This document shows, in pieces, positions 1 to 64,000 of a stretch of 64,000 bases of DNA. The stretch is from NCBI GenBank assembly GCA_965205675.1, contig OZ242186.1, forward strand, positions 1,344,001 to 1,408,000. Reading direction: 5' to 3'. This DNA is from Nitrosopumilus sp. GTDB lineage: Archaea > Thermoproteota > Nitrososphaeria > Nitrososphaerales > Nitrosopumilaceae. The notes under the pieces were generated by a model. The model worked only from the letters and a program-made list of their open reading frames with translations. It was not told where the DNA came from and did no database searches. How positions within the stretch are numbered: the first letter of the stretch is position 1; the number at the start of each line of letters is the position of its first letter. Position numbers and translations under genes: made by a program.

Positions 1-97
1 AAACCCACAATATTTTTTTGACTGAGTCATGCACTCCAAACCGACATTATTTGTAGCAATACAAATCGACTCAGCGAGTTGGTGTGAGATGTGTAAA

Positions 98-238
98 GAA
101 AATCAAAATGATTTTTGAAATTATTCCCACAGAGTTGTAACGAATTATTTCCAAAAGGGAATAGCTCAACCCAACTCTCATGACGGGAATCGTTCTACTG
201 GAAACGTTATTTCAGAATAAAAGGAGGTTGAACCATTT
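98..238 (+). repeat. Cassette-head structured repeat, copy 1
   Basis: GAAAATC..GATTTTT hairpin; ATTCCC..GGGAAT long stem; CTGGAA-ACGTTA-TTTCAG hairpin; AAAGGAGG before the ATG. Confidence 0.9.
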
Positions 239-1231
239 ATGGTCCAACAAAATATTACAAGTGCAAGTATCAAAAATGCACAAAATCAAAAACTGCTCTT
301 GGCAAAAAACTATGTCGAACAAGAACTAGAAACCCAAGGGTACAGAGGTCGCATCAAGTATGATATGACCAACAAAGCTCTGGTTCAATACAGGACCAAG
401 GAGGGAACAATAGCCGTCATCAAAGAAGGCAAACTGCACATCTTTGAGATGCCGGTCAAAAAGTTCAAGGGGGCACTTCCATTGGAGACAAATCCAGTGG
501 ATATGGATTCCATCAGGACAGAAAAGGCAACATGCTGTAAAAGATGCCATCAATGGAAAAAGACTGCAAACATAACCCGCTGTCCTTGCGGAGGATATCT
601 GGTTCCAAGAAAGAGATTCTCAGTAGATGCTGTAGAGTCCTGGGATGAGGAAGTCCTCGAGATAGAGTTTGCCAAAAAAGACATCATCCTAGCAAAGAAG
701 ACTGATAGGGTACTAGCTCACAAACCAAAGAGATCAACCCCTAAAGGAATCACCGCAAACCTATCTGGAATGTATGCAGTAGATACTCCGCTAGATACCC
801 ACAAGGAAGAGTTGTTGCTAGTTACAGACGGTGAGGATGTAAGAACCATTCGAGTCAGACCCATATCATCATGCAGTCTGATATTTGTAGCGGCGATAGA
901 TTCTGGAATATCTGATGAACAAAAATTTGAGATACTCTCAGAATGCAGAAAGGATGATTCTGAGGACAGACAGTTCCTATCTGAGACAGATAGATTTGTC
1001 AGAGAACACATCCCACAAAAGGCAAAGAACATGGTGGATTCATGGAATGAACCATCATATCCTTTCAAACTTGGCAGAAAAGGCAAGACATCAAAGAGAG
1101 CCACAAGATCACTCAAGAGAATGGACAAGAGTCATGCCTCAGAGAAAACAAGTCTCAAAAACGGAAAAAAGCCACAGTTCTTTGCAAGCTCAGTACCAGC
1201 AGCACAGACTCTCAAGAATGAGTCAAAGTAA
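239..1231 (+). CDS. Hypothetical protein with Zn-ribbon (CKRC..CPCGG) and leader-type N-terminus
   Basis: 330-aa ORF directly after repeat copy 1 and its SD-like motif. Confidence 0.75.
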   Translation: MVQQNITSASIKNAQNQKLLLAKNYVEQELETQGYRGRIKYDMTNKALVQYRTKEGTIAVIKEGKLHIFEMPVKKFKGALPLETNPVDMDSIRTEKATCCKRCHQWKKTANITRCPCGGYLVPRKRFSVDAVESWDEEVLEIEFAKKDIILAKKTDRVLAHKPKRSTPKGITANLSGMYAVDTPLDTHKEELLLVTDGEDVRTIRVRPISSCSLIFVAAIDSGISDEQKFEILSECRKDDSEDRQFLSETDRFVREHIPQKAKNMVDSWNEPSYPFKLGRKGKTSKRATRSLKRMDKSHASEKTSLKNGKKPQFFASSVPAAQTLKNESK

Positions 1232-1534
1232 ATGTCACTACAAGAAGAGTTTGTGACCGAGACAGACATTGCAAAGATACAGCAATCATTTATGGATACA
1301 GAGTCAATCCCAACATCCATAGACGACATCCAATCCAAGAATTTCAAGAGACAGTTCAAGGTGAACAGAAGAAAGGCAAATTCTCTTGAGAAGAAATGGG
1401 ATGTGCGTACAATAAAAAGAATATCTCATACTGGAGATAGTCCACAAAGCAAGAAAAACCGTAAAGTAACAACACGGTTCTTTGCAAGTTCAGTACCGGT
1501 TTCTGCACAGACTCTCAAGAATGAGTCAAAGTAA
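1232..1534 (+). CDS. Hypothetical protein sharing its C-terminus with the upstream ORF
   Basis: Abuts the upstream stop; ends FFASSVP..QTLKNESK like 239..1231. Confidence 0.55.
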   Translation: MSLQEEFVTETDIAKIQQSFMDTESIPTSIDDIQSKNFKRQFKVNRRKANSLEKKWDVRTIKRISHTGDSPQSKKNRKVTTRFFASSVPVSAQTLKNESK

Positions 1535-1659
1535 ATGTCACTGCAAGAAGAGTTTGCAATAGAGGTAATGGAATTTGGTTGCAAAACAATTCCTCTCGAA
1601 TCATCAGAGATGATAGATTCACAGAATGATCCATCTGGAGTATCTGAGGTAGACAACTA

Positions 1660-2106
1660 ATGACTGGAGAGGATATTTACAACAACTGCCAAACCATCCT
1701 ACGACACACAGATGATGGAGACGCTCTGTTTGCAAGTGACTTGAAGCTGGTGCAAAATGCAGCCAATGGTCTTTTGTCTTCAGAAGGCAAAGTCGCCTTG
1801 CGTCGACTCAGATGCCAGTGTGAGACAGGCAAATATCTAGAAGGACCACCTGTTTGTGGAGTGGAGAATCTAACCCGAGGCAGAGGTGAGGATCGCAGAG
1901 TATTCTGGAAAGGAATCGTGGTGGAACACTATGATCATGATTTCTGGTGCTACGAAGGGTGGCAAGAAGAAATGATCAAAGATGCACAACAGCTTGGAAG
2001 AGTATGCCAATACCTAGAAGAGCACGGCATTACGGTGAGTTTTGAGAACTATCTCAAATACACCAAAAATGTTTGCAACGGAGACAAAGAAAATGGGAGT
2101 GTTTGA
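1660..2106 (+). CDS. Hypothetical protein
   Basis: 148-aa ORF with overlapping stop/start (TAATG). Confidence 0.65.
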   Translation: MTGEDIYNNCQTILRHTDDGDALFASDLKLVQNAANGLLSSEGKVALRRLRCQCETGKYLEGPPVCGVENLTRGRGEDRRVFWKGIVVEHYDHDFWCYEGWQEEMIKDAQQLGRVCQYLEEHGITVSFENYLKYTKNVCNGDKENGSV

Positions 2107-2482
2107 TACGGTCATAGCAACCGTGACATGTCCCCATTGCAACGAATCATATCTTCATGAGGACATACAGACAAAATCATTTGTACGTGGACTCTATGAG
2201 ATATACGAAAATGACGACACCCGATATCTGAAAGGAAATCCAATGCTTCCCGGCAGACCAAACGCATTTGCGGGAATCAAAAACATGGATTTTCCATGTT
2301 ACACGCACTGTTACATATGTGATTCTGAGCTTTACATTATCTGTAAAATAAGGAAATACATCCTAACTAAAGCACAGGTCACAAGAATAGATAGGAGAAC
2401 CGTCGGCATGAAGAATCCATACGTTCTAGATCTTAGTGCCAAATCAAAGTCTGCCGCAGAAATGGGGTTTTTAAGAAAATAA
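2093..2482 (+). CDS. Zn-ribbon hypothetical protein (MGVFDT..CPHC..QTK type)
   Basis: CxxC pairs; ATG at 2093 overlaps the previous gene. Confidence 0.65.
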   Translation: MGVFDTVIATVTCPHCNESYLHEDIQTKSFVRGLYEIYENDDTRYLKGNPMLPGRPNAFAGIKNMDFPCYTHCYICDSELYIICKIRKYILTKAQVTRIDRRTVGMKNPYVLDLSAKSKSAAEMGFLRK

Positions 2483-2573
2483 AAACCACAGCACACCCCC
2501 AACTTTTTTTTATGTGACCTGACAATCCTCTCAAATCCAATATCATACTATGACACCTGACAGGCAGATTGGA

Positions 2574-2640
2574 TGTGGAGATGGTACAGATGCTTGCAGC
2601 ATCATATGGTTCTAGAGAACCTAGAGAAAAAATACAGAGT
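2574..2640 (+). pseudogene. Internally deleted remnant of the type A membrane coiled-coil gene
   Basis: 5' flank and last codons match 4512..5021 but the ~450-bp body is missing. Confidence 0.7.
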
Positions 2641-2743
2641 TTTCAAAAACCCACAATATTTTTTTGACTGAGCCATGCACTCCAAACCGACATTATTTGT
2701 AGCAATACAAATCGACTCAGCGAGTTGGTGTGAGATGTGTAAA

Positions 2744-2884
2744 GAAAATCCATATGGGTTTTTCAAAGTTATTCCTACAGAGGTATTATAGACTATTCTC
2801 AAAGGAGAATAATCCGAGGTATCTCTCATGCCAGGAATCGTCCTACTGGTGACGTTACAGCCAGAATAAAAGGAGTTGACGCCA
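2744..2884 (+). repeat. Cassette-head structured repeat, copy 2
   Basis: Variant ATTCCT..AGGAAT, AGAGGTA..TATCTCT, CTGG-TGACGTTACAG-CCAG. Confidence 0.9.
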
Positions 2885-3238
2885 ATGGCACAACCATACA
2901 GTGCAAGTGAAAGCACACAAAACAATTCACAAAATCCCGTCCTAGATGGCGATAAAGTCAGTATCTGCGTGAGTGGCAACCAGGTGCAAATACAAAGACC
3001 TGATTTTGTAACTGACAAGCCAATACAGGATATCAGCGAGAAGAGAGAAATTCTTGCAAAGGACTTGCTTGAAGAATGGGAGGCAGTATCTGTACAAAAG
3101 CAGGGAATCCTGTTTGCAGTATCTGTAGGAGATAGCAGATACCTAGTCAGAGGACATGACAGGGTACCGGCAAACGCCGTAGTGGTAAGAACCCAATCAA
3201 ACCAGCTCATGGGTATTGGGGCAGTAGTAGGAGGTTAA
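2885..3238 (+). CDS. Hypothetical protein with shared leader (MAQPYSASESTQNNSQNP)
   Basis: Near-identical copy at 5267..5620. Confidence 0.7.
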   Translation: MAQPYSASESTQNNSQNPVLDGDKVSICVSGNQVQIQRPDFVTDKPIQDISEKREILAKDLLEEWEAVSVQKQGILFAVSVGDSRYLVRGHDRVPANAVVVRTQSNQLMGIGAVVGG

Positions 3239-3486
3239 TGTTGTTTTTCAAAAACAACCCCTCTCTTTTCCACCATATCTGCAAATTCCCACAAATCAAT
3301 TCCAAAAAACGAGAATAAAACATGACAAAAATCTACAAGCCCACAATAATATCTGAAGATCCCCTTGACTTGGAGCAATCCCAAGACGGACCCAAACAGA
3401 AAACGTGTGAGCATGCAAAAGAAATGAGACCCAGCCATAGTCGAGGTTTGGATTCATTCTGACATGATAACGAGGGAATCAACAAG

Positions 3487-3753
3487 ATGACAGCAGAAGA
3501 GGCAGCAACGCAACGATTCCAAGACGATCCATGCCTTTTTGACCTTGCAGTTGACTCAGTGCGAACCAAAAAAGCAATGAAACGATTCAGAAACGATCCA
3601 TACTTTGAGGTTATGGTACAATCAATTGCAAAAAAGGCAGCAAAATATGCATACGCTAGAATCAAGCTAGATGAAACACTGGGTACAGGCAACGAAATAG
3701 ATGATATCATAAGAGAAAAAGTATTTCAAACAATCAAGAGGTTTGATGTATAG
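3487..3753 (+). CDS. Hypothetical protein
   Basis: 88-aa ORF overlapping the next start. Confidence 0.55.
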   Translation: MTAEEAATQRFQDDPCLFDLAVDSVRTKKAMKRFRNDPYFEVMVQSIAKKAAKYAYARIKLDETLGTGNEIDDIIREKVFQTIKRFDV

Positions 3754-4424
3754 TGGCAAAACGATTTCTCAAAAGAGCATTTGGGGCAGTAGCAATCACA
3801 GTACTGATAGTAATTACAGCATCTCTTACATACCAGTATGTAGTCCCGATGATTCTATCAGATGAGGCATCAAGTGCGGTCTCAGATGGAATAGGTGCCG
3901 GAGAAGAAATGCTGTATGCAGCACAGGACAAAGTTGCAGACATATTCATCACAGAAGAGGAGCCGGTTTCAGAAGACCCCCAGATTGATGAGACAGATGG
4001 CTTGATACAAAACGACATGTACGATGAAATGCCCGAATCCCAAGAGGAGGTAATACCATACAAGACTGCATCGGGAGGCAAAGTCACCAGAATAGTAGAC
4101 GGTGATACGCTAGACATTGACGGAATCCGAATCAGACTTGCATTGGTAAACACCCCCGAGTCCGGAGAGGCAGGATACAAAGAGGCTACGGCATTTACTG
4201 CCAAGCACTGTCCTGTAGGTTCTACTGCAATGTATGATGTGGATAACGGTCAGAAAGGAGGATCATATGGCAGAGTAATCGGCAAGGTATGGTGCTTTGG
4301 CTATCCCGTACAGACACCTGAGACGTCCCTTAACGCGATGCTCATTGATGCAGGACATGCCAGAGTATTAGAAAGATTCTGCGGCGTCAGCCAGTTCAAA
4401 GATGATCATTGGACAGGCTGCTGA
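3753..4424 (+). CDS. Membrane-anchored thermonuclease (staphylococcal nuclease-like)
   Basis: N-terminal hydrophobic segment; VTRIVDGDTL, IRLALVNTPE and YGRVIG SNase motifs. Confidence 0.85.
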   Translation: MAKRFLKRAFGAVAITVLIVITASLTYQYVVPMILSDEASSAVSDGIGAGEEMLYAAQDKVADIFITEEEPVSEDPQIDETDGLIQNDMYDEMPESQEEVIPYKTASGGKVTRIVDGDTLDIDGIRIRLALVNTPESGEAGYKEATAFTAKHCPVGSTAMYDVDNGQKGGSYGRVIGKVWCFGYPVQTPETSLNAMLIDAGHARVLERFCGVSQFKDDHWTGC

Positions 4425-4553
4425 GACCTTACAAACCCCAACTTTTTTTTATGTGACCTGACAATCCTCTCAAACCCAATATCATACTATGACACCTGAC
4501 AGGCAGATTGGATGTGGAGATGGTACAGATGCTTGCAGCATCATACAAAAATC

Positions 4554-5021
4554 ATGAAAGAGGAAACCACAAACAAAGTAAGAACCAGTCTAGTACGAAA
4601 ACAAAACGTGATATTTGTAGCAATGGTAGCAGTTGGGTTATCCCTAACTGTCATGAGCCAGCTTACAGATTCGCGACTGCTAAGTGAAGGCATAGCCTTT
4701 ATTATAGTTGGATTCGTAGGAATGTTAATGTCTTGGACTACGATGGATGTTGGTGCCAGTATCAAAGAAGCAATACATGATGTTGGCAGACAAAACCTAG
4801 CCGCATTGGAATCCATTGCATCTTCTCAAAAAGAGATGGGCAAATCTCTCAAAGAGATGGACACGTCTCTCAAAGAGATGGACACGTCTCTCAAAGAGAT
4901 AGCATCCTCTCAGAAGGAGATAGCATCCTCTCAGAAGGAGATCAAAGACATTCTAGGTACACATACTACGATTCTAGAAAAGCATACTACAATTCTAGAG
5001 AACCTAGAGAAAAAAGACTGA
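4554..5021 (+). CDS. 2-TM coiled-coil protein, type A (cassette-terminal)
   Basis: Two hydrophobic helices then heptad repeats KEMDTSL/KEIASSQ/KHTTILE; paralogs at 16320 and 26988. Confidence 0.75.
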   Translation: MKEETTNKVRTSLVRKQNVIFVAMVAVGLSLTVMSQLTDSRLLSEGIAFIIVGFVGMLMSWTTMDVGASIKEAIHDVGRQNLAALESIASSQKEMGKSLKEMDTSLKEMDTSLKEIASSQKEIASSQKEIKDILGTHTTILEKHTTILENLEKKD

Positions 5022-5126
5022 GTTTTCAAAAACCCACAATATTTTTTTGACTGAGTCATGCACTCCAAACCAACATTATTTGTAGCAATACAAATCGACT
5101 CAGCGAGTTGGTGTGAGATGTGTAAA

Positions 5127-5266
5127 GAAAATCCATATGGGTTTTTCAAAGTTATTCCTACAGAGGTATTATAGACTATTCTCAAAGGAGAATAATCCGA
5201 GGTATCTCTCATGCCAGGAATCGTCCTACTGGAAACGTTATTTCAGAATAAAAGGAGTTGACGCCA
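5127..5266 (+). repeat. Cassette-head structured repeat, copy 3
   Basis: Copy-2-type 5' part with copy-1-type 3' hairpin. Confidence 0.9.
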
Positions 5267-5620
5267 ATGGCACAACCATACAGTGCAAGTGAAAGCACAC
5301 AAAACAATTCACAAAATCCCGTCCTAGATGGCGATAAAGTCAGTATCTGCGTGAGTGGCAACCAGGTGCAAATACAAAGACCTGATTTTGTAACTGACAA
5401 GCCAATACATGATATCAGCGAGAAGAGAGAAATTCTTGCAAAGGACTTGCTTGAAGAATGGGAGGCAGTATCTGTACAAAAGCAGGGAATCCTGTTTGCA
5501 GTATCTGTAGGAGATAGCAGATACCTAGTCAGAGGACATGACAGGGTACCGGCAAACGCCGTAGTGGTAAGAACCCAATCAAACCAGCTCATGGGTATTG
5601 GGGCAGTAGTAGGAGGTTAA
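5267..5620 (+). CDS. Hypothetical protein with shared leader (duplicate of 2885..3238)
   Basis: Near-identical sequence (Q/H change). Confidence 0.7.
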   Translation: MAQPYSASESTQNNSQNPVLDGDKVSICVSGNQVQIQRPDFVTDKPIHDISEKREILAKDLLEEWEAVSVQKQGILFAVSVGDSRYLVRGHDRVPANAVVVRTQSNQLMGIGAVVGG

Positions 5621-5703
5621 TGTTGTTTTTCAAAAACAACCCCTCTCTTTTCCACCATATCTGCAAATTCCCACAAATCAATTCCAAAAAACGAGAATAA
5701 AAC

Positions 5704-7923
5704 ATGACAAAAATCTACAAGCCCACAATAATATCTGAAGATCCCCTTGACTTGGAGCAATCCAAGATAAGCTACAACAAGAATCTCTTTGAGGGAACAG
5801 AGAATGGATTTATCAAAATGGATGTGGATAAGGATGTTGCAATACAGAGAATGTCAAGGGATTTGTATCAACATGCAAGTTCCGGGTTCCGTGAACTGTA
5901 TGCCAATGAGGCAAGGGCATGCAGGTATGCAAAAAAGCATCACAACGCAGAACCGCTAATCCTCATTACCCTTGATCCGCAAAAACAAAAGCTGGTAATT
6001 GAGGGAATTGACAGTACTGGAATGACATCAGAGAGATTCAAAAAAGTCTTTACGGTACTAGGACACTCTGATAACTTTGATGGTCAAGAGGTAGGTCAGT
6101 TCGGAATGGGACGCGCTGCATACACCTGTCTTTCAGATACAATAATTCTTGAAACTTTTGCAAGAGAGAGCAACGAGAAATATGCAGTACTTGGAAGAAA
6201 CGGTCTCGGATATCAGATAATTGACGAGCCGAAAATGGATACATATGGAACAAAAATCTCGCTGACACTCTACGGGGAGATAAACTATGAGAGTCTATAC
6301 GCCATGATAGAGAAGGTCTCCAAATTCAGCCAGGTCAAGACAGTTCTTGTTTTAGAGTCCAAAATACAGATCAAATACGGGCAGAAAGAGGCAGGACAGT
6401 ACGTCATGGGACCAGTCTCATATGAACAGGCACTCAAAGAACTTGAAGGCAACAAAGAAGATCAATTGCGAATTCCTATTTCTCTGGAAGACGAATCATT
6501 AAGAATTGATGGGTGCATAAATATTTCCAAAAGGTGGGACGGCACTAATGAGATCTACCATGGCTATGAATCCCTCTTTGAGACATATCTGGTAAATGTC
6601 CCAATAGCGACAAAAATACTATCCCCGCTAAGCCATGGAATCCTTACCATCAAAGACGAGAGAAAGTTTCAGCCAACCCCCGACAGAGAAAGACTCAAAG
6701 AAAGCACCGAAGAACAAGTAAAGACATTAGTGCACCGCCTCTTATCTAGAGAATCCGGACTCAACATTGCAACACTTGAGGAATTCTACAACGGCAAAAA
6801 CAGAATGCTCTACGAGTGCCTCAGTGAGAGACGGTATGACAGCGATGATAGAATTATGAGCATACTTGATGAGCGAACCAAAAATCTCATCAAACTTTTG
6901 GAATGCGAGGTATGGTCTACTGATAAGACAAAGCACGCACTAGTATCGTTGTTAGAAAAGCCCTCAAAGATATTTCATGTTGAAAAACTAGAAAAATCCA
7001 AGATTGCCGCACTGCAACAAGATTCTCCGGGATGCCTGATATTTCGCCCAATCAAACCAGATGTTGCCACGATGGAACTGTTTAGTTCATTTGGGATTTT
7101 ATCTGCTCAAAAATATCTGGATGAAAACAAGATTCAGGTAAAGAGAATCACAACAAAGATGACACAATGCGTAGAACACCATTCTACAGTCAGTTATGAC
7201 CAGTACAAATCAAATGTCGCGCTGCACTCATCAAAGGTCCTGTTTGCAGATGTTGGCGAGAAGACAATACGTGCAGATAAAGAGTTTCAGATGGTAAAAA
7301 ACACATTCAAGAATGCCGTCTGCTCATACAAGACAGTCAAGGACAAGGCAGATATCAAAGGAGGAATCGCATTCTCAGACTTTGTCACAGGGATAGAATC
7401 AAAGACATATCCTACAAGCAGCGGAAATATCTTGCCAAAAGACATTGCAAGGTATCCTGACATCACTCTTTTTGAGTATGATAACAGGAATCTTGCGCCA
7501 GCACTTGAGACACGAGAGGATTCCATACTTGTTATCTCAGACGCAGACGAACTCTTTGAGATTGCAGTATACCTGTCATACAAAAACATACCCTATAATT
7601 TTGTCAAAGAGCAATCAAGGTCTAGCGGTGAGAATTGTTTTGATGTTGGTGAAATGATAAACAAATACGGGAAAACGCGAGACGTAACCGTACACACAGA
7701 TGATTACATCATACCGTATTACAACCATGCCGATGACATTCCAAAACTGATGAGCATACTTGATGGAATAATGACTATCAGTAACGAGAAGATGCTGCAC
7801 CTATTCCTTGATGCAACAAAAAAGAACAAGAGGTATGACAACTCAGAGATGCAAAACAAACTGCCCTTCATACAGAGTCATCTTGCAGCAGCTAGGGAGA
7901 TCTCAAAAAGACTGAGTACCTGA
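5704..7923 (+). CDS. GHKL (Hsp90/HATPase_c) ATPase-domain protein, rIIA-like
   Basis: DLY..SGFRELYANE, DSTGMT, GQFGMG and GTKI motifs in the N-terminal ~200 aa. Confidence 0.75.
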   Translation: MTKIYKPTIISEDPLDLEQSKISYNKNLFEGTENGFIKMDVDKDVAIQRMSRDLYQHASSGFRELYANEARACRYAKKHHNAEPLILITLDPQKQKLVIEGIDSTGMTSERFKKVFTVLGHSDNFDGQEVGQFGMGRAAYTCLSDTIILETFARESNEKYAVLGRNGLGYQIIDEPKMDTYGTKISLTLYGEINYESLYAMIEKVSKFSQVKTVLVLESKIQIKYGQKEAGQYVMGPVSYEQALKELEGNKEDQLRIPISLEDESLRIDGCINISKRWDGTNEIYHGYESLFETYLVNVPIATKILSPLSHGILTIKDERKFQPTPDRERLKESTEEQVKTLVHRLLSRESGLNIATLEEFYNGKNRMLYECLSERRYDSDDRIMSILDERTKNLIKLLECEVWSTDKTKHALVSLLEKPSKIFHVEKLEKSKIAALQQDSPGCLIFRPIKPDVATMELFSSFGILSAQKYLDENKIQVKRITTKMTQCVEHHSTVSYDQYKSNVALHSSKVLFADVGEKTIRADKEFQMVKNTFKNAVCSYKTVKDKADIKGGIAFSDFVTGIESKTYPTSSGNILPKDIARYPDITLFEYDNRNLAPALETREDSILVISDADELFEIAVYLSYKNIPYNFVKEQSRSSGENCFDVGEMINKYGKTRDVTVHTDDYIIPYYNHADDIPKLMSILDGIMTISNEKMLHLFLDATKKNKRYDNSEMQNKLPFIQSHLAAAREISKRLST

Positions 7924-8049
7924 GAGGGAATTTTTTTACCCTCTGGGACAGATCATCCAAACCCGTTTTATCCCATATGGGTCCGGCTCAGCGGGCGGGT
8001 GGAGATGATATAAAATATTCTCACATTTGAGAACAGATAACGTCTAGAT

Positions 8050-8181
8050 GAAAAACGTAATTTTCTAAATTATTCCTACAGAGGTATCAGAATCATCTCA
8101 AAGGAGAATGATCCAAGATACCTCTTATGACGGGAATCGTCCTACTGGAAACGTTATTTCAGAATAAAGGAGTTGATGCCA
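8050..8181 (+). repeat. Cassette-head structured repeat, copy 4
   Basis: AGAGGTATC..GATACCTCT perfect stem variant; followed by a 28-aa leader ORF at 8182..8268. Confidence 0.85.
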
Positions 8182-8260
8182 ATGGCACAACCATACGATA
8201 CAGGTACAAGTATCAAAAACGTACAGCAACAAAATTCCGCCCCTTGTGGCAGTGATATAA

Positions 8261-10906
8261 TTGGGTAAGCCAAAATATCATACGCCGCCAATATCTGAAA
8301 TAAAGACTACCTCGCTTGGGGCAGAGGACAGACCAGATAAATTCAATGACATGGTAGGCGATGACGGTCTCATTCACATGAGACTCGAATCAGATGTTGT
8401 AATTGACAGGCTTGCACGTGACATCTATACCAGTCCGACAGCAGGGCTTCGTGAAATATACAACAACGAGGCAAGGCAGTGCAGAACAGCACAAGCCAAG
8501 CACAAACAGAGTCCTGCCCCCACAATACACATAGACGTTGATGCCTCAAAGAGGTCGCTATCCATTCTTGGAACAGACTCTATGGGAATGAGCATGGACA
8601 CGTTTCGCAATGTGTATACTGTTGTAGGCAGGTCCGGCAACCTTTCTGGAGACGAGTCCGGACAGTTCGGATTCGGAAGACTTGCAACAAGACTGCTATC
8701 TGATGTCGTCATAGTTCAGACATACAGCAGGGAGACAGGCGAGCAGTTTGCATTCATATCAAAGGATGGTCGCGCATTTGAGGCAATCAATATGCCTGCA
8801 CTAGAATCATTTGGCACAAAGATATCGATGACTGTCAAAGACGACGTATCGCTTTATGAGATTGTAAAGTATGCACATGAAATGGCAAGGTTTGTAAAAA
8901 TCGATACGGTATTATGTCTGCAAAACGATGTTGTAGAGGATTCTGAGAGTACAAACCCTCTCACATACGAGCAAGGAATATACCAGATAGGAAACGTATC
9001 TGAGCGCGACTACCTCACAGAACAGCTCTGCATCAAGGCAGATGACTGTGTGGATTGGATAGAGATTGACACTCCAGAGTACTATTTTCTCGGAATAGTC
9101 CGTGACAACTATAGAGCACACTACGATGACATGCCAAGACAGCACAATCTCATAGGAATCCCAATAAACATGGATCCGCTAGAGACTGGGGGATGTGACG
9201 GGTACGTACTCAACATCAAAGACGAGCGAAGATACATGCCAACAGCATCACGAGACAATCTGACAGAGCAGGCAGAATCAGAGATACAAGAGAAAGTACA
9301 AGACCAGATATGCAAATTCATAGGATCAATTAAGATAAATTCCATCGAGGATTATCTTGATTGCAAGTACAAGGTAATTGCAAGAAACTGTGAATCGTTT
9401 GATTGTGATGGGATGCACAAAGGCACAAAAACATTTGCCTCACTCTCAAAACTATACATGGACTCTTACACAATAGATGCAGAAAAGAATGCAACCCGCC
9501 GCCACCTAAGGGTCTTTGAAACAATGGACTCTAGTGATGCCAATCCTGCAAAAAACAACATGTACTGCCTTGCAGTAGTTGGCGCAAAGATGAATGCAAT
9601 ATGGGATATAAACCCTGATGCAAAGATAGTGTTTCTCTCACATAGGAACAGTGAATGGAGGGGCAGTTTTGAGATGTTTGGAATACGCAACATCACAGAT
9701 GTTCTAAAAGAACACAACATCAAGGTAGAACGCCAAAAGAAACAGCAGCAGATTCGCGAGGTTGTGACATATGATATGTCATATGGCTATCGCAGAAAGA
9801 TAAATGTCAACGACCTGACTCAAACGCACATTGCGATTCCAAAAGGAGAATACATGCGAGAGTATCTGAACTGCCTGAATACAAACGGAATCAACGGGTA
9901 TAGCATATTTAAGGAAAAGCCTGGCGTGAGTGGAGGAATACCACTAGACGAGTTTGTCTCAAAGGTAAAAAATACAGAGTATTCTGATGGACGTGGAGCG
10001 GTCATCACAGGCAAAAAGATACTGGAGACAGAGGGCATATGCATGCTAGTCAATGATTCAAACAAGTATTCAAAAACACTCACATTGGATATCTGCAAGA
10101 ACAGCATCGAGTCTGCATATGTACTTGTGAGAGGAACAAAAGATACGCTTGACCCACTGCGAGCTGCCATGATACTGTTGTTTAGAGGAGACAACTATAA
10201 TGATGCAGACGACGACAAAATCATCGGACGCGCAATGAGTGCATCTCTGAAGATAAAGTATGACGGGCTATGGGCTGAAAACTATGAAAACCTACGAGAC
10301 ACCCTCTCAAAGATATCGCGCCATCATGCAAGAGAGATATATGTAAGAAGCTATCAGAGACTGTTTGCAACAAGACCTAATCGCTCGCACGGATATTATT
10401 CCAGATATCGTGAAGAACCGGTCCCACTGTACAGTACTACAAATAAGAATGCACTCAGTACACTTGAGGCAGTCTTTGTTGCAATGAGTCAAGATGCAAA
10501 GACAAAAAAGATTACAGCCCAGGCAGTATTACAGCAATGTATGGATGCTGCAAAGGACAGTCCCAGAGAAAAACACGGTGTACTCTCTGAGATATGCACT
10601 GCTGCACTTGACTATACATTTGGTGAAAATGTCAGCGGACCATCAAAGGACAGCATGATAATGGAGACAGCACTGTACACCTTGAAGATACACGGATACA
10701 CTGCAAGGATTCATACCATCAAGGACAACCCCTCAGAGAACACATACATCAAAATATCTCAAGGTGAGACATCTGAGCAGTTTTGCTTTGATACCAGAGA
10801 ATGGAACAAGATGTTTTGTGTAGACTCTATCCACATATGCCTTCAGAACACCACAGTGTACGGCAGTGCCGGTGAGACCTGCATCATAGCAGAGGTAGAG
10901 ATATGA
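8261..10906 (+). CDS. GHKL (Hsp90/HATPase_c) ATPase-domain protein, paralog 2
   Basis: DIY..AGLREIYNNE, DSMGMS, GQFGFG and GTKI motifs; shares IKDER..PT..R with 5704..7923. Confidence 0.75.
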   Translation: MGKPKYHTPPISEIKTTSLGAEDRPDKFNDMVGDDGLIHMRLESDVVIDRLARDIYTSPTAGLREIYNNEARQCRTAQAKHKQSPAPTIHIDVDASKRSLSILGTDSMGMSMDTFRNVYTVVGRSGNLSGDESGQFGFGRLATRLLSDVVIVQTYSRETGEQFAFISKDGRAFEAINMPALESFGTKISMTVKDDVSLYEIVKYAHEMARFVKIDTVLCLQNDVVEDSESTNPLTYEQGIYQIGNVSERDYLTEQLCIKADDCVDWIEIDTPEYYFLGIVRDNYRAHYDDMPRQHNLIGIPINMDPLETGGCDGYVLNIKDERRYMPTASRDNLTEQAESEIQEKVQDQICKFIGSIKINSIEDYLDCKYKVIARNCESFDCDGMHKGTKTFASLSKLYMDSYTIDAEKNATRRHLRVFETMDSSDANPAKNNMYCLAVVGAKMNAIWDINPDAKIVFLSHRNSEWRGSFEMFGIRNITDVLKEHNIKVERQKKQQQIREVVTYDMSYGYRRKINVNDLTQTHIAIPKGEYMREYLNCLNTNGINGYSIFKEKPGVSGGIPLDEFVSKVKNTEYSDGRGAVITGKKILETEGICMLVNDSNKYSKTLTLDICKNSIESAYVLVRGTKDTLDPLRAAMILLFRGDNYNDADDDKIIGRAMSASLKIKYDGLWAENYENLRDTLSKISRHHAREIYVRSYQRLFATRPNRSHGYYSRYREEPVPLYSTTNKNALSTLEAVFVAMSQDAKTKKITAQAVLQQCMDAAKDSPREKHGVLSEICTAALDYTFGENVSGPSKDSMIMETALYTLKIHGYTARIHTIKDNPSENTYIKISQGETSEQFCFDTREWNKMFCVDSIHICLQNTTVYGSAGETCIIAEVEI

Positions 10907-11580
10907 GATCAAATAGTATTCTTGAGAAGAGAGAGGACCTTCTCATAGTAAGAGACAGGCAAGGAACAATCCAAACAGTTCCTGCCACGCAGTACCATCT
11001 TACAAAGTATGAAGTATTTGATGGAAACAGAATCATCTACAAGATAGATGAGAATAGAACCATTACTGAGACGTACAATGATGGCATATTCAACTGTACC
11101 CTGAGAAAGCATACAATCCAGATACGAAAACCAGAAGACGTTGCACTTGCAATAGCAGAGCATGTCAAAAGCAACAGCACGTCAATGTATGATGATATGT
11201 TCTCTGAGGAATTCTCAAGAATTCACAAAGACGAGATACTGGATTCGTTTTTCACAGCACAGCAAGACCGCATAAGAAGACAGGAAGATACAGTAAAGAT
11301 AGACGGCATATTTTATGTCGACTCTCGTGGCACTGCACATGTATGGGACAAACAATCCCAAAAATGGAGCCATCTCTGTATCGTAGTCTCCAAGACAACT
11401 GAGAATCTCATCATAGCAACTCAGGATGGTGAGATAAAGATAGATGATGTAATGCAGAGCATCCTTGCCAAGGTGTCATTTTTGCTACACCCAAACATGG
11501 AAGATACTGTATTTACAGGACAGTTGCCCAAAGACGTCCTGGACTTTTTGAAGAAAAAACATCACACACCACAAAAATAG
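10903..11580 (+). CDS. Hypothetical protein coupled to the ATPase
   Basis: ATGA overlap; 225 aa. Confidence 0.7.
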   Translation: MRSNSILEKREDLLIVRDRQGTIQTVPATQYHLTKYEVFDGNRIIYKIDENRTITETYNDGIFNCTLRKHTIQIRKPEDVALAIAEHVKSNSTSMYDDMFSEEFSRIHKDEILDSFFTAQQDRIRRQEDTVKIDGIFYVDSRGTAHVWDKQSQKWSHLCIVVSKTTENLIIATQDGEIKIDDVMQSILAKVSFLLHPNMEDTVFTGQLPKDVLDFLKKKHHTPQK

Positions 11581-11655
11581 GCATTTTTTTGACAAAGCCT
11601 ACCTGTCTGAACCCGTCACACATTTCTCAGAGACTGATGGGCATAAGACATTAAA

Positions 11656-11796
11656 GAAGATCCACATGGATTTTTCAAAATTATTCCCACAGAGTTGTAA
11701 CGAATTATTTCCAAAAGGGAATAGCTCAACCCAAGCTCTCATGACTGGAATCGTCCTGCTGGTGACGTTACTGCCAGAATAAAGGAGGAACCAATT
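11656..11796 (+). repeat. Cassette-head structured repeat, copy 5
   Basis: Sequence match to the consensus. Confidence 0.9.
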
Positions 11797-12090
11797 ATGG
11801 TCCGACAAAACAGTGCAAGTGAAAGCACACAAAACAATTCACAAAATCCCATCCTTAATACAAATGGTCTCACCCATCACATGGAATGGTCTGAGCACCA
11901 GCAAGAAACACTGGAGTTTCTGCTCGAAGAGCAGGCAGCAAATGAGGAATATTATTCCTCATTAGATGAGCTTTGCTGGCACAGGCACTTTGCAGAGAAG
12001 ATGGACGAGCAGATGGCAAATGAGGAAGAGTATTATTCCTCATTAGATGAACCGCACGGAGTCTCGTGCAACTGTACGGAGTGTAACTAA
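11797..12090 (+). CDS. Leader-bearing small protein with C-terminal H..CxCxxC
   Basis: Paralogs at 21612 and 27617; internal duplication of ANEEYYSSLDE. Confidence 0.7.
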   Translation: MVRQNSASESTQNNSQNPILNTNGLTHHMEWSEHQQETLEFLLEEQAANEEYYSSLDELCWHRHFAEKMDEQMANEEEYYSSLDEPHGVSCNCTECN

Positions 12091-12716
12091 TGGGCTACAC
12101 ACACTACTACTACGTCTCTCAAGAGTTTGATGCAAAACAATTTGCCAAAGTTGCAGCAGACTTTAAGACGATGATAACTCCATTAAAACATCTGGGAGTA
12201 ATTCTGGCAGACGGACTAGGTCAGAACCATCCGAAAATCACTCCAACTGAAATCTGGTTTAATGGATTAGAAAAGTGCGGACATAAGCAAAGAGAACTTG
12301 GAGTCACGTGGCCCGCAGAGAAAGCATCTGGAGTATCTCAAAACAAGATAGACCAGCAGCTAGCAGAACTGGCTAAGGGACACTGGTTTGCAGGTGTACG
12401 ATTGGAGACTCGAGTATGTGACGGGGATTGCTCTCATGAGACATTCAGCCTTGAGCAGAAACTCTCAGAGATACCCCAATGGAAGAAAGAACACAAACCC
12501 GACAGACTGATCTTTGAGTGTACCAAGACTGCATTCAAGCCATATGACCTGGCAGTTAACGTGTGTCTGATAATTGCAAAGCACCACCTCGGTGATGCCA
12601 TCAAAGTAACTTCAGATGGCGATGCAGAAAACTGGCAAGAAGGAATGCAGTTGTGTCAACACTTTCTGGGATACGGAGAAGAGTTCTGCCTTGACAAGGA
12701 GCCAACTGTTGTCTAG
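12090..12716 (+). CDS. Phage/MGE-type conserved protein (MGYTHYY..CTKTAFKPYDLAV family)
   Basis: Recognisable motifs; paralog at 27826. Confidence 0.75.
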   Translation: MGYTHYYYVSQEFDAKQFAKVAADFKTMITPLKHLGVILADGLGQNHPKITPTEIWFNGLEKCGHKQRELGVTWPAEKASGVSQNKIDQQLAELAKGHWFAGVRLETRVCDGDCSHETFSLEQKLSEIPQWKKEHKPDRLIFECTKTAFKPYDLAVNVCLIIAKHHLGDAIKVTSDGDAENWQEGMQLCQHFLGYGEEFCLDKEPTVV

Positions 12717-13035
12717 CACTGCAATCTCTGAGCAAACATCTAAAGGCTCAGATAGATACCATCTCTACGCTGATCCAGGTCATGGATGGCTGAGAGTTCC
12801 AAAAGCAGAGCTGATATCACTAGGTATCGCAGAGCTGATATCACGACACAGCTACATCAAGGGTCAGTATGCATATCTTGAAGAAGACTGTGACTGCCTT
12901 GTCTTTGAGACTGCAAAACAGATACAAGATCCAGATTGGCAGTTGGATGAAAAGCACATCATAGAGCACAACTCCAACAACTCGTCAATCAGAGACTATG
13001 AGATATACGAGAGCGACGACATACACACATGGTAG
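12709..13035 (+). CDS. MGE-type conserved protein (DPGHGWL..LEEDCD motif)
   Basis: Motif recalled from phage/plasmid hypothetical proteins; TTG start inferred. Confidence 0.65.
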   Translation: MSSTAISEQTSKGSDRYHLYADPGHGWLRVPKAELISLGIAELISRHSYIKGQYAYLEEDCDCLVFETAKQIQDPDWQLDEKHIIEHNSNNSSIRDYEIYESDDIHTW

Positions 13036-13451
13036 GTCTCAAAGAGCAGTCAAGAAAGACGCGTGAGAGAATACAGGATACCACAAAAGACAACCGGTTG
13101 TTGTATGTTATCGTGGGTCTTGGAATAGGTCTTCTGGTACTTGGAATCATACCGCCATATGCTGAGATGCTAGTTGCCTTGGGAGCTGCCTTTATTATTG
13201 CCGGAATCGTAGGCATCTACATGATGCTATCAACTCGGCAGGTGGCAAAGAAACTGCACCAGCAATTAGACGACCAAAATGAAATCCTCGAAACACACAC
13301 AGATATTCTCACAAAGATGGATGGTTCCCTAAAGGAGATAGCATCATCTCAGAACAAAAACCATTCAGAGATGATAGACGTTCTAAAAAGAATAGAGACA
13401 GGTTTCTCAACTCTCGGAGAAGGTCTCAAGAAAATAGAGAACAAGCTGTAA
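13029..13451 (+). CDS. 2-TM coiled-coil protein, type B (cassette-terminal)
   Basis: Two TM segments, ends KKIENKL; paralogs at 26392, 31326, 33383, 35461. Confidence 0.75.
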   Translation: MVGLKEQSRKTRERIQDTTKDNRLLYVIVGLGIGLLVLGIIPPYAEMLVALGAAFIIAGIVGIYMMLSTRQVAKKLHQQLDDQNEILETHTDILTKMDGSLKEIASSQNKNHSEMIDVLKRIETGFSTLGEGLKKIENKL

Positions 13452-13546
13452 AGTACAGTTTGATTTGAGAGTACGACGCCTCAAAACCCATTTTAGTTTT
13501 AGCGCAAGCTAGGACCTGATTTATCAGATGGGTGCGAGGTGTCATG

Positions 13547-13688
13547 GAAGATCCATACGGATTTTTCAAAATTATTCCTACAGAGTTGTAACGAATTATT
13601 TCCAAAAGGGAATAACTCAACCCAATCTCTCATGACGGGAATCGTCCTGCTGGTGACGTTACTGCCAGAATAAAAGGAGGAACCAATT
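13547..13688 (+). repeat. Cassette-head structured repeat, copy 6
   Basis: Sequence match to the consensus. Confidence 0.9.
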
Positions 13689-14195
13689 ATGGTCCGACAA
13701 AACAGTGCAGGTGAAAGCACACAAAACAATTCACAAAATCCCGCCTTTAATACAAATGGTCTTACCCATCACATGGAACAGGCTGAACATCGGCAAGAAA
13801 CACCAAAAGAACTCTCCGATTCCCAAATTTTCGAAAAAATAGCACAGGCGATGAGAGAACATACACCAGGCGGAACCAGTAGTGTAAGATATGACGTACA
13901 AGATGAAAGCATCTACAAATCATATCACAGCGGAAACAGATGGGAACAAGGTGAAGACGGATACTGTCCTTATGAAATTTTCACTCTTGAAAAGTGGTGT
14001 GATGACTATGACATATTGCGAATTTTAGGAGAGGACCCAGATTTTGACGATAAAGAAATATTGAGTAATTCTGAAAAGGTTGAATTATTCTTGAAAAATA
14101 TCTCGATCGAAGATTGGGGGTGCTATGATGAAATCGTATACGAAATCGAAGAAGCAAGAAAATATTATGCCGATTTTTTGGAGAGTCAAAAATGA
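13689..14195 (+). CDS. Leader-bearing acidic hypothetical protein
   Basis: Paralog of 19534..20067. Confidence 0.7.
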   Translation: MVRQNSAGESTQNNSQNPAFNTNGLTHHMEQAEHRQETPKELSDSQIFEKIAQAMREHTPGGTSSVRYDVQDESIYKSYHSGNRWEQGEDGYCPYEIFTLEKWCDDYDILRILGEDPDFDDKEILSNSEKVELFLKNISIEDWGCYDEIVYEIEEARKYYADFLESQK

Positions 14196-14355
14196 CTTCT
14201 GATTTTTTAGCACTAGAAGCTGTCAATCTCTCAAAACTCATTAAAGAGCTAGATGCAGATGCCCCAGTTCACGACTGCAAAGAATGTCCATGTGATTGCC
14301 AAGAATGGGATTTCCTTGATGAGAACTCTAAATCCGATATCGGAGTGGCATTCTA

Positions 14356-14661
14356 ATGTCTGCTGAAGGATTTGAGACAATAGCCCAGATGAAACTTGAG
14401 CATCTTCCAAATGATGCAAAGCTGGTCTTGCAGCGACAGAAAAGTGAAATCATTGGCAACAGGATTCAGTTCGGACTGCCATCAACGTTTCTCAACTCTG
14501 AGAACGGACAGACAGTATGGAACAAAGGACCGTCAATCCAGCTAGAGCAGATTCCAGAACTCATCAAAATGCTGCAAGATGCATACGAGAGATACGCAAA
14601 ACAAGACACAAAGAAAGAAAAGACTGTGACATTTGCAGATGCTGTATACACAAAGTTCTAG
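14356..14661 (+). CDS. Hypothetical protein, possibly a PC4-like ssDNA-binding fold
   Basis: WNKGPSIQLEQIPEL resembles the PC4 motif (weak); identical copy at 18269. Confidence 0.55.
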   Translation: MSAEGFETIAQMKLEHLPNDAKLVLQRQKSEIIGNRIQFGLPSTFLNSENGQTVWNKGPSIQLEQIPELIKMLQDAYERYAKQDTKKEKTVTFADAVYTKF

Positions 14662-14663
14662 AT

Positions 14664-14846
14664 ATGGACAGCAAGGAACTGCTACACAGCATAGACAGTC
14701 TAAAACAGTGGATAATACACTCTGAGATGCAAGGAAATCTTGATGTTGCAGACTCGTTTTATCCCGCATACGGGCAGCTTGACATCCTACGCGAAAAGAT
14801 AGAGGAGCAAAGCGACTATGAAGAGTCCTGCAAGAATAATCTCTGA
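14664..14846 (+). CDS. Small hypothetical protein
   Basis: MDSKELL.. start just after the upstream stop; copy at 18577..18759. Confidence 0.5.
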   Translation: MDSKELLHSIDSLKQWIIHSEMQGNLDVADSFYPAYGQLDILREKIEEQSDYEESCKNNL

Positions 14847-14984
14847 TGTGCACAAGGAACTGGGCTTGGTACAGGATTCCATCCGGCAGAGAAGGCACAA
14901 AAAGACGCTCAAAAAGATAAGACAGGAACTAAACAAGATTCTTGATTCCTAATCTTTTTGTATGGTGTAAAAACTAGATAGAAT

Positions 14985-15122
14985 ATGTCTGATACCAAAC
15001 AAGTAGATTCGCCGCCGCTAACAGATGAAGAGATCAAAGATATCAAAGAGTTCTATAGCAATCCAAAAGATCACAAAGTTGGAACCCTTAAAGAATTGCT
15101 TGAAGAGTTGCATGGTGATTAA
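14985..15122 (+). CDS. Putative antitoxin (45 aa, acidic)
   Basis: Read manually: MSDTKQVDSPPLTDEEIKDIKEFY..TLKELLEELHGD; directly before a RelE-like gene. Confidence 0.7.
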   Translation: MSDTKQVDSPPLTDEEIKDIKEFYSNPKDHKVGTLKELLEELHGD

Positions 15123-15125
15123 GAA

Positions 15126-15389
15126 TTGTGGAGGTTAGAGTGGGCCAGTAAATTCACCAAACAATACAAGAAACTCCACTCAGAGATACAACACGATGCA
15201 GATGATGCACTTGAAGAGATTGCATCTTGTACAAACCCCTCAAATCTTGGAACATACAAGGCAGACATGAGATCTTTTTCTTATGAAATCGGCAGAAAAC
15301 ATCGTATCATTTATTCAATACGATACAGAGATGGAATTGTTGATTTGCTTCGTATATGCGACCACAAATCAGTCTACGGCAAAGACTAG
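15126..15389 (+). CDS. RelE/ParE-family toxin
   Basis: W.L....KF.KQYKKL..HRIIY..LLRICDHKSVY pattern. Confidence 0.8.
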   Translation: MWRLEWASKFTKQYKKLHSEIQHDADDALEEIASCTNPSNLGTYKADMRSFSYEIGRKHRIIYSIRYRDGIVDLLRICDHKSVYGKD

Positions 15390-15489
15390 AAAGAACAAAC
15401 AAATTTTTTGAGCAAAATATCTAGATGCATCAAATCTCAAAGCAATCAGATTTTAGAGATTCTTTGATGGATGGCTGCTAGATAACATG

Positions 15490-15628
15490 GAAGATCCATA
15501 CGGATTTTTCAAAATTATTCCCACAGAGTTGTAACGAATTATTTCCAAAAGGGAATAACTCAGCCCAAGCTCTCATGACGGGAATCGTCCTGCTGGAAAC
15601 GTTATTTCAGAATTAGGAGGAACCAATT
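15490..15628 (+). repeat. Cassette-head structured repeat, copy 7
   Basis: Sequence match to the consensus. Confidence 0.9.
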
Positions 15629-15850
15629 ATGGTCCGACAAAACAGTGCAAGTGAAAGCACACAAAACAAATCACAAAATCCCGGAGAACTGGTAAGAGAA
15701 ATCCACTGGGAGCATAGATTGTGGATGTCTACACGTATACGGATGGAAAACGCAATGAAGACCGTAAGAATATCTGCAAGACTGCCCGAAAAGAAAGACA
15801 GATGGAATGAGAGCGTATCCTGTGAGATTCTGGAGCAAGTACAGAAATGA
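15629..15850 (+). CDS. Leader-bearing hypothetical protein
   Basis: MVRQNSASESTQNKSQNP start after the SD-like motif. Confidence 0.6.
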   Translation: MVRQNSASESTQNKSQNPGELVREIHWEHRLWMSTRIRMENAMKTVRISARLPEKKDRWNESVSCEILEQVQK

Positions 15851-16134
15851 GTATGGAACAGAATCTCAAAGAAGAGAGGCTGGAGAAATTCCGCAAAGCC
15901 TTTGAAGCATTTGTGGACGATCCACAAGTTGCAGGAACAGCAGACGAGTTCCACAGTTATGAGGAGAGTTATTGCGGACTGTGGGTTTCTGGAGAATCAG
16001 GAAACAGTCTTGACGGCATCTGCGTGTTCCAGTATGGTGGAAATGACCACCCAAAACTTGAAGAATTCCTAGACAAATGGAACGCACACTATGAATGGTA
16101 TGACTGTGGAACCGTAATGATTTATCTTGAGTAG
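15847..16134 (+). CDS. Acidic hypothetical protein
   Basis: ATGA overlap; 95 aa. Confidence 0.65.
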   Translation: MSMEQNLKEERLEKFRKAFEAFVDDPQVAGTADEFHSYEESYCGLWVSGESGNSLDGICVFQYGGNDHPKLEEFLDKWNAHYEWYDCGTVMIYLE

Positions 16135-16319
16135 TCACGAGATACATGCCAACCATAGACAACCTCAAAAACTAGGGTCCAAAGACTGACGACATCGGGT
16201 GACCTACCCCAATTTTTTGTGACCTGACAATCCTCTCAAATCCAATATCATACTATGACACCTGACAGGCAGATTGGATGTGGAGATGGTACAGATGCTT
16301 GCAGCATCATACAGAAACA

Positions 16320-16745
16320 ATGAACAAAAAAACAACAAACAAAGTAAAAACCAGTCTAGTACGAAAACAAAACGTGATATTTGTAGCAATGGTAGCAGTT
16401 GGGTTATCCCTAACTGTCATGAGCCAGCTTACAGATTCGCGACTGCTAAGTGAAGGCATAGCCTTTATTATAGTTGGATTCGTAGGAATGTTAATGTCTT
16501 GGACTACGATGGATGTTGGTGCCAGTATCAAAGAAGCAATACATGATGTTGGCAGACAAAACCTAGCCGCATTGGAATCCATTGCATCCTCTCAGAAAGA
16601 GATGGACAAGTCTCTCAAAGAGATCAAAGACATTCTAGGTACACATACTACAATTCTAGAAAAGCATACTACAATTCTAGAAAAGCATACTACGATTCTA
16701 GAAAAGCATACTACAATTCTAGAGAACCTAGAGAAAAAAGACTGA
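16320..16745 (+). CDS. 2-TM coiled-coil protein, type A
   Basis: Paralog of 4554 with 4 copies of HTTILE. Confidence 0.75.
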   Translation: MNKKTTNKVKTSLVRKQNVIFVAMVAVGLSLTVMSQLTDSRLLSEGIAFIIVGFVGMLMSWTTMDVGASIKEAIHDVGRQNLAALESIASSQKEMDKSLKEIKDILGTHTTILEKHTTILEKHTTILEKHTTILENLEKKD

Positions 16746-16850
16746 GTTTTCAAAAACCCACAATATTTTTTTGACTGAGTCATGCACTCCAAACCAACAT
16801 TATTTGTAGCAATACAAATCGACTCAGCGAGTTGGTGTGAGATGTGTAAA

Positions 16851-16991
16851 GAAGATCCATATGGGTTTTCCAAGTTATTCCTACAGAGTTATTTTCAGAA
16901 TCATCTCAAAAGAGAATAATCTGAGATATCTCTCATGCCAGGAATCGTCCTACTGGTGACGTTACATCCAGAATAAAAGGAGGAACCAATT
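16851..16991 (+). repeat. Cassette-head structured repeat, copy 8
   Basis: Variant inner stem ATCTC-AAAA-GAGAAT. Confidence 0.9.
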
Positions 16992-17819
16992 ATGGTCCGA
17001 CAAAACAGTGCAAGTGAAAGCACACAAAACAATTCACATCAAAAGACAATACAGCACATGACAGATATGGCATCAGCCATATGTGCCATTCAGGCAGAGC
17101 ATGCACATCCCTTGAACAAGGAGTCATACCCCACATATACAGAAACAGAAAAGATACTGTACAATATGCTTACTGAGAACACGGGGGCACACATACTTGA
17201 TTCAGGAGGAGCATATGGCAGACACTGGCAGCAAAACCGTGGGATTGCCGACTTTAACAGCATACCTAGTGTGAAAACCCACAAAATGTATGGTGCAAGA
17301 AAACACGTCTTTGCAATAGTTAACGATATTGCAACGTATGACAAAGCAGTAGACTGTAAATTCCACAAGTTTGCAGCAGCACCAGAAAACCGAGACAAAT
17401 TATGGGTTGAGAACATGGAAGAGTTTGCTGAGACGTATAACGAGGATGACTGGTTAAAAGATCATGGCGCAAACACATACGGTTTCGAGTCCTATTGTGG
17501 CAACCAAGAAATGCAGTACGACTTTCTCACAATAGACGGCCACACATACATCGTCTTGCAATTCCATGGAGGATGCGACATACGCGAAGGATACACAACA
17601 CCACACGTCTTTGAATGCGACTATGATGATTTCATAATTGCAAGCACGCAGATCTCCATTAGCTGCATGTGTAACTGTGCATATTCTGACGGCTTTGACT
17701 GGACTGATGATTCAGGAGACGACGTAGAGTTCTCATGGGATGACGGATTACACTCTTGCTGGAACTGGAAGAATGATGACACATTATTCTGCAGCAAATG
17801 CAAAAGGGTTGCAGCATAG
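16992..17819 (+). CDS. Leader-bearing virus-type protein (ENTG.HILDSGGAYGRHWQ..HGGCD.R.GYT)
   Basis: Motifs recalled from phage/archaeal-virus hypothetical proteins; C-terminal Cys cluster. Confidence 0.7.
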   Translation: MVRQNSASESTQNNSHQKTIQHMTDMASAICAIQAEHAHPLNKESYPTYTETEKILYNMLTENTGAHILDSGGAYGRHWQQNRGIADFNSIPSVKTHKMYGARKHVFAIVNDIATYDKAVDCKFHKFAAAPENRDKLWVENMEEFAETYNEDDWLKDHGANTYGFESYCGNQEMQYDFLTIDGHTYIVLQFHGGCDIREGYTTPHVFECDYDDFIIASTQISISCMCNCAYSDGFDWTDDSGDDVEFSWDDGLHSCWNWKNDDTLFCSKCKRVAA

Positions 17820-18269
17820 TTGGTCATAAACAGCACATGTCCTAACTGCAAAGGAACCGGAATCTTTGAGACCTGTACTGAATGCGGTACAAGCAAACAC
17901 CATGATGCAAGATGCGAGTATTGTGAAGCCAAAGGCCATGAGCAGAGCATACAGCAAGGAAAAGACTGCATGATGTGCGGCGGATGGGGCAGGATACACA
18001 AATCCCAAAGTATGGAGATGCGAGATGCAGAAAAGGAAAACAGGGTTCCAATATGCATCGCATGCAATCACGAGGTACGCTCCATAATACAGACGCAGTA
18101 CGAGTACATCGACTGGAGTTATTCTGAGAACGCAAAGGGTTATGTGAAAGGAGAGTATGGCGGAGATGCAGATGCCCCAGTTCACGACTGCAAAGAATGT
18201 CCATGTGATTGCCAAGAATGGGATTTCCTTGATGAGAACTCTAAATCCGATATCGGAGTGGCATTCTAA
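17820..18269 (+). CDS. DnaJ-type CxxCxGxG Zn-finger protein
   Basis: CPNCKGTG, CMMCGGWG and multiple CxxC. Confidence 0.7.
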   Translation: MVINSTCPNCKGTGIFETCTECGTSKHHDARCEYCEAKGHEQSIQQGKDCMMCGGWGRIHKSQSMEMRDAEKENRVPICIACNHEVRSIIQTQYEYIDWSYSENAKGYVKGEYGGDADAPVHDCKECPCDCQEWDFLDENSKSDIGVAF

Positions 18270-18574
18270 TGTCTGCTGAAGGATTTGAGACAATAGCCCA
18301 GATGAAACTTGAGCATCTTCCAAATGATGCAAAGCTGGTCTTGCAGCGACAGAAAAGTGAAATCATTGGCAACAGGATTCAGTTCGGACTGCCATCAACG
18401 TTTCTCAACTCTGAGAACGGACAGACAGTATGGAACAAAGGACCGTCAATCCAGCTAGAGCAGATTCCAGAACTCATCAAAATGCTGCAAGATGCATACG
18501 AGAGATACGCAAAACAAGACACAAAGAAAGAAAAGACTGTGACATTTGCAGATGCTGTATACACAAAGTTCTAG
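18269..18574 (+). CDS. Duplicate of 14356..14661
   Basis: Identical protein. Confidence 0.55.
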   Translation: MSAEGFETIAQMKLEHLPNDAKLVLQRQKSEIIGNRIQFGLPSTFLNSENGQTVWNKGPSIQLEQIPELIKMLQDAYERYAKQDTKKEKTVTFADAVYTKF

Positions 18575-18897
18575 ATATGGACAGCAAGGAACTGCTACAC
18601 AGCATAGACAGTCTAAAACAGTGGATAATACACTCTGAGATGCAAGGAAATCTTGATGTTGCAGACTCGTTTTATCCCGCATACGGGCAGCTTGACATCC
18701 TACGCGAAAAGATAGAGGAGCAAAGCGACTATGAAGAGTCCTGCAAGAATAATCTCTGATGTGCACAAGGAACTGGGCTTGGTACAGGATTCCATCCGGC
18801 AGAGAAGGCACAAAAAGACGCTCAAAAAGATAAGACAGGAACTAAACAAGATTCTTGATTCCTAATCTTTTTTAAGAATGCAACTAATGCAATAGAT

Positions 18898-19104
18898 ATG
18901 TCTGAGATAAAACAAGCAGATGATCTGAGTCCTGAAGAGATTGCGGATATAGATGAATTCTATAATGCAAAAGACAGAAAAACATCTTCAATTGAAGAAT
19001 TTCTTGAAGAGTTACGCAAATCTCGACTGAATGGATTCCAGATAGACGCCCGTCATTTTCCAAACAGTTTGGAAGATTGGACTCTAAAACACAAAAAAGG
19101 GTGA
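18898..19104 (+). CDS. Putative antitoxin (3' end overlaps the toxin)
   Basis: LSPEEIADIDEFY..SIEEFLEEL is similar to the 14985 antitoxin. Confidence 0.6.
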   Translation: MSEIKQADDLSPEEIADIDEFYNAKDRKTSSIEEFLEELRKSRLNGFQIDARHFPNSLEDWTLKHKKG

Positions 19105-19292
19105 AAGATGCAGTGTTACAATTGCTCACATCTGAGAATCCTGCAAGATTGGGAAAATACAAACAAGACAAACGTGTGTTTGCATACAATATAGGAAACA
19201 GATACAGAATCATCTACAATGTCAACTGGAGTTGTGATACAATAGAATTTCTACGAGTATGCGACCACAAGTCAGTCTACGGCAAAGACTAG
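19020..19292 (+). CDS. RelE/ParE-family toxin (canonical start uncertain)
   Basis: Frame reads ISTEWIPDRRPSFSKQFGRLDSK..YRIIY..RVCDHKSVYGKD. Confidence 0.7.
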   Translation: MSTEWIPDRRPSFSKQFGRLDSKTQKRVKDAVLQLLTSENPARLGKYKQDKRVFAYNIGNRYRIIYNVNWSCDTIEFLRVCDHKSVYGKD

Positions 19293-19392
19293 AAAGAACA
19301 AACAAATTTTTTGAGCAAAATATCTAGATGCATCAAATCTCAAAGCAATCAGATTTTAGAGATTCTTTGATAGATGGCTGCTAGATAACATG

Positions 19393-19533
19393 GAAGATCC
19401 ATACGGATTTTTCAAAATTATTCCCACAGAGTTGTAACGAATTATTTCCAAAAGGGAATAACTCAACCCAAGCTCTCATGACGGGAATCGTCCTGCTGGA
19501 AACGTTATTTCAGAATAAAAGGAGGAACCGATT
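19393..19533 (+). repeat. Cassette-head structured repeat, copy 9
   Basis: Sequence match to the consensus. Confidence 0.9.
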
Positions 19534-20067
19534 ATGGTCCGACAAAACAGTGCAAGTGAAAGCACGCAAAACAATTCACAAAATCCCGCCTTTAATACAA
19601 ATGGTCTTACCCATCACATGGAACAGACTGAACACCAGCAAGAAACACCAAAAGAACTCTCCGATTCCCAAATTTTTGAAAAAATAGAACAGGCGATGAG
19701 AGAACATACACCAGGAGCAAATTCAGGAGTAAGATACGACGTGAAAAACGAACATGTCTACACAGTCATGTATCACGGGAACTCGTGGGATCAAGATGAA
19801 GACGGATATATTCCATACGAGATCTTCACAATTCCAAACTGGGCTGACGATTCAGATATTCGTGCAATGCTCGGGTGTCCTTGCGATGAGGAACAAGCTC
19901 GGGAATACGTACAAGAGTATGAAGACATGACCGTTGATGATTTTCTGGATATAGAAAAAATTCTCCCCACTATAATTTGGTGTGAATTGGAAGAGTATGC
20001 TGAAATTCTTGACGAAATAGAAGAAGCACGAAAACAATATGCGGAATTTTCGGAGAGACAAAATTGA
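19534..20067 (+). CDS. Leader-bearing acidic hypothetical protein
   Basis: Paralog of 13689. Confidence 0.7.
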   Translation: MVRQNSASESTQNNSQNPAFNTNGLTHHMEQTEHQQETPKELSDSQIFEKIEQAMREHTPGANSGVRYDVKNEHVYTVMYHGNSWDQDEDGYIPYEIFTIPNWADDSDIRAMLGCPCDEEQAREYVQEYEDMTVDDFLDIEKILPTIIWCELEEYAEILDEIEEARKQYAEFSERQN

Positions 20068-20230
20068 CTCCTGATTTTTTCGCACGAGAATCTGCCAAGC
20101 TCTCAAAACTCATTAAAGAACTAGATGCAGAAGTGCAAGAACAAAAATATTTTGACGCACAATTCACTTCGGAAAGAATCATAAATATCTCGAAGTTATT
20201 ATATGAATTGCAGAAAAAGGAGGGTCAAAA

Positions 20231-20743
20231 TTGACTCCTTCTATTTTTGACGACAACAAGCCTATGTTATTTGATGGTTCCATTGACAAATTTAAAAATT
20301 TTGTCAAGATTGCGGATGATTTGGCTGATGAGCAAATGTCTCAAGTAAGAAAAGAATTTTGCCGTGAAGTATTAACACAAGTTGTCCCACTGAAATTTCA
20401 AAAAAGTGGGATGTTCAGCCATATTCTTACTGCTCTATGGAGCAAAAATGTAGCAAAAGAAGAATGGCAAGAACTGGATGAAATGTTTTCATCCCTCAAT
20501 GCCGCTGATTATGACAAACGAGAGATACATGCACTAAGAGCCGCACTTAATGTTTGCATTGTGATGCAAATGAAAAAGGGCGAAACAGTACCATTCCGAA
20601 CATTGACAATTTCAGACTTGTTGTTCAAAATCGGCAAAAATGCAGTTGAATCTCACACCATACACAATCGAGCAGGATTGTATCATCTAATGATGGACAG
20701 AATGAGTGAATCGATTGGTGATGTTGTGGAGGAAAAAAACTAA
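20231..20743 (+). CDS. Hypothetical protein
   Basis: 170-aa ORF with GGAGG upstream. Confidence 0.65.
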   Translation: MTPSIFDDNKPMLFDGSIDKFKNFVKIADDLADEQMSQVRKEFCREVLTQVVPLKFQKSGMFSHILTALWSKNVAKEEWQELDEMFSSLNAADYDKREIHALRAALNVCIVMQMKKGETVPFRTLTISDLLFKIGKNAVESHTIHNRAGLYHLMMDRMSESIGDVVEEKN

Positions 20744-20880
20744 TGCTCACAAAAATCTTGGAATTGCACAAGACAACATACGTGGCAGAAAGCACAAAAG
20801 AGCACTCAAAAAGGTTAGACAGGAATTAAACCGCATTCTTGATTCCTAATCTTTTTTTATGATGGAAAAATAGAATAGAC

Positions 20881-21120
20881 ATGTCTGAGACAAAAACCCT
20901 CAATCCTTTTGAGCATCTCCCAGAGGATAAACTAGAGATAATCAGAAAGGATTTTGAGCAAAACAACTACAGATCAGATACTTTTGAGGAACATCTAAAG
21001 TCATTGCATGAAGATGATATGATTCCAGAAGAAGTGTTAGACATCATAGAATCAAGAAACAGTGATGACTGGCAAACGGTGAGTTTTGATGAACTTTCAA
21101 AAGAATTGAGTGGTCAATGA
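20881..21120 (+). CDS. Putative antitoxin
   Basis: Acidic 79 aa; ATGA-coupled to a RelE-like gene. Confidence 0.7.
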   Translation: MSETKTLNPFEHLPEDKLEIIRKDFEQNNYRSDTFEEHLKSLHEDDMIPEEVLDIIESRNSDDWQTVSFDELSKELSGQ

Positions 21121-21425
21121 TTTGGGATTTATCACGCCGACCAAGATTCATCAAACAATTCAAGGGTCTTGATCCACAACTAAAACAAAGAATCCTCAAA
21201 TCATTATCAGAACTTTCCATATCTGATAATCCTGCAGATCAAGGAGAATACAAAATAGGCATGAAAGTATTTGCATACAATGTTGGGAAATATAGAATAA
21301 TCTATACTATTGATTATTTTAACAGTAAGATTATTTTGCATAGAGTATGTGACCACAAATCAGTCTATGGCAAAGACTGGAGAAACCAAAACAAATTTTT
21401 TGAACAAAACATCCAAGACTCATAG
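21117..21425 (+). CDS. RelE/ParE-family toxin with C-terminal read-through extension
   Basis: RelE pattern; GKD is followed by TGG where the paralogs have TAG. Confidence 0.8.
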   Translation: MIWDLSRRPRFIKQFKGLDPQLKQRILKSLSELSISDNPADQGEYKIGMKVFAYNVGKYRIIYTIDYFNSKIILHRVCDHKSVYGKDWRNQNKFFEQNIQDS

Positions 21426-21471
21426 CATTTCTAAGATAATTATCTTTAGAATCCAATGAGTTTTTGGTACA

Positions 21472-21611
21472 GAAAATCAAAGACAGATTTTCAAAATTAT
21501 TCCTACAGAGTTGTGTAGAATTATTCTCATAGAGTGTGATTCAAAGTAACTCTCATGACAGGAATCGTACTGCTGGAGACGTTACTGCCAGAATAAAAGG
21601 AGGAACCAATT
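21472..21611 (+). repeat. Cassette-head structured repeat, copy 10
   Basis: Variant GAATTATTCTC-ATA-GAGTGTGATTC. Confidence 0.9.
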
Positions 21612-21824
21612 ATGGTCCGACAAAACAGTGCAAGTGAAAGCACACAAAACAATTCACAAAATCCCGCCCTTAATACAAATGGTCTCACCCATCACGTGGA
21701 ATGGACTGAGGAGCAGCAAGAAACCCTGCGGTTTCTGCTCGAAGAGCAGGTAGCAAATGAGGAATATTATTCCTCATTGGATGAACCGCACGGAGTCTCG
21801 TGCAACTGTACAGAGTGCAACTAA
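21612..21824 (+). CDS. Leader-bearing small Cys/His protein
   Basis: Paralog of 11797. Confidence 0.7.
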   Translation: MVRQNSASESTQNNSQNPALNTNGLTHHVEWTEEQQETLRFLLEEQVANEEYYSSLDEPHGVSCNCTECN

Positions 21825-22054
21825 TGTCATCCATAGCAGTTCTAACTCTGGACAGCGAGGATATCAGAGAGCATCTTAACTGCGATGAGAAAAGAGTGCA
21901 CCAGATAATGGGAATGGCAGTAAGAGGCGAGTTCACAGATGCAATCATGGATTCGTTTTGGGATACCATTGATGCATTTGATGGCATTCTCAAAACAGAG
22001 GACAGAACAACCCTGCAAGTCTATGAGCAGTTGGGCAAAAAACTGGAGGAATAG
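21824..22054 (+). CDS. Hypothetical protein
   Basis: Paralog of 28667..28903. Confidence 0.65.
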   Translation: MSSIAVLTLDSEDIREHLNCDEKRVHQIMGMAVRGEFTDAIMDSFWDTIDAFDGILKTEDRTTLQVYEQLGKKLEE

Positions 22055-22059
22055 TCATA

Positions 22060-22593
22060 ATGTCTGATAGAATCCCGGACTGGGAAGACATGCCAGACGG
22101 CGTATCTCTTGTGACACTGTCATGGGAGGACGTGTACGTCAAGGCTCGCAAGGAACTGTTGAGAAATCCGACAAGAGAGGAGACATTGAAGATCTTCGAT
22201 GACATTGCACATCCTATGAGCAATGCAGTACAAGACGACATGCCTGCACATCTTGATGCCCTGATTGAGGAGATGGTCAAAGAATGTCTCAAATCAAAAC
22301 CATACAGTATAGATTCCATGAGTCCAGAAGAACTCGTATCCAGAAAATACTGCCATACATGCCAGGACATACAGGAGACATACTGGGAACTTGGAGTGTG
22401 TGAGAAGAATCCCGAAGGACTCTGCATACCAAAAGACCACGGAAACGACAAAGACGGCATCATAGAGTGCAGTGATGAATGGTGTAACCCGACACAGCAA
22501 ACTGTAGAGACGCAGATCACAAAAGAGTTCGTCCAGAGTCACAACGTGGATGAAAGATGTGCACAGTGTCACCGCATGCTGGAGTCTCAGTAA
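22060..22593 (+). CDS. Cys-rich hypothetical protein
   Basis: Paralog of the N-terminal part of 28903..29958. Confidence 0.7.
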   Translation: MSDRIPDWEDMPDGVSLVTLSWEDVYVKARKELLRNPTREETLKIFDDIAHPMSNAVQDDMPAHLDALIEEMVKECLKSKPYSIDSMSPEELVSRKYCHTCQDIQETYWELGVCEKNPEGLCIPKDHGNDKDGIIECSDEWCNPTQQTVETQITKEFVQSHNVDERCAQCHRMLESQ

Positions 22594-22594
22594 T

Positions 22595-23401
22595 ATGAAA
22601 AACTCTGAGAAAGCAACAGTTCTGCTAAAAGAGATTGCAGAAGTCTTTTCCAAAAAAGAGTTTGCCTCAAACTGTGCAAAGGTGTTTATCAACGCCAAAG
22701 AAAACGACATACCGTCATCCTCATGGTCAATGGGAAACCAATTACTGATGCTGTTTTCTGGAACAGATGATGCAAGAGGGTACAGGCAATGGGGGCAGGT
22801 AAAGCGCCACGTCAAAAAGGGCTCAAAGGCAATCTACATACTGGTCCCAATGGTAAAGAAGATCAAAGACAAGAAGACAGACGAGGAGAGGACAGTAACT
22901 ATCGGATTCCGGGGAGTGCCTGTATTTAGATACGAGGACACTGAAGGAGAGGCTCTAAAGGCATACACTCCAAGGACTCTGCCTCCGCTATTTGGGCTTG
23001 CAGAAAAAAATGGAATCGACGTGAGATGGACAAACACAAAACAGGGAGAGTACGGCTCAATGAATCATACTGACAAATCCATGACTCTGAGTACTGAGGC
23101 ACCTGACACGTTTTTGCACGAACTGATGCACTGGTATGACGGCAAAAACGTCAAGATGGTAAACGGACAAGACCCTGAACAGGAGACTGTCGCACAGCTT
23201 GGAGCATGTGTGCTTGCAAAACTGTACGGGTATGACTCTGAGAGCTACACCTGGAACTATATCGCATCATACGCCAAGGCAGAGTCTCCGCAAGACGTCG
23301 GGCAGATGTGCTTTAAGGTACTCAGCAGAGTGCAAAAGGCAATCACTGCAATACTTGATGATGCAGAGTCTTTGCCAGCCCTAAAGGTGCCATCAAAATG
23401 A
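22595..23401 (+). CDS. ArdC-like protein (N-terminal ssDNA-binding domain plus HExxH metallopeptidase-like domain)
   Basis: WSMGNQLL..ARGYRQW..RHVKKGSKAIYILVP..F..VPVF; FLHELMH; E.VAQL. Confidence 0.8.
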   Translation: MKNSEKATVLLKEIAEVFSKKEFASNCAKVFINAKENDIPSSSWSMGNQLLMLFSGTDDARGYRQWGQVKRHVKKGSKAIYILVPMVKKIKDKKTDEERTVTIGFRGVPVFRYEDTEGEALKAYTPRTLPPLFGLAEKNGIDVRWTNTKQGEYGSMNHTDKSMTLSTEAPDTFLHELMHWYDGKNVKMVNGQDPEQETVAQLGACVLAKLYGYDSESYTWNYIASYAKAESPQDVGQMCFKVLSRVQKAITAILDDAESLPALKVPSK

Positions 23402-23595
23402 GGGCGCTCAAAGATTCTGCAAAGTGCACTCACAAGTCATGGGAGATGTTACATGGCACAATCAAGGAGACACACCACTCAGAACATGGGGATGTATGCA
23501 TGGAGTGTACCCTGAGATGTACAAACTGCCACATCACTGCAACTGCATCAAGAACAGAATACTGCAACGAGTCCAGTTGCAATGTCACAAAATAG
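23398..23595 (+). CDS. Small Zn-finger protein
   Basis: CxH..CxxC; paralog at 30322. Confidence 0.6.
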   Translation: MRALKDSAKCTHKSWEMLHGTIKETHHSEHGDVCMECTLRCTNCHITATASRTEYCNESSCNVTK

Positions 23596-23598
23596 CAA

Positions 23599-23961
23599 AT
23601 GTCAACACAGGTTTGTGGCAAGACAACGTTTGCATTCAGCGATGCAATAAGACGTGCAACTAGCCATCTTCAAAGACTGGGACTGTGCCACCAAATACCC
23701 CGTCTCCCAGAAGCATATCCCCAGCATTTATCCCAACTCTCAGAAATTGACATCGTGGTACGGGCTAAAATACTCAAATGCCATCTTGAAGATACATTTG
23801 CACAAAATGTCTTTTCAGTAAAAGTGACACGAAGAAAAGACATCTCCGTCATACACATCACTCACGACATGCTGAGACCCGAGATGATGACAGGCATCAT
23901 AGCACTGTATGCAGATGAGGCAGAGACCCACCTTGATACGTTTGGTGCAAGCAAGCAATGA
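23599..23961 (+). CDS. Hypothetical protein
   Basis: Paralog of 30526..30900. Confidence 0.65.
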   Translation: MSTQVCGKTTFAFSDAIRRATSHLQRLGLCHQIPRLPEAYPQHLSQLSEIDIVVRAKILKCHLEDTFAQNVFSVKVTRRKDISVIHITHDMLRPEMMTGIIALYADEAETHLDTFGASKQ

Positions 23962-24182
23962 CACCGTTTGCAGAGAAAAAGGCACAGAGTCTCATAGCGA
24001 CTGATTCCATCATACAGATAGATGATGACACGTGGCAAGTAAGATCATCGACTCTTGAAAAGTCATACATAATCAGTGATGGAGTATGCCAGTGTCTGGG
24101 ATTCAAGTTTCGAGAAGAATGCTCGCATGTTATCGCTGCAAAGATGCTGCAGGAGTCATCTGAGATTGGATCTGCCTCTTAG
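23958..24182 (+). CDS. SWIM zinc-finger protein
   Basis: VRSS...Y...CQCLGFKFREECSH (CxC..CxH). Confidence 0.8.
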   Translation: MTPFAEKKAQSLIATDSIIQIDDDTWQVRSSTLEKSYIISDGVCQCLGFKFREECSHVIAAKMLQESSEIGSAS

Positions 24183-24204
24183 TTTTTTTTAGAGGAATGT
24201 ACAG

Positions 24205-24462
24205 ATGAGATACATGATTCCTATGACTGACATGAATGTACTTATGATTGCGTGGATTGTAGGTGGAACCACAAGTGTTGTAATCGGGATGATTCTGCAA
24301 GAAGATGCATTATTAGCATTGGGAGTAGGATTCGGCATTCCGGGTGCAATACAGCTAATAATGGACAATGTTAGGGAAAACTCAAAACCGAAAACAGACG
24401 ATAAAAACAGCAAAGAGGACAGATACACATGGCAGGTCTCAAAGAGCACTCAAAAAGGTTAG
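24205..24462 (+). CDS. Small 2-TM membrane protein
   Basis: Two hydrophobic stretches; related to 31112..31336. Confidence 0.6.
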   Translation: MRYMIPMTDMNVLMIAWIVGGTTSVVIGMILQEDALLALGVGFGIPGAIQLIMDNVRENSKPKTDDKNSKEDRYTWQVSKSTQKG

Positions 24463-24524
24463 ACAGGAATTAAACCGCATTCTTGATTCCTAATCTTTTT
24501 TTATGATGGAAAAATAGAATAGAC

Positions 24525-24770
24525 ATGTCTGAGACAAAAACCCTCAATCCTTTTGAGCATCTCCCAGAGGATAAACTAGAGATAATCAGAAAGGATTTTG
24601 AGCAAAACAACTACAGATCAGATACTTTTGAGGAACATCTAAAGTCATTGCATGAAGATGATATGATTCCAGAAGAAGTGTTAGATATAATCGAGGTCAG
24701 AAAAAGCAAGGATTGGAAGACATTTTCCTCAGCTGAAGAATTGTTAGAAGAATTACATAGAGATGACTAG
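24525..24770 (+). CDS. Putative antitoxin
   Basis: First 57 aa identical to 20881; different C-terminus. Confidence 0.7.
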   Translation: MSETKTLNPFEHLPEDKLEIIRKDFEQNNYRSDTFEEHLKSLHEDDMIPEEVLDIIEVRKSKDWKTFSSAEELLEELHRDD

Positions 24771-25032
24771 CTGGAAGATAAAAAAAGAAAATACTTTCAA
24801 AAAACAATACAAAAACATTGGACACAATAGACAGTCTATTGCAGATAAAGCAATTCTAGAACTTGCAGCATCTTCAAATCCTGCAAATCTTGGAAAATAC
24901 AAACAAAGCAACAAAGTCTTTGCATATGAACTTGGAAAAAATGATCGCCTAATCTACACCTTGGATTATTTTCACAATGAGATAATCCTACTTCGAGTAT
25001 GTGACCACAAATCAGTCTATGGCAAAGACTAG
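24763..25032 (+). CDS. RelE/ParE-family toxin
   Basis: W.I....FKKQYK..DRLIY..RVCDHKSVYGKD. Confidence 0.8.
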   Translation: MTSWKIKKENTFKKQYKNIGHNRQSIADKAILELAASSNPANLGKYKQSNKVFAYELGKNDRLIYTLDYFHNEIILLRVCDHKSVYGKD

Positions 25033-25123
25033 AGAAACCAAAACAAATTTTTTGAACAAAACATCCAAGACTCATAGCATTTCTAAGATAATTATCTTTA
25101 GAATCCAATGAGTTTTTGGTACA

Positions 25124-25263
25124 GAAAATCAAAGACAGATTTTCAAAATTATTCCTACAGAGTTGTGTAGAATTATTCTCATAGAGTATGATTCAAAGTA
25201 GCTCTCATGACGGGAATCGTCCTGCTGGTGACGTTACTGCCAGAATAAAAGGAGGAACCAATT
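25124..25263 (+). repeat. Cassette-head structured repeat, copy 11
   Basis: Close to copy 10. Confidence 0.9.
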
Positions 25264-25539
25264 ATGGTCCGACAAAACAGTGCAAGTGAAAGCACACAAA
25301 ACAAATCACAGCAAAACAACGATGCAGTAAAAGTCGACATAGAAAATTCAAACGACAGTTCTATGGCAAACAGCAAAAAAGGCATCAAGTTACTAAGAGC
25401 TGAAATACAGGCACACTTTTGCCAAATCCAAGAATACCTGGATGAAAACGATGCAGATCATACCAGGTACGCATTCCATGAAGCAGACACTGCAGCCCAC
25501 AAAATAAGGGATTTGTGTGATATGGAGGCCGGACAATAA
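25264..25539 (+). CDS. Leader-bearing hypothetical protein
   Basis: MVRQNSASESTQNKSQ start. Confidence 0.65.
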   Translation: MVRQNSASESTQNKSQQNNDAVKVDIENSNDSSMANSKKGIKLLRAEIQAHFCQIQEYLDENDADHTRYAFHEADTAAHKIRDLCDMEAGQ

Positions 25540-25964
25540 TGGCTGAAAAAATCCCAAAACTCTACGAGACTGACGGAATTTCATTTGATGAGAAGACAAT
25601 TCACCAGGTATGGTATCTTTCATCTGTGAATTTTGTGTGGTGTGTGGCAGAACTGGACGAATCCACAAGTGAGGCATTTGGATATGCAAATCTTAACTCC
25701 GACAGAGACGCAGAATGGGGATACATTGACATTGCAGACATTAAGAAAAATGGTGCAAAACTAACAGAGACTACAATCAAACCGTTCTCAGAGATGCTAC
25801 CTTTGGTACGACCTCAAAACGATTGTCCAGAGTGTGGTTCCACCCAATACGGATATCACGCCATCAAGAGAGGAGACCCTACATTGACTGATGACACATT
25901 TGAGTTGTGGATTTGCAGAAACTGCAACTTTCAGCCATTTACAAACATCAGGGGTCTGATATAG
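25539..25964 (+). CDS. DUF2958-like protein with C-terminal Zn-ribbon
   Basis: IPKLYETDG..W.VAELD..AFGYANL..AEWGYI; CPEC..CRNC. Confidence 0.7.
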   Translation: MAEKIPKLYETDGISFDEKTIHQVWYLSSVNFVWCVAELDESTSEAFGYANLNSDRDAEWGYIDIADIKKNGAKLTETTIKPFSEMLPLVRPQNDCPECGSTQYGYHAIKRGDPTLTDDTFELWICRNCNFQPFTNIRGLI

Positions 25965-25966
25965 AG

Positions 25967-26266
25967 ATGACCATCTCAGAACACCGGGCATTTCTTGACT
26001 TTTATCAAGTCGTGGGAGAACGCGGTGCAACATCTGAAATTCTGATGAAAGCCGGAGTTGACGCAAATCAAGCAGTCATTGGAACAATTGATGAGGGAAC
26101 AGACATGGCGTATGAGAATATTGCCCCTCTTGTAGTCAATGAGGAAACCGAACGAAAAATCATAAAATCGCAAGGCGGGATTGATGCCATAAAGGAATTC
26201 ATGGCGTACAATGCAGAGTGGGACAAATACCAAGAAGAACTGGAAAAAGGAGATAATGTCCCATAA
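25967..26266 (+). CDS. Hypothetical protein
   Basis: ATG just after the upstream stop. Confidence 0.6.
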   Translation: MTISEHRAFLDFYQVVGERGATSEILMKAGVDANQAVIGTIDEGTDMAYENIAPLVVNEETERKIIKSQGGIDAIKEFMAYNAEWDKYQEELEKGDNVP

Positions 26267-26391
26267 TGTGTCAATCTGAAATTCCAGACTGGAAAGACAT
26301 GCCTGATGACACATTGTTGTACAGCCAACGCAAAGAAAGGATCGCAGCATAATGCAGCTTGTGACAAATAACACTGGAGGCTCAGAAGAGC

Positions 26392-26868
26392 ATGTTTGGC
26401 AAAGGTACGGATGTACAAAAAACCAACATCAGTGATCAGGTAAAGGACAATCGATGGCTGTTTGTCATTGTATCTCTTGGCATCGGTCTGTTGATAACAG
26501 GAGTGGTTTTGTGGAACGAGACACTTGTCGCCATAGGAGCTGCCTTTATTATTGCCGGCGGTGTAGGGATATACATGATGCTTGCAACAAGACAGGTGGC
26601 AAAACAACTACACCTGCGATTCAACGAGCAAAATGACATCTTAGAGAGGCTAGATGAAAGCTCCGGCAAGCAGACAGACATCCTCAAAGACATGGATAAA
26701 TCTCTAAATGAGATAGCATCATCTCAGAAAGACATAGCATCATCTCAGAAAGACATAGCATCATCTCAGAAACAAAACCATTCAGAGATGATAGACGTTC
26801 TAAAAAGAATAGAGACAGGTTTCTCAAATCTCGGAGAAGGTCTCAAGAAAATCGAAGACAAGCTGTAA
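26392..26868 (+). CDS. 2-TM coiled-coil protein, type B
   Basis: 3 copies of the IASSQK heptad. Confidence 0.75.
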   Translation: MFGKGTDVQKTNISDQVKDNRWLFVIVSLGIGLLITGVVLWNETLVAIGAAFIIAGGVGIYMMLATRQVAKQLHLRFNEQNDILERLDESSGKQTDILKDMDKSLNEIASSQKDIASSQKDIASSQKQNHSEMIDVLKRIETGFSNLGEGLKKIEDKL

Positions 26869-26987
26869 ACATACAGCATATTTTTTGTGACCTGACAATC
26901 CTCTCAAACCCAATATCATACTATGACACCTGACAGGCAGATTGGATGTGGAGATGGTACAGATGCTTGCAGCATCATACAAAAATC

Positions 26988-27371
26988 ATGAAAGAGAAAA
27001 CAACAAACAAAGTAAGAACCAGTCTAGTACGAAAACAAAACGTGATATTTGTAGCAATGGTAGCAGTTGGGTTATCCCTAACTGTCATGAGCCAGCTTAC
27101 AGATTCGCGACTGCTAAGTGAAGGCATAGCCTTTATTATAGTTGGATTCGTAGGAATGTTAATGTCTTGGACTACGATGGATATTGGTGCCAGTATCAAA
27201 GAAGCAATATATGATGTTGGCAGACAAAACCTAGCCGCATTGGAATCCATTGCATCTTCTCAAAAAGAGATGGGCAGGTCTCTCAAGGAGATAGCATCCT
27301 CTCAGAAGGAGATCAAAGACATTCTAGGTACACATACTACAATTCTAAAGAACCTAGAGAAAAAAGACTGA
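26988..27371 (+). CDS. 2-TM coiled-coil protein, type A
   Basis: Shortest heptad variant of 4554. Confidence 0.75.
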   Translation: MKEKTTNKVRTSLVRKQNVIFVAMVAVGLSLTVMSQLTDSRLLSEGIAFIIVGFVGMLMSWTTMDIGASIKEAIYDVGRQNLAALESIASSQKEMGRSLKEIASSQKEIKDILGTHTTILKNLEKKD

Positions 27372-27476
27372 GTTTTCAAAAACCCACAATATTTTTTTGA
27401 CTGAGTCATGCACTCCAAACCAACATTATTTGTAGCAATACAAATCGACTCAGCGAGTTGGTGTGAGATGTGTAAA

Positions 27477-27616
27477 GAAGATCCATACGGATTTTCCAAA
27501 GTTGTTCCTACAGAGTTATTTTCAGAATCATCTCAAAAGAGAATGATTCGGGTATCTCTCATGACAGGAATCGTCCTGCTGGAAACGTTATTTCAGAATA
27601 TAGGAGGAAAAGTCAA
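27477..27616 (+). repeat. Cassette-head structured repeat, copy 12
   Basis: Copy-8-like variant. Confidence 0.9.
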
Positions 27617-27826
27617 ATGGCTTTACCAAACAATACAAGTACAAGTATAACAAATGTACAAAATCCCGCCTTTTATGGAAAAGGCATTACACCATCCATG
27701 GAATGGACACAAGAACAACAAGAAATCTTGCAAGATCAACTTGAAGAACAGGTTGCAAATGAGGAATACTATGGTACCCTAGATGAACCACATGGATGGA
27801 CATGTAATTGTCTGGAGTGCAACTAA
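27617..27826 (+). CDS. Small Cys/His protein with divergent leader
   Basis: Paralog of 11797 and 21612. Confidence 0.7.
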   Translation: MALPNNTSTSITNVQNPAFYGKGITPSMEWTQEQQEILQDQLEEQVANEEYYGTLDEPHGWTCNCLECN

Positions 27827-28449
27827 TGGGTTACACTCACTATTACTGCGTCTCACCAGAGTTTGACAGTACAGCATTTGCCAAAGTTGCAGCAGACTTC
27901 AAAAAGATGATAACACCATTAAGACATCTGGGAGTAGTACTTGCAGATGCATTTGGCGAGGGATATCCGAGAATCAGTCCGACTGAAATCCGATTCAACG
28001 GATTGGCAAAATGTGGACATGAAGAAAAACAGCTAGGAATAACATGGCCTGGTAAAAATGCCTCTGGAGTTTCACAAAACAAGGTAGGCCAACAACTGGC
28101 AGAGATAACCAAAGGGAACTGGTTTGCAGGTGCACAACTGGAAACTAGAACCTGTGGAGGGGACTGTTCCCATGAGACATTTTGTCTTGAACAGAAAATC
28201 TCAGACATCCCAGAGTGGAAGCAAGATACCATGAAAAATGGACTGATCTTTGAGTGTACCAAGACTGCATTCAAGCCGTATGACCTGGCAGTAAATGTAT
28301 GTCTGGTAATTGCAAAGCATCACCTCGGTGAGAAGATCAATGTCACATCAGATGGAGAACTAGAAAACTGGCAGGAGGCAATGCATCTGTGCCAGCACTT
28401 TTTAGGGTTTGGTGAAAGCTTCCAACTAGATGATGAGGATGGCATCTAA
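27826..28449 (+). CDS. MGYTHYY-family MGE protein
   Basis: Paralog of 12090. Confidence 0.75.
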   Translation: MGYTHYYCVSPEFDSTAFAKVAADFKKMITPLRHLGVVLADAFGEGYPRISPTEIRFNGLAKCGHEEKQLGITWPGKNASGVSQNKVGQQLAEITKGNWFAGAQLETRTCGGDCSHETFCLEQKISDIPEWKQDTMKNGLIFECTKTAFKPYDLAVNVCLVIAKHHLGEKINVTSDGELENWQEAMHLCQHFLGFGESFQLDDEDGI

Positions 28450-28667
28450 TGAAAAACACGTATCATCTGCTAGACCGAGATGACGATGAGACATATGGCA
28501 TATTCAAGTCAAGTCTAAATTTTGATGCCATAGAGCAAATACAAGACGAAACAGAAAAAGAATATGAAAAACCAAACAGCACATACAAGACAGAGATCTT
28601 CTTTGATCTGCTCAAAGCAAAAGACCCAAACTATGAACCTGTACACATACAGGAGATATACATCTAA
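28449..28667 (+). CDS. Hypothetical protein
   Basis: TAATG-coupled on both sides. Confidence 0.6.
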   Translation: MKNTYHLLDRDDDETYGIFKSSLNFDAIEQIQDETEKEYEKPNSTYKTEIFFDLLKAKDPNYEPVHIQEIYI

Positions 28668-28903
28668 TGGCATTCATATCCGTCCTAACTCTTAGTTCAG
28701 AGGATATCAAAAATCACCTGGACTGTGATGAGAAAAGAGTGCACCAAATTATGGGTATGGCAGTCAGAGGAAAGTTCACAGACTCTATGATGAATTCCTT
28801 TTGGGATGTCATTGATGCATTTGATGGCATCCTGGAAACAGAGGACGAACCAACCGTACAAGCCTATGAAAAAATGGGCAGAGAACTGGAGGATGAAAAC
28901 TAA
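28667..28903 (+). CDS. Hypothetical protein
   Basis: Paralog of 21824. Confidence 0.65.
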   Translation: MAFISVLTLSSEDIKNHLDCDEKRVHQIMGMAVRGKFTDSMMNSFWDVIDAFDGILETEDEPTVQAYEKMGRELEDEN

Positions 28904-29958
28904 TGTCAAGAGGTACAGTTCCAGACTGGAGTGACATGCCGTCAGGCATAACTCTTGCGACATTGTCCTGGGAAGACGTATTCATCAAGGCTCAAGAAGA
29001 ACTGCAAAGAGACCCAACAAGAGAGGAAACATTGGAGATGTTTGATGATATGGCACATTCAATGAAACATGCAGTACAAGACGACATGCCGTCTCAACTA
29101 GATGCCCTAATCTCGGAGATAGTTACAGAGTGTCTAAAATCATCACCATACAACCAAGATGCCCTGACAGATGAGCAACTAACATGGAAAAAATACTGTC
29201 ACGAGTGTCACGAGATTCAGGAGACATACTGGGAGCTAAATTTCTGTGACAAGAATCCAGATGGAATAGACATTGATACTCCATATCACGGAAATGATGA
29301 CATGTGTGAGGATGACTATTGTAATCCCGATTCAGTGCCAGTAGATGATGAAAAGATCACAAAGCAATACGTCAAGGAACATGCAGTCTTTGAGAGATGT
29401 GTGCAATGCCATCAGTACTTTGATTCAGCAGAACCGCAAAAAGATGTGCCAAAAAAAGATTTGATACCATGTCCTCATGGCGTGTTGGATGTAAATGAAT
29501 GTCTTATCTGTGAAAAGCAATCTGTATGCGACAACTGCAACGGCACTGGAATCTTTGATACATGTGCTGAATGCGGAGGTCCTGGATGTGCATATTGTGA
29601 AAAAAATGAGTGCCAAAGAATACTGCCAGGAAAAGATTGTGCAATGTGCAATGGTTCAGGCAGATTTGATGGCACACAAACACTCTGCATTGGTGACAGG
29701 CAGATAGCAGTGAGCATCAACTCTACAACAGGTCAAAAACTCACACAACAGACAAAGGCAGATGTTGCAGAGGCATTTCTCAACTCAAACATTGCAGACT
29801 GGGAAATCGATGGTGAGAAAATCCATGACAAATACACCATAACTGTTGATGGCAACATAGCAATGGCTCAAACAGATGAAGATCACATCATTGCGTCAAT
29901 CACATCAGATGGAAAGGATTGCGGATGTCTTTTAGTGTATGGGTTCAAAGAGCAATGA
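28903..29958 (+). CDS. Cys-rich fusion protein (22060-like domain plus CxxCxGxG domain of the 17820 type)
   Basis: Domains match two separate genes elsewhere in the array. Confidence 0.7.
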   Translation: MSRGTVPDWSDMPSGITLATLSWEDVFIKAQEELQRDPTREETLEMFDDMAHSMKHAVQDDMPSQLDALISEIVTECLKSSPYNQDALTDEQLTWKKYCHECHEIQETYWELNFCDKNPDGIDIDTPYHGNDDMCEDDYCNPDSVPVDDEKITKQYVKEHAVFERCVQCHQYFDSAEPQKDVPKKDLIPCPHGVLDVNECLICEKQSVCDNCNGTGIFDTCAECGGPGCAYCEKNECQRILPGKDCAMCNGSGRFDGTQTLCIGDRQIAVSINSTTGQKLTQQTKADVAEAFLNSNIADWEIDGEKIHDKYTITVDGNIAMAQTDEDHIIASITSDGKDCGCLLVYGFKEQ

Positions 29959-30067
29959 CTGTCTGTAAGAACTATTCAGGGAGAGGATTCAGCATGGAGG
30001 ATGCTGCAACTGGAACGTATGACGAGATGCAATGCGATGACTGCAACGGTACGGGAGATTTGACATA

Positions 30068-30325
30068 ATGTCTAAAGACGTATGGGCTGAGCTGAAAGGC
30101 AACTATCCAGTATGCAAAACTCCTGAATCTCTAAAATCTGCAATAATATCACATCCTGCAAAGGGAAGATGGCGCAAACATGGGTTCATCATTGATTATA
30201 CTGCAGAGAAACAATTCAACGTCATCTGTGTGAGTACCGAAGATGTTGCAAGAAACGGAGGATGCTGCGGTGCAACGTGCTACATCAATGCAGATAATCC
30301 AAACCAATGTGTGTGGGATGTATGA
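30068..30325 (+). CDS. Hypothetical protein
   Basis: 85 aa; ATGA overlap with the next gene. Confidence 0.6.
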   Translation: MSKDVWAELKGNYPVCKTPESLKSAIISHPAKGRWRKHGFIIDYTAEKQFNVICVSTEDVARNGGCCGATCYINADNPNQCVWDV

Positions 30326-30522
30326 TGAAGACCGTCAGTAATTCCATAAAGTGCACACATGATTCATGGGAGATAGTTGCAGGTTCGGTACATGCAACAC
30401 ATCATTCCCAAGACGGTGATACAAAAATGGAGTGCACCATGAGATGTCAAAAATGTCACACCATGGCAACAGCTGTTAGAACTGAATACCACAATGAGTC
30501 TAGCTGCAATACGACATCCTAG
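30322..30522 (+). CDS. Small Zn-finger protein
   Basis: Paralog of 23398. Confidence 0.6.
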   Translation: MMKTVSNSIKCTHDSWEIVAGSVHATHHSQDGDTKMECTMRCQKCHTMATAVRTEYHNESSCNTTS

Positions 30523-30525
30523 AGA

Positions 30526-30900
30526 ATGTCAACGGCAACTGTACAGGGAAAGAGCACCTTTGCGTTTGATAGAACCATAAGAAATGCAAGGCAGCGTCTG
30601 AAGAAGACTGAGAATTACTCCCAGATACCGCACCTTCCTGCAACATACCCTCAACGGCAAAACAGCCTGAACGGAGTGGATGTTACAGTAAGGGCCAAGA
30701 TACTCAAGTGCCATCTTGAGGACACATACCCGCAAAACATCTTTTCTGTAGCAATAACTCGCAGAAAGGAGTACTGTACCATAACAGTGTGTCATGACTT
30801 TGCAAGATCAGAGACGATTGCAGGGATTGCAGCACTCTATGAGAATGATTCCACAAGAATCGTCCTTGATACGTTTGCATCTAATAGCTGTGAGCAATGA
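30526..30900 (+). CDS. Hypothetical protein
   Basis: Paralog of 23599. Confidence 0.65.
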   Translation: MSTATVQGKSTFAFDRTIRNARQRLKKTENYSQIPHLPATYPQRQNSLNGVDVTVRAKILKCHLEDTYPQNIFSVAITRRKEYCTITVCHDFARSETIAGIAALYENDSTRIVLDTFASNSCEQ

Positions 30901-31115
30901 CACAGTTCACAGAGAAAAAGGCCCGTAACCTGATAGATACCCAATCCGTCATGCATGTTGGCAATGACACATATCAGGTGAGATCATCGACTCCTGGAAA
31001 ATCATACATCATAGAATCTGAAATATGCGAATGTGCAGGATTCAGGTTTCGGGGGGAATGCTCACATGTGCAAGCTGTAAAGATGTTACAATACAAGGTA
31101 CAACCCAAACAATGA
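30897..31115 (+). CDS. SWIM zinc-finger protein
   Basis: CECAGFRFRGECSH. Confidence 0.8.
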   Translation: MTQFTEKKARNLIDTQSVMHVGNDTYQVRSSTPGKSYIIESEICECAGFRFRGECSHVQAVKMLQYKVQPKQ

Positions 31116-31336
31116 CAAACCCTAAAAATGTAAAAGAACCATCATACAGTATGATAAAAATGACGGAGATGAATGTGTTTCTGATTGCAGTGAATATTGG
31201 AGGGTTTGTCTGCATCATAACAGCAGAAATCTTTGATGTTCGAATAGTAGGATGGCTCGGAGTTGGACTGGCTGCCGCAAGTATAATGCAGCTTGTGACA
31301 AATAACACTGGAGGCTCAGAAGAGCATGTTTGGTAA
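31112..31336 (+). CDS. Small 2-TM membrane protein
   Basis: Hydrophobic; ATGA overlap. Confidence 0.6.
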   Translation: MTNPKNVKEPSYSMIKMTEMNVFLIAVNIGGFVCIITAEIFDVRIVGWLGVGLAAASIMQLVTNNTGGSEEHVW

Positions 31337-31781
31337 AGGTACGGATGTACAAAAAACCAACATCAGTGATCAGGTAAAGGACAATCGATGGCTGTTTGTC
31401 ATTGTATCTCTTGGCATCGGTCTGTTGATAACAGGAGTGGTTTTGTGGAACGAGACACTTGTCGCCATAGGAGCTGCCTTTATTATTGCCGGCGGTGTAG
31501 GGATATACATGATGCTTGCAACAAGACAGGTGGCAAAACAACTACACCTGCGATTCAACGAGCAAAATGAGATTCTTGATACGCAGACTGGAATTCTCAA
31601 AGACATAGCATCGTCTCAGAAGGAGATGGGCAAGTCTCTCAAGGAGATAACATCATCTCAGAAAGAGATAGCATCATCTCAGAAACAAAACCATTCAGAG
31701 ATGATAGACGTTCTAAAAAGAATAGAGACAGGTTTCTCAAATCTCGGAGAAGGTCTCAAGAAAATAGAGAACAAGCTGTAA
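31326..31781 (+). CDS. 2-TM coiled-coil protein, type B
   Basis: Paralog of 26392. Confidence 0.75.
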   Translation: MFGKGTDVQKTNISDQVKDNRWLFVIVSLGIGLLITGVVLWNETLVAIGAAFIIAGGVGIYMMLATRQVAKQLHLRFNEQNEILDTQTGILKDIASSQKEMGKSLKEITSSQKEIASSQKQNHSEMIDVLKRIETGFSNLGEGLKKIENKL

Positions 31782-31876
31782 AGTACAGTTTGATTTGAGA
31801 GTACGACACCTCAAAACCCATTTTAGTTTTAGCGCAAGCTAGGACCTGATTTATCAGATGGGTGCGAGGTGTCATG

Positions 31877-32018
31877 GAAGATCCACATGGATTTTTCAAA
31901 ATTATTCCCACAGAGTTGTAACGAATTATTTCCAAAAGGGAATAACTCAGCCCAAGATCTCATGACGGGAATCGTCCTGCTGGTGACGTTACTGCCAGAA
32001 TAAAAGGAGGAACCAATT
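31877..32018 (+). repeat. Cassette-head structured repeat, copy 13
   Basis: Sequence match to the consensus. Confidence 0.9.
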
Positions 32019-32615
32019 ATGGTCCAACAAAAACTAGAATACAAAAATCAGGTGTTAGTGATACGTCCAGAAGAAACACCAGAATCTCCAAGAGGCCTGA
32101 CAGAAAATATCGGAACGATGGTCTGCTCACACAGCAGATATACGCTAGGGGATGTGCAGACAGAATTCACCACAGTACAAGAGTATCTGGAATCCGAAGA
32201 GATATCCTTCAAAGAGATTGCAGTGATCATGCCGCTGTACCTGTATGATCATAGTGGCATTAGCATGTCTTGCGGCAAACGCCTCGGGCAATACAATGAC
32301 TCGTGGGACTCTTCATATGTGGGATTCATCTATGCCACAAAAGAAGAGATACGCAAGCAATGGAGCACAAGTAGAATTTCAAAACAGCTCAAAAAGCACG
32401 TCACAGAAAGACTAGAATACGAAGTCAAGACATACGACCAGTATCTCACAGGAGACGTATACGAGTTTACCCTGTATACAAAGGAAACATGCAGTCTTAA
32501 TGAGACACATCTCCAAGTGGTGGAGTGTTGCGGTGGATTTTATGGCGACTGTCATGAAGAGTCAGGACTTGCAGAGTGTATCGAGGGATTTGCAAACTTT
32601 GAGGAGGCTAGCTAA
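32019..32615 (+). CDS. MGE-type conserved protein (PLYLYDHSGI..WDSS.VGFIY..YDQYL.GDVY)
   Basis: Motif recalled from ICE/phage hypothetical proteins; 3 tandem copies. Confidence 0.75.
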   Translation: MVQQKLEYKNQVLVIRPEETPESPRGLTENIGTMVCSHSRYTLGDVQTEFTTVQEYLESEEISFKEIAVIMPLYLYDHSGISMSCGKRLGQYNDSWDSSYVGFIYATKEEIRKQWSTSRISKQLKKHVTERLEYEVKTYDQYLTGDVYEFTLYTKETCSLNETHLQVVECCGGFYGDCHEESGLAECIEGFANFEEAS

Positions 32616-33043
32616 TGTCAGCACAAGAGATACCAAAACTCTGCGAGACCGATGGAACACCGTTTGCAGAGAAGATAATCCACCAGATATGGCACATTGC
32701 ATCAGTAAACTTTGTGTGGTGTGTGGCAGAACTGGACGAAACAACAAAGGAGGCATTCGGATATGCCAATCTCAACTCCGACAGAGACGCAGAATGGGGA
32801 TACATTGACATTGCAGACATTAAGAAAAATGGTGCAAAACTAACAGAGACTACAATCAAACCGTTCTCAGAGATGCTACCTTTGGTACGACCTCAAAACG
32901 ATTGTCCAGAGTGTGGTTCCACCCAATACGGATATCACGCCATCAAGAGAGGAGACCCTACATTGACTGATGACACATTTGAGTTGTGGATTTGCAGAAA
33001 CTGCAACTTTCAGCCATTTTCAAACATCAGGGGTCTGATATAG
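32615..33043 (+). CDS. DUF2958-like protein with Zn-ribbon
   Basis: Paralog of 25539. Confidence 0.7.
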   Translation: MSAQEIPKLCETDGTPFAEKIIHQIWHIASVNFVWCVAELDETTKEAFGYANLNSDRDAEWGYIDIADIKKNGAKLTETTIKPFSEMLPLVRPQNDCPECGSTQYGYHAIKRGDPTLTDDTFELWICRNCNFQPFSNIRGLI

Positions 33044-33382
33044 AATGCGGCAAATGTTAATTCGTGACGTAGCCCCGAACTTCCGTGTTTCTGTCGGTTC
33101 AGTCGAGATCCCCGCCTACTGGCGTAGCTTATGCCGTTATGATGATCCTGAGGTGTATAGCTTCATGGTGGCTTCCATTGCTCATCTCATAGCTGAGCAT
33201 GGCAAAAAACGGCAAATCTATAACGAGTATGGCCACCATTACAAATCTAAAACACAGGGGATCGTTATTCCAATTGATCAGTGGGATAAAATGGCAAGAA
33301 CCCCTGTCCCTGGTTGGGGTTGGACTGGCTGCCGCAAGTATAATGCAGCTTGTGACAAATAACACTGGAGGCTCAGAAGAGC

Positions 33383-33859
33383 ATGTTTGGTAAAGGTACG
33401 GATGTACAAAAAACCAACATCAGTGATCAGGTAAAGGACAATCGATGGCTGTTTGTCATTGTATCTCTTGGCATCGGTCTGTTGATAACAGGAGTGGTTT
33501 TGTGGAACGAGACACTTGTCGCCATAGGAGCTGCCTTTATTATTGCCGGCGGTGTAGGGATATACATGATGCTTGCAACAAGACAGGTAGCAAAGAAACT
33601 GCACCTGCGATTCAATGAGCAAAATGTGATCCTGACAAAACTCGATGAGAGTTCAAACAAACAAACAGAAATTCTCAAAGACATAGCATCGTCTCAGAAG
33701 GAGATGGGCAAGTCTCTCAAGGAGATAACATCATCTCAGAAAGAGATAGCATCATCTCAGAAACAAAACCATTCAGAGATGATAGACGTTCTAAAAAGAA
33801 TAGAGACAGGTTTCTCAAATCTCGGAGAAGGTCTCAAGAAAATAGAGAACAAGCTGTAA
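33383..33859 (+). CDS. 2-TM coiled-coil protein, type B
   Basis: Paralog of 26392. Confidence 0.75.
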   Translation: MFGKGTDVQKTNISDQVKDNRWLFVIVSLGIGLLITGVVLWNETLVAIGAAFIIAGGVGIYMMLATRQVAKKLHLRFNEQNVILTKLDESSNKQTEILKDIASSQKEMGKSLKEITSSQKEIASSQKQNHSEMIDVLKRIETGFSNLGEGLKKIENKL

Positions 33860-33954
33860 AGTACAGTTTGATTTGAGAGTACGACACCTCAAAACCCATT
33901 TTAGTTTTAGCGCAAGCTAGGACCTGATTTATCAGATGGGTGCGAGGTGTCATG

Positions 33955-34096
33955 GAAGATCCACATGGATTTTTCAAAATTATTCCCACAGAGTTGTAAC
34001 GAATTATTTCCAAAAGGGAATAACTCAGCCCAAGATCTCATGACGGGAATCGTCCTGCTGGTGACGTTACTGCCAGAATAAAAGGAGGAACCAATT
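33955..34096 (+). repeat. Cassette-head structured repeat, copy 14
   Basis: Matches copy 13, offset 2078 bp. Confidence 0.9.
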
Positions 34097-34693
34097 ATGG
34101 TCCAACAAAAACTAGAATACAAAAATCAGGTGTTAGTGATACGTCCAGAAGAAACACCAGAATCTCCAAGAGGCCTGACAGAAAATATCGGAACGATGGT
34201 CTGCTCACACAGCAGATATACGCTAGGGGATGTGCAGACAGAATTCACCACAGTACAAGAGTATCTGGAATCCGAAGAGATATCCTTCAAAGAGATTGCA
34301 GTGATCATGCCGCTGTACCTGTATGATCATAGTGGCATTAGCATGTCTTGCGGCAAACGCCTCGGGCAATACAATGACTCGTGGGACTCTTCATATGTGG
34401 GATTCATCTATGCCACAAAAGAAGAGATACGCAAGCAATGGAGCACAAGTAGAATTTCAAAACAGCTCAAAAAGCACGTCACAGAAAGACTAGAATACGA
34501 AGTCAAGACATACGACCAGTATCTCACAGGAGACGTATACGAGTTTACCCTGTATACAAAGGAAACATGCAGTCTTAATGAGACACATCTCCAAGTGGTG
34601 GAGTGTTGCGGTGGATTTTATGGCGACTGTCATGAAGAGTCAGGACTTGCAGAGTGTATCGAGGGATTTGCAAACTTTGAGGAGACTAGCTAA
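34097..34693 (+). CDS. YDHSG-motif protein, copy 2
   Basis: Near-identical to 32019. Confidence 0.75.
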   Translation: MVQQKLEYKNQVLVIRPEETPESPRGLTENIGTMVCSHSRYTLGDVQTEFTTVQEYLESEEISFKEIAVIMPLYLYDHSGISMSCGKRLGQYNDSWDSSYVGFIYATKEEIRKQWSTSRISKQLKKHVTERLEYEVKTYDQYLTGDVYEFTLYTKETCSLNETHLQVVECCGGFYGDCHEESGLAECIEGFANFEETS

Positions 34694-35121
34694 TGTCAGC
34701 ACAAGAGATACCAAAACTCTATGAGACAGACGGAACGCCGTTTGCAGAGAAGATAATCCACCAGATATGGCACATTGCATCAGTAAACTTTGTGTGGTGT
34801 GTGGCAGAACTGGACGAAACAACAAAGGAGGCATTCGGATATGCCAATCTCAACTCCGACAGAGACGCAGAATGGGGATACATTGACATTGCAGACATTA
34901 AGAAAAATGGTGCAAAACTAACAGAGACTACAATCAAACCGTTCTCAGAGATGCTGCCTTTGGTACGACCTCAAAACGATTGTCCAGAGTGTGGTTCCAC
35001 CCAATACGGATATCACGCCATCAAGAGAGGAGACCCTACATTGACTGATGACACATTTGAGTTGTGGATTTGCAGAAACTGCAACTTTCAGCCATTTTCA
35101 AACATCAGGGGTCTGATATAG
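34693..35121 (+). CDS. DUF2958-like protein, copy
   Basis: Near-identical to 32615. Confidence 0.7.
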   Translation: MSAQEIPKLYETDGTPFAEKIIHQIWHIASVNFVWCVAELDETTKEAFGYANLNSDRDAEWGYIDIADIKKNGAKLTETTIKPFSEMLPLVRPQNDCPECGSTQYGYHAIKRGDPTLTDDTFELWICRNCNFQPFSNIRGLI

Positions 35122-35460
35122 AATGCGGCAAATGTTAATTCGTGACGTAGCCCCGAACTTCCGTGTTTCTGTCGGTTCAGTCGAGATCCCCGCCTACTGG
35201 CGTAGCTTATGCCGTTATGATGATCCTGAGGTGTATAGCTTCATGGTGGCTTCCATTGCTCATCTCATAGCTGAGCATGGCAAAAAACGGCAAATCTATA
35301 ACGAGTATGGCCACCATTACAAATCTAAAACACAGGGGATCGTTATTCCAATTGATCAGTGGGATAAAATGGCAAGAACCCCTGTCCCTGGTTGGGGTTG
35401 GACTGGCTGCCGCAAGTATAATGCAGCTTGTGACAAATAACACTGGAGGCTCAGAAGAGC

Positions 35461-35916
35461 ATGTTTGGTAAAGGTACGGATGTACAAAAAACCAACATCA
35501 GTGATCAGGTAAAGGACAATCGATGGCTGTTTGTCATTGTATCTCTTGGCATCGGTCTGTTGATAACAGGAGTGGTTTTGTGGAACGAGACACTTGTCGC
35601 CATAGGAGCTGCCTTTATTATTGCCGGCGGTGTAGGGATATACATGATGCTTGCAACAAGACAGGTAGCAAAGAAACTGCACCTGCGATTCAATGAGCAA
35701 AATGTGATCCTGACAAAACTCGATGAGAGTTCAAACAAACAAACAGAAATTCTCAAAGACATAGCATCATCTCAGAAGGAGATGGGCAAGTCTCTCAAGG
35801 AGATAACATCATCTCAGAAACAAAACCATTCAGAGATGATAGAGATTCTCAAAAGAATAGAGACAGGTTTCTCAACTCTCGGAGAAGGTCTCAAGAAAAT
35901 AGAGAACAAGCTGTAA
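35461..35916 (+). CDS. 2-TM coiled-coil protein, type B
   Basis: One heptad shorter than 33383. Confidence 0.75.
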   Translation: MFGKGTDVQKTNISDQVKDNRWLFVIVSLGIGLLITGVVLWNETLVAIGAAFIIAGGVGIYMMLATRQVAKKLHLRFNEQNVILTKLDESSNKQTEILKDIASSQKEMGKSLKEITSSQKQNHSEMIEILKRIETGFSTLGEGLKKIENKL

Positions 35917-36011
35917 AGTACAGTTTGATTTGAGAGTACGACACCTCAAAACCCATTTTAGTTTTAGCGCAAGCTAGGACCTGATTTATCAGATGGGTGC
36001 GAGGTGTCATG

Positions 36012-36153
36012 GAAGATCCATACGGATTTTTCAAAATTATTCCTACAGAGTTGTAACGAATTATTTCCAAAAGGGAATAACTCAACCCAATCTCTCATGA
36101 CGGGAATCGTCCTGCTGGTGACGTTACTGCCAGAATAAAAGGAGGAACCAATT
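36012..36153 (+). repeat. Cassette-head structured repeat, copy 15
   Basis: Matches copy 6. Confidence 0.9.
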
Positions 36154-36750
36154 ATGGTCCGACAAAAACTAGAATACAAAAATCAGGTGTTAGTGATACG
36201 TCCAGAAGAAACACCAGAATCTCCAAGAGACACGGAAGAAAACCTCGGAACGATGGTCTGCTCACACAGCAAATATGCGCTAGGGGATGTACAGACAGAG
36301 TTCACTACAGTACAAGAGTATCTGGAATCCGAAGAGATATCCTTCAAAGAGATTGCAGTGATCATGCCGCTGTACCTGTATGATCATAGTGGCATTAGCA
36401 TGTCTTGCGGCAAACGCCTCGGGCAATACAATGACTCGTGGGATTCTTCATGTGTGGGATTCATCTATGCCACAAAAGAAGAGATACGCAAGCAATGGAG
36501 CACAAGTAGAATTTCAAAACAACTCAAAAAGCACGTCACAGAAATACTAGAATCCGAAGTCAAGACATACAACCAGTATCTCACAGGAGACGTATACGAG
36601 TTTACCCTGTATACAAAGGAATCATGCAGTCTTAATGAGACACATCTCCAAGTGGTGGAGTGTTGCGGTGGATTTTATGGCGACTGTCATGAAGAGTCAG
36701 GACTTGCAGAGCATATCGAGGGATTTGCAAACTTTGAGGAGACTAGCTAA
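36154..36750 (+). CDS. YDHSG-motif protein, copy 3
   Basis: Slightly diverged paralog of 32019. Confidence 0.75.
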   Translation: MVRQKLEYKNQVLVIRPEETPESPRDTEENLGTMVCSHSKYALGDVQTEFTTVQEYLESEEISFKEIAVIMPLYLYDHSGISMSCGKRLGQYNDSWDSSCVGFIYATKEEIRKQWSTSRISKQLKKHVTEILESEVKTYNQYLTGDVYEFTLYTKESCSLNETHLQVVECCGGFYGDCHEESGLAEHIEGFANFEETS

Positions 36751-37178
36751 TGTCAGCACAAGAGATACCAAAACTCTGCGAGACCGATGGAACACCGTTT
36801 GCAGAGAAGATAATCCACCAGATATGGCACATTGCATCAGTAAACTTTGTGTGGTGTGTGGCAGAACTGGACGAAACAACAAAGGAGGCATTCGGATATG
36901 CCAATCTCAACGATGATGATATGGCCGAATGGGGATACATTAGCATCCCAGAGATCAAGGCAAACGGGGCAAAGATGATAGAGTCTGAGCCAAAAAAGTT
37001 CTCAGAGATGATAAAGTTGCTAAGACCAAAGAATGGCTGTCCAGAGTGTACTTCGGTCCAGTACGGATTTCACACGATACAAAGAGGAGATCCTACATTG
37101 ACTGATGACACATTTGAGATGTGGATTTGCAGAAACTGCAACTTTCAGCCATTTACAAACATCAGAGGTCTGGTCTAG
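36750..37178 (+). CDS. DUF2958-like protein, mosaic allele
   Basis: N-terminal part matches 32615; the rest is diverged. Confidence 0.7.
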   Translation: MSAQEIPKLCETDGTPFAEKIIHQIWHIASVNFVWCVAELDETTKEAFGYANLNDDDMAEWGYISIPEIKANGAKMIESEPKKFSEMIKLLRPKNGCPECTSVQYGFHTIQRGDPTLTDDTFEMWICRNCNFQPFTNIRGLV

Positions 37179-37341
37179 AAATGTCTGAATGCCCAAGAGT
37201 CAATACAGTTTATCAAGACAGAAAACTCATAATGCAAGGGCAAATGACATACACTCGAAAGCATGAGCACTGCCAGATACAAGTGACATGCTAAAGACAT
37301 ACAAGCTAGCCGTATTATCTGCGAAAAGGAGCAGCAGGTAA

Positions 37342-37749
37342 TTGGCTGTCGGAACAGAACTGTTATGCAGCATCTTTGATGTGCTGGCATACAACAACTC
37401 TAGACAAAAGATTCTCAGACGTCTGTACTGCGAGTCAGGACAGCCTGCACGAAAAGCACACAGATTCGTCTCAGAATCCACAAGAAAAAGCCTGGAGCAG
37501 ATAATCCCAAAATGCAAGACCTGCAAGCATTCAAAGCTAAGGCATCTCACCATGGTGTTGACATTTGAGGAGCTGGCAAGTCTCAAAGAGTCAGAACTGC
37601 TCAGAGAGCTGTACATTCAGATTGGCGGTCCTGCAAGAGTCGCATACAATCTATGCAATGCCAAAACACAAAAATCAATCCAGAAACTCGGGATTGACAC
37701 AGTGAAAGGAAAAACACTAAAAAAACCAAAATTTAGGGAATCCCCCTGA
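37342..37749 (+). CDS. Hypothetical protein (5' end possibly degraded)
   Basis: 135-aa ORF at the end of the array. Confidence 0.4.
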   Translation: MAVGTELLCSIFDVLAYNNSRQKILRRLYCESGQPARKAHRFVSESTRKSLEQIIPKCKTCKHSKLRHLTMVLTFEELASLKESELLRELYIQIGGPARVAYNLCNAKTQKSIQKLGIDTVKGKTLKKPKFRESP

Positions 37750-38132
37750 AGATTCAATATATCTGAAATGATCCTCATACTGAGGTGTTAGATATTATTG
37801 ATGCTCAATTGTACCGTTCCGCAGGAACTATACAATTGGGTTGGCTCTGTCCAACTGGGCATTGCCGAAACCACAAAACGTCTCATCTCAAAAAGAGATG
37901 ATTCTATACAGTACTGTACTATATACAATACTATGTACGATGCTATGAATTGTGGTTGGGGAAAAACAAATAATTCAAATAAAACATCTCATCCCTCATT
38001 CAAAGATGAATCTTTGATGTGCGTATGCAAGACATACAGGCTATGTTCTGATGAATACGTCTCATAATGTATTTGGCGAAAACCAATCATAGGTGTATCC
38101 TGCAATTGGGCAATCATTTGTTGTTGTGGCGT

Positions 38133-38423
38133 TAGCTGGAAACTATAGCTGGAAACTATAGCTGGAAACTATAGCTGGAAACTATAGCTGGAAACTATAG
38201 CTGGAAACTATAGCTGGAAACTATAGCTGGAAACTATAGCTGGAAACTATAGCTGGAAACTATAGCTGGAAACTATAGCTGGAAACTATAGCTGGAAACT
38301 ATAGCTGGAAACTATAGCTGGAAACTATAGCTGGAAACTATAGCTGGAAACTATAGCTGGAAACTATAGCTGGAAACTATAGCTGGAAACTATAGCTGGA
38401 AACTATAGCTGGAAACTATAGCT
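38133..38423. repeat. Perfect 13-bp tandem repeat (TAGCTGGAAACTA), about 22 copies
   Basis: Direct reading. Confidence 0.95.
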
Positions 38424-38896
38424 AAAGATTGTATTCCCAGTAGATTCTAAATGTTATTTATGGGATATTCCAAATAATGAATCATCTTTGTGAAGAGAGT
38501 GGCCCAGACCTATAGTAACAGTCGCCTCTTCTGAAGAGAGAAATTAACAATATACAATGAATAATTCTCTCAATCTTTACATCATTTCAAATCACCATCT
38601 AAAACCCACATATATCACATGAAACTATATTGGTAATGTCACTGGCTAGATTAGGGAAATATCCAATACCCTCAAACAGATTTTACATTGTATTGTCATG
38701 GTTATTTGATGCCAGTGGCAAATGACTCTAAAAAATAACTTGTACCAAACGTTTGGTAAAAGTTACAGCCAAAGAAGGACGATGATGATTTCTGCCCTTT
38801 AAATTCAAAATTTCATTAGTTTTTGCATGAATCATCTAACTGTAATTATTGCCATTCATAGTATCTTTTTATCTAATCATCCTCTGAATTTGAGGG

Positions 38897-39472
38897 ATGA
38901 CATACATGATTAACATAATTACCCGAATTGCATTTTTTATAGCATCTTTTTTCCCTCTTTGGGGAATAATGCTGTACCTCATAATTGCCAAATACGGACA
39001 TGATGGGTTCCTCATATTTGTTTATGCTGCAATAATTATGGTAATTATTCTATGCATATCTCATGTCAAAACAGACATCAGAGATACCAAGAGAACTGCA
39101 GACAATCCAAAAAACATATGCATCTGTGGAAAAACTGAGACAACTAGAGAATATGTTTTCTCAATAATCCCCTACATCATGGTGGCATCTTCTGCAGACA
39201 TGAACATAGAAAATATTATCGCACTTGTTGCAGTATTTGTAATAATAGGAATTTTATACATTAGAACAAACATGGTTCTTACAAATCCAATGCTACTTTT
39301 AATTGGATTTAGGGTTTTTGAGATCAAATATGCAGAAATAAACGATACCACCGATACTGAGAAAACGACATTATTACTCACAAAGAACGCACCTTGGAAC
39401 GGTCAGGATATGAGAATGGAGCAAGTGTATGATGGAATACATATGGAAAACAAGGAACCAAAATGTGATTAA
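38897..39472 (+). CDS. kwaA: KwaA-like membrane protein (Kiwa anti-phage system)
   Basis: Multi-TM with IIPY..LYIRTNMVLTNPMLLLIGFRVFEI motif; upstream of a ~330-codon soluble gene. Confidence 0.65.
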   Translation: MTYMINIITRIAFFIASFFPLWGIMLYLIIAKYGHDGFLIFVYAAIIMVIILCISHVKTDIRDTKRTADNPKNICICGKTETTREYVFSIIPYIMVASSADMNIENIIALVAVFVIIGILYIRTNMVLTNPMLLLIGFRVFEIKYAEINDTTDTEKTTLLLTKNAPWNGQDMRMEQVYDGIHMENKEPKCD

Positions 39473-39531
39473 ATGTTTTTATTGGTTCGGTCAGTTTGAT
39501 AATCCTTTTGTAAGATAAACCATCTCATACA

Positions 39532-40522
39532 ATGATGAAACCAGACGTTGCCAAATCAATATTTTTAAAAATTGCTAACAGTATTACTGATTCGTTAAAC
39601 ATAGAAATTATACATCATAACAAAGGGTACAAAACATAATCCTGAAAATAAGGTATTTCCAAACCATGTAAAAACAAAAAACGATGTAAAAAAAGTCATG
39701 AACGAATCAATTGTAAAGGATTTGTCTCAAAAATATAGCAATGTTGAGGAAGGAAAATTAAAACTGGGAGATCTGCTGGTCCATGACGTAGATAAGCAAG
39801 ATTATCTTTTCTTAGAAAAAAATAGCAACATGGCTCTAGGTAGTTTTGTAGATAAAATAATCAATAACAGTGTAGGAAGTTCAATAACGTCAACAAAAAA
39901 CATGCTCAAATCAAAAGGATTTTGTGCAAGATTGACTGGAACTAACATCGATGTCATGGCATTTAGCTCAATATCATACATCCAAGCAGAGGATACAGAA
40001 GGAATAACAACTAGGCTTGTCAATGATTTGCTTGAATACATCAGAGAGGACACAGTTGTATTCTCAGATCAAATCGATGCATTATACGTAGTTGAGTCTG
40101 AATTATTAATAATCTTTAATGAATCAAACATCAAAAAGATGTTGGGATTTGATGAATATTATAAAAAATTAAGCATTGATGCATTGTTAGAATTGGACTC
40201 GTTAGTTGAAACAAACAGGGGATTTTTAGAGAAAAATCTTGTAAATGTCTCTGTGATAGAAGATATAGTTCGCATAGTCAAAGGATCTAAATTTGAAAAG
40301 ACGATTGATAATTACAAAGAACATGATAGAATATTCAAAGCAAACAAAGATCTTGATCCAAAATTTACTGCAGTTGACATTACAGAAGATAACAGAATCA
40401 GACTGGATACAAAAAACAAATTACATACATTTGTAAGAATAAGCAAACGTAACATATTACAAGACCCATTAAATCTCAAAGATCTCTATGTTGTATTTGG
40501 TAAAAAATCCATGAACAAATAA
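39532..40522 (+). pseudogene. kwaB: KwaB (DUF4868)-like gene with a frameshift near 39625
   Basis: ATG at 39532 stops at 39639; removing one G of AAAGGGTAC joins it to ORF 39698..40522; ID....LIIFN..NIKKMLGFDEYYK resembles KwaB. Confidence 0.55.
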
Positions 40523-40599
40523 TGTGCTTACCGAGTCCAAAAAAACTAACAGCATTTTATTTTCTGCCCTTTAAATTCAAATTTTACTGGATATAATGC

Positions 40600-40995
40600 A
40601 TGCCAAAACTCCAGGTATTCTGTAAAACAAAAAAGGAAAACTATGGCATACAGCGACATGACTCGTATAATGTTGTAATCCCCTACAGAACAGCAGAAGA
40701 TATGCATGTACAAGACGGCATGGTATTGCACGCTACGGCATCAGAAAAAACTGGTACGATACGACTGCACAAAAAGGAATTAAAAGATTCCACTCCAGTC
40801 AAAATCAGGCAGAGGCTGACTAAAACATACAAGAATCAAAGATATCATTCCACAAAAGTTACCATCCCAGTACACATTGCAAGGGAATTGCACCTGCAAA
40901 AAAATGACGAACTAGACGTTGACTGCAGAGCTGATACCATAATCATAAAGTCAAGGACAAAAGACAAGAGAAGACCAAGGGCGACATACTCGTAA
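40600..40995 (+). CDS. Tandem AbrB/MazE/SpoVT DNA-binding protein
   Basis: VVIPYRTAEDMHVQDG and VTIPVHIARELHLQKNDEL. Confidence 0.7.
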   Translation: MPKLQVFCKTKKENYGIQRHDSYNVVIPYRTAEDMHVQDGMVLHATASEKTGTIRLHKKELKDSTPVKIRQRLTKTYKNQRYHSTKVTIPVHIARELHLQKNDELDVDCRADTIIIKSRTKDKRRPRATYS

Positions 40996-41068
40996 TTAGT
41001 CATCTGTGCAAAGTTACAACAGAGAATTCAGCAGGTATGCTTTTATGATATAGCAATATCAAAGTCGC

Positions 41069-42049
41069 ATGAAACTAGGCGCAGTCCTTGCAGGTACAAT
41101 ATTTGCATTTGTTTTGATTACAAGTGTTGCAATCCCTGCATATGCCGAATATCTCTCACCCAAAAAACAGCTAGAATCAGGAGTATTACCTGAAGATATA
41201 CAGTGTAAAAAAAACAAAATATTGGCAATTAGGGATAATGGTAAAATGGCCTGTGTCTCACCATCAACTGCAGAGAAAAAGCTCTGGAACATCATACAGA
41301 CAGAATTCATGCCAGAAATGATTCCATCAGAAAAAGACACTATCGATACTCCAATAGAATCTACAACCATCACACTAAATGTTGCATCTGATACAGAGTT
41401 TGCAGATGATAAACGAGAGATAAAACGATCCATACTACAACGAGCACCTGCACCATGGCCCATATATGATAAAATCATAAACAGTACCACAGGTTTGATA
41501 GTTCCAGGACCTAGCGGAGCATTAGGTATGCAAACAACTCCACACGAGAAATATTCTCTAAATCACAAAGTTGGACTATATCTAGAAGACTGGATGCCAA
41601 CACACATTCCAGAAGGTCAAAAATTGTTATATGCAGATACTGATTACAATGCTTTTGAGGTAAATGGAAGAGACTATGAGAGTCACAATGCAATTTACCA
41701 GTTTGTTCCAACGTCATTTGTTTTGAAACAAGGTGTGAACAGTCATGACTTGAAAGTGTCGCAAGGATTTACAGTCAATATAAAACACAGAACATTACCA
41801 TTTGATTCCGTAGAAGATGGTATTGAGTATCTTAAGGAAATTGATGAAATACAACCAGGTAGTTATGGCAGTTATCGCGATATGACTCGTGATGGGAAAA
41901 CAGTGTCGGCATATGAAGGAGGAAATCTTTACAATCATTATCAAGCAACAGTCTACTTTCAACCAGATGAAAATACTAGTATAGGTGTCCATTCATATTA
42001 TCACACACTGGATGAACTGATTCCCGTCTTTAACAGCATAATGAAATGA
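41069..42049 (+). CDS. Secreted Nitrosopumilus-type protein
   Basis: Signal peptide; SPKKQLESGVLPEDIQC..ACVSPSTAEK motif. Confidence 0.75.
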   Translation: MKLGAVLAGTIFAFVLITSVAIPAYAEYLSPKKQLESGVLPEDIQCKKNKILAIRDNGKMACVSPSTAEKKLWNIIQTEFMPEMIPSEKDTIDTPIESTTITLNVASDTEFADDKREIKRSILQRAPAPWPIYDKIINSTTGLIVPGPSGALGMQTTPHEKYSLNHKVGLYLEDWMPTHIPEGQKLLYADTDYNAFEVNGRDYESHNAIYQFVPTSFVLKQGVNSHDLKVSQGFTVNIKHRTLPFDSVEDGIEYLKEIDEIQPGSYGSYRDMTRDGKTVSAYEGGNLYNHYQATVYFQPDENTSIGVHSYYHTLDELIPVFNSIMK

Positions 42050-45009
42050 TGATCAGATTAGTAATTTTATCTGCAATTGTTTTTGCGTTGGGTGTGACAT
42101 CACTTGATCAGGATGCCTTTGGAATACTGGGATGCGATGATCCCCACTGCTATGCATTATCTCAATCAAGCAGATCCTCGCCTGTTGATGGCATCAGATA
42201 CACATTGGATTCTCCGGATTTGTACGTTGATAGAAATCAATGTGTCAACATTGCAGTTTCAACAGGTTGGCTAATTACAACAACAGGAGAATGGATAGAA
42301 AGCGGGGTTACAAAAGGCCATGTTGAAAATGTAGGATGCGTTACAAAATTGAGCACATATTATGCGTTTAATAATGTTGTAAACAACAATGATCGTTACC
42401 AAGAATACCTAGTACCAAACGGAAGAGTAGATCCTGGGGATGACATTGATGTTGAAATCAAGAGAGGAGAATTGCAGCCAAAAAGCTCAATCCAAATCTT
42501 TGTAACAACACCTGACTATTCCAGTCAATTTCCAACAGCACAAATCAGCATGAATCCTGAAAATACATACTATGCCGATTACGGAATAGAGGGAACAATT
42601 TCGGCCACCGATGAGTATTCGTCAATTCCAATGAGCAAGTTTACTGACATGAAGATAAGACAAAACGATTCATGGTTGAATTTGCCATCTAGTGCAACTG
42701 TGAGCACTTTGAACACAATTGATGCTCTTTATGTCACAAGTACTGCTGAAGGATATATCGGTAAGAAATGTGGAAACAACTCATTTATTGCAGGAACCGT
42801 ACTGTCCCTTGACTGCAACAACATAGCGACAAGAAACCAGATTCCAACTCCTGAAAATATCATAGTTAACACAAACACAAAGAGACCGTACACCATACCT
42901 CTAAACGCAGTAGACACAGACAAGGACTATCTCACATATAATTTGGTAGAGCACCCAACAAACGGAAAACTAAACCATACAAATAAAGCAAATGATTTGA
43001 TCAACACAGATGGTGACTCTTCTCAGTTCATCTACACGCCAGCTAGTTCCATTCCAGAGTCTGATAGTATCAGATATTCTGTAACTGATGGGAGATTTGG
43101 ACATACAAGGTAGGGACTAGTATCAATTACAGGCTCAACTGCAAGTAGGATACCTGATGGAATAGATGACTTTGCATATTCATTAACTGGCAATACAATC
43201 AACTTTACATGGAATCATCCAAGTGATGGCAATTCTGAAATTACACATTACCGTGTGGAGAGATCCAGGGATTCTATAGTATGGGCATTACATGGCATAT
43301 ATTCTGAAACCATAACCAGTTTGGATTATACCAGACAGCCAGGATACACACAATATTTTAGAATATTTGCATACAATGATGTTGGCGCATCTGCTGTATC
43401 AAATGTCATACAAGTACGCATTCCAGATACCACACCACCGGACATTACAATCCAAAGGCCAGATGATGACTCGACTGTATCTATCTATGATGTGTTAGTT
43501 TCCGGATCCATCTACGAATCAATGAGTTCAGGTATCAGTAAAATACAGATCAGAGTTGACGGAACACTTGATACTGCACCAATAAGTACTACTGTATTAT
43601 CAGCAGATACCCGCATAATCTTTGAATCAACACTGAGAGGACTCTCAAATGGTATCCATACCATTACAGTCTCTGCAGAAAATGATGATAATCTCAAGGG
43701 TACAGACAGTGTAACTATCACAGTTGATGCACCAATACCCCAGACTATCACATCCTTTTTAGATGACTTTGAGGGAACAATCTCAAACTGGAATCTATCT
43801 ACAGGTGATGATGAATACTGGAGTATCAGAGATTCTCCAATAGTTATGGTACCTGACTCTGCATCAGGAAATAAAGTGGCAGGAACTGAGGACTGTGACG
43901 ATGTATGTACCATGAGTATGGTTGATAATGTAGATCTAACACAGATGGAGTCGCCAACACTAAGCTTTTACAGGTTTGTTGGAACAGGCGCTGACATTAG
44001 AGACCAAGAGGGAATTGTATCATACGTCTCAACAAACGGAGGAGACACGTGGAGGATACTTGAGCGATTCACTGCCGATGAATCCGAAGATGACGGATTG
44101 TGGCACAAGGAAGAGTATGACCTGAGTGCATATTCTACCAGTACACAGTTTAAGGTAAGATTTGATGCAGTCTCAAGTAGCAACAGTGAGGATACTGAAC
44201 TTGATGATGTTGCCATTTATGATGCCAGTGCAGACATTACCCCGCCTGTAATTATTCCACCTGCAGATGTTACATTGGAAGCTACTGCAAAACTCACACC
44301 AATTAATGCAACCCAACTGGGCATGGCAACTGCGACAGATAATGTTGATGAAAACCCCACAGTTACAAATGACATACCATTATCATTTCCATTGGGCCAA
44401 AACACAATAACATACACAGCTACTGATAATGCTGGAAATACTGCAAATGCAACACAGTCCGTAATTGTTGCAGATACTATTCCACCGGTATTTTCCACAA
44501 TACAAAATCATACCATTACAGGAGACAGTCTAAGACTTCCACTAAACTATACGCACCCTGCTGCAACTGATGGTATAGATGGCACCATTGCAGTAACCTG
44601 CAATCCATCCAACCTGCCTGATATTGGCGCAAACAAAATCCACTGTATTGCAACTGATGACTCGGGCAACTCTGCTGAGACATCCTTTAAAATAACAGTT
44701 CCAGACAGTGTGATATTTGCACTGGAATCAATCACTACTGATTCGTGCAGTGTACAGGTTCAGCTTGGAACCACAGTAGAATTCTCACTTGAGCAATGCA
44801 ATTCAGAGTATGCTGGAGTAACATACAGCTCTATCCCACGCCACATGTATTACGGTTCAGTAGCAATATCTGATGATGGTACGACACTACTCATTACAGC
44901 ACCAGACTCTGCAGAGTCTCATTTACATACAGATGAATTTGGAGTAACAATTAATCATACGGCATACAACCAGCCAAGAGTCGATGTTGCAGTGATATAT
45001 TATGAATAG
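42046..45009 (+). pseudogene. Large secreted Ig-like/FN3/HYR protein split by an in-frame TAG at 43111-43113
   Basis: ORFs 42046..43113 and 43255..45009 are in the same frame; DTTPP/DTIPP HYR-like repeats. Confidence 0.7.
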
Positions 45010-45080
45010 TAATATCTCATAACCGTTTACACACAGCAAATACCAAAACTATCCAGAGAAGACTAAACCATACAACAATA

Positions 45081-45360
45081 CAGAGAGTACAGAGGATACA
45101 GAGAGAGTACAGAGAGAGTACAGAGAGAGTACAGAGAGAGTACAGAGAGAGTACAGAGAGAGTACAGAGAGAGTACAGAGAGAGTACAGAGAGAGTACAG
45201 AGAGAGTACAGAGAGAGTACAGAGAGAGTACAGAGAGAGTACAGAGAGAGTACAGAGAGAGTACAGAGGATACAGAAAGTACAGAGGATACAGAAAGTAC
45301 AGAGGATACAGAAAGTACAGAGTACAGAGATACAGAAAGTGTACAGAAAGTACAGAATCA
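45081..45360. repeat. 11-bp tandem repeat (GTACAGAGAGA), about 15 copies, grading into 18-bp variants
   Basis: Direct reading. Confidence 0.9.
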
Positions 45361-45401
45361 ATCAAACAGAATTAAATCAGAGGATACAGAAAGTACAGAA
45401 T

Positions 45402-45524
45402 CAAAGAACAACAAATCAAGACAAAAACACTGGTTCGTTCATTAATACTAGCTAAGATCATTCCAAAGAACAACAAATCAAGACAAAAACACTGGTTCGT
45501 TCATTAATACTAGCTAAGATCATT
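45402..45524. repeat. Tandem direct duplication of about 61 bp
   Basis: CAAAGAACAACAAATCAAGAC..GCTAAGATCATT occurs twice. Confidence 0.9.
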
Positions 45525-46276
45525 TATTGATCGCAAAAATATCATACCCGAAATTCATCACAGTCCGCAAATTCCTCATTTTTTCTGCTCCCGTCCAATT
45601 AACTTTAACCGTTTACTTTTTTTTCTCAAACTTTAATTTTCTGCACCCGTAACATTACTAACAGGACTGATAGTTCAAACATTCACAGAATACAAATTAA
45701 AATTAAAACTAAAACCACAATTAAAATTAACAGATTAAAATTCACACACAAATTTTAAATTAATTTAAAATTTCAGGACAAGCCCCCCTGCATTACAATT
45801 AATTTTTAAATTTGCAATTAATTTTTTGATTTTATGATAAAATTAATTTTTTCCAGGACTAGTCCCCCTTGCATTTAATTTTTAAATTTTAATTTTTTAA
45901 TTTTAGATAGAAATTGTATTTGCAGCATTTGAGAAACTAAACAGCTCAAAGTCTCATTTTTGTCTATTTTTAGGACACCCTCCCATCATGAGGAGCCCTT
46001 TTATACATCAATTCTCACAAAATCCCTTCTCTCTTTTACTGGAGTGACCAGGCAGCACTTTGATGTGATTCCATAAGATTAGAAATTAAATTCAATGAAA
46101 GATAAGATTTTGTCTGTAATTACGCAAGAGGTCTATTTATCTAGAAAAAAGAATATAAAAAAGACACTGTCGGGTTTGTATGTGCACATTAATATTAAAT
46201 TCTCACATAAAGTCCGAGTAAGCGAACGTAAGCTTACAACAACTTACAACAACTTACAACAACGAGGTTCATCTAA

Positions 46277-49200
46277 TTGGCCTCTCAAGAGGCACTGTTT
46301 GCCTCGATGGGGGTCAGCCTTGATGCAAAAAAAGAGATGCAACTTCATGACAAATGGCTCTGCTATAGTCTCAACCACCAAAACCCCTCAAGAGATATTC
46401 CAATCATACTGATTGTAAGAGGACCAAAAAATATTGCAGAGATAAAAAAACAGATAAAGAATATCAGAACATGTATCATATTTTTTGAAGAAAAAAATGT
46501 CTTATTTTTCAAATTATTAGATGAGAGTTATATAACAACTCTGGAAAATAATTCAGAATATCAACGAATTGCCTCAATTTTAAAATCAACTGACATGGCA
46601 AGCGCACAAGATGAATTTGATTTAGGACTTGCAATCAAAAAACTAATTGACAAAATCCCAAATGCAACAGGTGACTTTGTAAACAAGGGACTGTTTTCAA
46701 CTCATTATCTGCGCAACAGGATATTTACAGATACGCGACAAAATATAGATTCCAAGCTAGAGGACATAAAAGAAAAAATAGGAGATACAGAGCAATTACT
46801 TCAAGCATTAGGGTGGGATATTGCAAACTCTACTGGTGCATATTATGACAATACAGTCTCGATAACTATTACAGAACAAGATGATTTTAGCATTCGAGAA
46901 AATAAAAATGATGTTGCTCCAAGCTATGATGCAATCGCCACACTACGTAAATCCCAGTGGGCAATACTTACCAATGGTAAAAGATGGCGGCTTTATTCTG
47001 CTAAAATTTCTGCATCAAGTACGAATTATTTTGAGATATCCCTAGACCCTGCACAGGACAACATTACAAAGTATCTTATCATATTATTTGATGCATTATC
47101 ATTTGAAAAGATAGATGAGAAAACAGATGTTGATGTATTCTTTGAGGAAGGCAAAAACTATGCCAAAAATCTAGAAGAGAATCTTTCAGAGAAGATAATG
47201 AGTGCAGATGGATTATTCTTGGACATTGTAAAGGGTGTGCTTGAGCATGACATGAAAAAGACCTTTACATCTGATGAACTGGTATCTGCAAAACAGACAT
47301 CTCTGAAAATAATGTACCGTATTTGGTTTTTGGCATATGCTGAATCAAGAAATCTTCTGCCCATCAGAGATGGAAAATACAAGCCAATATCTCTACAATC
47401 AATCCGAAATCATCTTGATGCCTTTGAGCAAGAACCTGATGAGGATAAATGTTGGAATGCTTTGCTTGTTTTGTTTGACGGGATACGAAACGGAGACAAA
47501 GAACACAATCTTCCTCAATATAACGGAGATTTATTTCGTCGTGATCCTGCAATAGACGACGTATCAATCAAAAATGCATTTATCGTAAAGGCACTATATG
47601 GACTTTTGGAGAATGACGGAGAAGCAATAGACTATGCAGATTTTAGTGTCAGACATTTGGGAAACATCTTTGAGACATTAATGGAATTTAGTCCACGTCA
47701 GACAGACAAAGACATCATGCTACTTGAGGATTCAAAAGGAGTAAGAGAGATAAAAACCAAAAAAGATGCGACATACTCTTACAAGAAAAATGACTTGTAT
47801 TTGGCATCTAAAGGCGGCATTGCATCAAGAAAGACGTCTGCAAGCTTTTACACTCCAGATGAGATTGTAAAATTTCTAGTAAACCAAGGATTGACTCCAA
47901 TATTTGAGGAACGCGAAAAGCTAGTTGCAGATGACATACAGAGATATAAAAAAACTAAGAGTGCTGAGGATTTACAGACATGCATGAACAGAATACTTGA
48001 CATACAGGTGTTGGACCCATCAATGGGAAGTGGACACTTTCTTGTAGAGGTATTAAACAAAATTACACTCTGGGCAACAGACATTCTAAAACAGCACACA
48101 GAGCACCCCCTAATATCTGAAATAGAAGATGAAAGAAAAATTATTTTAAATGAACAGAAAACAAATGGTATCACAATAGATGAAAATCTTCTCACACTTG
48201 ATGTAATACTAAAGCGCAAAATAATGAAGCGCAGCATATTTGGCGTTGACTTGAATCCGATGGCAGTAGATTTGGCAAAGCTTTCCTTGTGGCTTGATTC
48301 CTTTGCAATCGGAGTTCCATTGACATACATGGACCATCATCTCAAACAGGGAGACTCTACAATTGGCTCGTTCTTAGACGAGTTAAAAGACCGGAAAAAC
48401 ACCACACTTGATGACTGGTCGCCTACTGCCCAATCAAACCAGATGATCTGTGATGTAATAACTAACTCTGATGTTACTGTAAAACAGGTTCATGCAAGCG
48501 AAGATCTATACCTTGAGCATAAAAAATCCCTAGAGCCTCTTAAACGAATTTTAGATGCTTTGACTGCATCAAAGATAGACTCCAAAATACTGCCAAAAAA
48601 AGGCAAGCTAGAGTTTATTCATAAATTTGGACATTATTCCCAGACAGAAGACAAAGAGTTTGCAGATGCCCGTAGCAAAGTAAACGAGTTGGCAAAACGC
48701 CATCATTTCTTTCACTGGGAGATAGAGATGATGGATGCATTTACTGATTCACGAAGTGGATTTGATCTGATTGTCGGAAATCCTCCATGGGATAAAGTAA
48801 AACCGGATGATGATGAATTTTTTACACAATTTGATCCTACATTCAAATCTCTAAGACCCAACACAAAAAAGCAACAAAGAAAAAACGAACTTCTTAAAAG
48901 TCTGAAAATTCTAAAAAAATATGAGGCATACAAAGAGCGATATAAAGAAAAAAATACATTTTATGCTGTATATGATCTTCAAGGTACAGGAGACAAGGAT
49001 TTATGGAAATTAGTCTTAGAATTAACCATTAAAATAATTTCAAAGAATGGAATAATCTCAATAGTTATTCCATCCCAGACTCTTTCAAATCCTGGAGCAA
49101 GGGAATTACGCAAAAATATTCTTCAAAAAAATATCATGTCTCTATATGTATTTGAGAATAAAAAAAAGATCTTTCCAATTCATTCAGCATATAGATTTGC

Positions 49201-50266
49201 ATTATTGAGTGTAAAAAATTCTCCAGGTCCTGATGAGTTTTCTGCGGGATTTTATCTGCACTATCTAGAATCATTAATTGATCAATCCAAGGAACAAGAA
49301 AAATTTGCTACACTATCCAAGAGAAAAATTGCAGAACTATCCCCTGATGAACACATCATATCTGAAGTAGTTGGAAATAAATTGGATGTTCTTGAAAAAA
49401 TGTCTAAAAATAGTTTCCTGGAAGACGGAATTGGAAAGGGCTGGACCATGAATCTTTCTAGGGGGTTTGATAAAACTAATGATGCTGCACTTTTATCTGA
49501 AAAAAATACAGGATGGATTGTACATGAAGGAAAAACAATACATCAATATAATCACAAATGGTCACATCCTGAATTTACATCTGATAGAATAATGGGTTTG
49601 AGAAGAGTAAGTAGAACAAGAGCTTTTGCAGGTAGACATGTAGATTTTCACAACTCTTACAGGCTTGTATTTCGTAATACTACGGGTCCCACCAATATGC
49701 GTACTGTCATTTCTAGTATAATTCCCCCACATACATTTCATACTCACTCATTAAGATCTATTATACTCGAATATGATAATAAAATTACAATAAATTTAGA
49801 ATCTAATAAAAAAATATCATGTCTATGCGGACTTTTTAATTCTCTTTCCTTTGATTTTGTATCTAGATCAAAGGTGCAAATGGACTTATCCACAATCATA
49901 AAATCATTACCTATGCCAGAACTACATCATGAAAATGAAATAACAAAACTGGCAGCCAAGATGGTTGTAGGAACTCCAGAGTTTGAAGGATTTGCAGAAT
50001 CAATGCGAATCCCAAATGTCAAACAAACTCCTGCACAAAGAATTGAAACTGCAGCAGAGATTGATGCTCTAGTTGCACATTCTTATGGTTTAACCATAAA
50101 TGAATACAAGACAGTTACAGAATCATTTCCAGCCTTTAAGAAAAATCCTGCACTATACGATCTTGATGACATAACCTGGGATAACGATAACCTAAAGGAG
50201 TTTTACGGAGAAATGGCAGAACTTGCTCTACAATACTATGAGGTAATAATGGAGGAACAAAAATGA
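46277..50266 (+). CDS. Type IIG (Eco57I-like) restriction-modification enzyme with N6-adenine MTase
   Basis: ILTNGKRWRLY nuclease region; SFYTP, LDPSMGSGHFL (motif I), VGNPPW (motif IV); C-terminal TRD. Confidence 0.9.
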   Translation: MASQEALFASMGVSLDAKKEMQLHDKWLCYSLNHQNPSRDIPIILIVRGPKNIAEIKKQIKNIRTCIIFFEEKNVLFFKLLDESYITTLENNSEYQRIASILKSTDMASAQDEFDLGLAIKKLIDKIPNATGDFVNKGLFSTHYLRNRIFTDTRQNIDSKLEDIKEKIGDTEQLLQALGWDIANSTGAYYDNTVSITITEQDDFSIRENKNDVAPSYDAIATLRKSQWAILTNGKRWRLYSAKISASSTNYFEISLDPAQDNITKYLIILFDALSFEKIDEKTDVDVFFEEGKNYAKNLEENLSEKIMSADGLFLDIVKGVLEHDMKKTFTSDELVSAKQTSLKIMYRIWFLAYAESRNLLPIRDGKYKPISLQSIRNHLDAFEQEPDEDKCWNALLVLFDGIRNGDKEHNLPQYNGDLFRRDPAIDDVSIKNAFIVKALYGLLENDGEAIDYADFSVRHLGNIFETLMEFSPRQTDKDIMLLEDSKGVREIKTKKDATYSYKKNDLYLASKGGIASRKTSASFYTPDEIVKFLVNQGLTPIFEEREKLVADDIQRYKKTKSAEDLQTCMNRILDIQVLDPSMGSGHFLVEVLNKITLWATDILKQHTEHPLISEIEDERKIILNEQKTNGITIDENLLTLDVILKRKIMKRSIFGVDLNPMAVDLAKLSLWLDSFAIGVPLTYMDHHLKQGDSTIGSFLDELKDRKNTTLDDWSPTAQSNQMICDVITNSDVTVKQVHASEDLYLEHKKSLEPLKRILDALTASKIDSKILPKKGKLEFIHKFGHYSQTEDKEFADARSKVNELAKRHHFFHWEIEMMDAFTDSRSGFDLIVGNPPWDKVKPDDDEFFTQFDPTFKSLRPNTKKQQRKNELLKSLKILKKYEAYKERYKEKNTFYAVYDLQGTGDKDLWKLVLELTIKIISKNGIISIVIPSQTLSNPGARELRKNILQKNIMSLYVFENKKKIFPIHSAYRFALLSVKNSPGPDEFSAGFYLHYLESLIDQSKEQEKFATLSKRKIAELSPDEHIISEVVGNKLDVLEKMSKNSFLEDGIGKGWTMNLSRGFDKTNDAALLSEKNTGWIVHEGKTIHQYNHKWSHPEFTSDRIMGLRRVSRTRAFAGRHVDFHNSYRLVFRNTTGPTNMRTVISSIIPPHTFHTHSLRSIILEYDNKITINLESNKKISCLCGLFNSLSFDFVSRSKVQMDLSTIIKSLPMPELHHENEITKLAAKMVVGTPEFEGFAESMRIPNVKQTPAQRIETAAEIDALVAHSYGLTINEYKTVTESFPAFKKNPALYDLDDITWDNDNLKEFYGEMAELALQYYEVIMEEQK

Positions 50267-53200
50267 CAGAGCGAATCAAAAGAGACATCATAGAGAACTC
50301 ACAAGACATCACCATGCAAAAGATTCTAAACTCTGAAATTCCTCACGCAAAGCAACTGGATATCTCAACTGGATACTTTGATGTGAAAGGATATGGAATG
50401 CTCCGAGAAACAATACAGTCTGTTGCAAAAGACGAGTCCTTTGCAATGAGGTTATTACTTGGCAAAGAGGCAATATTGTCCCAAGAGGGCTCTTTTGAAA
50501 AATTTGCAAGACAATACGCAGAATCAATCAAAGAAAAATCCCTAAAAACCAGTCTTGATGAGACAGAACTTACACCAGAACACAAAGATGATACAACTGC
50601 ACTAATCACACTATTGGAGCAAAAAAACATTGAGGTACGCCTTGGTGCAAACAGGTTCAATCACTCCAAATGCTACATTCTGGGGAATAATTCAGTATTC
50701 ATAGGATCCAGCAACTTTACAGCAGGCGGGATGACTGGAAACTATGAGCTAAATGCAGGACTGTACCAGCCAGGCGTTGCAGAGCAGACTAGAGCATGGT
50801 TTGATAGAATGTGGGATGATTCACAGGATACAAAACAACAGCTAATTGACGTTCTAAGACAGTCAAAGTTTGGCACGCCGCCTGAACCGTATCTAATTTA
50901 CATGAAGATGCTCTTTGAGCGATTCAGACCACTACTTGAAAAGGTGGATAGAGATGCAAAAGAAAGCAAGATTCTAACAAAATTCCAGCAAGATGCGGTT
51001 CATTCAGGATTATTCATCGTATCTGAATTTGGAGGAACAATAATTGCAGATGCTACAGGACTGGGCAAGACAAACATGGGAATAGAGATGGTGCGACAAA
51101 AGGTGCTAAAGGAAGGCAAAAGAGTCTTGCTTGTTGCACCATCACAGGTTTTGCACAGCATGTGGAAGGAGAAACTAAAGGAAGTTGACATTAATGTCAG
51201 AGAGACACTCACAATGGAGTCCCTTGGCAGAGAAAAGATCCTAGAGGATTTGGGCAAATACAAAAACATTGATCTGGTACTAATTGACGAGTCCCAGAAC
51301 TTTAGATCAAAAAATGCAAACAGAAGAAAGAATCTGATGAAGTTGATGAGTGTTGGAAAAAGAAAACAGGCCATACTACTAACTGCGACTCCGATTAACA
51401 ATTCATTAATGGACTTGTACTATCAGATATCTATCATTACAGGTGGGGAAGACTCTTACTTTTCCCGTCATATAGGAATACCGGATTTGGAAAAACACAT
51501 GAGGGATGCTGCAAACAAAGATCTTGCTCAAGGGTTAGAAAAGATACAACAGTTACTGGATGTGGTGATGGTTAGGCGTACTAGGTCATACATAAAGGAT
51601 GTGTACAGTGATGACAAGATAGGCGGCAAGCCAATAAAGTTTCCAAATCACCAATACTCTCCAATAGAGTACAGCCTCAGTGATCTGTTTGGGAATATCT
51701 TTGCAAGGATACTGGAGGACATTAACAGTCTGACAATGGCGCCATACGGAATTGAAAAATATGATACCAATCTATCTGAGAAAGAACGAAACAAGTACAG
51801 GGCAGTAGGACATTTACAAGTAATATTGCTCTTAAAAAGATTTGAGAGCAGTATAGAGGCAGTAAGAATAAGCATAGAAAATAAGGTAAACCTCTACCGA
51901 TACATCAAGAAGGTGCTTGATGAGGGAAAAATTCTGCGAGTCAGAGACTTTAACAAGATAATCTCAAAATGGAATTCTGCTGAATCCGGTGAGAATCCAG
52001 ATACTGATACAGATGAGGAAGATAAAATGAAATTTTTCCTCAAAGAGATCAAAGACATTCCAAAAGATGAAATCACCAAAAACTATGATGTGGAAACTCT
52101 AAAAGAGGACATGCAAAGAGATCTAGAGATACTAGAAAATTTGTTAAATGAAGTCAAAAAAATAACAGTAGACACAAAGATTGACAGAGTTGTAGAGACA
52201 ATATTAAAAGAAAAGGCATTGGAAAATGAGAGCAAAAAAATTCTGATATTTACAGAATATACTGCAACTGCCAGATACATTACAAAAAAACTGCAAGAAA
52301 AATTCCCAAATAATATGATTCGATGTATTACGGGAAACACAAAACAAGATACAAGAATTAATTATATCAGAGAATTTTCTCCTAATGCCAATTTGCTTGA
52401 AGATGAAAAGCTAGACACTCAAGAGATAGACATACTAGTATCAACTGAAGTATTAGCCGAAGGGCAGAATCTGCAAGATTGCAACTATGTAATTAATTAT
52501 GATCTGCCATGGAATCCGATGAGAATTGTTCAGAGAACAGGCAGGGTAGACAGACTCACCAGCACATATGATACAATTCATACCCGAGCATGCTATCCAG
52601 ATAAAGAGTTAGATGACATTTTGAAATTGATGGGAAAACTGCTAGACAAGATACATGTTGTAGATGAGGTGATTGGAGGGGATTCAGAAATATTGGGAGA
52701 GAACCCAACTCCAAAACAGTTCAACGGTGCCACGCAGAGAATCAAGGTACTTGCAGGCAAGGACGGCTCTGAGAGACTAATCTCACAAATGGAGCAGGAA
52801 TCAGATGTAATGCCTGCACTATCTCCAATAAATGAGCTTGGACGATTCATAAAAGAAAAGGGAATGGAGACAGTCCAGGACATTCCGATAGGAAGACGCA
52901 GTGGCAAAAAGGGTGAAAAACAAAAGGCAGTATTGGCATATCTGCAAGAAAAGCCAGAGAGACGTGTCTATTTTGTGAATTATGATTTCAAGACAGATAC
53001 AGCTATAGTGCCTGATGATGATTCAGAAGCTATGCGTCTTGTATCATGCATGCAAGATACTCTTATTCATCTTCCAATGGATGGTGCAGACAATCAGGAA
53101 TCATTTGAGTTGTTATTGGGAATAGATCAAAAGGCACGAGTTGCAATAAAAAAGAACAATGAGGATATATTATCATACGTCAAAAAACCTGATAACACAA

Positions 53201-53571
53201 AGCGCCAAAAACATGACAGAAATATTGATACAATATCCAATATGGTGATGGGTGCAATATTGCGCGGAGAAATTCCAAAAGATGAAGGCAAAGAGGCAAT
53301 AAATATTATAAAATCAGAATTTGTAAGATCTTGGGAAGAGGACATAAGCTCGTTGCTTTTAGAGCATCAGCGAAGTCAGGAGATATCAAGTCTGTTGGAG
53401 GGAATAAAAAAATTAGGTCAATGGATAGGAATCCAAGAAAAGACAGAACCTATAAAAATCAAAGAAGAAGTGCAGAGACTAGAACCGGACCTAAAACTAG
53501 TCGGTGCAATGTTTATCACACCAGAAAAGTTTGATGAATCTCTTTACAAAAAAGGATTGGATGAATTCTAG
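50263..53571 (+). CDS. PLD-nuclease plus SNF2-type helicase fusion
   Basis: HSKCY..GSSNFT..NYELN; ADATGLGKT; IDESQN; TATP; EGQNLQ..NYDLPWNP..QRTGRVDR. Confidence 0.9.
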   Translation: MTERIKRDIIENSQDITMQKILNSEIPHAKQLDISTGYFDVKGYGMLRETIQSVAKDESFAMRLLLGKEAILSQEGSFEKFARQYAESIKEKSLKTSLDETELTPEHKDDTTALITLLEQKNIEVRLGANRFNHSKCYILGNNSVFIGSSNFTAGGMTGNYELNAGLYQPGVAEQTRAWFDRMWDDSQDTKQQLIDVLRQSKFGTPPEPYLIYMKMLFERFRPLLEKVDRDAKESKILTKFQQDAVHSGLFIVSEFGGTIIADATGLGKTNMGIEMVRQKVLKEGKRVLLVAPSQVLHSMWKEKLKEVDINVRETLTMESLGREKILEDLGKYKNIDLVLIDESQNFRSKNANRRKNLMKLMSVGKRKQAILLTATPINNSLMDLYYQISIITGGEDSYFSRHIGIPDLEKHMRDAANKDLAQGLEKIQQLLDVVMVRRTRSYIKDVYSDDKIGGKPIKFPNHQYSPIEYSLSDLFGNIFARILEDINSLTMAPYGIEKYDTNLSEKERNKYRAVGHLQVILLLKRFESSIEAVRISIENKVNLYRYIKKVLDEGKILRVRDFNKIISKWNSAESGENPDTDTDEEDKMKFFLKEIKDIPKDEITKNYDVETLKEDMQRDLEILENLLNEVKKITVDTKIDRVVETILKEKALENESKKILIFTEYTATARYITKKLQEKFPNNMIRCITGNTKQDTRINYIREFSPNANLLEDEKLDTQEIDILVSTEVLAEGQNLQDCNYVINYDLPWNPMRIVQRTGRVDRLTSTYDTIHTRACYPDKELDDILKLMGKLLDKIHVVDEVIGGDSEILGENPTPKQFNGATQRIKVLAGKDGSERLISQMEQESDVMPALSPINELGRFIKEKGMETVQDIPIGRRSGKKGEKQKAVLAYLQEKPERRVYFVNYDFKTDTAIVPDDDSEAMRLVSCMQDTLIHLPMDGADNQESFELLLGIDQKARVAIKKNNEDILSYVKKPDNTKRQKHDRNIDTISNMVMGAILRGEIPKDEGKEAINIIKSEFVRSWEEDISSLLLEHQRSQEISSLLEGIKKLGQWIGIQEKTEPIKIKEEVQRLEPDLKLVGAMFITPEKFDESLYKKGLDEF

Positions 53572-53682
53572 ATTTGGATATTGCCTTCTCATATATCTGG
53601 GCGTACATCTAACCTCACATTAATTTTTAATTGTATTGCAAATCAGATACTGATCAAATGTCATAAAAACAATCATGCAAAG

Positions 53683-54505
53683 ACAGGTTCTCTTGCGTTA
53701 TAGGTGATTTTAGCTGACTTTATGCCTGTTGCGTGTCGGTGAATCAATCAATCTAATTTCAGATTTTCCCACTTGTCAAGGTAGTTGTCTGATTCCAACA
53801 GCATTTCTATTTGTGAGTAATGCAATATACCCTAATCGGGATAGTTCACCTGCTACAAAGTAAGCTCCTGTTGCACCTACAAAATTATTCTTTGACATTA
53901 GATTATTCTTCTAGGGATTCTTCAATACTTTCTATTTCACCTAAACTTGATTGTGGTTCTTCATACTTGTAATCCTCAAGCTTGATGTCCATGTATTTTT
54001 TCAATTTGTCCCATTCCTTTTGTAGGTCTCCTTTTGGCAACACTATTTGATATTTATCAAATGCTATTGTTTCCATATCGTTATCAACATCTGGTTTTTT
54101 ATTACCTGAACCAGATCTTAAGTCTTTTCCATCTGGTTTTTGTGTATCGATTTCATCGATTTCTATGTACTTGTCAACAACATGTGTCATCTCATCCAGA
54201 TTCCTATAACCAGTCCATACCCTAACAATGATTTGAGTTTTCGATAGAAATGAGATTCAGTTCCGTTTGCAGAGATACCCCCGAAGGTAAGGACTGCACT
54301 CGTGTCTGCAAGTTACCATCTAGTTATTCCAGAAAGGTAACCTTTGTTGAAGAATGTTAGACTAGTTCACTTTTGAGAACAAGTCCACAATCTCTTTTTT
54401 TCTCCTCCTCACATTCTATACAACATAGCGATCTTTAAGCTTTTTCCACCGACACGCAGCAGGCATAAAGTCAGCTAAAATCACCCATAACGCAATAGAA
54501 CCTGT
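53683..54505. mobile_element. MITE-like element with 59-bp terminal inverted repeats and a passenger ORF
   Basis: 53683..53741 matches the reverse complement of 54447..54505 with 3 mismatches; no transposase inside. Confidence 0.75.
53903..54190 (-). CDS. Acidic hypothetical passenger protein
   Basis: 95-aa ORF inside the TIRs. Confidence 0.5.
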   Translation of the reverse strand: MTHVVDKYIEIDEIDTQKPDGKDLRSGSGNKKPDVDNDMETIAFDKYQIVLPKGDLQKEWDKLKKYMDIKLEDYKYEEPQSSLGEIESIEESLEE

Positions 54506-54512
54506 TTAATTA

Positions 54513-55472
54513 TTATTGTTTAAACCACTTTTGATACATTTCTTGTACACCATCAGCGTAATTTTCACTAAGAAAGATAGCCGTTTTTTTAGCTTTAGGT
54601 GATGCATTGCCAACAGCAAACTTGTAAACAGATTCTCCAAACAATGGAACATCCAAATCACTGTCTCCCACTCCAATTACAACATCATCATTACCAAATC
54701 TTAATTCTGTAGAGAGTCTTTCTAATGCATAGCCCTTATTGATTTTCTTTTTTACAACATGGTACGAGTTTTTACTAGCTAGAACTTCTACATTAGCATT
54801 AGATTTCTTTACATAGTTCAAGAATTTGGATTCTTTAATTACGGCGTCAAATATTCTTTCGGTGATTCTTATACCCTGAACCACGTCTTCAGTTATTTTC
54901 TTACAATGTTTTTTCATGTATTGTAGAACTTTATCAGGTTCGGTTCTATTACCTAAAATAAGATGTCCATCAGAACCCATCCCAATTATAATTCCGCCAT
55001 TTTCAGCTATGCCAAAACGCTCTGTATTGAAATTATCCATATCTTGCCTTAATTGTGCTTCATTACGTCCTGATGCAAGATATACTCTATGTCCACTAGC
55101 ATTCATTTGTGCAAAAATATTTCGTACTTTATTTTGTATTGTGCCTCTTCCTTTTGTCAAGGTACTATCAACATCAAATACAAAATGACAGTTCTTATCA
55201 GAAATATTTTCCTTAAAAGCGTTTATTGCCTGATTTACAGTAATATCAGTTACATTAGACAAACTTTCATATTTTTTCTTTAGTTGATTGGCTCCTTTAT
55301 CACTTAGTAAGTGATCATCGCTGTAAGTAACAACAACATAAGTTATTGACGGTCTTTCAAAATCATTGTATTTCTTCAGGTGTTTTATTTTTGTGAATTT
55401 TCTTGAATGTTTCTTAATTTCTGCAATTACAGAAGTTGCCTTACCTCGTTTGACTTTAAGTATAACTTCCAA
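54513..55472 (-). CDS. HAD-IIB phosphatase (phosphoglycolate/sucrose-phosphatase-like) with N-terminal extension
   Basis: FDVDSTLT, ASGR, AENGG, NKG and GVGDSDLD motifs. Confidence 0.85.
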   Translation of the reverse strand: MEVILKVKRGKATSVIAEIKKHSRKFTKIKHLKKYNDFERPSITYVVVTYSDDHLLSDKGANQLKKKYESLSNVTDITVNQAINAFKENISDKNCHFVFDVDSTLTKGRGTIQNKVRNIFAQMNASGHRVYLASGRNEAQLRQDMDNFNTERFGIAENGGIIIGMGSDGHLILGNRTEPDKVLQYMKKHCKKITEDVVQGIRITERIFDAVIKESKFLNYVKKSNANVEVLASKNSYHVVKKKINKGYALERLSTELRFGNDDVVIGVGDSDLDVPLFGESVYKFAVGNASPKAKKTAIFLSENYADGVQEMYQKWFKQ

Positions 55473-55510
55473 GACTGAAAATAATCCAACATATGAGGTT
55501 ATGAAAGTTG

Positions 55511-55804
55511 TTATTGGCTAACCAGAACTTTTAGGTTTTTTACACCAGTAGGTTTTGCTGCACTTGATTTAATTTTCCATAAATTCTTGGTGAACTCTTT
55601 GATTTCACTTTCTTTGACCAGTGCTTTTCCAGTTACACAGTATCTAGTTCCTTCAAATGTAGTACCAGTAGTGTATGCCTGTAAGATATTTTTAGATGAT
55701 TTCATAGAAGCATTACGCATTGGTATACAGTTTGCATGTTTGTCCTTAGTACATCTAAACATGAAATAGACATTCTTCAAATTTTGATTTTTAGGCTTCA
55801 ACAT
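55511..55804 (-). CDS. Small hypothetical protein
   Basis: 97-aa ORF upstream of the HAD gene. Confidence 0.5.
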   Translation of the reverse strand: MLKPKNQNLKNVYFMFRCTKDKHANCIPMRNASMKSSKNILQAYTTGTTFEGTRYCVTGKALVKESEIKEFTKNLWKIKSSAAKPTGVKNLKVLVSQ

Positions 55805-56264
55805 ATAACATCTCCGGATCGAATAATCGATTGCTCATGGATATATACGTAAAGATCGTTCATAGTTAAATTAGCATTACTACTAATTAATAACAAAGGA
55901 TTTGTGCAATTATCAGACATACAACCCAAATTTTGACCAAAAATCGTCAAATTCATTGAATTCTTGTCACCAACACCAAGCATTCAATATGAAGTTCACA
56001 TACTCCAATATAAAAGAATTTACGCATGTCAGATCAGATTATCATTAGAATTTGATTTTAGCAGTGTTTCTCAAATTTTCTTCAATTCCCTATGCGCACC
56101 TAGTGGTTAGGGATGTTAGTTTCTCTGGATGACGTGGAGATTTACAGATTAGAAAGTATCCCTCAGAAGATCATCCACTGTCTTGTAATTTTTCTTGAAT
56201 CCTTTGGTAACCTCTTCAACTTTTTCGTCTATCAATTCCAAAATAGTTTTTCCCTTGATAACAT

Positions 56265-56850
56265 CAGATTCATCATTACTAAAAGCAGATGGTCCAGTAT
56301 GGCACAAGTCAGATATGAAAAAGAATAGAATTCCAATCTCAGGAATTGACACAGATGCAAAATGGGGTTTTTCAAAATCAAAGGGTTGGGTATTTGGGTA
56401 CAAACTGCACATGAGTTGCAGTACTGGCAAACTGGTTGTTCCTTTATCTGCTGATGTCTCAACTGCAAATGTTTCTGATGGTAAAATGTATTATACAATA
56501 GTTGAATCGCTTTCAGGACTGGTTGAGAATATTTTATGTGATCCAGCATATGATGATAAATCATTATATCAGTTTAGTGATGAGAGACATTTGAGATTGA
56601 TTTGTCCTATCAAAATATATCCATCAACGCCACCAGAGCGAATCAAACTTGCAGATTTTTATAATTCTGTACAAGGTCAAGAGTTGTACTCACAAAGAAA
56701 AGTTTCAATTGAACCTTTATTTGAAATATTCAAAGATACGTTCAACATTAGAACTGTACATGTGAAAGGATTTGACAACGTGAAATCATTTGGATTGGTT
56801 TGCGTGTTGGTGTATCAACTTGCAGTATATTACAATTGCATAACAAAAAC
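56265..56850 (+). pseudogene. Truncated IS5/IS4-like DDE transposase
   Basis: DSSLL, DTDAKWG..GYKLH, DPAYD, R..IEPLF..K; cut off by the ISH3 TIR. Confidence 0.75.
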
Positions 56851-58170
56851 CAGTAGATGGGAAAGTAACTCAAGTTACACATTCTAGAAAATAATTATTT
56901 TTGTTATTTCTAAAGTAATGAATAATTATCTTTACAAAGAAATATTTGAGAATTTCAATTGATATTATTGGTTTGTGATTTTGTACATTAGTTTCTTCTG
57001 AGATAATCAAATTAGCAATTATCCATGCATTGTACAAAATCAATGAATAGTAAAAATACAACAATCTTATGGATTGGTTTGAACTGGTGGTTTTTGGTCT
57101 GAACCTTCCCACACATGCATAGCCTGTTTCAATCCCCCAACGTTTCTTGTAATCAGTTGGAATGTTTTGTATGTTATATGATATTTCTTTTGGTGAAACG
57201 TTTGTTGCAAACACAACATACTGATCAATAATATCTGATTTTTTTCTTGCATTTTTGTTTGGCAGAATAACTAGAGTAAATGATTCTACATGTCCTGATG
57301 ATGATTTTATTGTGTATGGCGAGATTGACTTTCTATCTCCATTAACGTATTGTACAATTGCATCTTTGATTCGAGAATTCTTTTTTGCAGGCATTAGAAA
57401 TTTCAGATTCTTTTGTTTTATTTCTGAAATTGTTCCAGCTGTGAAAAACTCCCTATCCACTAGCAATAGTTTAATCTTGATTCCATTATTGATGCCATCA
57501 GAGAGTAATTTACGCACAAAATCGGCATTTGATTTGTTGTCATACAAAGGATAACAACCTAGTTGAGCCCTGATTCTTTTTTCAACGCACTGCATGGTGC
57601 AGTAACTCTCAAAATGAGTAGTACTGTTTTTTGATTTTGATTTTATTAAAGAATGGTTTGGCAATTTGTCATATCTTGGGATTAGATGTTTGTCAATTGC
57701 CACAGTAACTGGTTGCTCCAATACTCCCAATTCTTGTAATTTTGATATGGTACTATCTAGTGAACGATGTAATTGAATTTGCATTGTTTTTTGTGATATT
57801 TTTGATATGATTTTTCTCAACCATGAAACCAGTTGGAGAAGCATTATCTGATTCCATCGCCAGTCTCTTTAATCCAGATTCAGAATATGAATTTCCCAAA
57901 CACAATGACATGATAGAATTGTGTGCATCTGCATTGTGGAACCGTGAGTTATTTTTATCAGAACACGGAAACAACAAGATATTGTACATTATTTTAGTGA
58001 TAATCTCAAATGCTTTAGATAGTATCACACCTTGGTGTGTCATGGTATCAAATGAAGTACAATGCATATTTGATGGAGTGACATACTTTCATCAAGCTTT
58101 TTCTATCTGAATAGATTGATTGAATAATTGATAGTTTTTGATCTAAATTGAGTTACTTTCCCATCTACTG
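56851..58170 (-). mobile_element. ISH3-family IS with frameshifted transposase
   Basis: 23-bp TIR CAGTAGATGGGAAAGTAACTCAA at both ends; ORFs 57753..58067 and 56870..57844 with AIDKH, DREFF and YKKRWGIETGY. Confidence 0.85.
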
Positions 58171-58434
58171 CTTTCTAGACTTTTTAGAACTCAAATTAAA
58201 CACATATCTATGTGAAATCTTTAAAAACATTTGCACTCTTTTGCAACACATGAGAATGGCTACCGCTCGAGATGATCCCATTCATTTTCAAAAGATGAAA
58301 CCGGACACATATCTATTCGAGGATCTCCCTCAGTACCATTCTTCATCCATTTATCAGAACCCTGCCGCAGTTACAAAACGAGGATCTCCCTCAATATGTT
58401 TAACGAGGATTATAGTTCTGATCATAATGTTTCA

Positions 58435-59286
58435 TTATGCATTTTTGATGCACTGGTAAAATGTCATGTTGTTTTTTAACATCCAGTAAATTATTCTCAA
58501 CAGTTTGGATGCTGCTGCCACTGCAGCTTTTGATGTCCCCCTCTTTTTTGCAAGACGTTTGTAAAAATTTGTAATGGTGCTGTTTTTTGCATATCTTACA
58601 TGAGAATGTACTGCCTCCACCAGAACCCAGCGTAACATGCTACTTCCTCTTCTTGTTATGGAACCATGGCGTATGGTGTCAGCTGAGTTTCTCACCGATG
58701 GTACAATTCCTGCATATGAACACAGTTTGTGAGAATCTGAAAATCTTTCGATATTGTCAATTTCAGAGGATATGGTTAATGCAGTAAATCTTCCAACACC
58801 AGGTATTGATTCTAAGAGTTGTGCGTTAGAATCATGTTTTAGAGCATCCTTGATTCTCATGTCTGACTCTGCGATTCTATCATTGATTGATATTATCATC
58901 TTGAGATATCCATCTATTCGATAGTCATCTAATCCCAACAGTTTGTGCACATATGAATCAGAAAATGCAGTTCCTGGTATCTTGATTGCATTTTGTAAGG
59001 TTATACTGTGAATCAAATTTTTCATCCTTGTCCTGTTGCGGACTAGTTTGGTTCTATATCTCACCAGTTGTCTTGTTTGCACGGTATCTTTTTCTGGTAC
59101 ATGACAAGATGAGATGTATCCTCCTCTTAGCAAATCTGCCAAGATGTGAGCATCAATCTTGTCAGTTTTTTTCTTTGATGCTGCAATTGCTTTTGTGTGA
59201 TATGGGTTTGATAGTATTACATCAAATCCTAGTTCGTCTCGCAGAAACCTAAACACGCCATACCAGACAGATGATGATTCCATTAC
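58435..59286 (-). pseudogene. IS110-family recombinase, N-terminally truncated by IS66
   Basis: MES, KKTDKIDA, SIPGVG, YAGIVPSVRNS, GSSMLRW and AAASKL motifs. Confidence 0.85.
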
Positions 59287-60671
59287 GTAACTGTCTAGAG
59301 TTTTGAAGTAAAATCTCCAAGATATTCTAAAGAATAATCATGAAAGTTTAATCCTCGTAATCTGCATGTCTCTTTTATACTCATCAGTATCTTATGAGAA
59401 TCAGCACCATGAATGGTTCTATGACCGTTTGTAATTTTACGAATTATCACATTTGGTCTGATTGCCCTCTCTGCTGTGTTATTGTGTGAATCAGTTCCAG
59501 TAATTAGGAATGTAAAAAGCATTTCTCTCTCACGTTTCAATCTTTTTACAAACCTGATACAGTTTTTCTCTGTGTATTTTTTTGATATGATGTGATTAAT
59601 TCTCCTTTCAAGATTCTTTTTTGCACGGATTCTTTCTGATTCTGATTTTATTTTTGCCACACCATGAGAGTCATAAATTATTTTCTTGAGATTCTTGGCA
59701 AATGGTGCAAATTCTGGTCCGGGATTCTTGTGATTAATGGTATCATTAACCTCTCTGAGATAATGGATGTGACATTTCTGGTGAGTGTTTCCAACATGGT
59801 TCCATGCAGGGTACGAATCACTTGTAATGTTGCCATCATACTCCTTGAGAATTCTCTTGGGAACATCCATTGAACGTGATTTGTCAATCTCGTAAATTAC
59901 AGTCCATTTACTCACAAATGCCCACAACCAGTGGTTCTGGCCATCTATCCTCCAACTTGTCTCATCACCATGTATGTTTAGATCTTCTTTTAACTCTGCA
60001 ATCATTGTATCATATCTGCTCCCAAATGCTTTTGATACTGTTGATACTGCATGATTAATTGCAGATTCTGTAATGTGCAGTGAGAAGAGCATCTGCAAAA
60101 GATGAGATATTTTACCATACGATAATCCGATAGTTTTCAGTGATATGATTAGCACCATGAGCCTAATCCCAAATCTCTCATTGGGTAGCGCAGTGTGAAT
60201 GTTACCCGAGATTTGTTTTTTGCAGTTTGTATCGTCTAACTATCGTATATTTTGTCACAACTGCTTTTGCAGGAATGATGTCTTCTACTATTCTGGTGTA
60301 TGAATCAGTTGGTTCTGAGAGTGATTTGCCACATGTGTTGCACTCTTTTTGGTCAACTGTAATGGCATCATCAATGTGTGCCCGTCTGCTTCTGCTTTTT
60401 CTAGGATGTCTTGATGTTTTCTTCTTTTTTGCAGTTTCAGTCTTGTTTGGTTTTGCTTTGATATTTCTTGCAACAAGTGTAGACACTGTTTGTTTTAGTT
60501 CTGCAATTTCTCTGTGTAACTGACGGTTTTCTTGCTCCAACGAGTGACATCTGTTACGATAATATTCCAGCTCATCATATACTGACAATTGTATATTGTA
60601 ATTTGTCACTGATCAGAAAAGATATAGATAAAAAATATTAAAGAAAGTACTTCAAAACTCTAGACAGTTAC
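59287..60671 (-). mobile_element. IS66-family IS with a split transposase
   Basis: 24-bp TIR GTAACTGTCTAGAGTTTTGAAGTA; HGDETSW, SDSY and NNTAERAIRP motifs; ORFs 60202..60609 and 59295..60158. Confidence 0.9.
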
Positions 60672-60702
60672 AAAAAATCTCTATAATTACGCAAGAGGTC
60701 TA

Positions 60703-61014
60703 ATCAAAAAACATACAAGAAGGGGTTCACTATACTACACCGATGAGCATACAGCATATGCATCATTGATAATGAGAGGAAAGCACCAGATTGTATCTCA
60801 TGGAAAAGATGAGTATGCTAGAGGCGATGTTCACATCAATGGAATGGAGGGATTTTGGAGTTATGCTAAAACTTGGATGTATCATTACAAAGGAGTTTCT
60901 AAACAATATTTTCATCTGTATCTCAAAGGGATAGAATTTAGATTCAACAACAGAGATGAGAATATCTTTGAAATGTTAGCAAAAATGCTTGTAAAACCTG
61001 TTCCAAATGAGTAG
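60703..61014 (+). pseudogene. IS1595-family transposase, C-terminal fragment
   Basis: YTDE..Y..L, VSHG..EY, HING.EGFWS, YL..EFRFN. Confidence 0.85.
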
Positions 61015-61063
61015 GTATTACCATTATCTTTATATTGAAATTTCTTTGTGACCCGATTAGAAC

Positions 61064-63447
61064 ATGAATAAGCTAAAGTATGCAATACTATTCACTCTAA
61101 TATTAATTCCTGTAGCAATGAGTGATACTTTGGCTCAAAGTGTCAATGATGATTTTACCATATCAAATAGTACCTTGTCTGGATTTATTTCTGATGATGA
61201 ACCGATAGGCCCTGTAGGCATAGTCAGCGAACTGTACAAGGCACACAGTGATGTTACTGATGTAATCATCGAGAACACACTTGCAATAAACAGTGTAGGG
61301 TACGTAGATGAGCAAGTATATCTTGAGGGCACGTGGGTTGATGAGGCAAAAAACAAGCTAGTCTTATTGCTAGACCCGGTGCAGGCCCTTGATCCTTTAG
61401 ACATTGATGACATACAAGAGGGTTGGGGATTCTAGTGCCCCTAGAGATAAAGTACGGGTATTTCGTACCCGAAGTCGGAGCTTCTCAGGCCACTACTTGT
61501 CCTGCTGATTCTGGCTCATCTGTATGTTACTACTGGGACAGATACGTGGATAGATGTCTGCCAACTCATACCACAAGCAGATGTGGTACTTATGCTGATG
61601 CAATCACTTCTGCAGGATATACAGCATTGCCAACTTTGCTATCATCTACTACCGTACCTACATCTGGCACTACAAGTACCGTTCCAAGTACAAGTAGCAC
61701 ATCCAGTACCGCTCCAACATTAGGTACCGTAATATTTCAAGACACTTTTGTAAACGGCATCTCAAAATGGGTTGAATCAGGACAACGTGAATGGCAAGGA
61801 GGCACACTTGATGACTCTGCTGTGATATCTGGAGAAACGCGTTCCAACAAAATTGCAGAAGCTGATGACTGTGATGATGAATCATGCATACTTGCGTTGC
61901 GTGACTCTGTTAATTTATCAGAATATTCTGCTGCAACACTAGAATTTCACAGATATGTAGATAATAGTCTTGACCGAGGCGAATACCTCAAAGTAGAGGT
62001 TGGAAATAACAACAGATGGACTGAGATTTTCAAGTGGACAGACAGAGTCGGTGATGATTCAACATGGCACAAAGAGTCATACAACTTATCAGGCTATCTC
62101 CAAGATGGATTCAAAGTCAGATTTGTAACAGAGCAGAGCTCAAGCACAGAAGATGTTGGAATTGACAATGTAAAGATTACGGGCACTTTATCTGCTCCAT
62201 CCCAATGCACACTTGATGTACGCGCATCATTAAATGATAATGGGGGAATTGATGCTACTTGGAATAATAGTTGCAGCGATATAAAACGATACAAGGTGTA
62301 CTATTCAGAGAATGGTCAACGTAACACGTATCTTGGCAGCACGACTAGTACTGCATATACATATTCATCACCTGGTGAGGGAGATAATTACACCATCAAG
62401 GTAAAGGCCCAATATTCTAATGGTGGCAGTTACACGCAATACTTTGAGAGTAACACAGTTATGGTTCCCGTCTCAGATGTAACAAGTCCAGTAATTACGG
62501 TTCCTAGTAATATGAATATCGATTTGCCCCAATATCATACAGCAACAACTCTAAGTTACACGGCATCAGCTTATGATATGATAGACGGTACAGTTCCTGT
62601 TAGTTGTACTCCTACAAGTGGAAGTACCGCACCAATTGGCATAACTGTTGTAACTTGTACTGCTACAGATAGTGCAGCAAATGTCGGCACTGGTTCATTT
62701 ATTGTAAATGTACATGCATACACTGCACCTGTCAATCCACAAACATCAACTGTTAAGGAATTTTATGGTGGAAATGAATATAGTCTAATTACACAGAATG
62801 CAACACATGTATCTAAACCCTCATCCACATTAACCATTGGGATTACTAATTCTACAGGTATTAATGGTATTGTAGTTTCAGGACACGGTTTAGAAATAGA
62901 CCCCGGTTTTACATTTGTTGAACATGCAATTGGCGCTACTAACACAAAAATTACATCTGAATTAGTACCTGTTTCTAATTCAGGAAGCGTTGATGCTGCA
63001 TTCATACCAATTACTGAGCCAAACATAATTGTTGGTAGTAAAGTTCAAGCATTAAACGGAACTGTTTTTGATGTCACTCAAGGAACATTATCTGATGTAG
63101 AACGTGGTGAAGACTTGAGCAGTTACGGCATGCGCAACAATGGTGATGGTTCACTATTATTCAAAAATGCCACAGTATATCACAATGAAATGGTGTTTTA
63201 CAATATGGGAATAGCGCTGTATCCTAGTATGACTGGTGACAGCGGGGCTCCAATCATACGTCATTCGGATGACAATTCAAAAATTGTTGGCGTTCATAGA
63301 GGCGGAGTTTGTATATTTGATTCTGTATCTGAGAATCAACAGAGAGTAAATGTTACAAATACTAACAGTATTTGTCAAACGGATAATTACTACTACAAAG
63401 TGTTTAGTGCTTGGGAGAACGTAAAAGAGAGACTCAATCTGAGATGA
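61064..63447 (+). pseudogene. Secreted FN3/HYR protein with C-terminal trypsin-like (S1) protease domain, frameshifted near 61420
   Basis: Signal-peptide ORF 61064..61435 plus 61423..63447; VSGHG, DAAFI and GDSGAP triad motifs. Confidence 0.7.
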
Positions 63448-63674
63448 TCAAATTTCCACCATCCTATTTTTTATTTGGAATTGCAGGGGTATTATCCATA
63501 GTTTGCATCATATTTTCTATTCCTACGTCATGTGTTATAATAGTTGAAGAAGAATGTCTCCCCATGTCTAGTACAATACATAGCGAGGTAGCTATATGTA
63601 CAAGACCGCTATCACCAGATGAACAATGCACAACTGTTTGGGAAAACATCAAAACGGAGCTAAATCTCAGATAG
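63444..63674 (+). CDS. Small membrane protein sharing the C-terminal WEN.K..LNLR with the upstream gene
   Basis: ATGA overlap; hydrophobic N-terminus. Confidence 0.45.
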   Translation: MIKFPPSYFLFGIAGVLSIVCIIFSIPTSCVIIVEEECLPMSSTIHSEVAICTRPLSPDEQCTTVWENIKTELNLR

Positions 63675-63779
63675 TTTTTTTGTAACCATAACCATAACCA
63701 TATGTGCCAAAATCAGCTAGGAAATTAGATGGTACTTGCATTCGTATCAAGAAAGTAAGAAATGCAAACAAACACACTA

Positions 63780-63831
63780 CCCTTCCTGAAAAAAAATATT
63801 TGATGTTTGTAGGATTGGATGTTCACAAGAA
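63780..63831 (+). pseudogene. IS110 transposase N-terminal fragment
   Basis: KYLMFVGLDVHKN, interrupted by an IS3-like end. Confidence 0.6.
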
Positions 63832-64000
63832 CTTGGAGTGGACCCCTGTTTTTAGTACCACTTTTTGCATAATCTTACATACAGTCTGATTCATTTATGT
63901 TTTCATCTCCCATAACTCCATGAATTCATCAGGAGTAAGGTATCCTAACGCTGAATGAATCCTGGAACCATTGTAATCGATTCGTGCTTTCTCTAGAGCA
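63832..64000 (-). mobile_element. IS3-family element, 3' end (continues beyond the window)
   Basis: Minus strand reads IDYNGSRIHSALGYLTPDEF, followed by a TIR-like end. Confidence 0.75.

Follow-up and report, generated by a model that had tools for sequence, protein, structure and literature searches.

A repeated element in a 64,000-nt stretch of a Nitrosopumilus sp. genome (contig OZ242186.1; the window, whose numbering is used below unless genome positions are given) folds on the sense strand into five helices and ends in an SD sequence and AUG. This repeated leader is probably a shared control device for the accessory genes of a mobile element; the host is a marine ammonia-oxidising archaeon. 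On balance, the sequence evidence points to a promoter and cis-regulatory 5'-UTR module that would probably head accessory operons of an archaeal integrative-conjugative element (ICE) and be shuffled by homologous recombination.

A profile HMM and a covariance model agreed on exactly 15 strong copies within the window; all are on the + strand, with covariance-model E-values of 2e-21 to 3e-31. An earlier, sequence-only reading had reported the same 15 copies, with starts 4–7 nt away from ours; we keep its coordinates as copy names and give the ranges of the covariance-model matches. These were c98 (94–238, 154.7 bits, comprising helices P0–P4 plus the SD), c2744 (2740–2887, 160.2 bits), c5127 (5123–5269, 156.1 bits), c8050 (8043–8184, 121.1 bits, the most diverged copy), c11656 (11652–11799, 161.0 bits), c13547 (13543–13691, 169.1 bits), c15490 (15486–15631, 155.0 bits), c16851 (16847–16994, 148.2 bits), c19393 (19389–19536, 166.2 bits), c21472 (21468–21614, 149.9 bits), c25124 (25120–25266, 152.8 bits), c27477 (27473–27619, 127.2 bits), c31877 (31873–32021, 165.0 bits), c33955 (33951–34099, 165.0 bits) and c36012 (36008–36156, 169.1 bits). 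Every copy ends in AGGAG(G) and a start codon, in line with the position before the first ATG described in that reading.

Matches to both models, gene families and the GC and AT-skew profile place cassettes 4–18 of an array numbered 0–18 at 1–37749 (+). The array is indeed cut by the window edge: both models found three further copies upstream (genome positions 1338406, 1340316 and 1342184), giving 18 in total, and the array starts at genome position 1336600, 7.4 kb ahead of the window. Its first cassette lacks the full element and possesses the start-proximal motif. The nineteenth copy of the source genome (G000), also found by both models, is a stray on the − strand 190 kb away (genome positions 1153624–1153769). 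One strand carries all genes across 45 kb. Over 1–38 kb, the A-over-T skew was 0.17–0.26 and GC was approximately 0.37–0.46, against a genome mean of 0.337, which fits a single coding strand and a foreign origin.

Hairpin P0, a long hairpin in three parts (P1–P2–P3) with an AAA loop, and hairpin P4 make up the leader; P4 is preceded by the conserved stretch GGAAUCGU.CU.CUG and carries an invariant ACGUUA loop, and single-stranded junction and loop nucleotides are likewise invariant. In the source-genome copies, 93.5% of cells were paired, compared with 31.5–54.2% when the pairing was slid, and nine pairs had changed on both sides. Among 43 distinct copies from elsewhere, taken from other genomes and from metagenomes, the corresponding values were 91.9% and 32.9–54.0%, with compensatory both-side changes at 30 of 35 pairs, and none of 500 shuffles reached any of the five measures. 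Covariation extends over eight genomes and 15 metagenome contigs. The sense strand was better paired than the opposite strand (91.9% v 87.1%) and G-U/U-G combinations outnumbered A-C/C-A (106 v 37), a sense-strand sign, in an alignment (A6) that was fitted to the model and favours its own pairs and G-U counts. Folding of the diverged copies from a MAFFT-only alignment recovered just 13 pairs. Copies from other species scoring 35–117 bits retained every helix through compensatory changes, and thus selection acts on the structure. The folded leader is absent from the RNA-family library Rfam, with zero matches at the gathering threshold and zero at E ≤ 5. P0 is followed by U4-5 and could by itself terminate transcripts.

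The repeat had been taken to be 140 bp long, but the conserved unit spans approximately 300–330 nt: it begins at a T-run, takes in a promoter-like block and the leader, and reaches about codon 17. Of the 19 source-genome copies, 14 carry a BRE/TATA-like block between −57 and −85 (chance expectation 0.0047 for each such window), which is missing from c11656, c15490, c19393, c21472 and c25124; among the 41 copies from elsewhere that possess upstream sequence, 23 have it in a strict form. The block is similar to the motif found ahead of the 42 tRNA genes of the host, and a palindromic operator-like motif (GACTGAGTC ... GACTCAGC) flanks it. We infer that the block is a promoter, which would place the structure in an mRNA leader. 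The upstream half of c2744 (2659–2739, +), read against the host tRNA promoter consensus, comprises a T7 run (2659), the palindrome GACTGAGCC (2666), the block CAAACCGACATTATTT (2683) and, near the predicted transcript start, GACTCAGCG (2714); in c13547 the block is CAAAACCCATTTTAG (13482–13496, +). A T-run precedes 15 of the 19 copies, and 14 of the array's 29 T-runs of at least six sit 68–112 nt before an element, a zone making up 6.4% of array length.

Each repeat is probably a portable expression module, in which the oligo-T tract would end the preceding unit and a BRE/TATA-like promoter would be followed by a folded 5'-UTR about 170 nt long, the SD, a further hairpin P5 and often another, P6. 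The leader would act in cis and post-transcriptionally, putting all operons under one common signal, most likely through a protein or ligand that binds P1–P4 beside the ribosome-binding site and controls translation initiation or mRNA stability. In common with riboswitches, ribosomal-protein leaders and phage translational operators, the element is a conserved fold of several helices in the stretch from the presumed promoter to the start codon; its loops and junctions hold the invariant nucleotides, and a hairpin comes immediately before the SD. Unlike such cis-regulatory leaders, the element matches no Rfam family, occurs up to 18 times per array and stands before mobile-element genes that belong to many unrelated families, not to a single pathway. 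Nor did inspection of the aligned copies by eye reveal a conserved alternative pairing of the kind used by a classical SD-sequestering switch.

Long array transcripts might instead be cut at the element into operon-sized mRNAs with protected 5' ends, either because the element is itself a new class of self-cleaving ribozyme or because an endonuclease targets it. The single-strand layout over 45 kb, the invariant unpaired nucleotides, as in ribozyme cores, the five source-genome copies without a promoter-like block and the start-proximal motif standing alone in the first cassette are all consistent with this. However, the majority of copies come with a promoter-like block of their own and a preceding T-run, and none resembled Rfam ribozymes even at E ≤ 5, so we consider such processing unlikely.

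The conserved module extends past the start codon. P5 takes in the start codon, which lies at its loop edge, together with the SD's 3' end (for example GGAACCA-AUUA-UGGUCC, 13679–13695, +), and P6 forms within codons 6–11 (GUGC-AGGUGAAA-GCAC, 13705–13734, +). An alternative helix, GUGAA/UUCAC, overlaps P6, and the two could possibly adopt a pseudoknot topology. Mean ΔG of P5 was −6.9 kcal/mol in 44 copies compared with −3.05 kcal/mol at 400 host gene starts (mean z −1.7), a stability that is only moderate, with the start codon paired at 0.43 v 0.44 in host genes. For P6, pairing was 75.7% compared with 9.5–52.3% when slid, with GC/AU swaps at two of four pairs. These two hairpins explain the "leader tag" of the sequence-only reading: MVQQ opens nearly all downstream ORFs, whatever their protein family, and its codons are the 3' arm of P5. 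A tagged ORF does not follow every element in the form described, as the one after c8050 is a mere 28-codon upstream ORF (8182–8268, +, from translation).

The tag is also conserved as an N/Q/S/T-rich peptide (MVQQN.TS.S..N.QQ) and may have a role at protein level. It can be recognised as protein even in diverged copies and is joined to unrelated proteins, as it would be if the conservation were driven mainly by a targeting, secretion or degradation signal and the helices within the ORF were incidental. Such a main role for the peptide seems quite unlikely, since the tag is restricted to the first gene of each unit and residues 6–11 co-vary as an RNA helix (GUGC/GCAC v AUAC/GUAU) with altered amino acids, on top of the part that the MVQQ codons play in P5. 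Some copies have no tag past MVQQ yet retain P0–P5, and a peptide signal leaves 148 nt of non-coding structure unexplained.

Genes do recur from cassette to cassette, as the sequence-only reading had claimed, with 20 families recurring among the 19 cassettes compared. Family F02, encoding two-transmembrane (2-TM)/coiled-coil proteins, has 12 genes in 11 cassettes, F18 occurs in four cassettes, and F13–F17 in two. Overall, the cargo comprises an anti-restriction gene, a nuclease, toxin–antitoxin (TA) pairs, phage-type proteins and many unknowns. The ArdC-N-like anti-restriction gene (22550–23401, +, 283 aa) scored 22.4 bits against Pfam PF08401 (cut-off 22.6) and matched PHROG 7245, 'anti-restriction protein', at E 1.8e-10; the SNase-like nuclease gene (3849–4424, +) scored 29.1 bits against PF00565. 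One TA module pairs a small antitoxin-like F10 with a ParE-type toxin, F12 (20881–21425, +; PF05016, 23.1 bits, cut-off 23), and a second pairs F10 with a ParE-like F12 (24525–25032, +; PF15781, 19.2 bits, under the cut-off of 28). The large protein F04 (5704–7923, +; atlas scores 0.98–0.99) has a paralogue at 8351–10906; its relatives are phage proteins, part of them with a GHKL ATPase domain, and a Pfam search with F04 itself gave no match. Gene-family comparison showed F19 (198 aa) and F18 (142 aa) as a pair in three tandem occurrences (32019–33043, +; 34097–35121; 36154–37178). The island's conserved last gene (RRLYCESGQ..., 37342–37749, +) also ends the array in G007 and G036. Tight operon coupling, as first described, does not hold everywhere: T-runs of at least six also precede 2-TM genes and TA modules, which seem to form small units of their own, and the F02 gene at 4512–5021 (+) has its own T8/TATA-like tract approximately 70 nt upstream.

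A high-GC island of approximately 130 kb (1.25–1.382 Mb of the genome) has the array at its integrase-distal end. The upstream flank had been proposed as a place to look for a recombinase or VirB4. ATPases of the VirB4 and VirD4 types and a paralogue of TBP are indeed present 12–17 kb upstream, with the VirB4/VirD4-type genes on the array's strand, but no recombinase adjoins the array: the nearest tyrosine recombinase is approximately 87 kb upstream, at the island's opposite end, and the recombinase search found no serine recombinase. The layout is common to four genomes, the source genome and G007, G151 and G152, and in the latter three VirB4 is on the array's strand 7–33 kb upstream. Two genomes (G015 and G054) have the motif and no VirB4 match, and five with close VirB4 homologues have no motif. 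The best reading is an island of integrative-conjugative type in a Nitrosopumilus-genus ammonia oxidiser. Thaumarchaeal ICEs, in the available part of their description (PMC6563490), are likewise large integrated islands with a VirB4/VirD4 ATPase pair and their own basal transcription factor paralogue, there TFIIB homologues rather than TBP; that part mentions no repeated leader or cassette array.

Of the two analogies drawn by the sequence-only reading, plasmid leading regions proved better than integrons, given the same-strand VirB4/VirD4-type genes upstream and the anti-restriction and TA cargo. In bacterial conjugative plasmids, according to the available part of one account (PMC11541004), leading regions are anti-defence islands with repeated Frpo/ssi elements; shared with the array are a one-strand accessory block beside transfer genes, anti-restriction, TA and many unknown genes, and a repeated structured non-coding element before gene groups. 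By the same analogy (PMC11541004, in part), the element might fold in transferred single-stranded DNA as a promoter or priming site upon conjugative entry, and DNA likewise tolerates G-T pairs. The two differ, however. No oriT or relaxase is known here, the host is archaeal, and the structure forms on the sense strand. It joins directly onto SD and AUG, behind an ordinary BRE/TATA-like block, which makes it look like an mRNA leader rather than a single-stranded promoter. The latter needs the template strand, which folds less well; no helix rebuilds BRE/TATA, P3 co-varies freely, and the upstream block is a normal double-stranded one. Thaumarchaeal ICEs are described, in the part available, as having no detected relaxase and possibly moving double-stranded DNA (PMC6563490), and we regard the single-stranded reading as very unlikely.

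Variants of P0, P2–P3, P4 and the start-codon hairpin combine differently between copies, P4 types assorting independently of P2–P3 and P5 types, and gene families are reassorted between cassettes. These mosaic modules and reassorted families indicate recombination between repeats, with breakpoints resembling gene-conversion patches within the element rather than a single crossover point. Under the preferred module reading, homologous recombination and unequal crossing-over between modules would account for both the growth of the array and its shuffling.

The proposal of a modular, recombining gene-capture and expression platform is supported as regards a modular array of expression units on a mobile element, and not supported as regards an integron-like capture site. 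Chromosomal integrons also carry TA modules inside their arrays. An attC/VCR-like boundary served by a recombinase elsewhere on the island would suit the long one-strand array, the reassorted cassettes, the TA modules and the island's tyrosine recombinase. Integron arrays, archaeal ones included, share long runs of same-strand cassettes, a conserved structured repeat between them and reassortment (PMC9668308, in the part available). Here, by contrast, IntI is not adjacent, the recombinase being so distant, and the element is multi-helix, on the sense strand and SD/AUG-fused at the 5' end of its unit behind a promoter-like block, not a single imperfect attC-type hairpin on the 3' side of cassettes that lack promoters. 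The units are multi-gene and self-expressed, no GTTRRRY core was seen by eye in the aligned copies, and patches inside the element fit homologous exchange better, which makes a site-specific recombination site highly improbable. That the repeat is a selfish MITE-like dispersed sequence, or a functionless by-product of tandem duplication, is scarcely credible and already largely refuted by the covariation. Recent tandem duplication did produce several cassettes (a 2,078/2,057-bp unit occurs three times and one of approximately 1.9 kb four times), but 18 of 19 copies lie start-codon-fused in one orientation in a single array, and the 35–117-bit copies from other species keep their helices through compensatory changes.

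All 15 copies of the repeat that a sequence-only reading had reported in the window were recovered, with coordinates shifted by 4–7 nt, and repeat finding, alignment, a profile-HMM scan of the genome and a covariance model agreed on them. Each lies on the plus strand and ends at its 3' side in AGGAG(G) and a start codon, as expected if the copies precede the first ATG of an operon, and the suspicion that the window edge cuts the array was borne out by three further copies upstream. The repeat is real, but its length had been put too low at ~140 bp, since conserved sequence continues beyond 140 nt on both flanks. By profile HMM and covariance model, the Nitrosopumilus sp. source genome holds 19 copies, 18 arrayed and one stray; other matches in the profile-HMM genome scan were weak (E > 1) and are treated as noise. 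With 18 of the 19 copies in one array and on one strand, and all of them before a start codon, the repeat does not behave as a MITE dispersed through the genome. GC content in the array is 37–46% (genome mean, 33.7%), with an A-over-T skew of about 0.2. In three DNA runs, taken as contigs, the contigs broke at the repeat, depth was even across the unique parts, and neither variants nor joints appeared; these runs are uninformative on cassette order.

Two copies depart from the common pattern. The stray copy (genome 1153624–1153769, minus strand, 190 kb from the array) retains the canonical CCAAACCCATTTTA block, is preceded by a ParE-type toxin–antitoxin pair and followed by a truncated 115-aa copy of a 330-aa gene of cargo family F01, and is flanked by IS genes; it looks like a displaced array fragment. 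The first cassette of the array (genome 1336401–1336450) lacks a full leader; what it keeps is the start-proximal motif CGACTCAGCGAGTAGGTATGAGG together with a P0-like hairpin, and ~250 nt of unrelated sequence separate these from the ATG.

We tested an explicit structure for the leader: a P0 hairpin, a long irregular hairpin built from the nested helices P1, P2 and P3 and capped by an AAA loop, and a P4 hairpin with the loop ACGUUA. Because the source-genome copies are close kin, copies were also sought in other genomes. Cells were paired in 93.5% of cases in the source-genome copies (31.5–54.2% with partners slid; nine pairs altered on both sides) and in 91.9% of cases in 43 distinct copies from elsewhere (32.9–54.0% slid), where G-U pairs outnumbered A-C mismatches by 106 to 37; these paired-cell and G-U counts lean somewhat towards the model, as the alignment was fitted to it and a MAFFT-only alignment gave far fewer pairs. 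Compensatory changes were found in 30 of the 35 pairs among the 43 copies, and none of 500 shuffles of these copies reached the observed values. Misalignment of diverged copies limited RNAalifold to 13 pairs when it was run on 22 full-length leaders aligned with MAFFT. The excess of G-U over A-C identifies the coding strand as the strand that folds. Thus, the leader has a real, covariation-supported secondary structure on the sense strand. Its invariant letters occupy loop and junction positions (AAAGAARAUC...GAUUUUC, AUUCCU/AGGAAU, the AAA loop, GGAAUCGU.CU.CUG and ACGUUA). Three further features were considered and set aside: a pseudoknot of the P4 loop with the P2/P3 junction (GUAACG/CGUUAC) is restricted by eye to one subtype of the source genome, an anti-SD role of UCCU or of the P1 5' strand is by eye not conserved in other species, and the GA dinucleotides of a K-turn at the P1/P2 internal loop are not conserved.

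The structure continues into the coding sequence. In every copy, the stretch running from the SD end to codon 4 forms a hairpin, P5, although its stem sequences vary (GGAACCA/UGGUCC, GUUGACGCC/GGCACAAC, AAAGUC/GGCUUU and GAUACUA/UGGUAUC); we scored P5 copy by copy, as MAFFT set its variants in different registers. The mean folding energy of P5 was −6.9 kcal/mol, compared with −3.05 kcal/mol at 400 host gene starts. The start codon sits at the edge of the P5 loop and is not buried in the stem, its pairing probability being 0.43 (0.44 in host genes). Most copies carry a further hairpin, P6, in codons 6–11 (75.7% paired, against 9.5–52.3% when slid), with GC/AU swaps, and a second helix overlapping P6 could form a pseudoknot with it.

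Upstream of the leader, copies from five genomes share a common order: a run of six or seven T, the palindrome GACTGAGTC, a block containing CCAAACCCATTTTAT, a small variable hairpin and CCGACTCAGCGGATGGGTGTGAGATG. The block resembles a motif found 25–30 nt before 42 host tRNA genes (AAAAC(C)ATTTTTAT and similar), which would place the transcript start ~20–30 nt before P0. Of the 19 source-genome copies, 14 carry this promoter-like block between −57 and −85, where 0.0047 would be expected by chance per window of that kind; the T-run was present in 15 and both GACTSAG motifs in nine. Among copies from other genomes, the strict form of the block occurred in 23 of the 41 that have upstream sequence. 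The Red Sea transcription start site study reports no promoter consensus in the part available to us (PMC5069720). A TBP paralogue encoded directly after the VirD4-type gene upstream of the array (genome 1324799–1325305; PF00352, 46.2 bits, one repeat matched) is a candidate recogniser of the block.

Half of the coding-strand runs of six or more T in the array (14 of 29) fall 68–112 nt before an element, an interval making up 6.4% of the array length. Most of the others directly precede genes for two-transmembrane (2-TM) proteins and toxin–antitoxin modules; these genes and modules accordingly resemble small units of their own. The 2-TM genes of family F02 each have CCCCAAC-T8-ATGTGACCTGACA ~70 nt upstream (tracts at window 2504, 4443, 16213 and 26881, and copies before the window). 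This T-rich tract could be terminator and TATA box at once and, if so, the 2-TM genes would be independent units set directly before the next module. A scan for bacterial-type terminators found 17 where 15.1 were expected, and so no enrichment.

We searched for the leader in other assemblies and viromes, as the sequence-only reading had proposed, and found it in same-genus genomes and in metagenomes but in no viral contig. The covariance model detected diverged copies (35–75 bits) in 4 of 90 other genomes of the genus and in none of 60 outside it. A DNA search pattern, which recovers 23 of the 28 copies known at that stage, matched 13 loci in one genome per species from 185,579 species, all in Nitrosopumilus records apart from a single contig of 10 kb that had been binned as Nitrospinales. 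It also matched 15 contigs from metagenomes, of which at least four have a marine title, and no viral contigs, and blastn of one module against phage and plasmid records gave no match. The exceptional contig (CBDBHY010000002.1; 10,178 bp, from a MAG titled Nitrospinales) carries three leader copies and the same cargo families as the array, and is more likely to be archaeal sequence placed in the wrong bin than a case of the leader in a bacterium.

The source genome is a single 2.01-Mb contig (33.7% GC) that encodes an archaeal AmoA (E = 1.9 × 10−116); the host is therefore an ammonia-oxidising archaeon. On the same strand, 12–17 kb before the array, lie genes for a VirB4/TraG-P-loop ATPase (613 aa; TraG P-loop 55.9 bits, HerA 34.1 bits), a VirD4-type ATPase with weak scores (850 aa; TraG-D_C 23.5 bits, cut-off 22; T4SS-DNA_transf 19.8 bits, cut-off 20.1) and the TBP paralogue; the flank also holds a BsuBI/PstI-type nuclease and an actin-like ParM. 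The upstream flank had been singled out as the place to look for mobility genes, and it does hold a VirB4/VirD4-type pair; no recombinase adjoins the array, and the nearest PF00589 match is a tyrosine recombinase at 1249268, ~87 kb ahead of the array, where a high-GC region spanning ~1.25–1.382 Mb has its left edge. The search of the source genome found no serine recombinase or resolvase. Thaumarchaeal integrative and conjugative elements (ICEs) are described, in the accessible part of PMC6563490, as having a VirB4/VirD4 pair and a transcription factor encoded by the element, as lacking a relaxase and as possibly transferring dsDNA. The VirB4/VirD4-type genes and the recombinase at the far edge thus suggest that an island of this type, ~130 kb long, has the array as its integrase-distal end.

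The association of leader and VirB4 in other carriers varies. A VirB4 at 55% identity lies 7 kb upstream of the single copy in one genome (G007), which has the same end gene; in G151, with 15 copies in two arrays, a VirB4 at 79% identity lies 33 kb upstream of one array, and in G152, with 10 copies, one at 49% identity lies 10 kb upstream. In G036 the sole VirB4 is a distant one, 97 kb off, the carriers G015 and G054 have no VirB4 match, and the motif is missing from five genomes with close VirB4 homologues. The link between motif and VirB4 is therefore not absolute. We rejected purD as a marker of the integration site, as it flanks the array end in G007 but is 290 kb away in the source genome.

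The array comprises 19 cassettes and ~80 ORFs, in which 20 families recur in varied combinations, in keeping with the earlier report of the same genes in different cassettes. Identified cargo includes an ArdC-N-like anti-restriction protein (Pfam 22.4 bits, cut-off 22.6; PHROG E = 1.8 × 10−10), one SNase-like nuclease and two ParE-type toxin–antitoxin modules. The nearest atlas clusters of two large cargo proteins are phage proteins, partly with a GHKL ATPase domain. Most array cargo went without identification, and no Pfam family could be assigned to 9 of the 10 larger cargo proteins. A PcfJ-like assignment of F01 was dropped, its atlas score of 0.79 being below evidence level. Family F18 has just 26 relatives and no Pfam domain. 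Family F19 (198 aa; window 32019–32615, 34097–34693 and 36154–36750) has 2,321 relatives in the protein collection, and every named one among the best 120 of these is a 'hypothetical protein'. Its AlphaFold model is confident (pLDDT 92.8) and its C, H and D residues include invariant ones; no solved structure shows a similar fold, as Foldseek against the PDB gave nothing at E ≤ 0.001 and VIA-align reached a Z of 5.4 at most. Plain tandem duplication accounts for several cassettes. Within the element, variants of P0, P2–P3, P4 and P5 assort independently (the leaders at window 2744 and 5127 differ only in P4), and this assortment points to gene-conversion-like exchange between repeats.

The best-supported explanation is that a portable promoter-plus-leader module stands in front of the accessory operons in an archaeal ICE. 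The module would set these operons under common control acting on the mRNA leader, and homologous recombination between modules would let the array grow and shuffle. We infer from sequence comparison that the element may be transcribed from the upstream block and that the leader may sense a signal. A more specific version treats the leader as a sensor RNA of a new class, working as a riboswitch-like or protein-operated switch or else as a self-cleaving ribozyme, that would synchronise up to 18 anti-defence and establishment operons on entry or induction of the conjugative element in a cell; this version is speculative, and we think that it will probably not hold in full.

Other roles for the element fare less well. 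RNA processing or ribozyme activity seems to us unlikely; Rfam 15 gave no match at the gathering threshold in the whole window and none at E ≤ 5 for one copy with its flanks. A role of the N-terminal tag at the peptide level we rate slightly lower still. The tag is indeed present, as had been claimed, and MVQQ begins nearly all downstream ORFs, but the MVQQ codons form the 3' arm of P5 and codons 6–11 pair in P6 in most copies, so the tag is largely an RNA-level constraint. In the cassette at window 8050, the ORF that carries the tag is just an upstream ORF of 28 codons.

The array had also been likened to the leading region of conjugative plasmids and to an integron. Compared with a leading-region-type anti-defence island, the array is a one-strand block with one ArdC-like gene, two ParE-type modules and one SNase, most of its cargo being unassigned. 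A single-stranded DNA promoter of the Frpo/ssi kind is disfavoured, because the excess of G-U over A-C favours the sense strand and an ordinary promoter-like block lies upstream; such promoters rebuild a double-stranded promoter from a template-strand structure, whereas here the helices co-vary freely and no TATA-like duplex is kept. The accessible part of PMC6563490 likewise reports no relaxase in thaumarchaeal ICEs. On the features tested, the integron reading fails because no integrase adjoins the array, no GTTRRRY core was seen by eye in the aligned copies, and the element is unlike attC, which is a single imperfect hairpin with R''/R' sites 3' of a promoterless cassette, whereas here five separate helices lie at the 5' end behind a promoter-like block and fused to SD and AUG.

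To our knowledge, structured regulatory RNAs have rarely been described in Archaea. Among the papers listed on Nitrosopumilus and riboswitches, no title or abstract describes such a motif for ammonia-oxidising archaea, and nothing similar appears in the available text of PMC6563490, PMC9668308 and PMC11541004, whose supplements may annotate the island family. The leader motif combines unusually strong comparative support with a tie to mobile islands in a genus that ranks among the most abundant archaeal genera in the ocean, and gives a handle on how archaeal conjugative elements arrange and co-regulate accessory, probably anti-defence, genes. It also offers a ready-made promoter–leader module for expression work in organisms without genetic tools, and the array would exemplify how repeated regulatory modules can duplicate and shuffle cassettes with no recombinase dedicated to the task. 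If the sensor-RNA reading were true, archaea would have here an RNA-based equivalent of the leading region that single-stranded DNA promoters drive in bacterial plasmids, to which the island's TBP paralogue and the GACTSAG operators would add a transcriptional layer.

The window contains no tRNA genes. Beyond the array, about 400 nt past the last array gene, where GC falls to the host level, lies a perfect tandem repeat of the 13-nt unit TAGCTGGAAACTA (window 38133–38423; 22.4 copies, 100% matches), and an 11-nt tandem repeat follows at 45082–45356 (26 copies, 85% matches). Two large co-oriented genes at 46277–53571, encoding a 1329-aa protein with an Eco57I/MmeI-type methylase and a 1102-aa protein with PLD and SNF2/DEAD helicase domains, look like a host defence system beside the island. 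Transposase genes of the DDE and IS110 families lie at 56870–59283.

Follow-up and report, generated by a model that had tools for sequence, protein, structure and literature searches.

The 140-nt repeat that recurs along the window (the whole 64,000-nt stretch of Nitrosopumilus DNA analysed here) is part of a larger conserved unit of ~330 nt, and this unit stands at the head of each cassette in the accessory-gene array of a conjugation-type island. We speculate, with a confidence slightly better than even, that it is a conserved structured 5′ leader of the sense-strand mRNA, serving as a standard translation-initiation module before every cassette. In generic terms, its sequence would place it among the cis-acting structured mRNA leaders, as covarying structure lies 5′ of and across the start codon. 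This reading draws on the structure and its covariation, the fixed place relative to Shine-Dalgarno sequence (SD) and AUG, the genomic context and the start-site habits of the host, from which we infer the transcript start and the entire mechanism. From 5′ to 3′, the unit consists of a T-run, the U2/U3 hairpin, helices P1–P5, an exposed perfect SD and P6 with the ATG; in roughly half of the copies it ends in a hairpin-pseudoknot (P7) within the first ~15 codons, which is absent from about half. The repeat as first noted (11656–11796) runs exactly from the first base of P1 through the base preceding the ATG.

All 15 copies counted in the preliminary description were recovered in the window by an anchor regex, all on the + strand and 0 on the − strand (Table 1). 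A pattern scan of the whole 2.0-Mb genome returned 19 copies, 18 forward and 1 reverse, of which 3 lie just upstream of the window and 1 stands alone elsewhere in the genome; the backwards control pattern gave 0 forward and 0 reverse matches over the same sequence. Scanning metagenomes with the pattern yielded 31 stretches, and the covariance model accepts copies in 9 of these and rejects 22. Among genome contigs the pattern found 22 stretches, and when the 9 non-Nitrosopumilus loci were given to the covariance model only 2 matched, both on one 10-kb contig binned as Nitrospinales. The remaining 7 (Eubacteriaceae, Scytonema, Chitinophagaceae, Cohnella, Crocosphaera, Lachnospiraceae and Methanomassiliicoccus) were negative with the model and are chance pattern matches. 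A blastn search of phage records gave no match to the element, and a pattern search of viral contigs gave 0 copies.

Table 1. Coordinates in the window of the repeat copies and of the parts of the unit at 11656
Feature	Position	Strand	Remark
Span of all 15 window copies	91..36156	+	each copy heads a 1.4–4.4 kb multi-gene cassette
Covariance-model matches 1–5	91-241, 2737-2887, 5120-5269, 8040-8184, 11649-11799	+	
Covariance-model matches 6–10	13540-13691, 15483-15631, 16844-16994, 19386-19536, 21465-21614	+	
Covariance-model matches 11–15	25117-25266, 27470-27619, 31870-32021, 33948-34099, 36005-36156	+	
Stop codon of preceding ORF, then T-run	11578..11590	+	ORF 10903-11580; T-run 11584-11590
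Upstream module U, here only helix U2	11612..11641	+	CCCGTCA (11612-11618) : TGATGGG (11635-11641)
P1 hairpin	11656..11676	+	GAAGATCC-ACAT-GGATTTTTC; covariation
Long hairpin of helices P2 + P3 + P4	11683..11751	+	covariation
P2	11683-11688 with 11746-11751	+	both sides change in 5/6 pairs
P3	11691-11697 with 11732-11739	+	both sides change in 7/7 pairs
P4	11702-11727	+	apical loop AAAA; both sides change in 10/10 pairs
Nearly invariant core	11752..11777	+	linker CGTCCTG + hairpin P5 (CTGGTG-ACGTTA-CTGCCAG)
Shine-Dalgarno AGGAGG	11783..11788	+	unpaired, in A-rich linker between P5 and P6
P6 hairpin	11787..11803	+	start codon ATG 11797-11799 in loop and 3′ arm
P7 hairpin within coding sequence, with pseudoknot	11813..11842	+	hairpin GTGC-AAGTGAAA-GCAC (11813-11828)

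The preliminary description held that the repeat keeps its structure rather than its sequence, and the compensatory changes in helices P1–P5 bear this out. In 47 distinct copies, drawn from 9 species, 92.0% of the cells of a 37-pair P1–P5 structure are able to pair, compared with 76.3% after shuffling and 30–55% with slid partners, and 33 of the 37 pairs change on both sides. The 13 distinct copies of the window by themselves give 92.9% paired cells and 8 pairs changing on both sides, with controls at 88.2 ± 0.7 for shuffles (0 of 500 reach the observed value) and 30–56% for slid partners. The variants listed earlier could be found again in the window alignment: ATTCCC/GGGAAT becomes ATTCCT/AGGAAT in copies 2, 3, 8 and 10, and in copy 12 as well; the next stem reads AGAGGTATC/GATACCTCT in copy 4; the apical TATTCTC-AAAG-GAGAATA occurs in copies 2 and 3; and CTGGTG..CTGCCAG alternates with CTGGAA..TTTCAG around an invariant ACGTTA. 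A MAFFT-only alignment, which was not fitted to the model, led RNAalifold to recover U2, P3 and the apex of P4, with 15 of 16 predicted pairs compensatory. The helices P5/P6/P7, likewise scored on an alignment not fitted to the model, pair in 82.2% of cells versus 75.5% shuffled and 20–40% slid.

A match to a known Rfam family, which had been named as grounds for giving up the proposal, did not arise. Rfam 15 returned 0 matches at gathering scores over the whole window; on 11560–11860 at E up to 10 only snoR99 (17 bits) and Atu_Ti3 (13 bits) appeared, both chance-level and on the − strand; and at E up to 1 no match overlapped the element in ten loci of five other species.

At the 5′ end of the unit, most copies and species show a T6–8 run that precedes helix U2 by a nearly constant distance; this run is a candidate for an archaeal terminator and/or a T-rich promoter box. 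In most copies U2 takes the form ACCCRT:AYGGGT around the variable hairpin U3 and a conserved CGACTCAGCGG, and it covaries (ACCCAT:ATGGGT, ACCAAC:GTTGGT, ACCCGT:ACGGGT, ACTCAT:ATGAGT, CATCAAA:TTTGATG). Pairings of GACTGAG with CTCAG and of CTCA with TGAG within the upstream module were considered and rejected, as they show no covariation. In P1 all 8 pairs change on both sides among the 47 distinct copies, e.g. GTTGAGAT:ATCTCAAT and AAAAGATC:GATCTTTT. P5 covaries as TG..C-G versus AA..T-T, while its loop ACGTTA (11765–11770) is the same in all copies but one lineage, in which GCGTTA occurs together with a linker CGC replacing CGT. This lineage is a single hint that linker and loop might form a pseudoknot. 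A different pseudoknot, between the P5 loop and the P3–P4 junction (UAACG), was discarded, since it is present in one sequence type only.

The fold continues unbroken across SD and AUG and ~45 nt into the coding sequence. P6 reads GGAACC..GGTCC in the studied copy and TTGAACC-N4-5-GGTCCAA in most species; compensatory versions are TTGACGCC/GGCACAA, AAAGTC/GGCTTT and GATACTAT/ATGGTATC, and 77.5% of its cells pair in the MAFFT alignment. In P7 the loop GTGAA is complementary to TTCAC at 11838–11842, and this H-type pseudoknot, too, covaries between loop and downstream site (GTGAA:TTCAC, GTACA:TGTAC, GTGCA:TGCAC, ACGT:ACGT, GTGC:GCAC). At least 4 Watson-Crick pairs can form there in 27 of 59 distinct sequences, and the codons that take part in the pairing encode unrelated residues (E/S, T/V, A/A).

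Is such a start site usual for this host? The host is archaeal (SSU model 1467 vs 1097 bits), and in a set of 789 of its ORFs, each no shorter than 250 aa, TATA-like hexamers show a peak 28–31 nt ahead of the ATG (133 matches, with a few per position elsewhere), whereas GGAG/GAGG at −18..−3 occurs in 10.5% and GGAGG in 1.5%. The host thus looks mostly leaderless, with SD sites rarely used. An SD was nevertheless found by script ahead of 17 of 17 first-of-cassette ORFs, and the host 16S rRNA, which ends in GGATCACCTCCT, carries CCUCC. The available part of PMC5069720 holds nothing on leaders or TATA in Thaumarchaeota. All 19 copies in the genome are co-oriented with the following ORF; as the copies are related by duplication and recombination, this co-orientation and the fixed spacing to the AUG are inherited and do not count as independent evidence.

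It had also been suggested that a TCCT before the last hairpin pairs with the AGGA of the SD, forming a translational switch. We reject this switch, because it is not conserved outside this genome: TCCT occurs in 12 of 16 distinct copies here and in 0 of 48 distinct copies elsewhere, which carry TCT (18), ACT (17), ACC (8) or TTT (1) at that position, with 4 not matched. With no conserved anti-SD, the consensus fold leaves the SD exposed. This bears on a riboswitch that would sense a ligand and control all cassettes jointly. Such a device would be in keeping with several helices that carry invariant unpaired nucleotides immediately upstream of the SD, and with the possible small pseudoknot of linker CGU with loop ACG and its one covarying lineage CGC:GCG. 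However, no conserved alternative pairing hides SD or AUG, most junctions vary in sequence and length, the downstream genes are mixed mobile-element genes without a shared metabolite logic, and no riboswitch of Rfam matches, so that we hold a riboswitch to be very improbable.

Comparable in layout are some translational operators, among them the S4-binding pseudoknot in the alpha operon of E. coli and the phage T4 gene 32 leader. There, as here, structure extends from the leader across SD and AUG into the coding sequence, pseudoknot included, and the invariant unpaired core of the archaeal unit could likewise be a protein site. They differ in that each serves one operon, whereas the archaeal module recurs ahead of as many as 19 unrelated cassettes; its SD is exposed rather than trapped, and any partner protein is putative.

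For the leader reading, we propose the following course of events. Every cassette would be transcribed as a unit of its own. The T-run that follows the preceding gene would end the upstream transcript and/or act as a T-rich promoter box, and RNA would start ~27–30 nt past it, directly ahead of U2, so that the 5′ end would be held fast in this helix. A stable scaffold may be formed by U2/U3, P1 and the long P2–P3–P4 hairpin, while the near-invariant linker–P5 core (CGU.CU.CUG...ACGUUA) would be a putative protein binding site or small pseudoknot. The strong SD would be kept single-stranded between P5 (~−38 to −20) and P7 (~+17 to +32), i.e. in a segment about the size of the 30S footprint that contains only the weak hairpin P6, which would present the AUG. 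By framing SD and AUG in this way, the module may insulate the ribosome-binding site from the gene that follows, and one factor could tune all cassettes jointly in a host with mostly leaderless genes.

With respect to transcription, no host-type TATA hexamers stand at a fixed place in the unit or between cassettes among the + strand letters scanned, and the promoter can therefore only be guessed. Promoters inside U3 or between P1 and P2 were rejected, since the motif distances vary (22–33 nt and 3–11 nt) and the helices on either side covary. A scan for bacterial-type promoters and terminators is not meaningful in an archaeon; its 'terminators' on the − strand are P6 read backwards.

Which strand folds? 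According to the preliminary description, many non-canonical pairs are G·T on the plus strand, and this holds true in the window (52 G·T, 13 A·C, 21 others). The further claim, that a plus-strand fold is favoured over the template strand, stands for P1–P5 in this genome, is weaker elsewhere and is reversed at P6. Over all copies, P1–P5 contain 154 G·T and 61 A·C pairs; the other genomes contribute 95 G·T versus 50 A·C, in an alignment fitted with RNA scoring, which favours G·U. Intermediates between A-T and G-C are thus mostly G·T on the + strand in P1–P5, which argues against a fold on the template strand, where the same hairpins would show A·C mismatches. As a single sequence, copy 5 folds with −37.1 kcal/mol (z −2.45) on the + strand and −30.8 kcal/mol (z +0.21) on the − strand. 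Minimum free energies favour the + strand in 29 of 41 representatives for the core, 20 of 41 for the whole unit and 12 of 41 for the segment from the SD to +50. In 36 of 57 sequences, on the other hand, P6 has a conserved A·C at a synonymous position; read on the − strand, this pair would be G·U. Taken together, the element shows a moderate preference for the sense strand, and the folded molecule would presumably be RNA.

These data bear on a function as single-stranded DNA during conjugative entry, in which the units would be archaeal counterparts of Frpo/ssi, the ssDNA promoters of ~330 nt that F and IncI1 (ColIb-P9) plasmids carry in their leading regions. A fold in the transferred strand would then create a promoter, perhaps used by a divergent TBP of the island, and/or a site every ~2 kb at which synthesis of the complementary strand is primed. 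The comparison, made already in the preliminary description, is apt as regards context, as the island carries conjugation ATPase and ArdC-like genes. The array (~1,336,600–1,381,800 of the genome) lies within a GC-rich island and adjoins genes for two ATPases, one resembling a type-IV coupling protein (TraG-D_C, T4SS-DNA_transf) and one a P-loop ATPase of the TraG/VirB4 type, both with syntenic copies at 49–51% identity in a second species. A divergent TBP gene and a ParM-like gene are also near, and of four genomes examined that carry the array, three have the TBP paralogue 5–13 kb from where the array begins. The cassettes include genes for ArdC-like (ArdC_N) anti-restriction proteins and ParE; the ATPase and ArdC-like genes suggest a conjugative setting, in which no relaxase, origin of transfer or direction of transfer was identified. 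The available part of PMC6563490 does not mention ArdC, ParM, actin or such an array.

This setting raises the prior for the Frpo-like function. As in Frpo/ssi, repeated structured units of similar size stand before accessory and anti-restriction genes that all point in one direction, and structure is conserved above sequence; the missing canonical TATA between cassettes, the P6 pairs that become G·T on the − strand and the about equal folding of the whole unit on either strand fit as well. Several features speak against it, and we regard it as rather unlikely. Frpo folds in the template strand, whereas the core fold here favours the sense strand, which, if transferred, could not be the template for these genes. 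The unit contains SD, AUG and coding codons, none of which a promoter or primer site needs, and it is a chain of separate hairpins in up to 19 copies per genome rather than one long imperfect hairpin with promoter boxes. Boxes of that kind, looked for as host-type TATA hexamers, stand at no fixed place of the unit in the + strand letters scanned, and an archaeal host has no sigma-70 and no −35/−10 boxes. Moreover, single-strand transfer by an archaeal system is presupposed.

In a related version, a leading-region single-strand module of up to 19 copies would fold in the entering strand or in the first transcripts and switch on anti-restriction and other establishment cassettes simultaneously, with the divergent TBP acting on the T-rich box ahead of each unit. 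We think this unlikely; if true, archaeal conjugation would have its first described entry-expression device, and a mobile-element TBP its first role.

The cassettes hold 2–10 genes each in the same direction, with one unit between every two, and are operon-like, many internal genes overlapping or abutting the preceding one. Their products remained mostly blank in Pfam and PHROGs searches, and for the 330-aa protein of the first cassette the best ESM Atlas score was 0.79 (PcfJ-like), below a usable level. The regular alternation of unit and cassette, together with the lack of a host-type promoter in between, would also be expected of a punctuation or processing site, at which long array transcripts are cut in each unit, whether by an endonuclease (of the host or of the island) or through self-cleavage, into stable cassette mRNAs. 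Invariant unpaired residues (linker and ACGUUA loop) flanked by covarying helices are typical of enzyme sites and ribozymes. The RNase III sites of the T7 early region are comparable in being structured elements between genes of a host-takeover-type region with an anti-restriction gene, and could similarly give each message a defined structured end. The archaeal unit, however, is five times larger, and cleavage is putative here; to our knowledge, most archaea lack RNase III.

Each cassette, moreover, ends in a T6–8 run, at which archaeal RNA polymerase would be expected to stop, and this suits separate units better than long transcripts. Known ribozyme families give no match even at E up to 1–10, and neither a bulge-helix-bulge (two 3-nt bulges 4 bp apart, the site of the archaeal splicing endonuclease) nor a kink-turn (tandem sheared G·A pairs after a 3-nt bulge, the L7Ae site) was found by eye in the P2/P3 junction and other internal loops. 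The GA of CAUGAC at that junction varies, with CAUAU, ACAUAC, GCAGAC and CAAAA also occurring. We therefore consider processing a doubtful explanation.

The units make up a large structured nucleic-acid family that covaries strongly, matches no database entry and is not described in the literature that our searches found; we know of few such structured families in archaea. Nitrosopumilus is among the most abundant marine archaeal genera. A perfect SD in a long leader, in a mostly leaderless host, would offer a handle on ribosome recruitment by an archaeal mobile element, and it makes an archaeal equivalent of the bacterial leading-region expression devices testable. With its leader and first codons kept constant ahead of interchangeable genes, the module resembles a natural standardised expression cassette.

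Could the cassettes instead be gained, lost and shuffled at these repeats, as happens at the attC sites of integrons? The comparison is invited by the array itself, whose cassettes share one direction, are mosaic and in part duplicated, and are bounded by repeats that keep structure more than sequence. An attC site, however, is a single bulged hairpin with R″/L″–L′/R′ symmetry, whereas we found at least six separate helices 5′ of each cassette, fused to the next SD and ATG, and several genes per cassette. A tyrosine recombinase (PF00589) matches 7 times in the genome, and of the matches nearest to the array, at 1,249,268 and 1,681,455, the closer one lies ~89 kb away, so that no integrase accompanies the array. 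We judge a recombination site to be highly unlikely. The sequencing runs found to contain the stretch are three DNA runs of one study and no RNA run. The contigs from these runs, compared over 5300–16800, break only at repeats, and their joints, with short sides, are explicable by the repeats or by relatives in the sample. In the same contigs the conserved modules are hundreds to thousands deep versus 6–19 in the unique parts, a summed depth that does not equal copy number.

A search for the conserved anchor pattern confirmed the repeat at 11656-11796 (copy 5) as real, with 15 matches on the + strand of the window and none on the - strand. The host is an archaeon (SSU model scores of 1467 bits for archaea versus 1097 for bacteria), and a pattern scan of its whole genome, a single contig of 2,011,361 bases that is 99.88% complete, yielded 19 copies, the backwards control pattern giving none. 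Eighteen of them form one same-strand array, in which the G+C content is about 42% versus 33.7% genome-wide. Every copy immediately precedes AGGAGG and the ATG with which the first ORF of a cassette begins; the cassettes measure 1.4-4.4 kb and hold 2-10 same-strand ORFs each. That the unit is a punctuation site between cassettes, processed or self-cleaving, is a reading to which we give little credence. The one solo copy, on the strand opposite to the array, stands before the gene of a 112-aa protein, a truncated relative of the first-cassette protein of 330 aa, with insertion-sequence-like ORFs next to it. Instead of P1-P5, the first unit of the array has another noncoding leader, about 350 nt long and kept in two species, which includes a U-like module (ATCGACTCAGCGAGTAGGTATGAG) and a TTTTTAAAT box and could be an independent RNA or a master control region.

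All substitutions listed in the preliminary description are present in the alignment of the 15 window copies, and RNAalifold run on these copies returned the 5' hairpin P1, the long hairpin P2-P3-P4 and the 3' hairpin P5. In the 13 distinct window copies, 92.9% of the cells of a 37-pair version of this structure pair, versus 88.2 +/- 0.7% after shuffling (0 of 500 shuffles reached the observed value) and 30-56% with slid partners. To search for relatives, the 15 copies were turned into a covariance model, to which 58 matches (47 distinct) were aligned; 92.0% of their cells pair (76.3 +/- 0.6% after shuffling, 29.7-55.0% with slid partners) and 33 of the 37 pairs show changes on both sides; P1 can be swapped wholesale, e.g. 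GTTGAGAT:ATCTCAAT. Since this alignment is fitted to the structure, the pairing test was repeated on MAFFT-only alignments. There, RNAalifold on 37 representatives of <80% identity recovered U2, P3 and the apex of P4, with 15 of 16 predicted pairs compensatory, and in 57 3' parts 82.2% of the cells of P5, P6 and P7 pair, versus 75.5% shuffled and 20-40% slid. Invariance is highest from the 3' arm of P2 through the linker to P5 and its loop, ACGTTA. A joint change of the linker (CGT to CGC) and the loop (ACG to GCG) in one lineage gives one isolated hint that linker and loop form a small pseudoknot.

The conserved unit exceeds the 140-nt repeat originally reported, both upstream and downstream. 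In most copies, the stop codon of the previous gene is followed by a run of T6-8, 3' of which come the conserved letters GACTGAG and CATCCAAACC and then helix U2, which encloses a variable hairpin, U3, and the motif CGACTCAGCGG. U2 itself covaries (ACCCAT:ATGGGT, ACCAAC:GTTGGT, ACCCGT:ACGGGT, ACTCAT:ATGAGT, CATCAAA:TTTGATG). On the downstream side, the Shine-Dalgarno motif (SD) is unpaired, and directly 3' of it stands hairpin P6, which contains the ATG and occurs in compensatory versions. A further 4-bp hairpin, P7, lies at codons 6-11 in 27 of 59 distinct sequences; its loop is complementary to a site 6-10 nt downstream in the same proportion, and loop and site covary (GTGAA:TTCAC, GTACA:TGTAC, GTGCA:TGCAC and others) through codons that encode unrelated residues. 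Because the structure of the unit extends into the first codons, otherwise unrelated first proteins have a common odd N-terminus (MVQQ.., ..SASESTQNNSQ..).

Which strand folds? The wobble pairs had been taken to indicate plus-strand folding, and this holds for P1-P5: the non-Watson-Crick cells of the window copies comprise 52 G.T, 13 A.C and 21 others, and overall G.T outnumbers A.C by 154 to 61, where base composition alone predicts a ratio of about 1.2. The bias is weaker in other genomes (95 versus 50, on the model-fitted alignment) and does not extend to P6, where A.C occupies a synonymous site in 36 of 57 sequences; alignment A3, one of those made of the unit copies, holds 46 G.T and 73 A.C overall, or 37 A.C without that single P6 pair. 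Folded as a single sequence, copy 5 has a + strand energy of -37.1 kcal/mol (z -2.45) versus -30.8 kcal/mol (z +0.21) for its - strand. Of 41 representatives, 29 have their lower free energy on the + strand when the core is folded, 20 when the whole unit is, and 12 when the part from the SD to +50 is. The sense strand is thus favoured, but not proven, by the G.T excess in P1-P5, the + strand z-scores and a structure that runs unbroken across SD and AUG into codons. RNA and sense-strand DNA would fit these data alike. An entry device made of single-stranded DNA, like the Frpo/ssi promoters of F/IncI plasmid leading regions, would suit the conjugative context and the TBP of the island, but given the sense-strand wobble pattern and the start codon within the unit we consider it unlikely.

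On sequence evidence, we lean towards reading the unit as the leader of a sense-strand mRNA and as a standard module for translation initiation. In this module, the 5' part would form a stable scaffold, and the invariant linker-P5 core is a candidate factor site; the SD would be held open between P5 (-38 to -20) and P7 (+17 to +32), with the weak hairpin P6, alone in this interval, presenting the AUG. Since the first codons are fixed, initiation would be independent of the gene that follows. The translational switch proposed earlier, in which TCCT pairs with the AGGA of the SD, lacks conservation: TCCT occurs in 12 of the 16 distinct copies of this genome and in none of the 48 from elsewhere. 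TATA-like hexamers of the host peak sharply 28-31 nt 5' of the ATG (133 matches versus few per position elsewhere; 789 ORFs of at least 250 aa), which is the signature of leaderless transcripts, so the host looks mostly leaderless. In the same ORFs, GGAG/GAGG occurs at -18 to -3 in 10.5% versus 2.9% in a control window, and GGAGG in 1.5%. The host 16S ends in CCTCCT. An SD precedes all 17 first-of-cassette ORFs found by script and 20 of 57 internal ORFs, many of which overlap the preceding ORF. No host-type TATA hexamer was found at a fixed position in the unit. The distance from the T-run to U2 is near-constant, which would fit, we infer, a T-rich box setting the transcription start just before U2.

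Genes for two ATPases, a divergent TBP and a ParM/actin-like protein lie upstream of the array. In the corresponding neighbourhood of a second species, both ATPase genes show 49-51%, the TBP-like gene 39% and the ParM-like gene 69% identity, and ParM-like genes flank arrays in two more genomes and one metagenome contig. The divergent TBP scores 46 bits versus 94-102 bits per repeat for the three ordinary TBP genes, to which it is an extra in each genome; its distance to the start of the array is 5-13 kb in three of the four array-bearing genomes examined, and in two genomes it adjoins the coupling-protein-like and VirB4/TraG-like ATPase genes. Such a TBP, carried by a mobile element, could recognise the T-rich boxes that precede the units. 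The cassette proteins are mostly without family (Pfam, PHROG), the exceptions being an ArdC_N-like protein (Pfam E 1.5e-4; PHROG 'anti-restriction protein' E 1.8e-10), a ParE toxin and, in a related array, an AbiEi protein. From the conjugation-type genes beside the array and this cassette content, we assign the island to the conjugative kind and the array to its accessory genes. The tyrosine recombinase closest to the array is about 89 kb off, and a role of the unit as a recombination site seems very improbable.

Coordinates of the unit and of features in and around its island (window positions unless prefixed; G000, this Nitrosopumilus genome; C1, its contig; L, loci from it and other genomes)
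Feature	Position	Strand	Remark
Copy 5, P1 to base before ATG	11656-11796	+	
Copy 5, all parts	11578-11842	+	
Array of 18 copies	G000:C1:1,338,498-1,380,126		
Solo copy	G000:C1:1153624-1153772 = L078 5624-5772 (pattern match at 1,153,654)	-	
First unit of array	L080 10300-10705 (G000:C1:1336300-1336705)		
Counterpart of first unit	L067 15000-14664	-	
TraG/VirB4-type P-loop ATPase			559 aa; upstream of array
Coupling-protein-like ATPase			850 aa; TraG-D_C, T4SS-DNA_transf; upstream of array
Divergent TBP	G000:C1:1324802-1325305 = L134 10802-11305		167 aa; upstream of array, outside window
Divergent TBP, other genome	L070 10411-10992	-	
Divergent TBP, other genome	L067 19314-19853	+	
ParM/actin-like gene			upstream of array
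BsuBI/PstI-type restriction-methylase fusion	L134 2271-4739		upstream of array
KEMGKSL/KEIASSQ-type repeats	4809-4957, 16581-16726, 26665-26771, 27222-27328, 31578-31705, 33656-33783, 35734-35840		
Short-period tandem arrays	38068-38496, 45049-45301		just past cassette array
Methyltransferase fusion, then PLD-nuclease/SNF2 helicase	46277-53571		downstream of array
Transposase cluster	56195-60609	mostly -	far side of island

Is the unit a common element in related archaea? The covariance-model search found matches in 8 of 150 genomes of other species of the genus; the 141 genomes searched from 26 further genera of the family had none, nor had the 24 drawn from different families within the order. 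Copy numbers in the eight species are 15, 10, 6, 3, 2, 1, 1 and 1, with most copies standing in same-strand arrays, and 9 of 31 metagenome stretches hold copies (pattern scan, then model); the unit was absent from viral contigs (pattern scan) and phage records. One 10,178-base contig (L085/L086) of a MAG labelled Nitrospinales carries three copies, and the cassette proteins it encodes, e.g. those of 351 and 207 aa, are nearly identical to their window counterparts; it probably stems from a Nitrosopumilus island and was mis-binned. Rfam returned no family at gathering scores for the whole window, at E up to 10 for copy 5 or at E up to 1 for ten loci of other species. We would be surprised if the unit were a riboswitch. 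It belongs to no database family, and no description of it appeared in the portions of the published literature that our search reached. Repeated structured elements before accessory genes of conjugative elements are a known kind, as are structured leaders that span the ribosome-binding site; the unit is new in four respects: it is archaeal, is assigned here to the sense strand, spans about 330 nt including the start codon, and occurs as many as 19 times.

Many cassettes end, just 5' of the next unit, in genes for small membrane coiled-coil proteins with in-frame 21-nt (7-residue) repeats of the KEMGKSL/KEIASSQ type. The two tandem arrays past the cassettes are long and perfect, one with a period of 13 nt (23 registers listed), the other of 11 nt (AGAGAGTACAG). 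Downstream, a 1329-aa Eco57I/MmeI-type methyltransferase fusion and a 1102-aa PLD-nuclease/SNF2 helicase are, judged by their domains, a defence-type pair, and the transposase cluster comprises DDE_Tnp_1, IS110 and IS66 with a zinc-finger ORF. In three DNA runs (X1-X3), the conserved modules of window positions 5300-16800, i.e. the unit and the last-gene repeats, reach summed depths of hundreds to thousands and the unique cassette parts 6-19; summed depth does not equal copy number, and the difference hints at many related copies in these samples.
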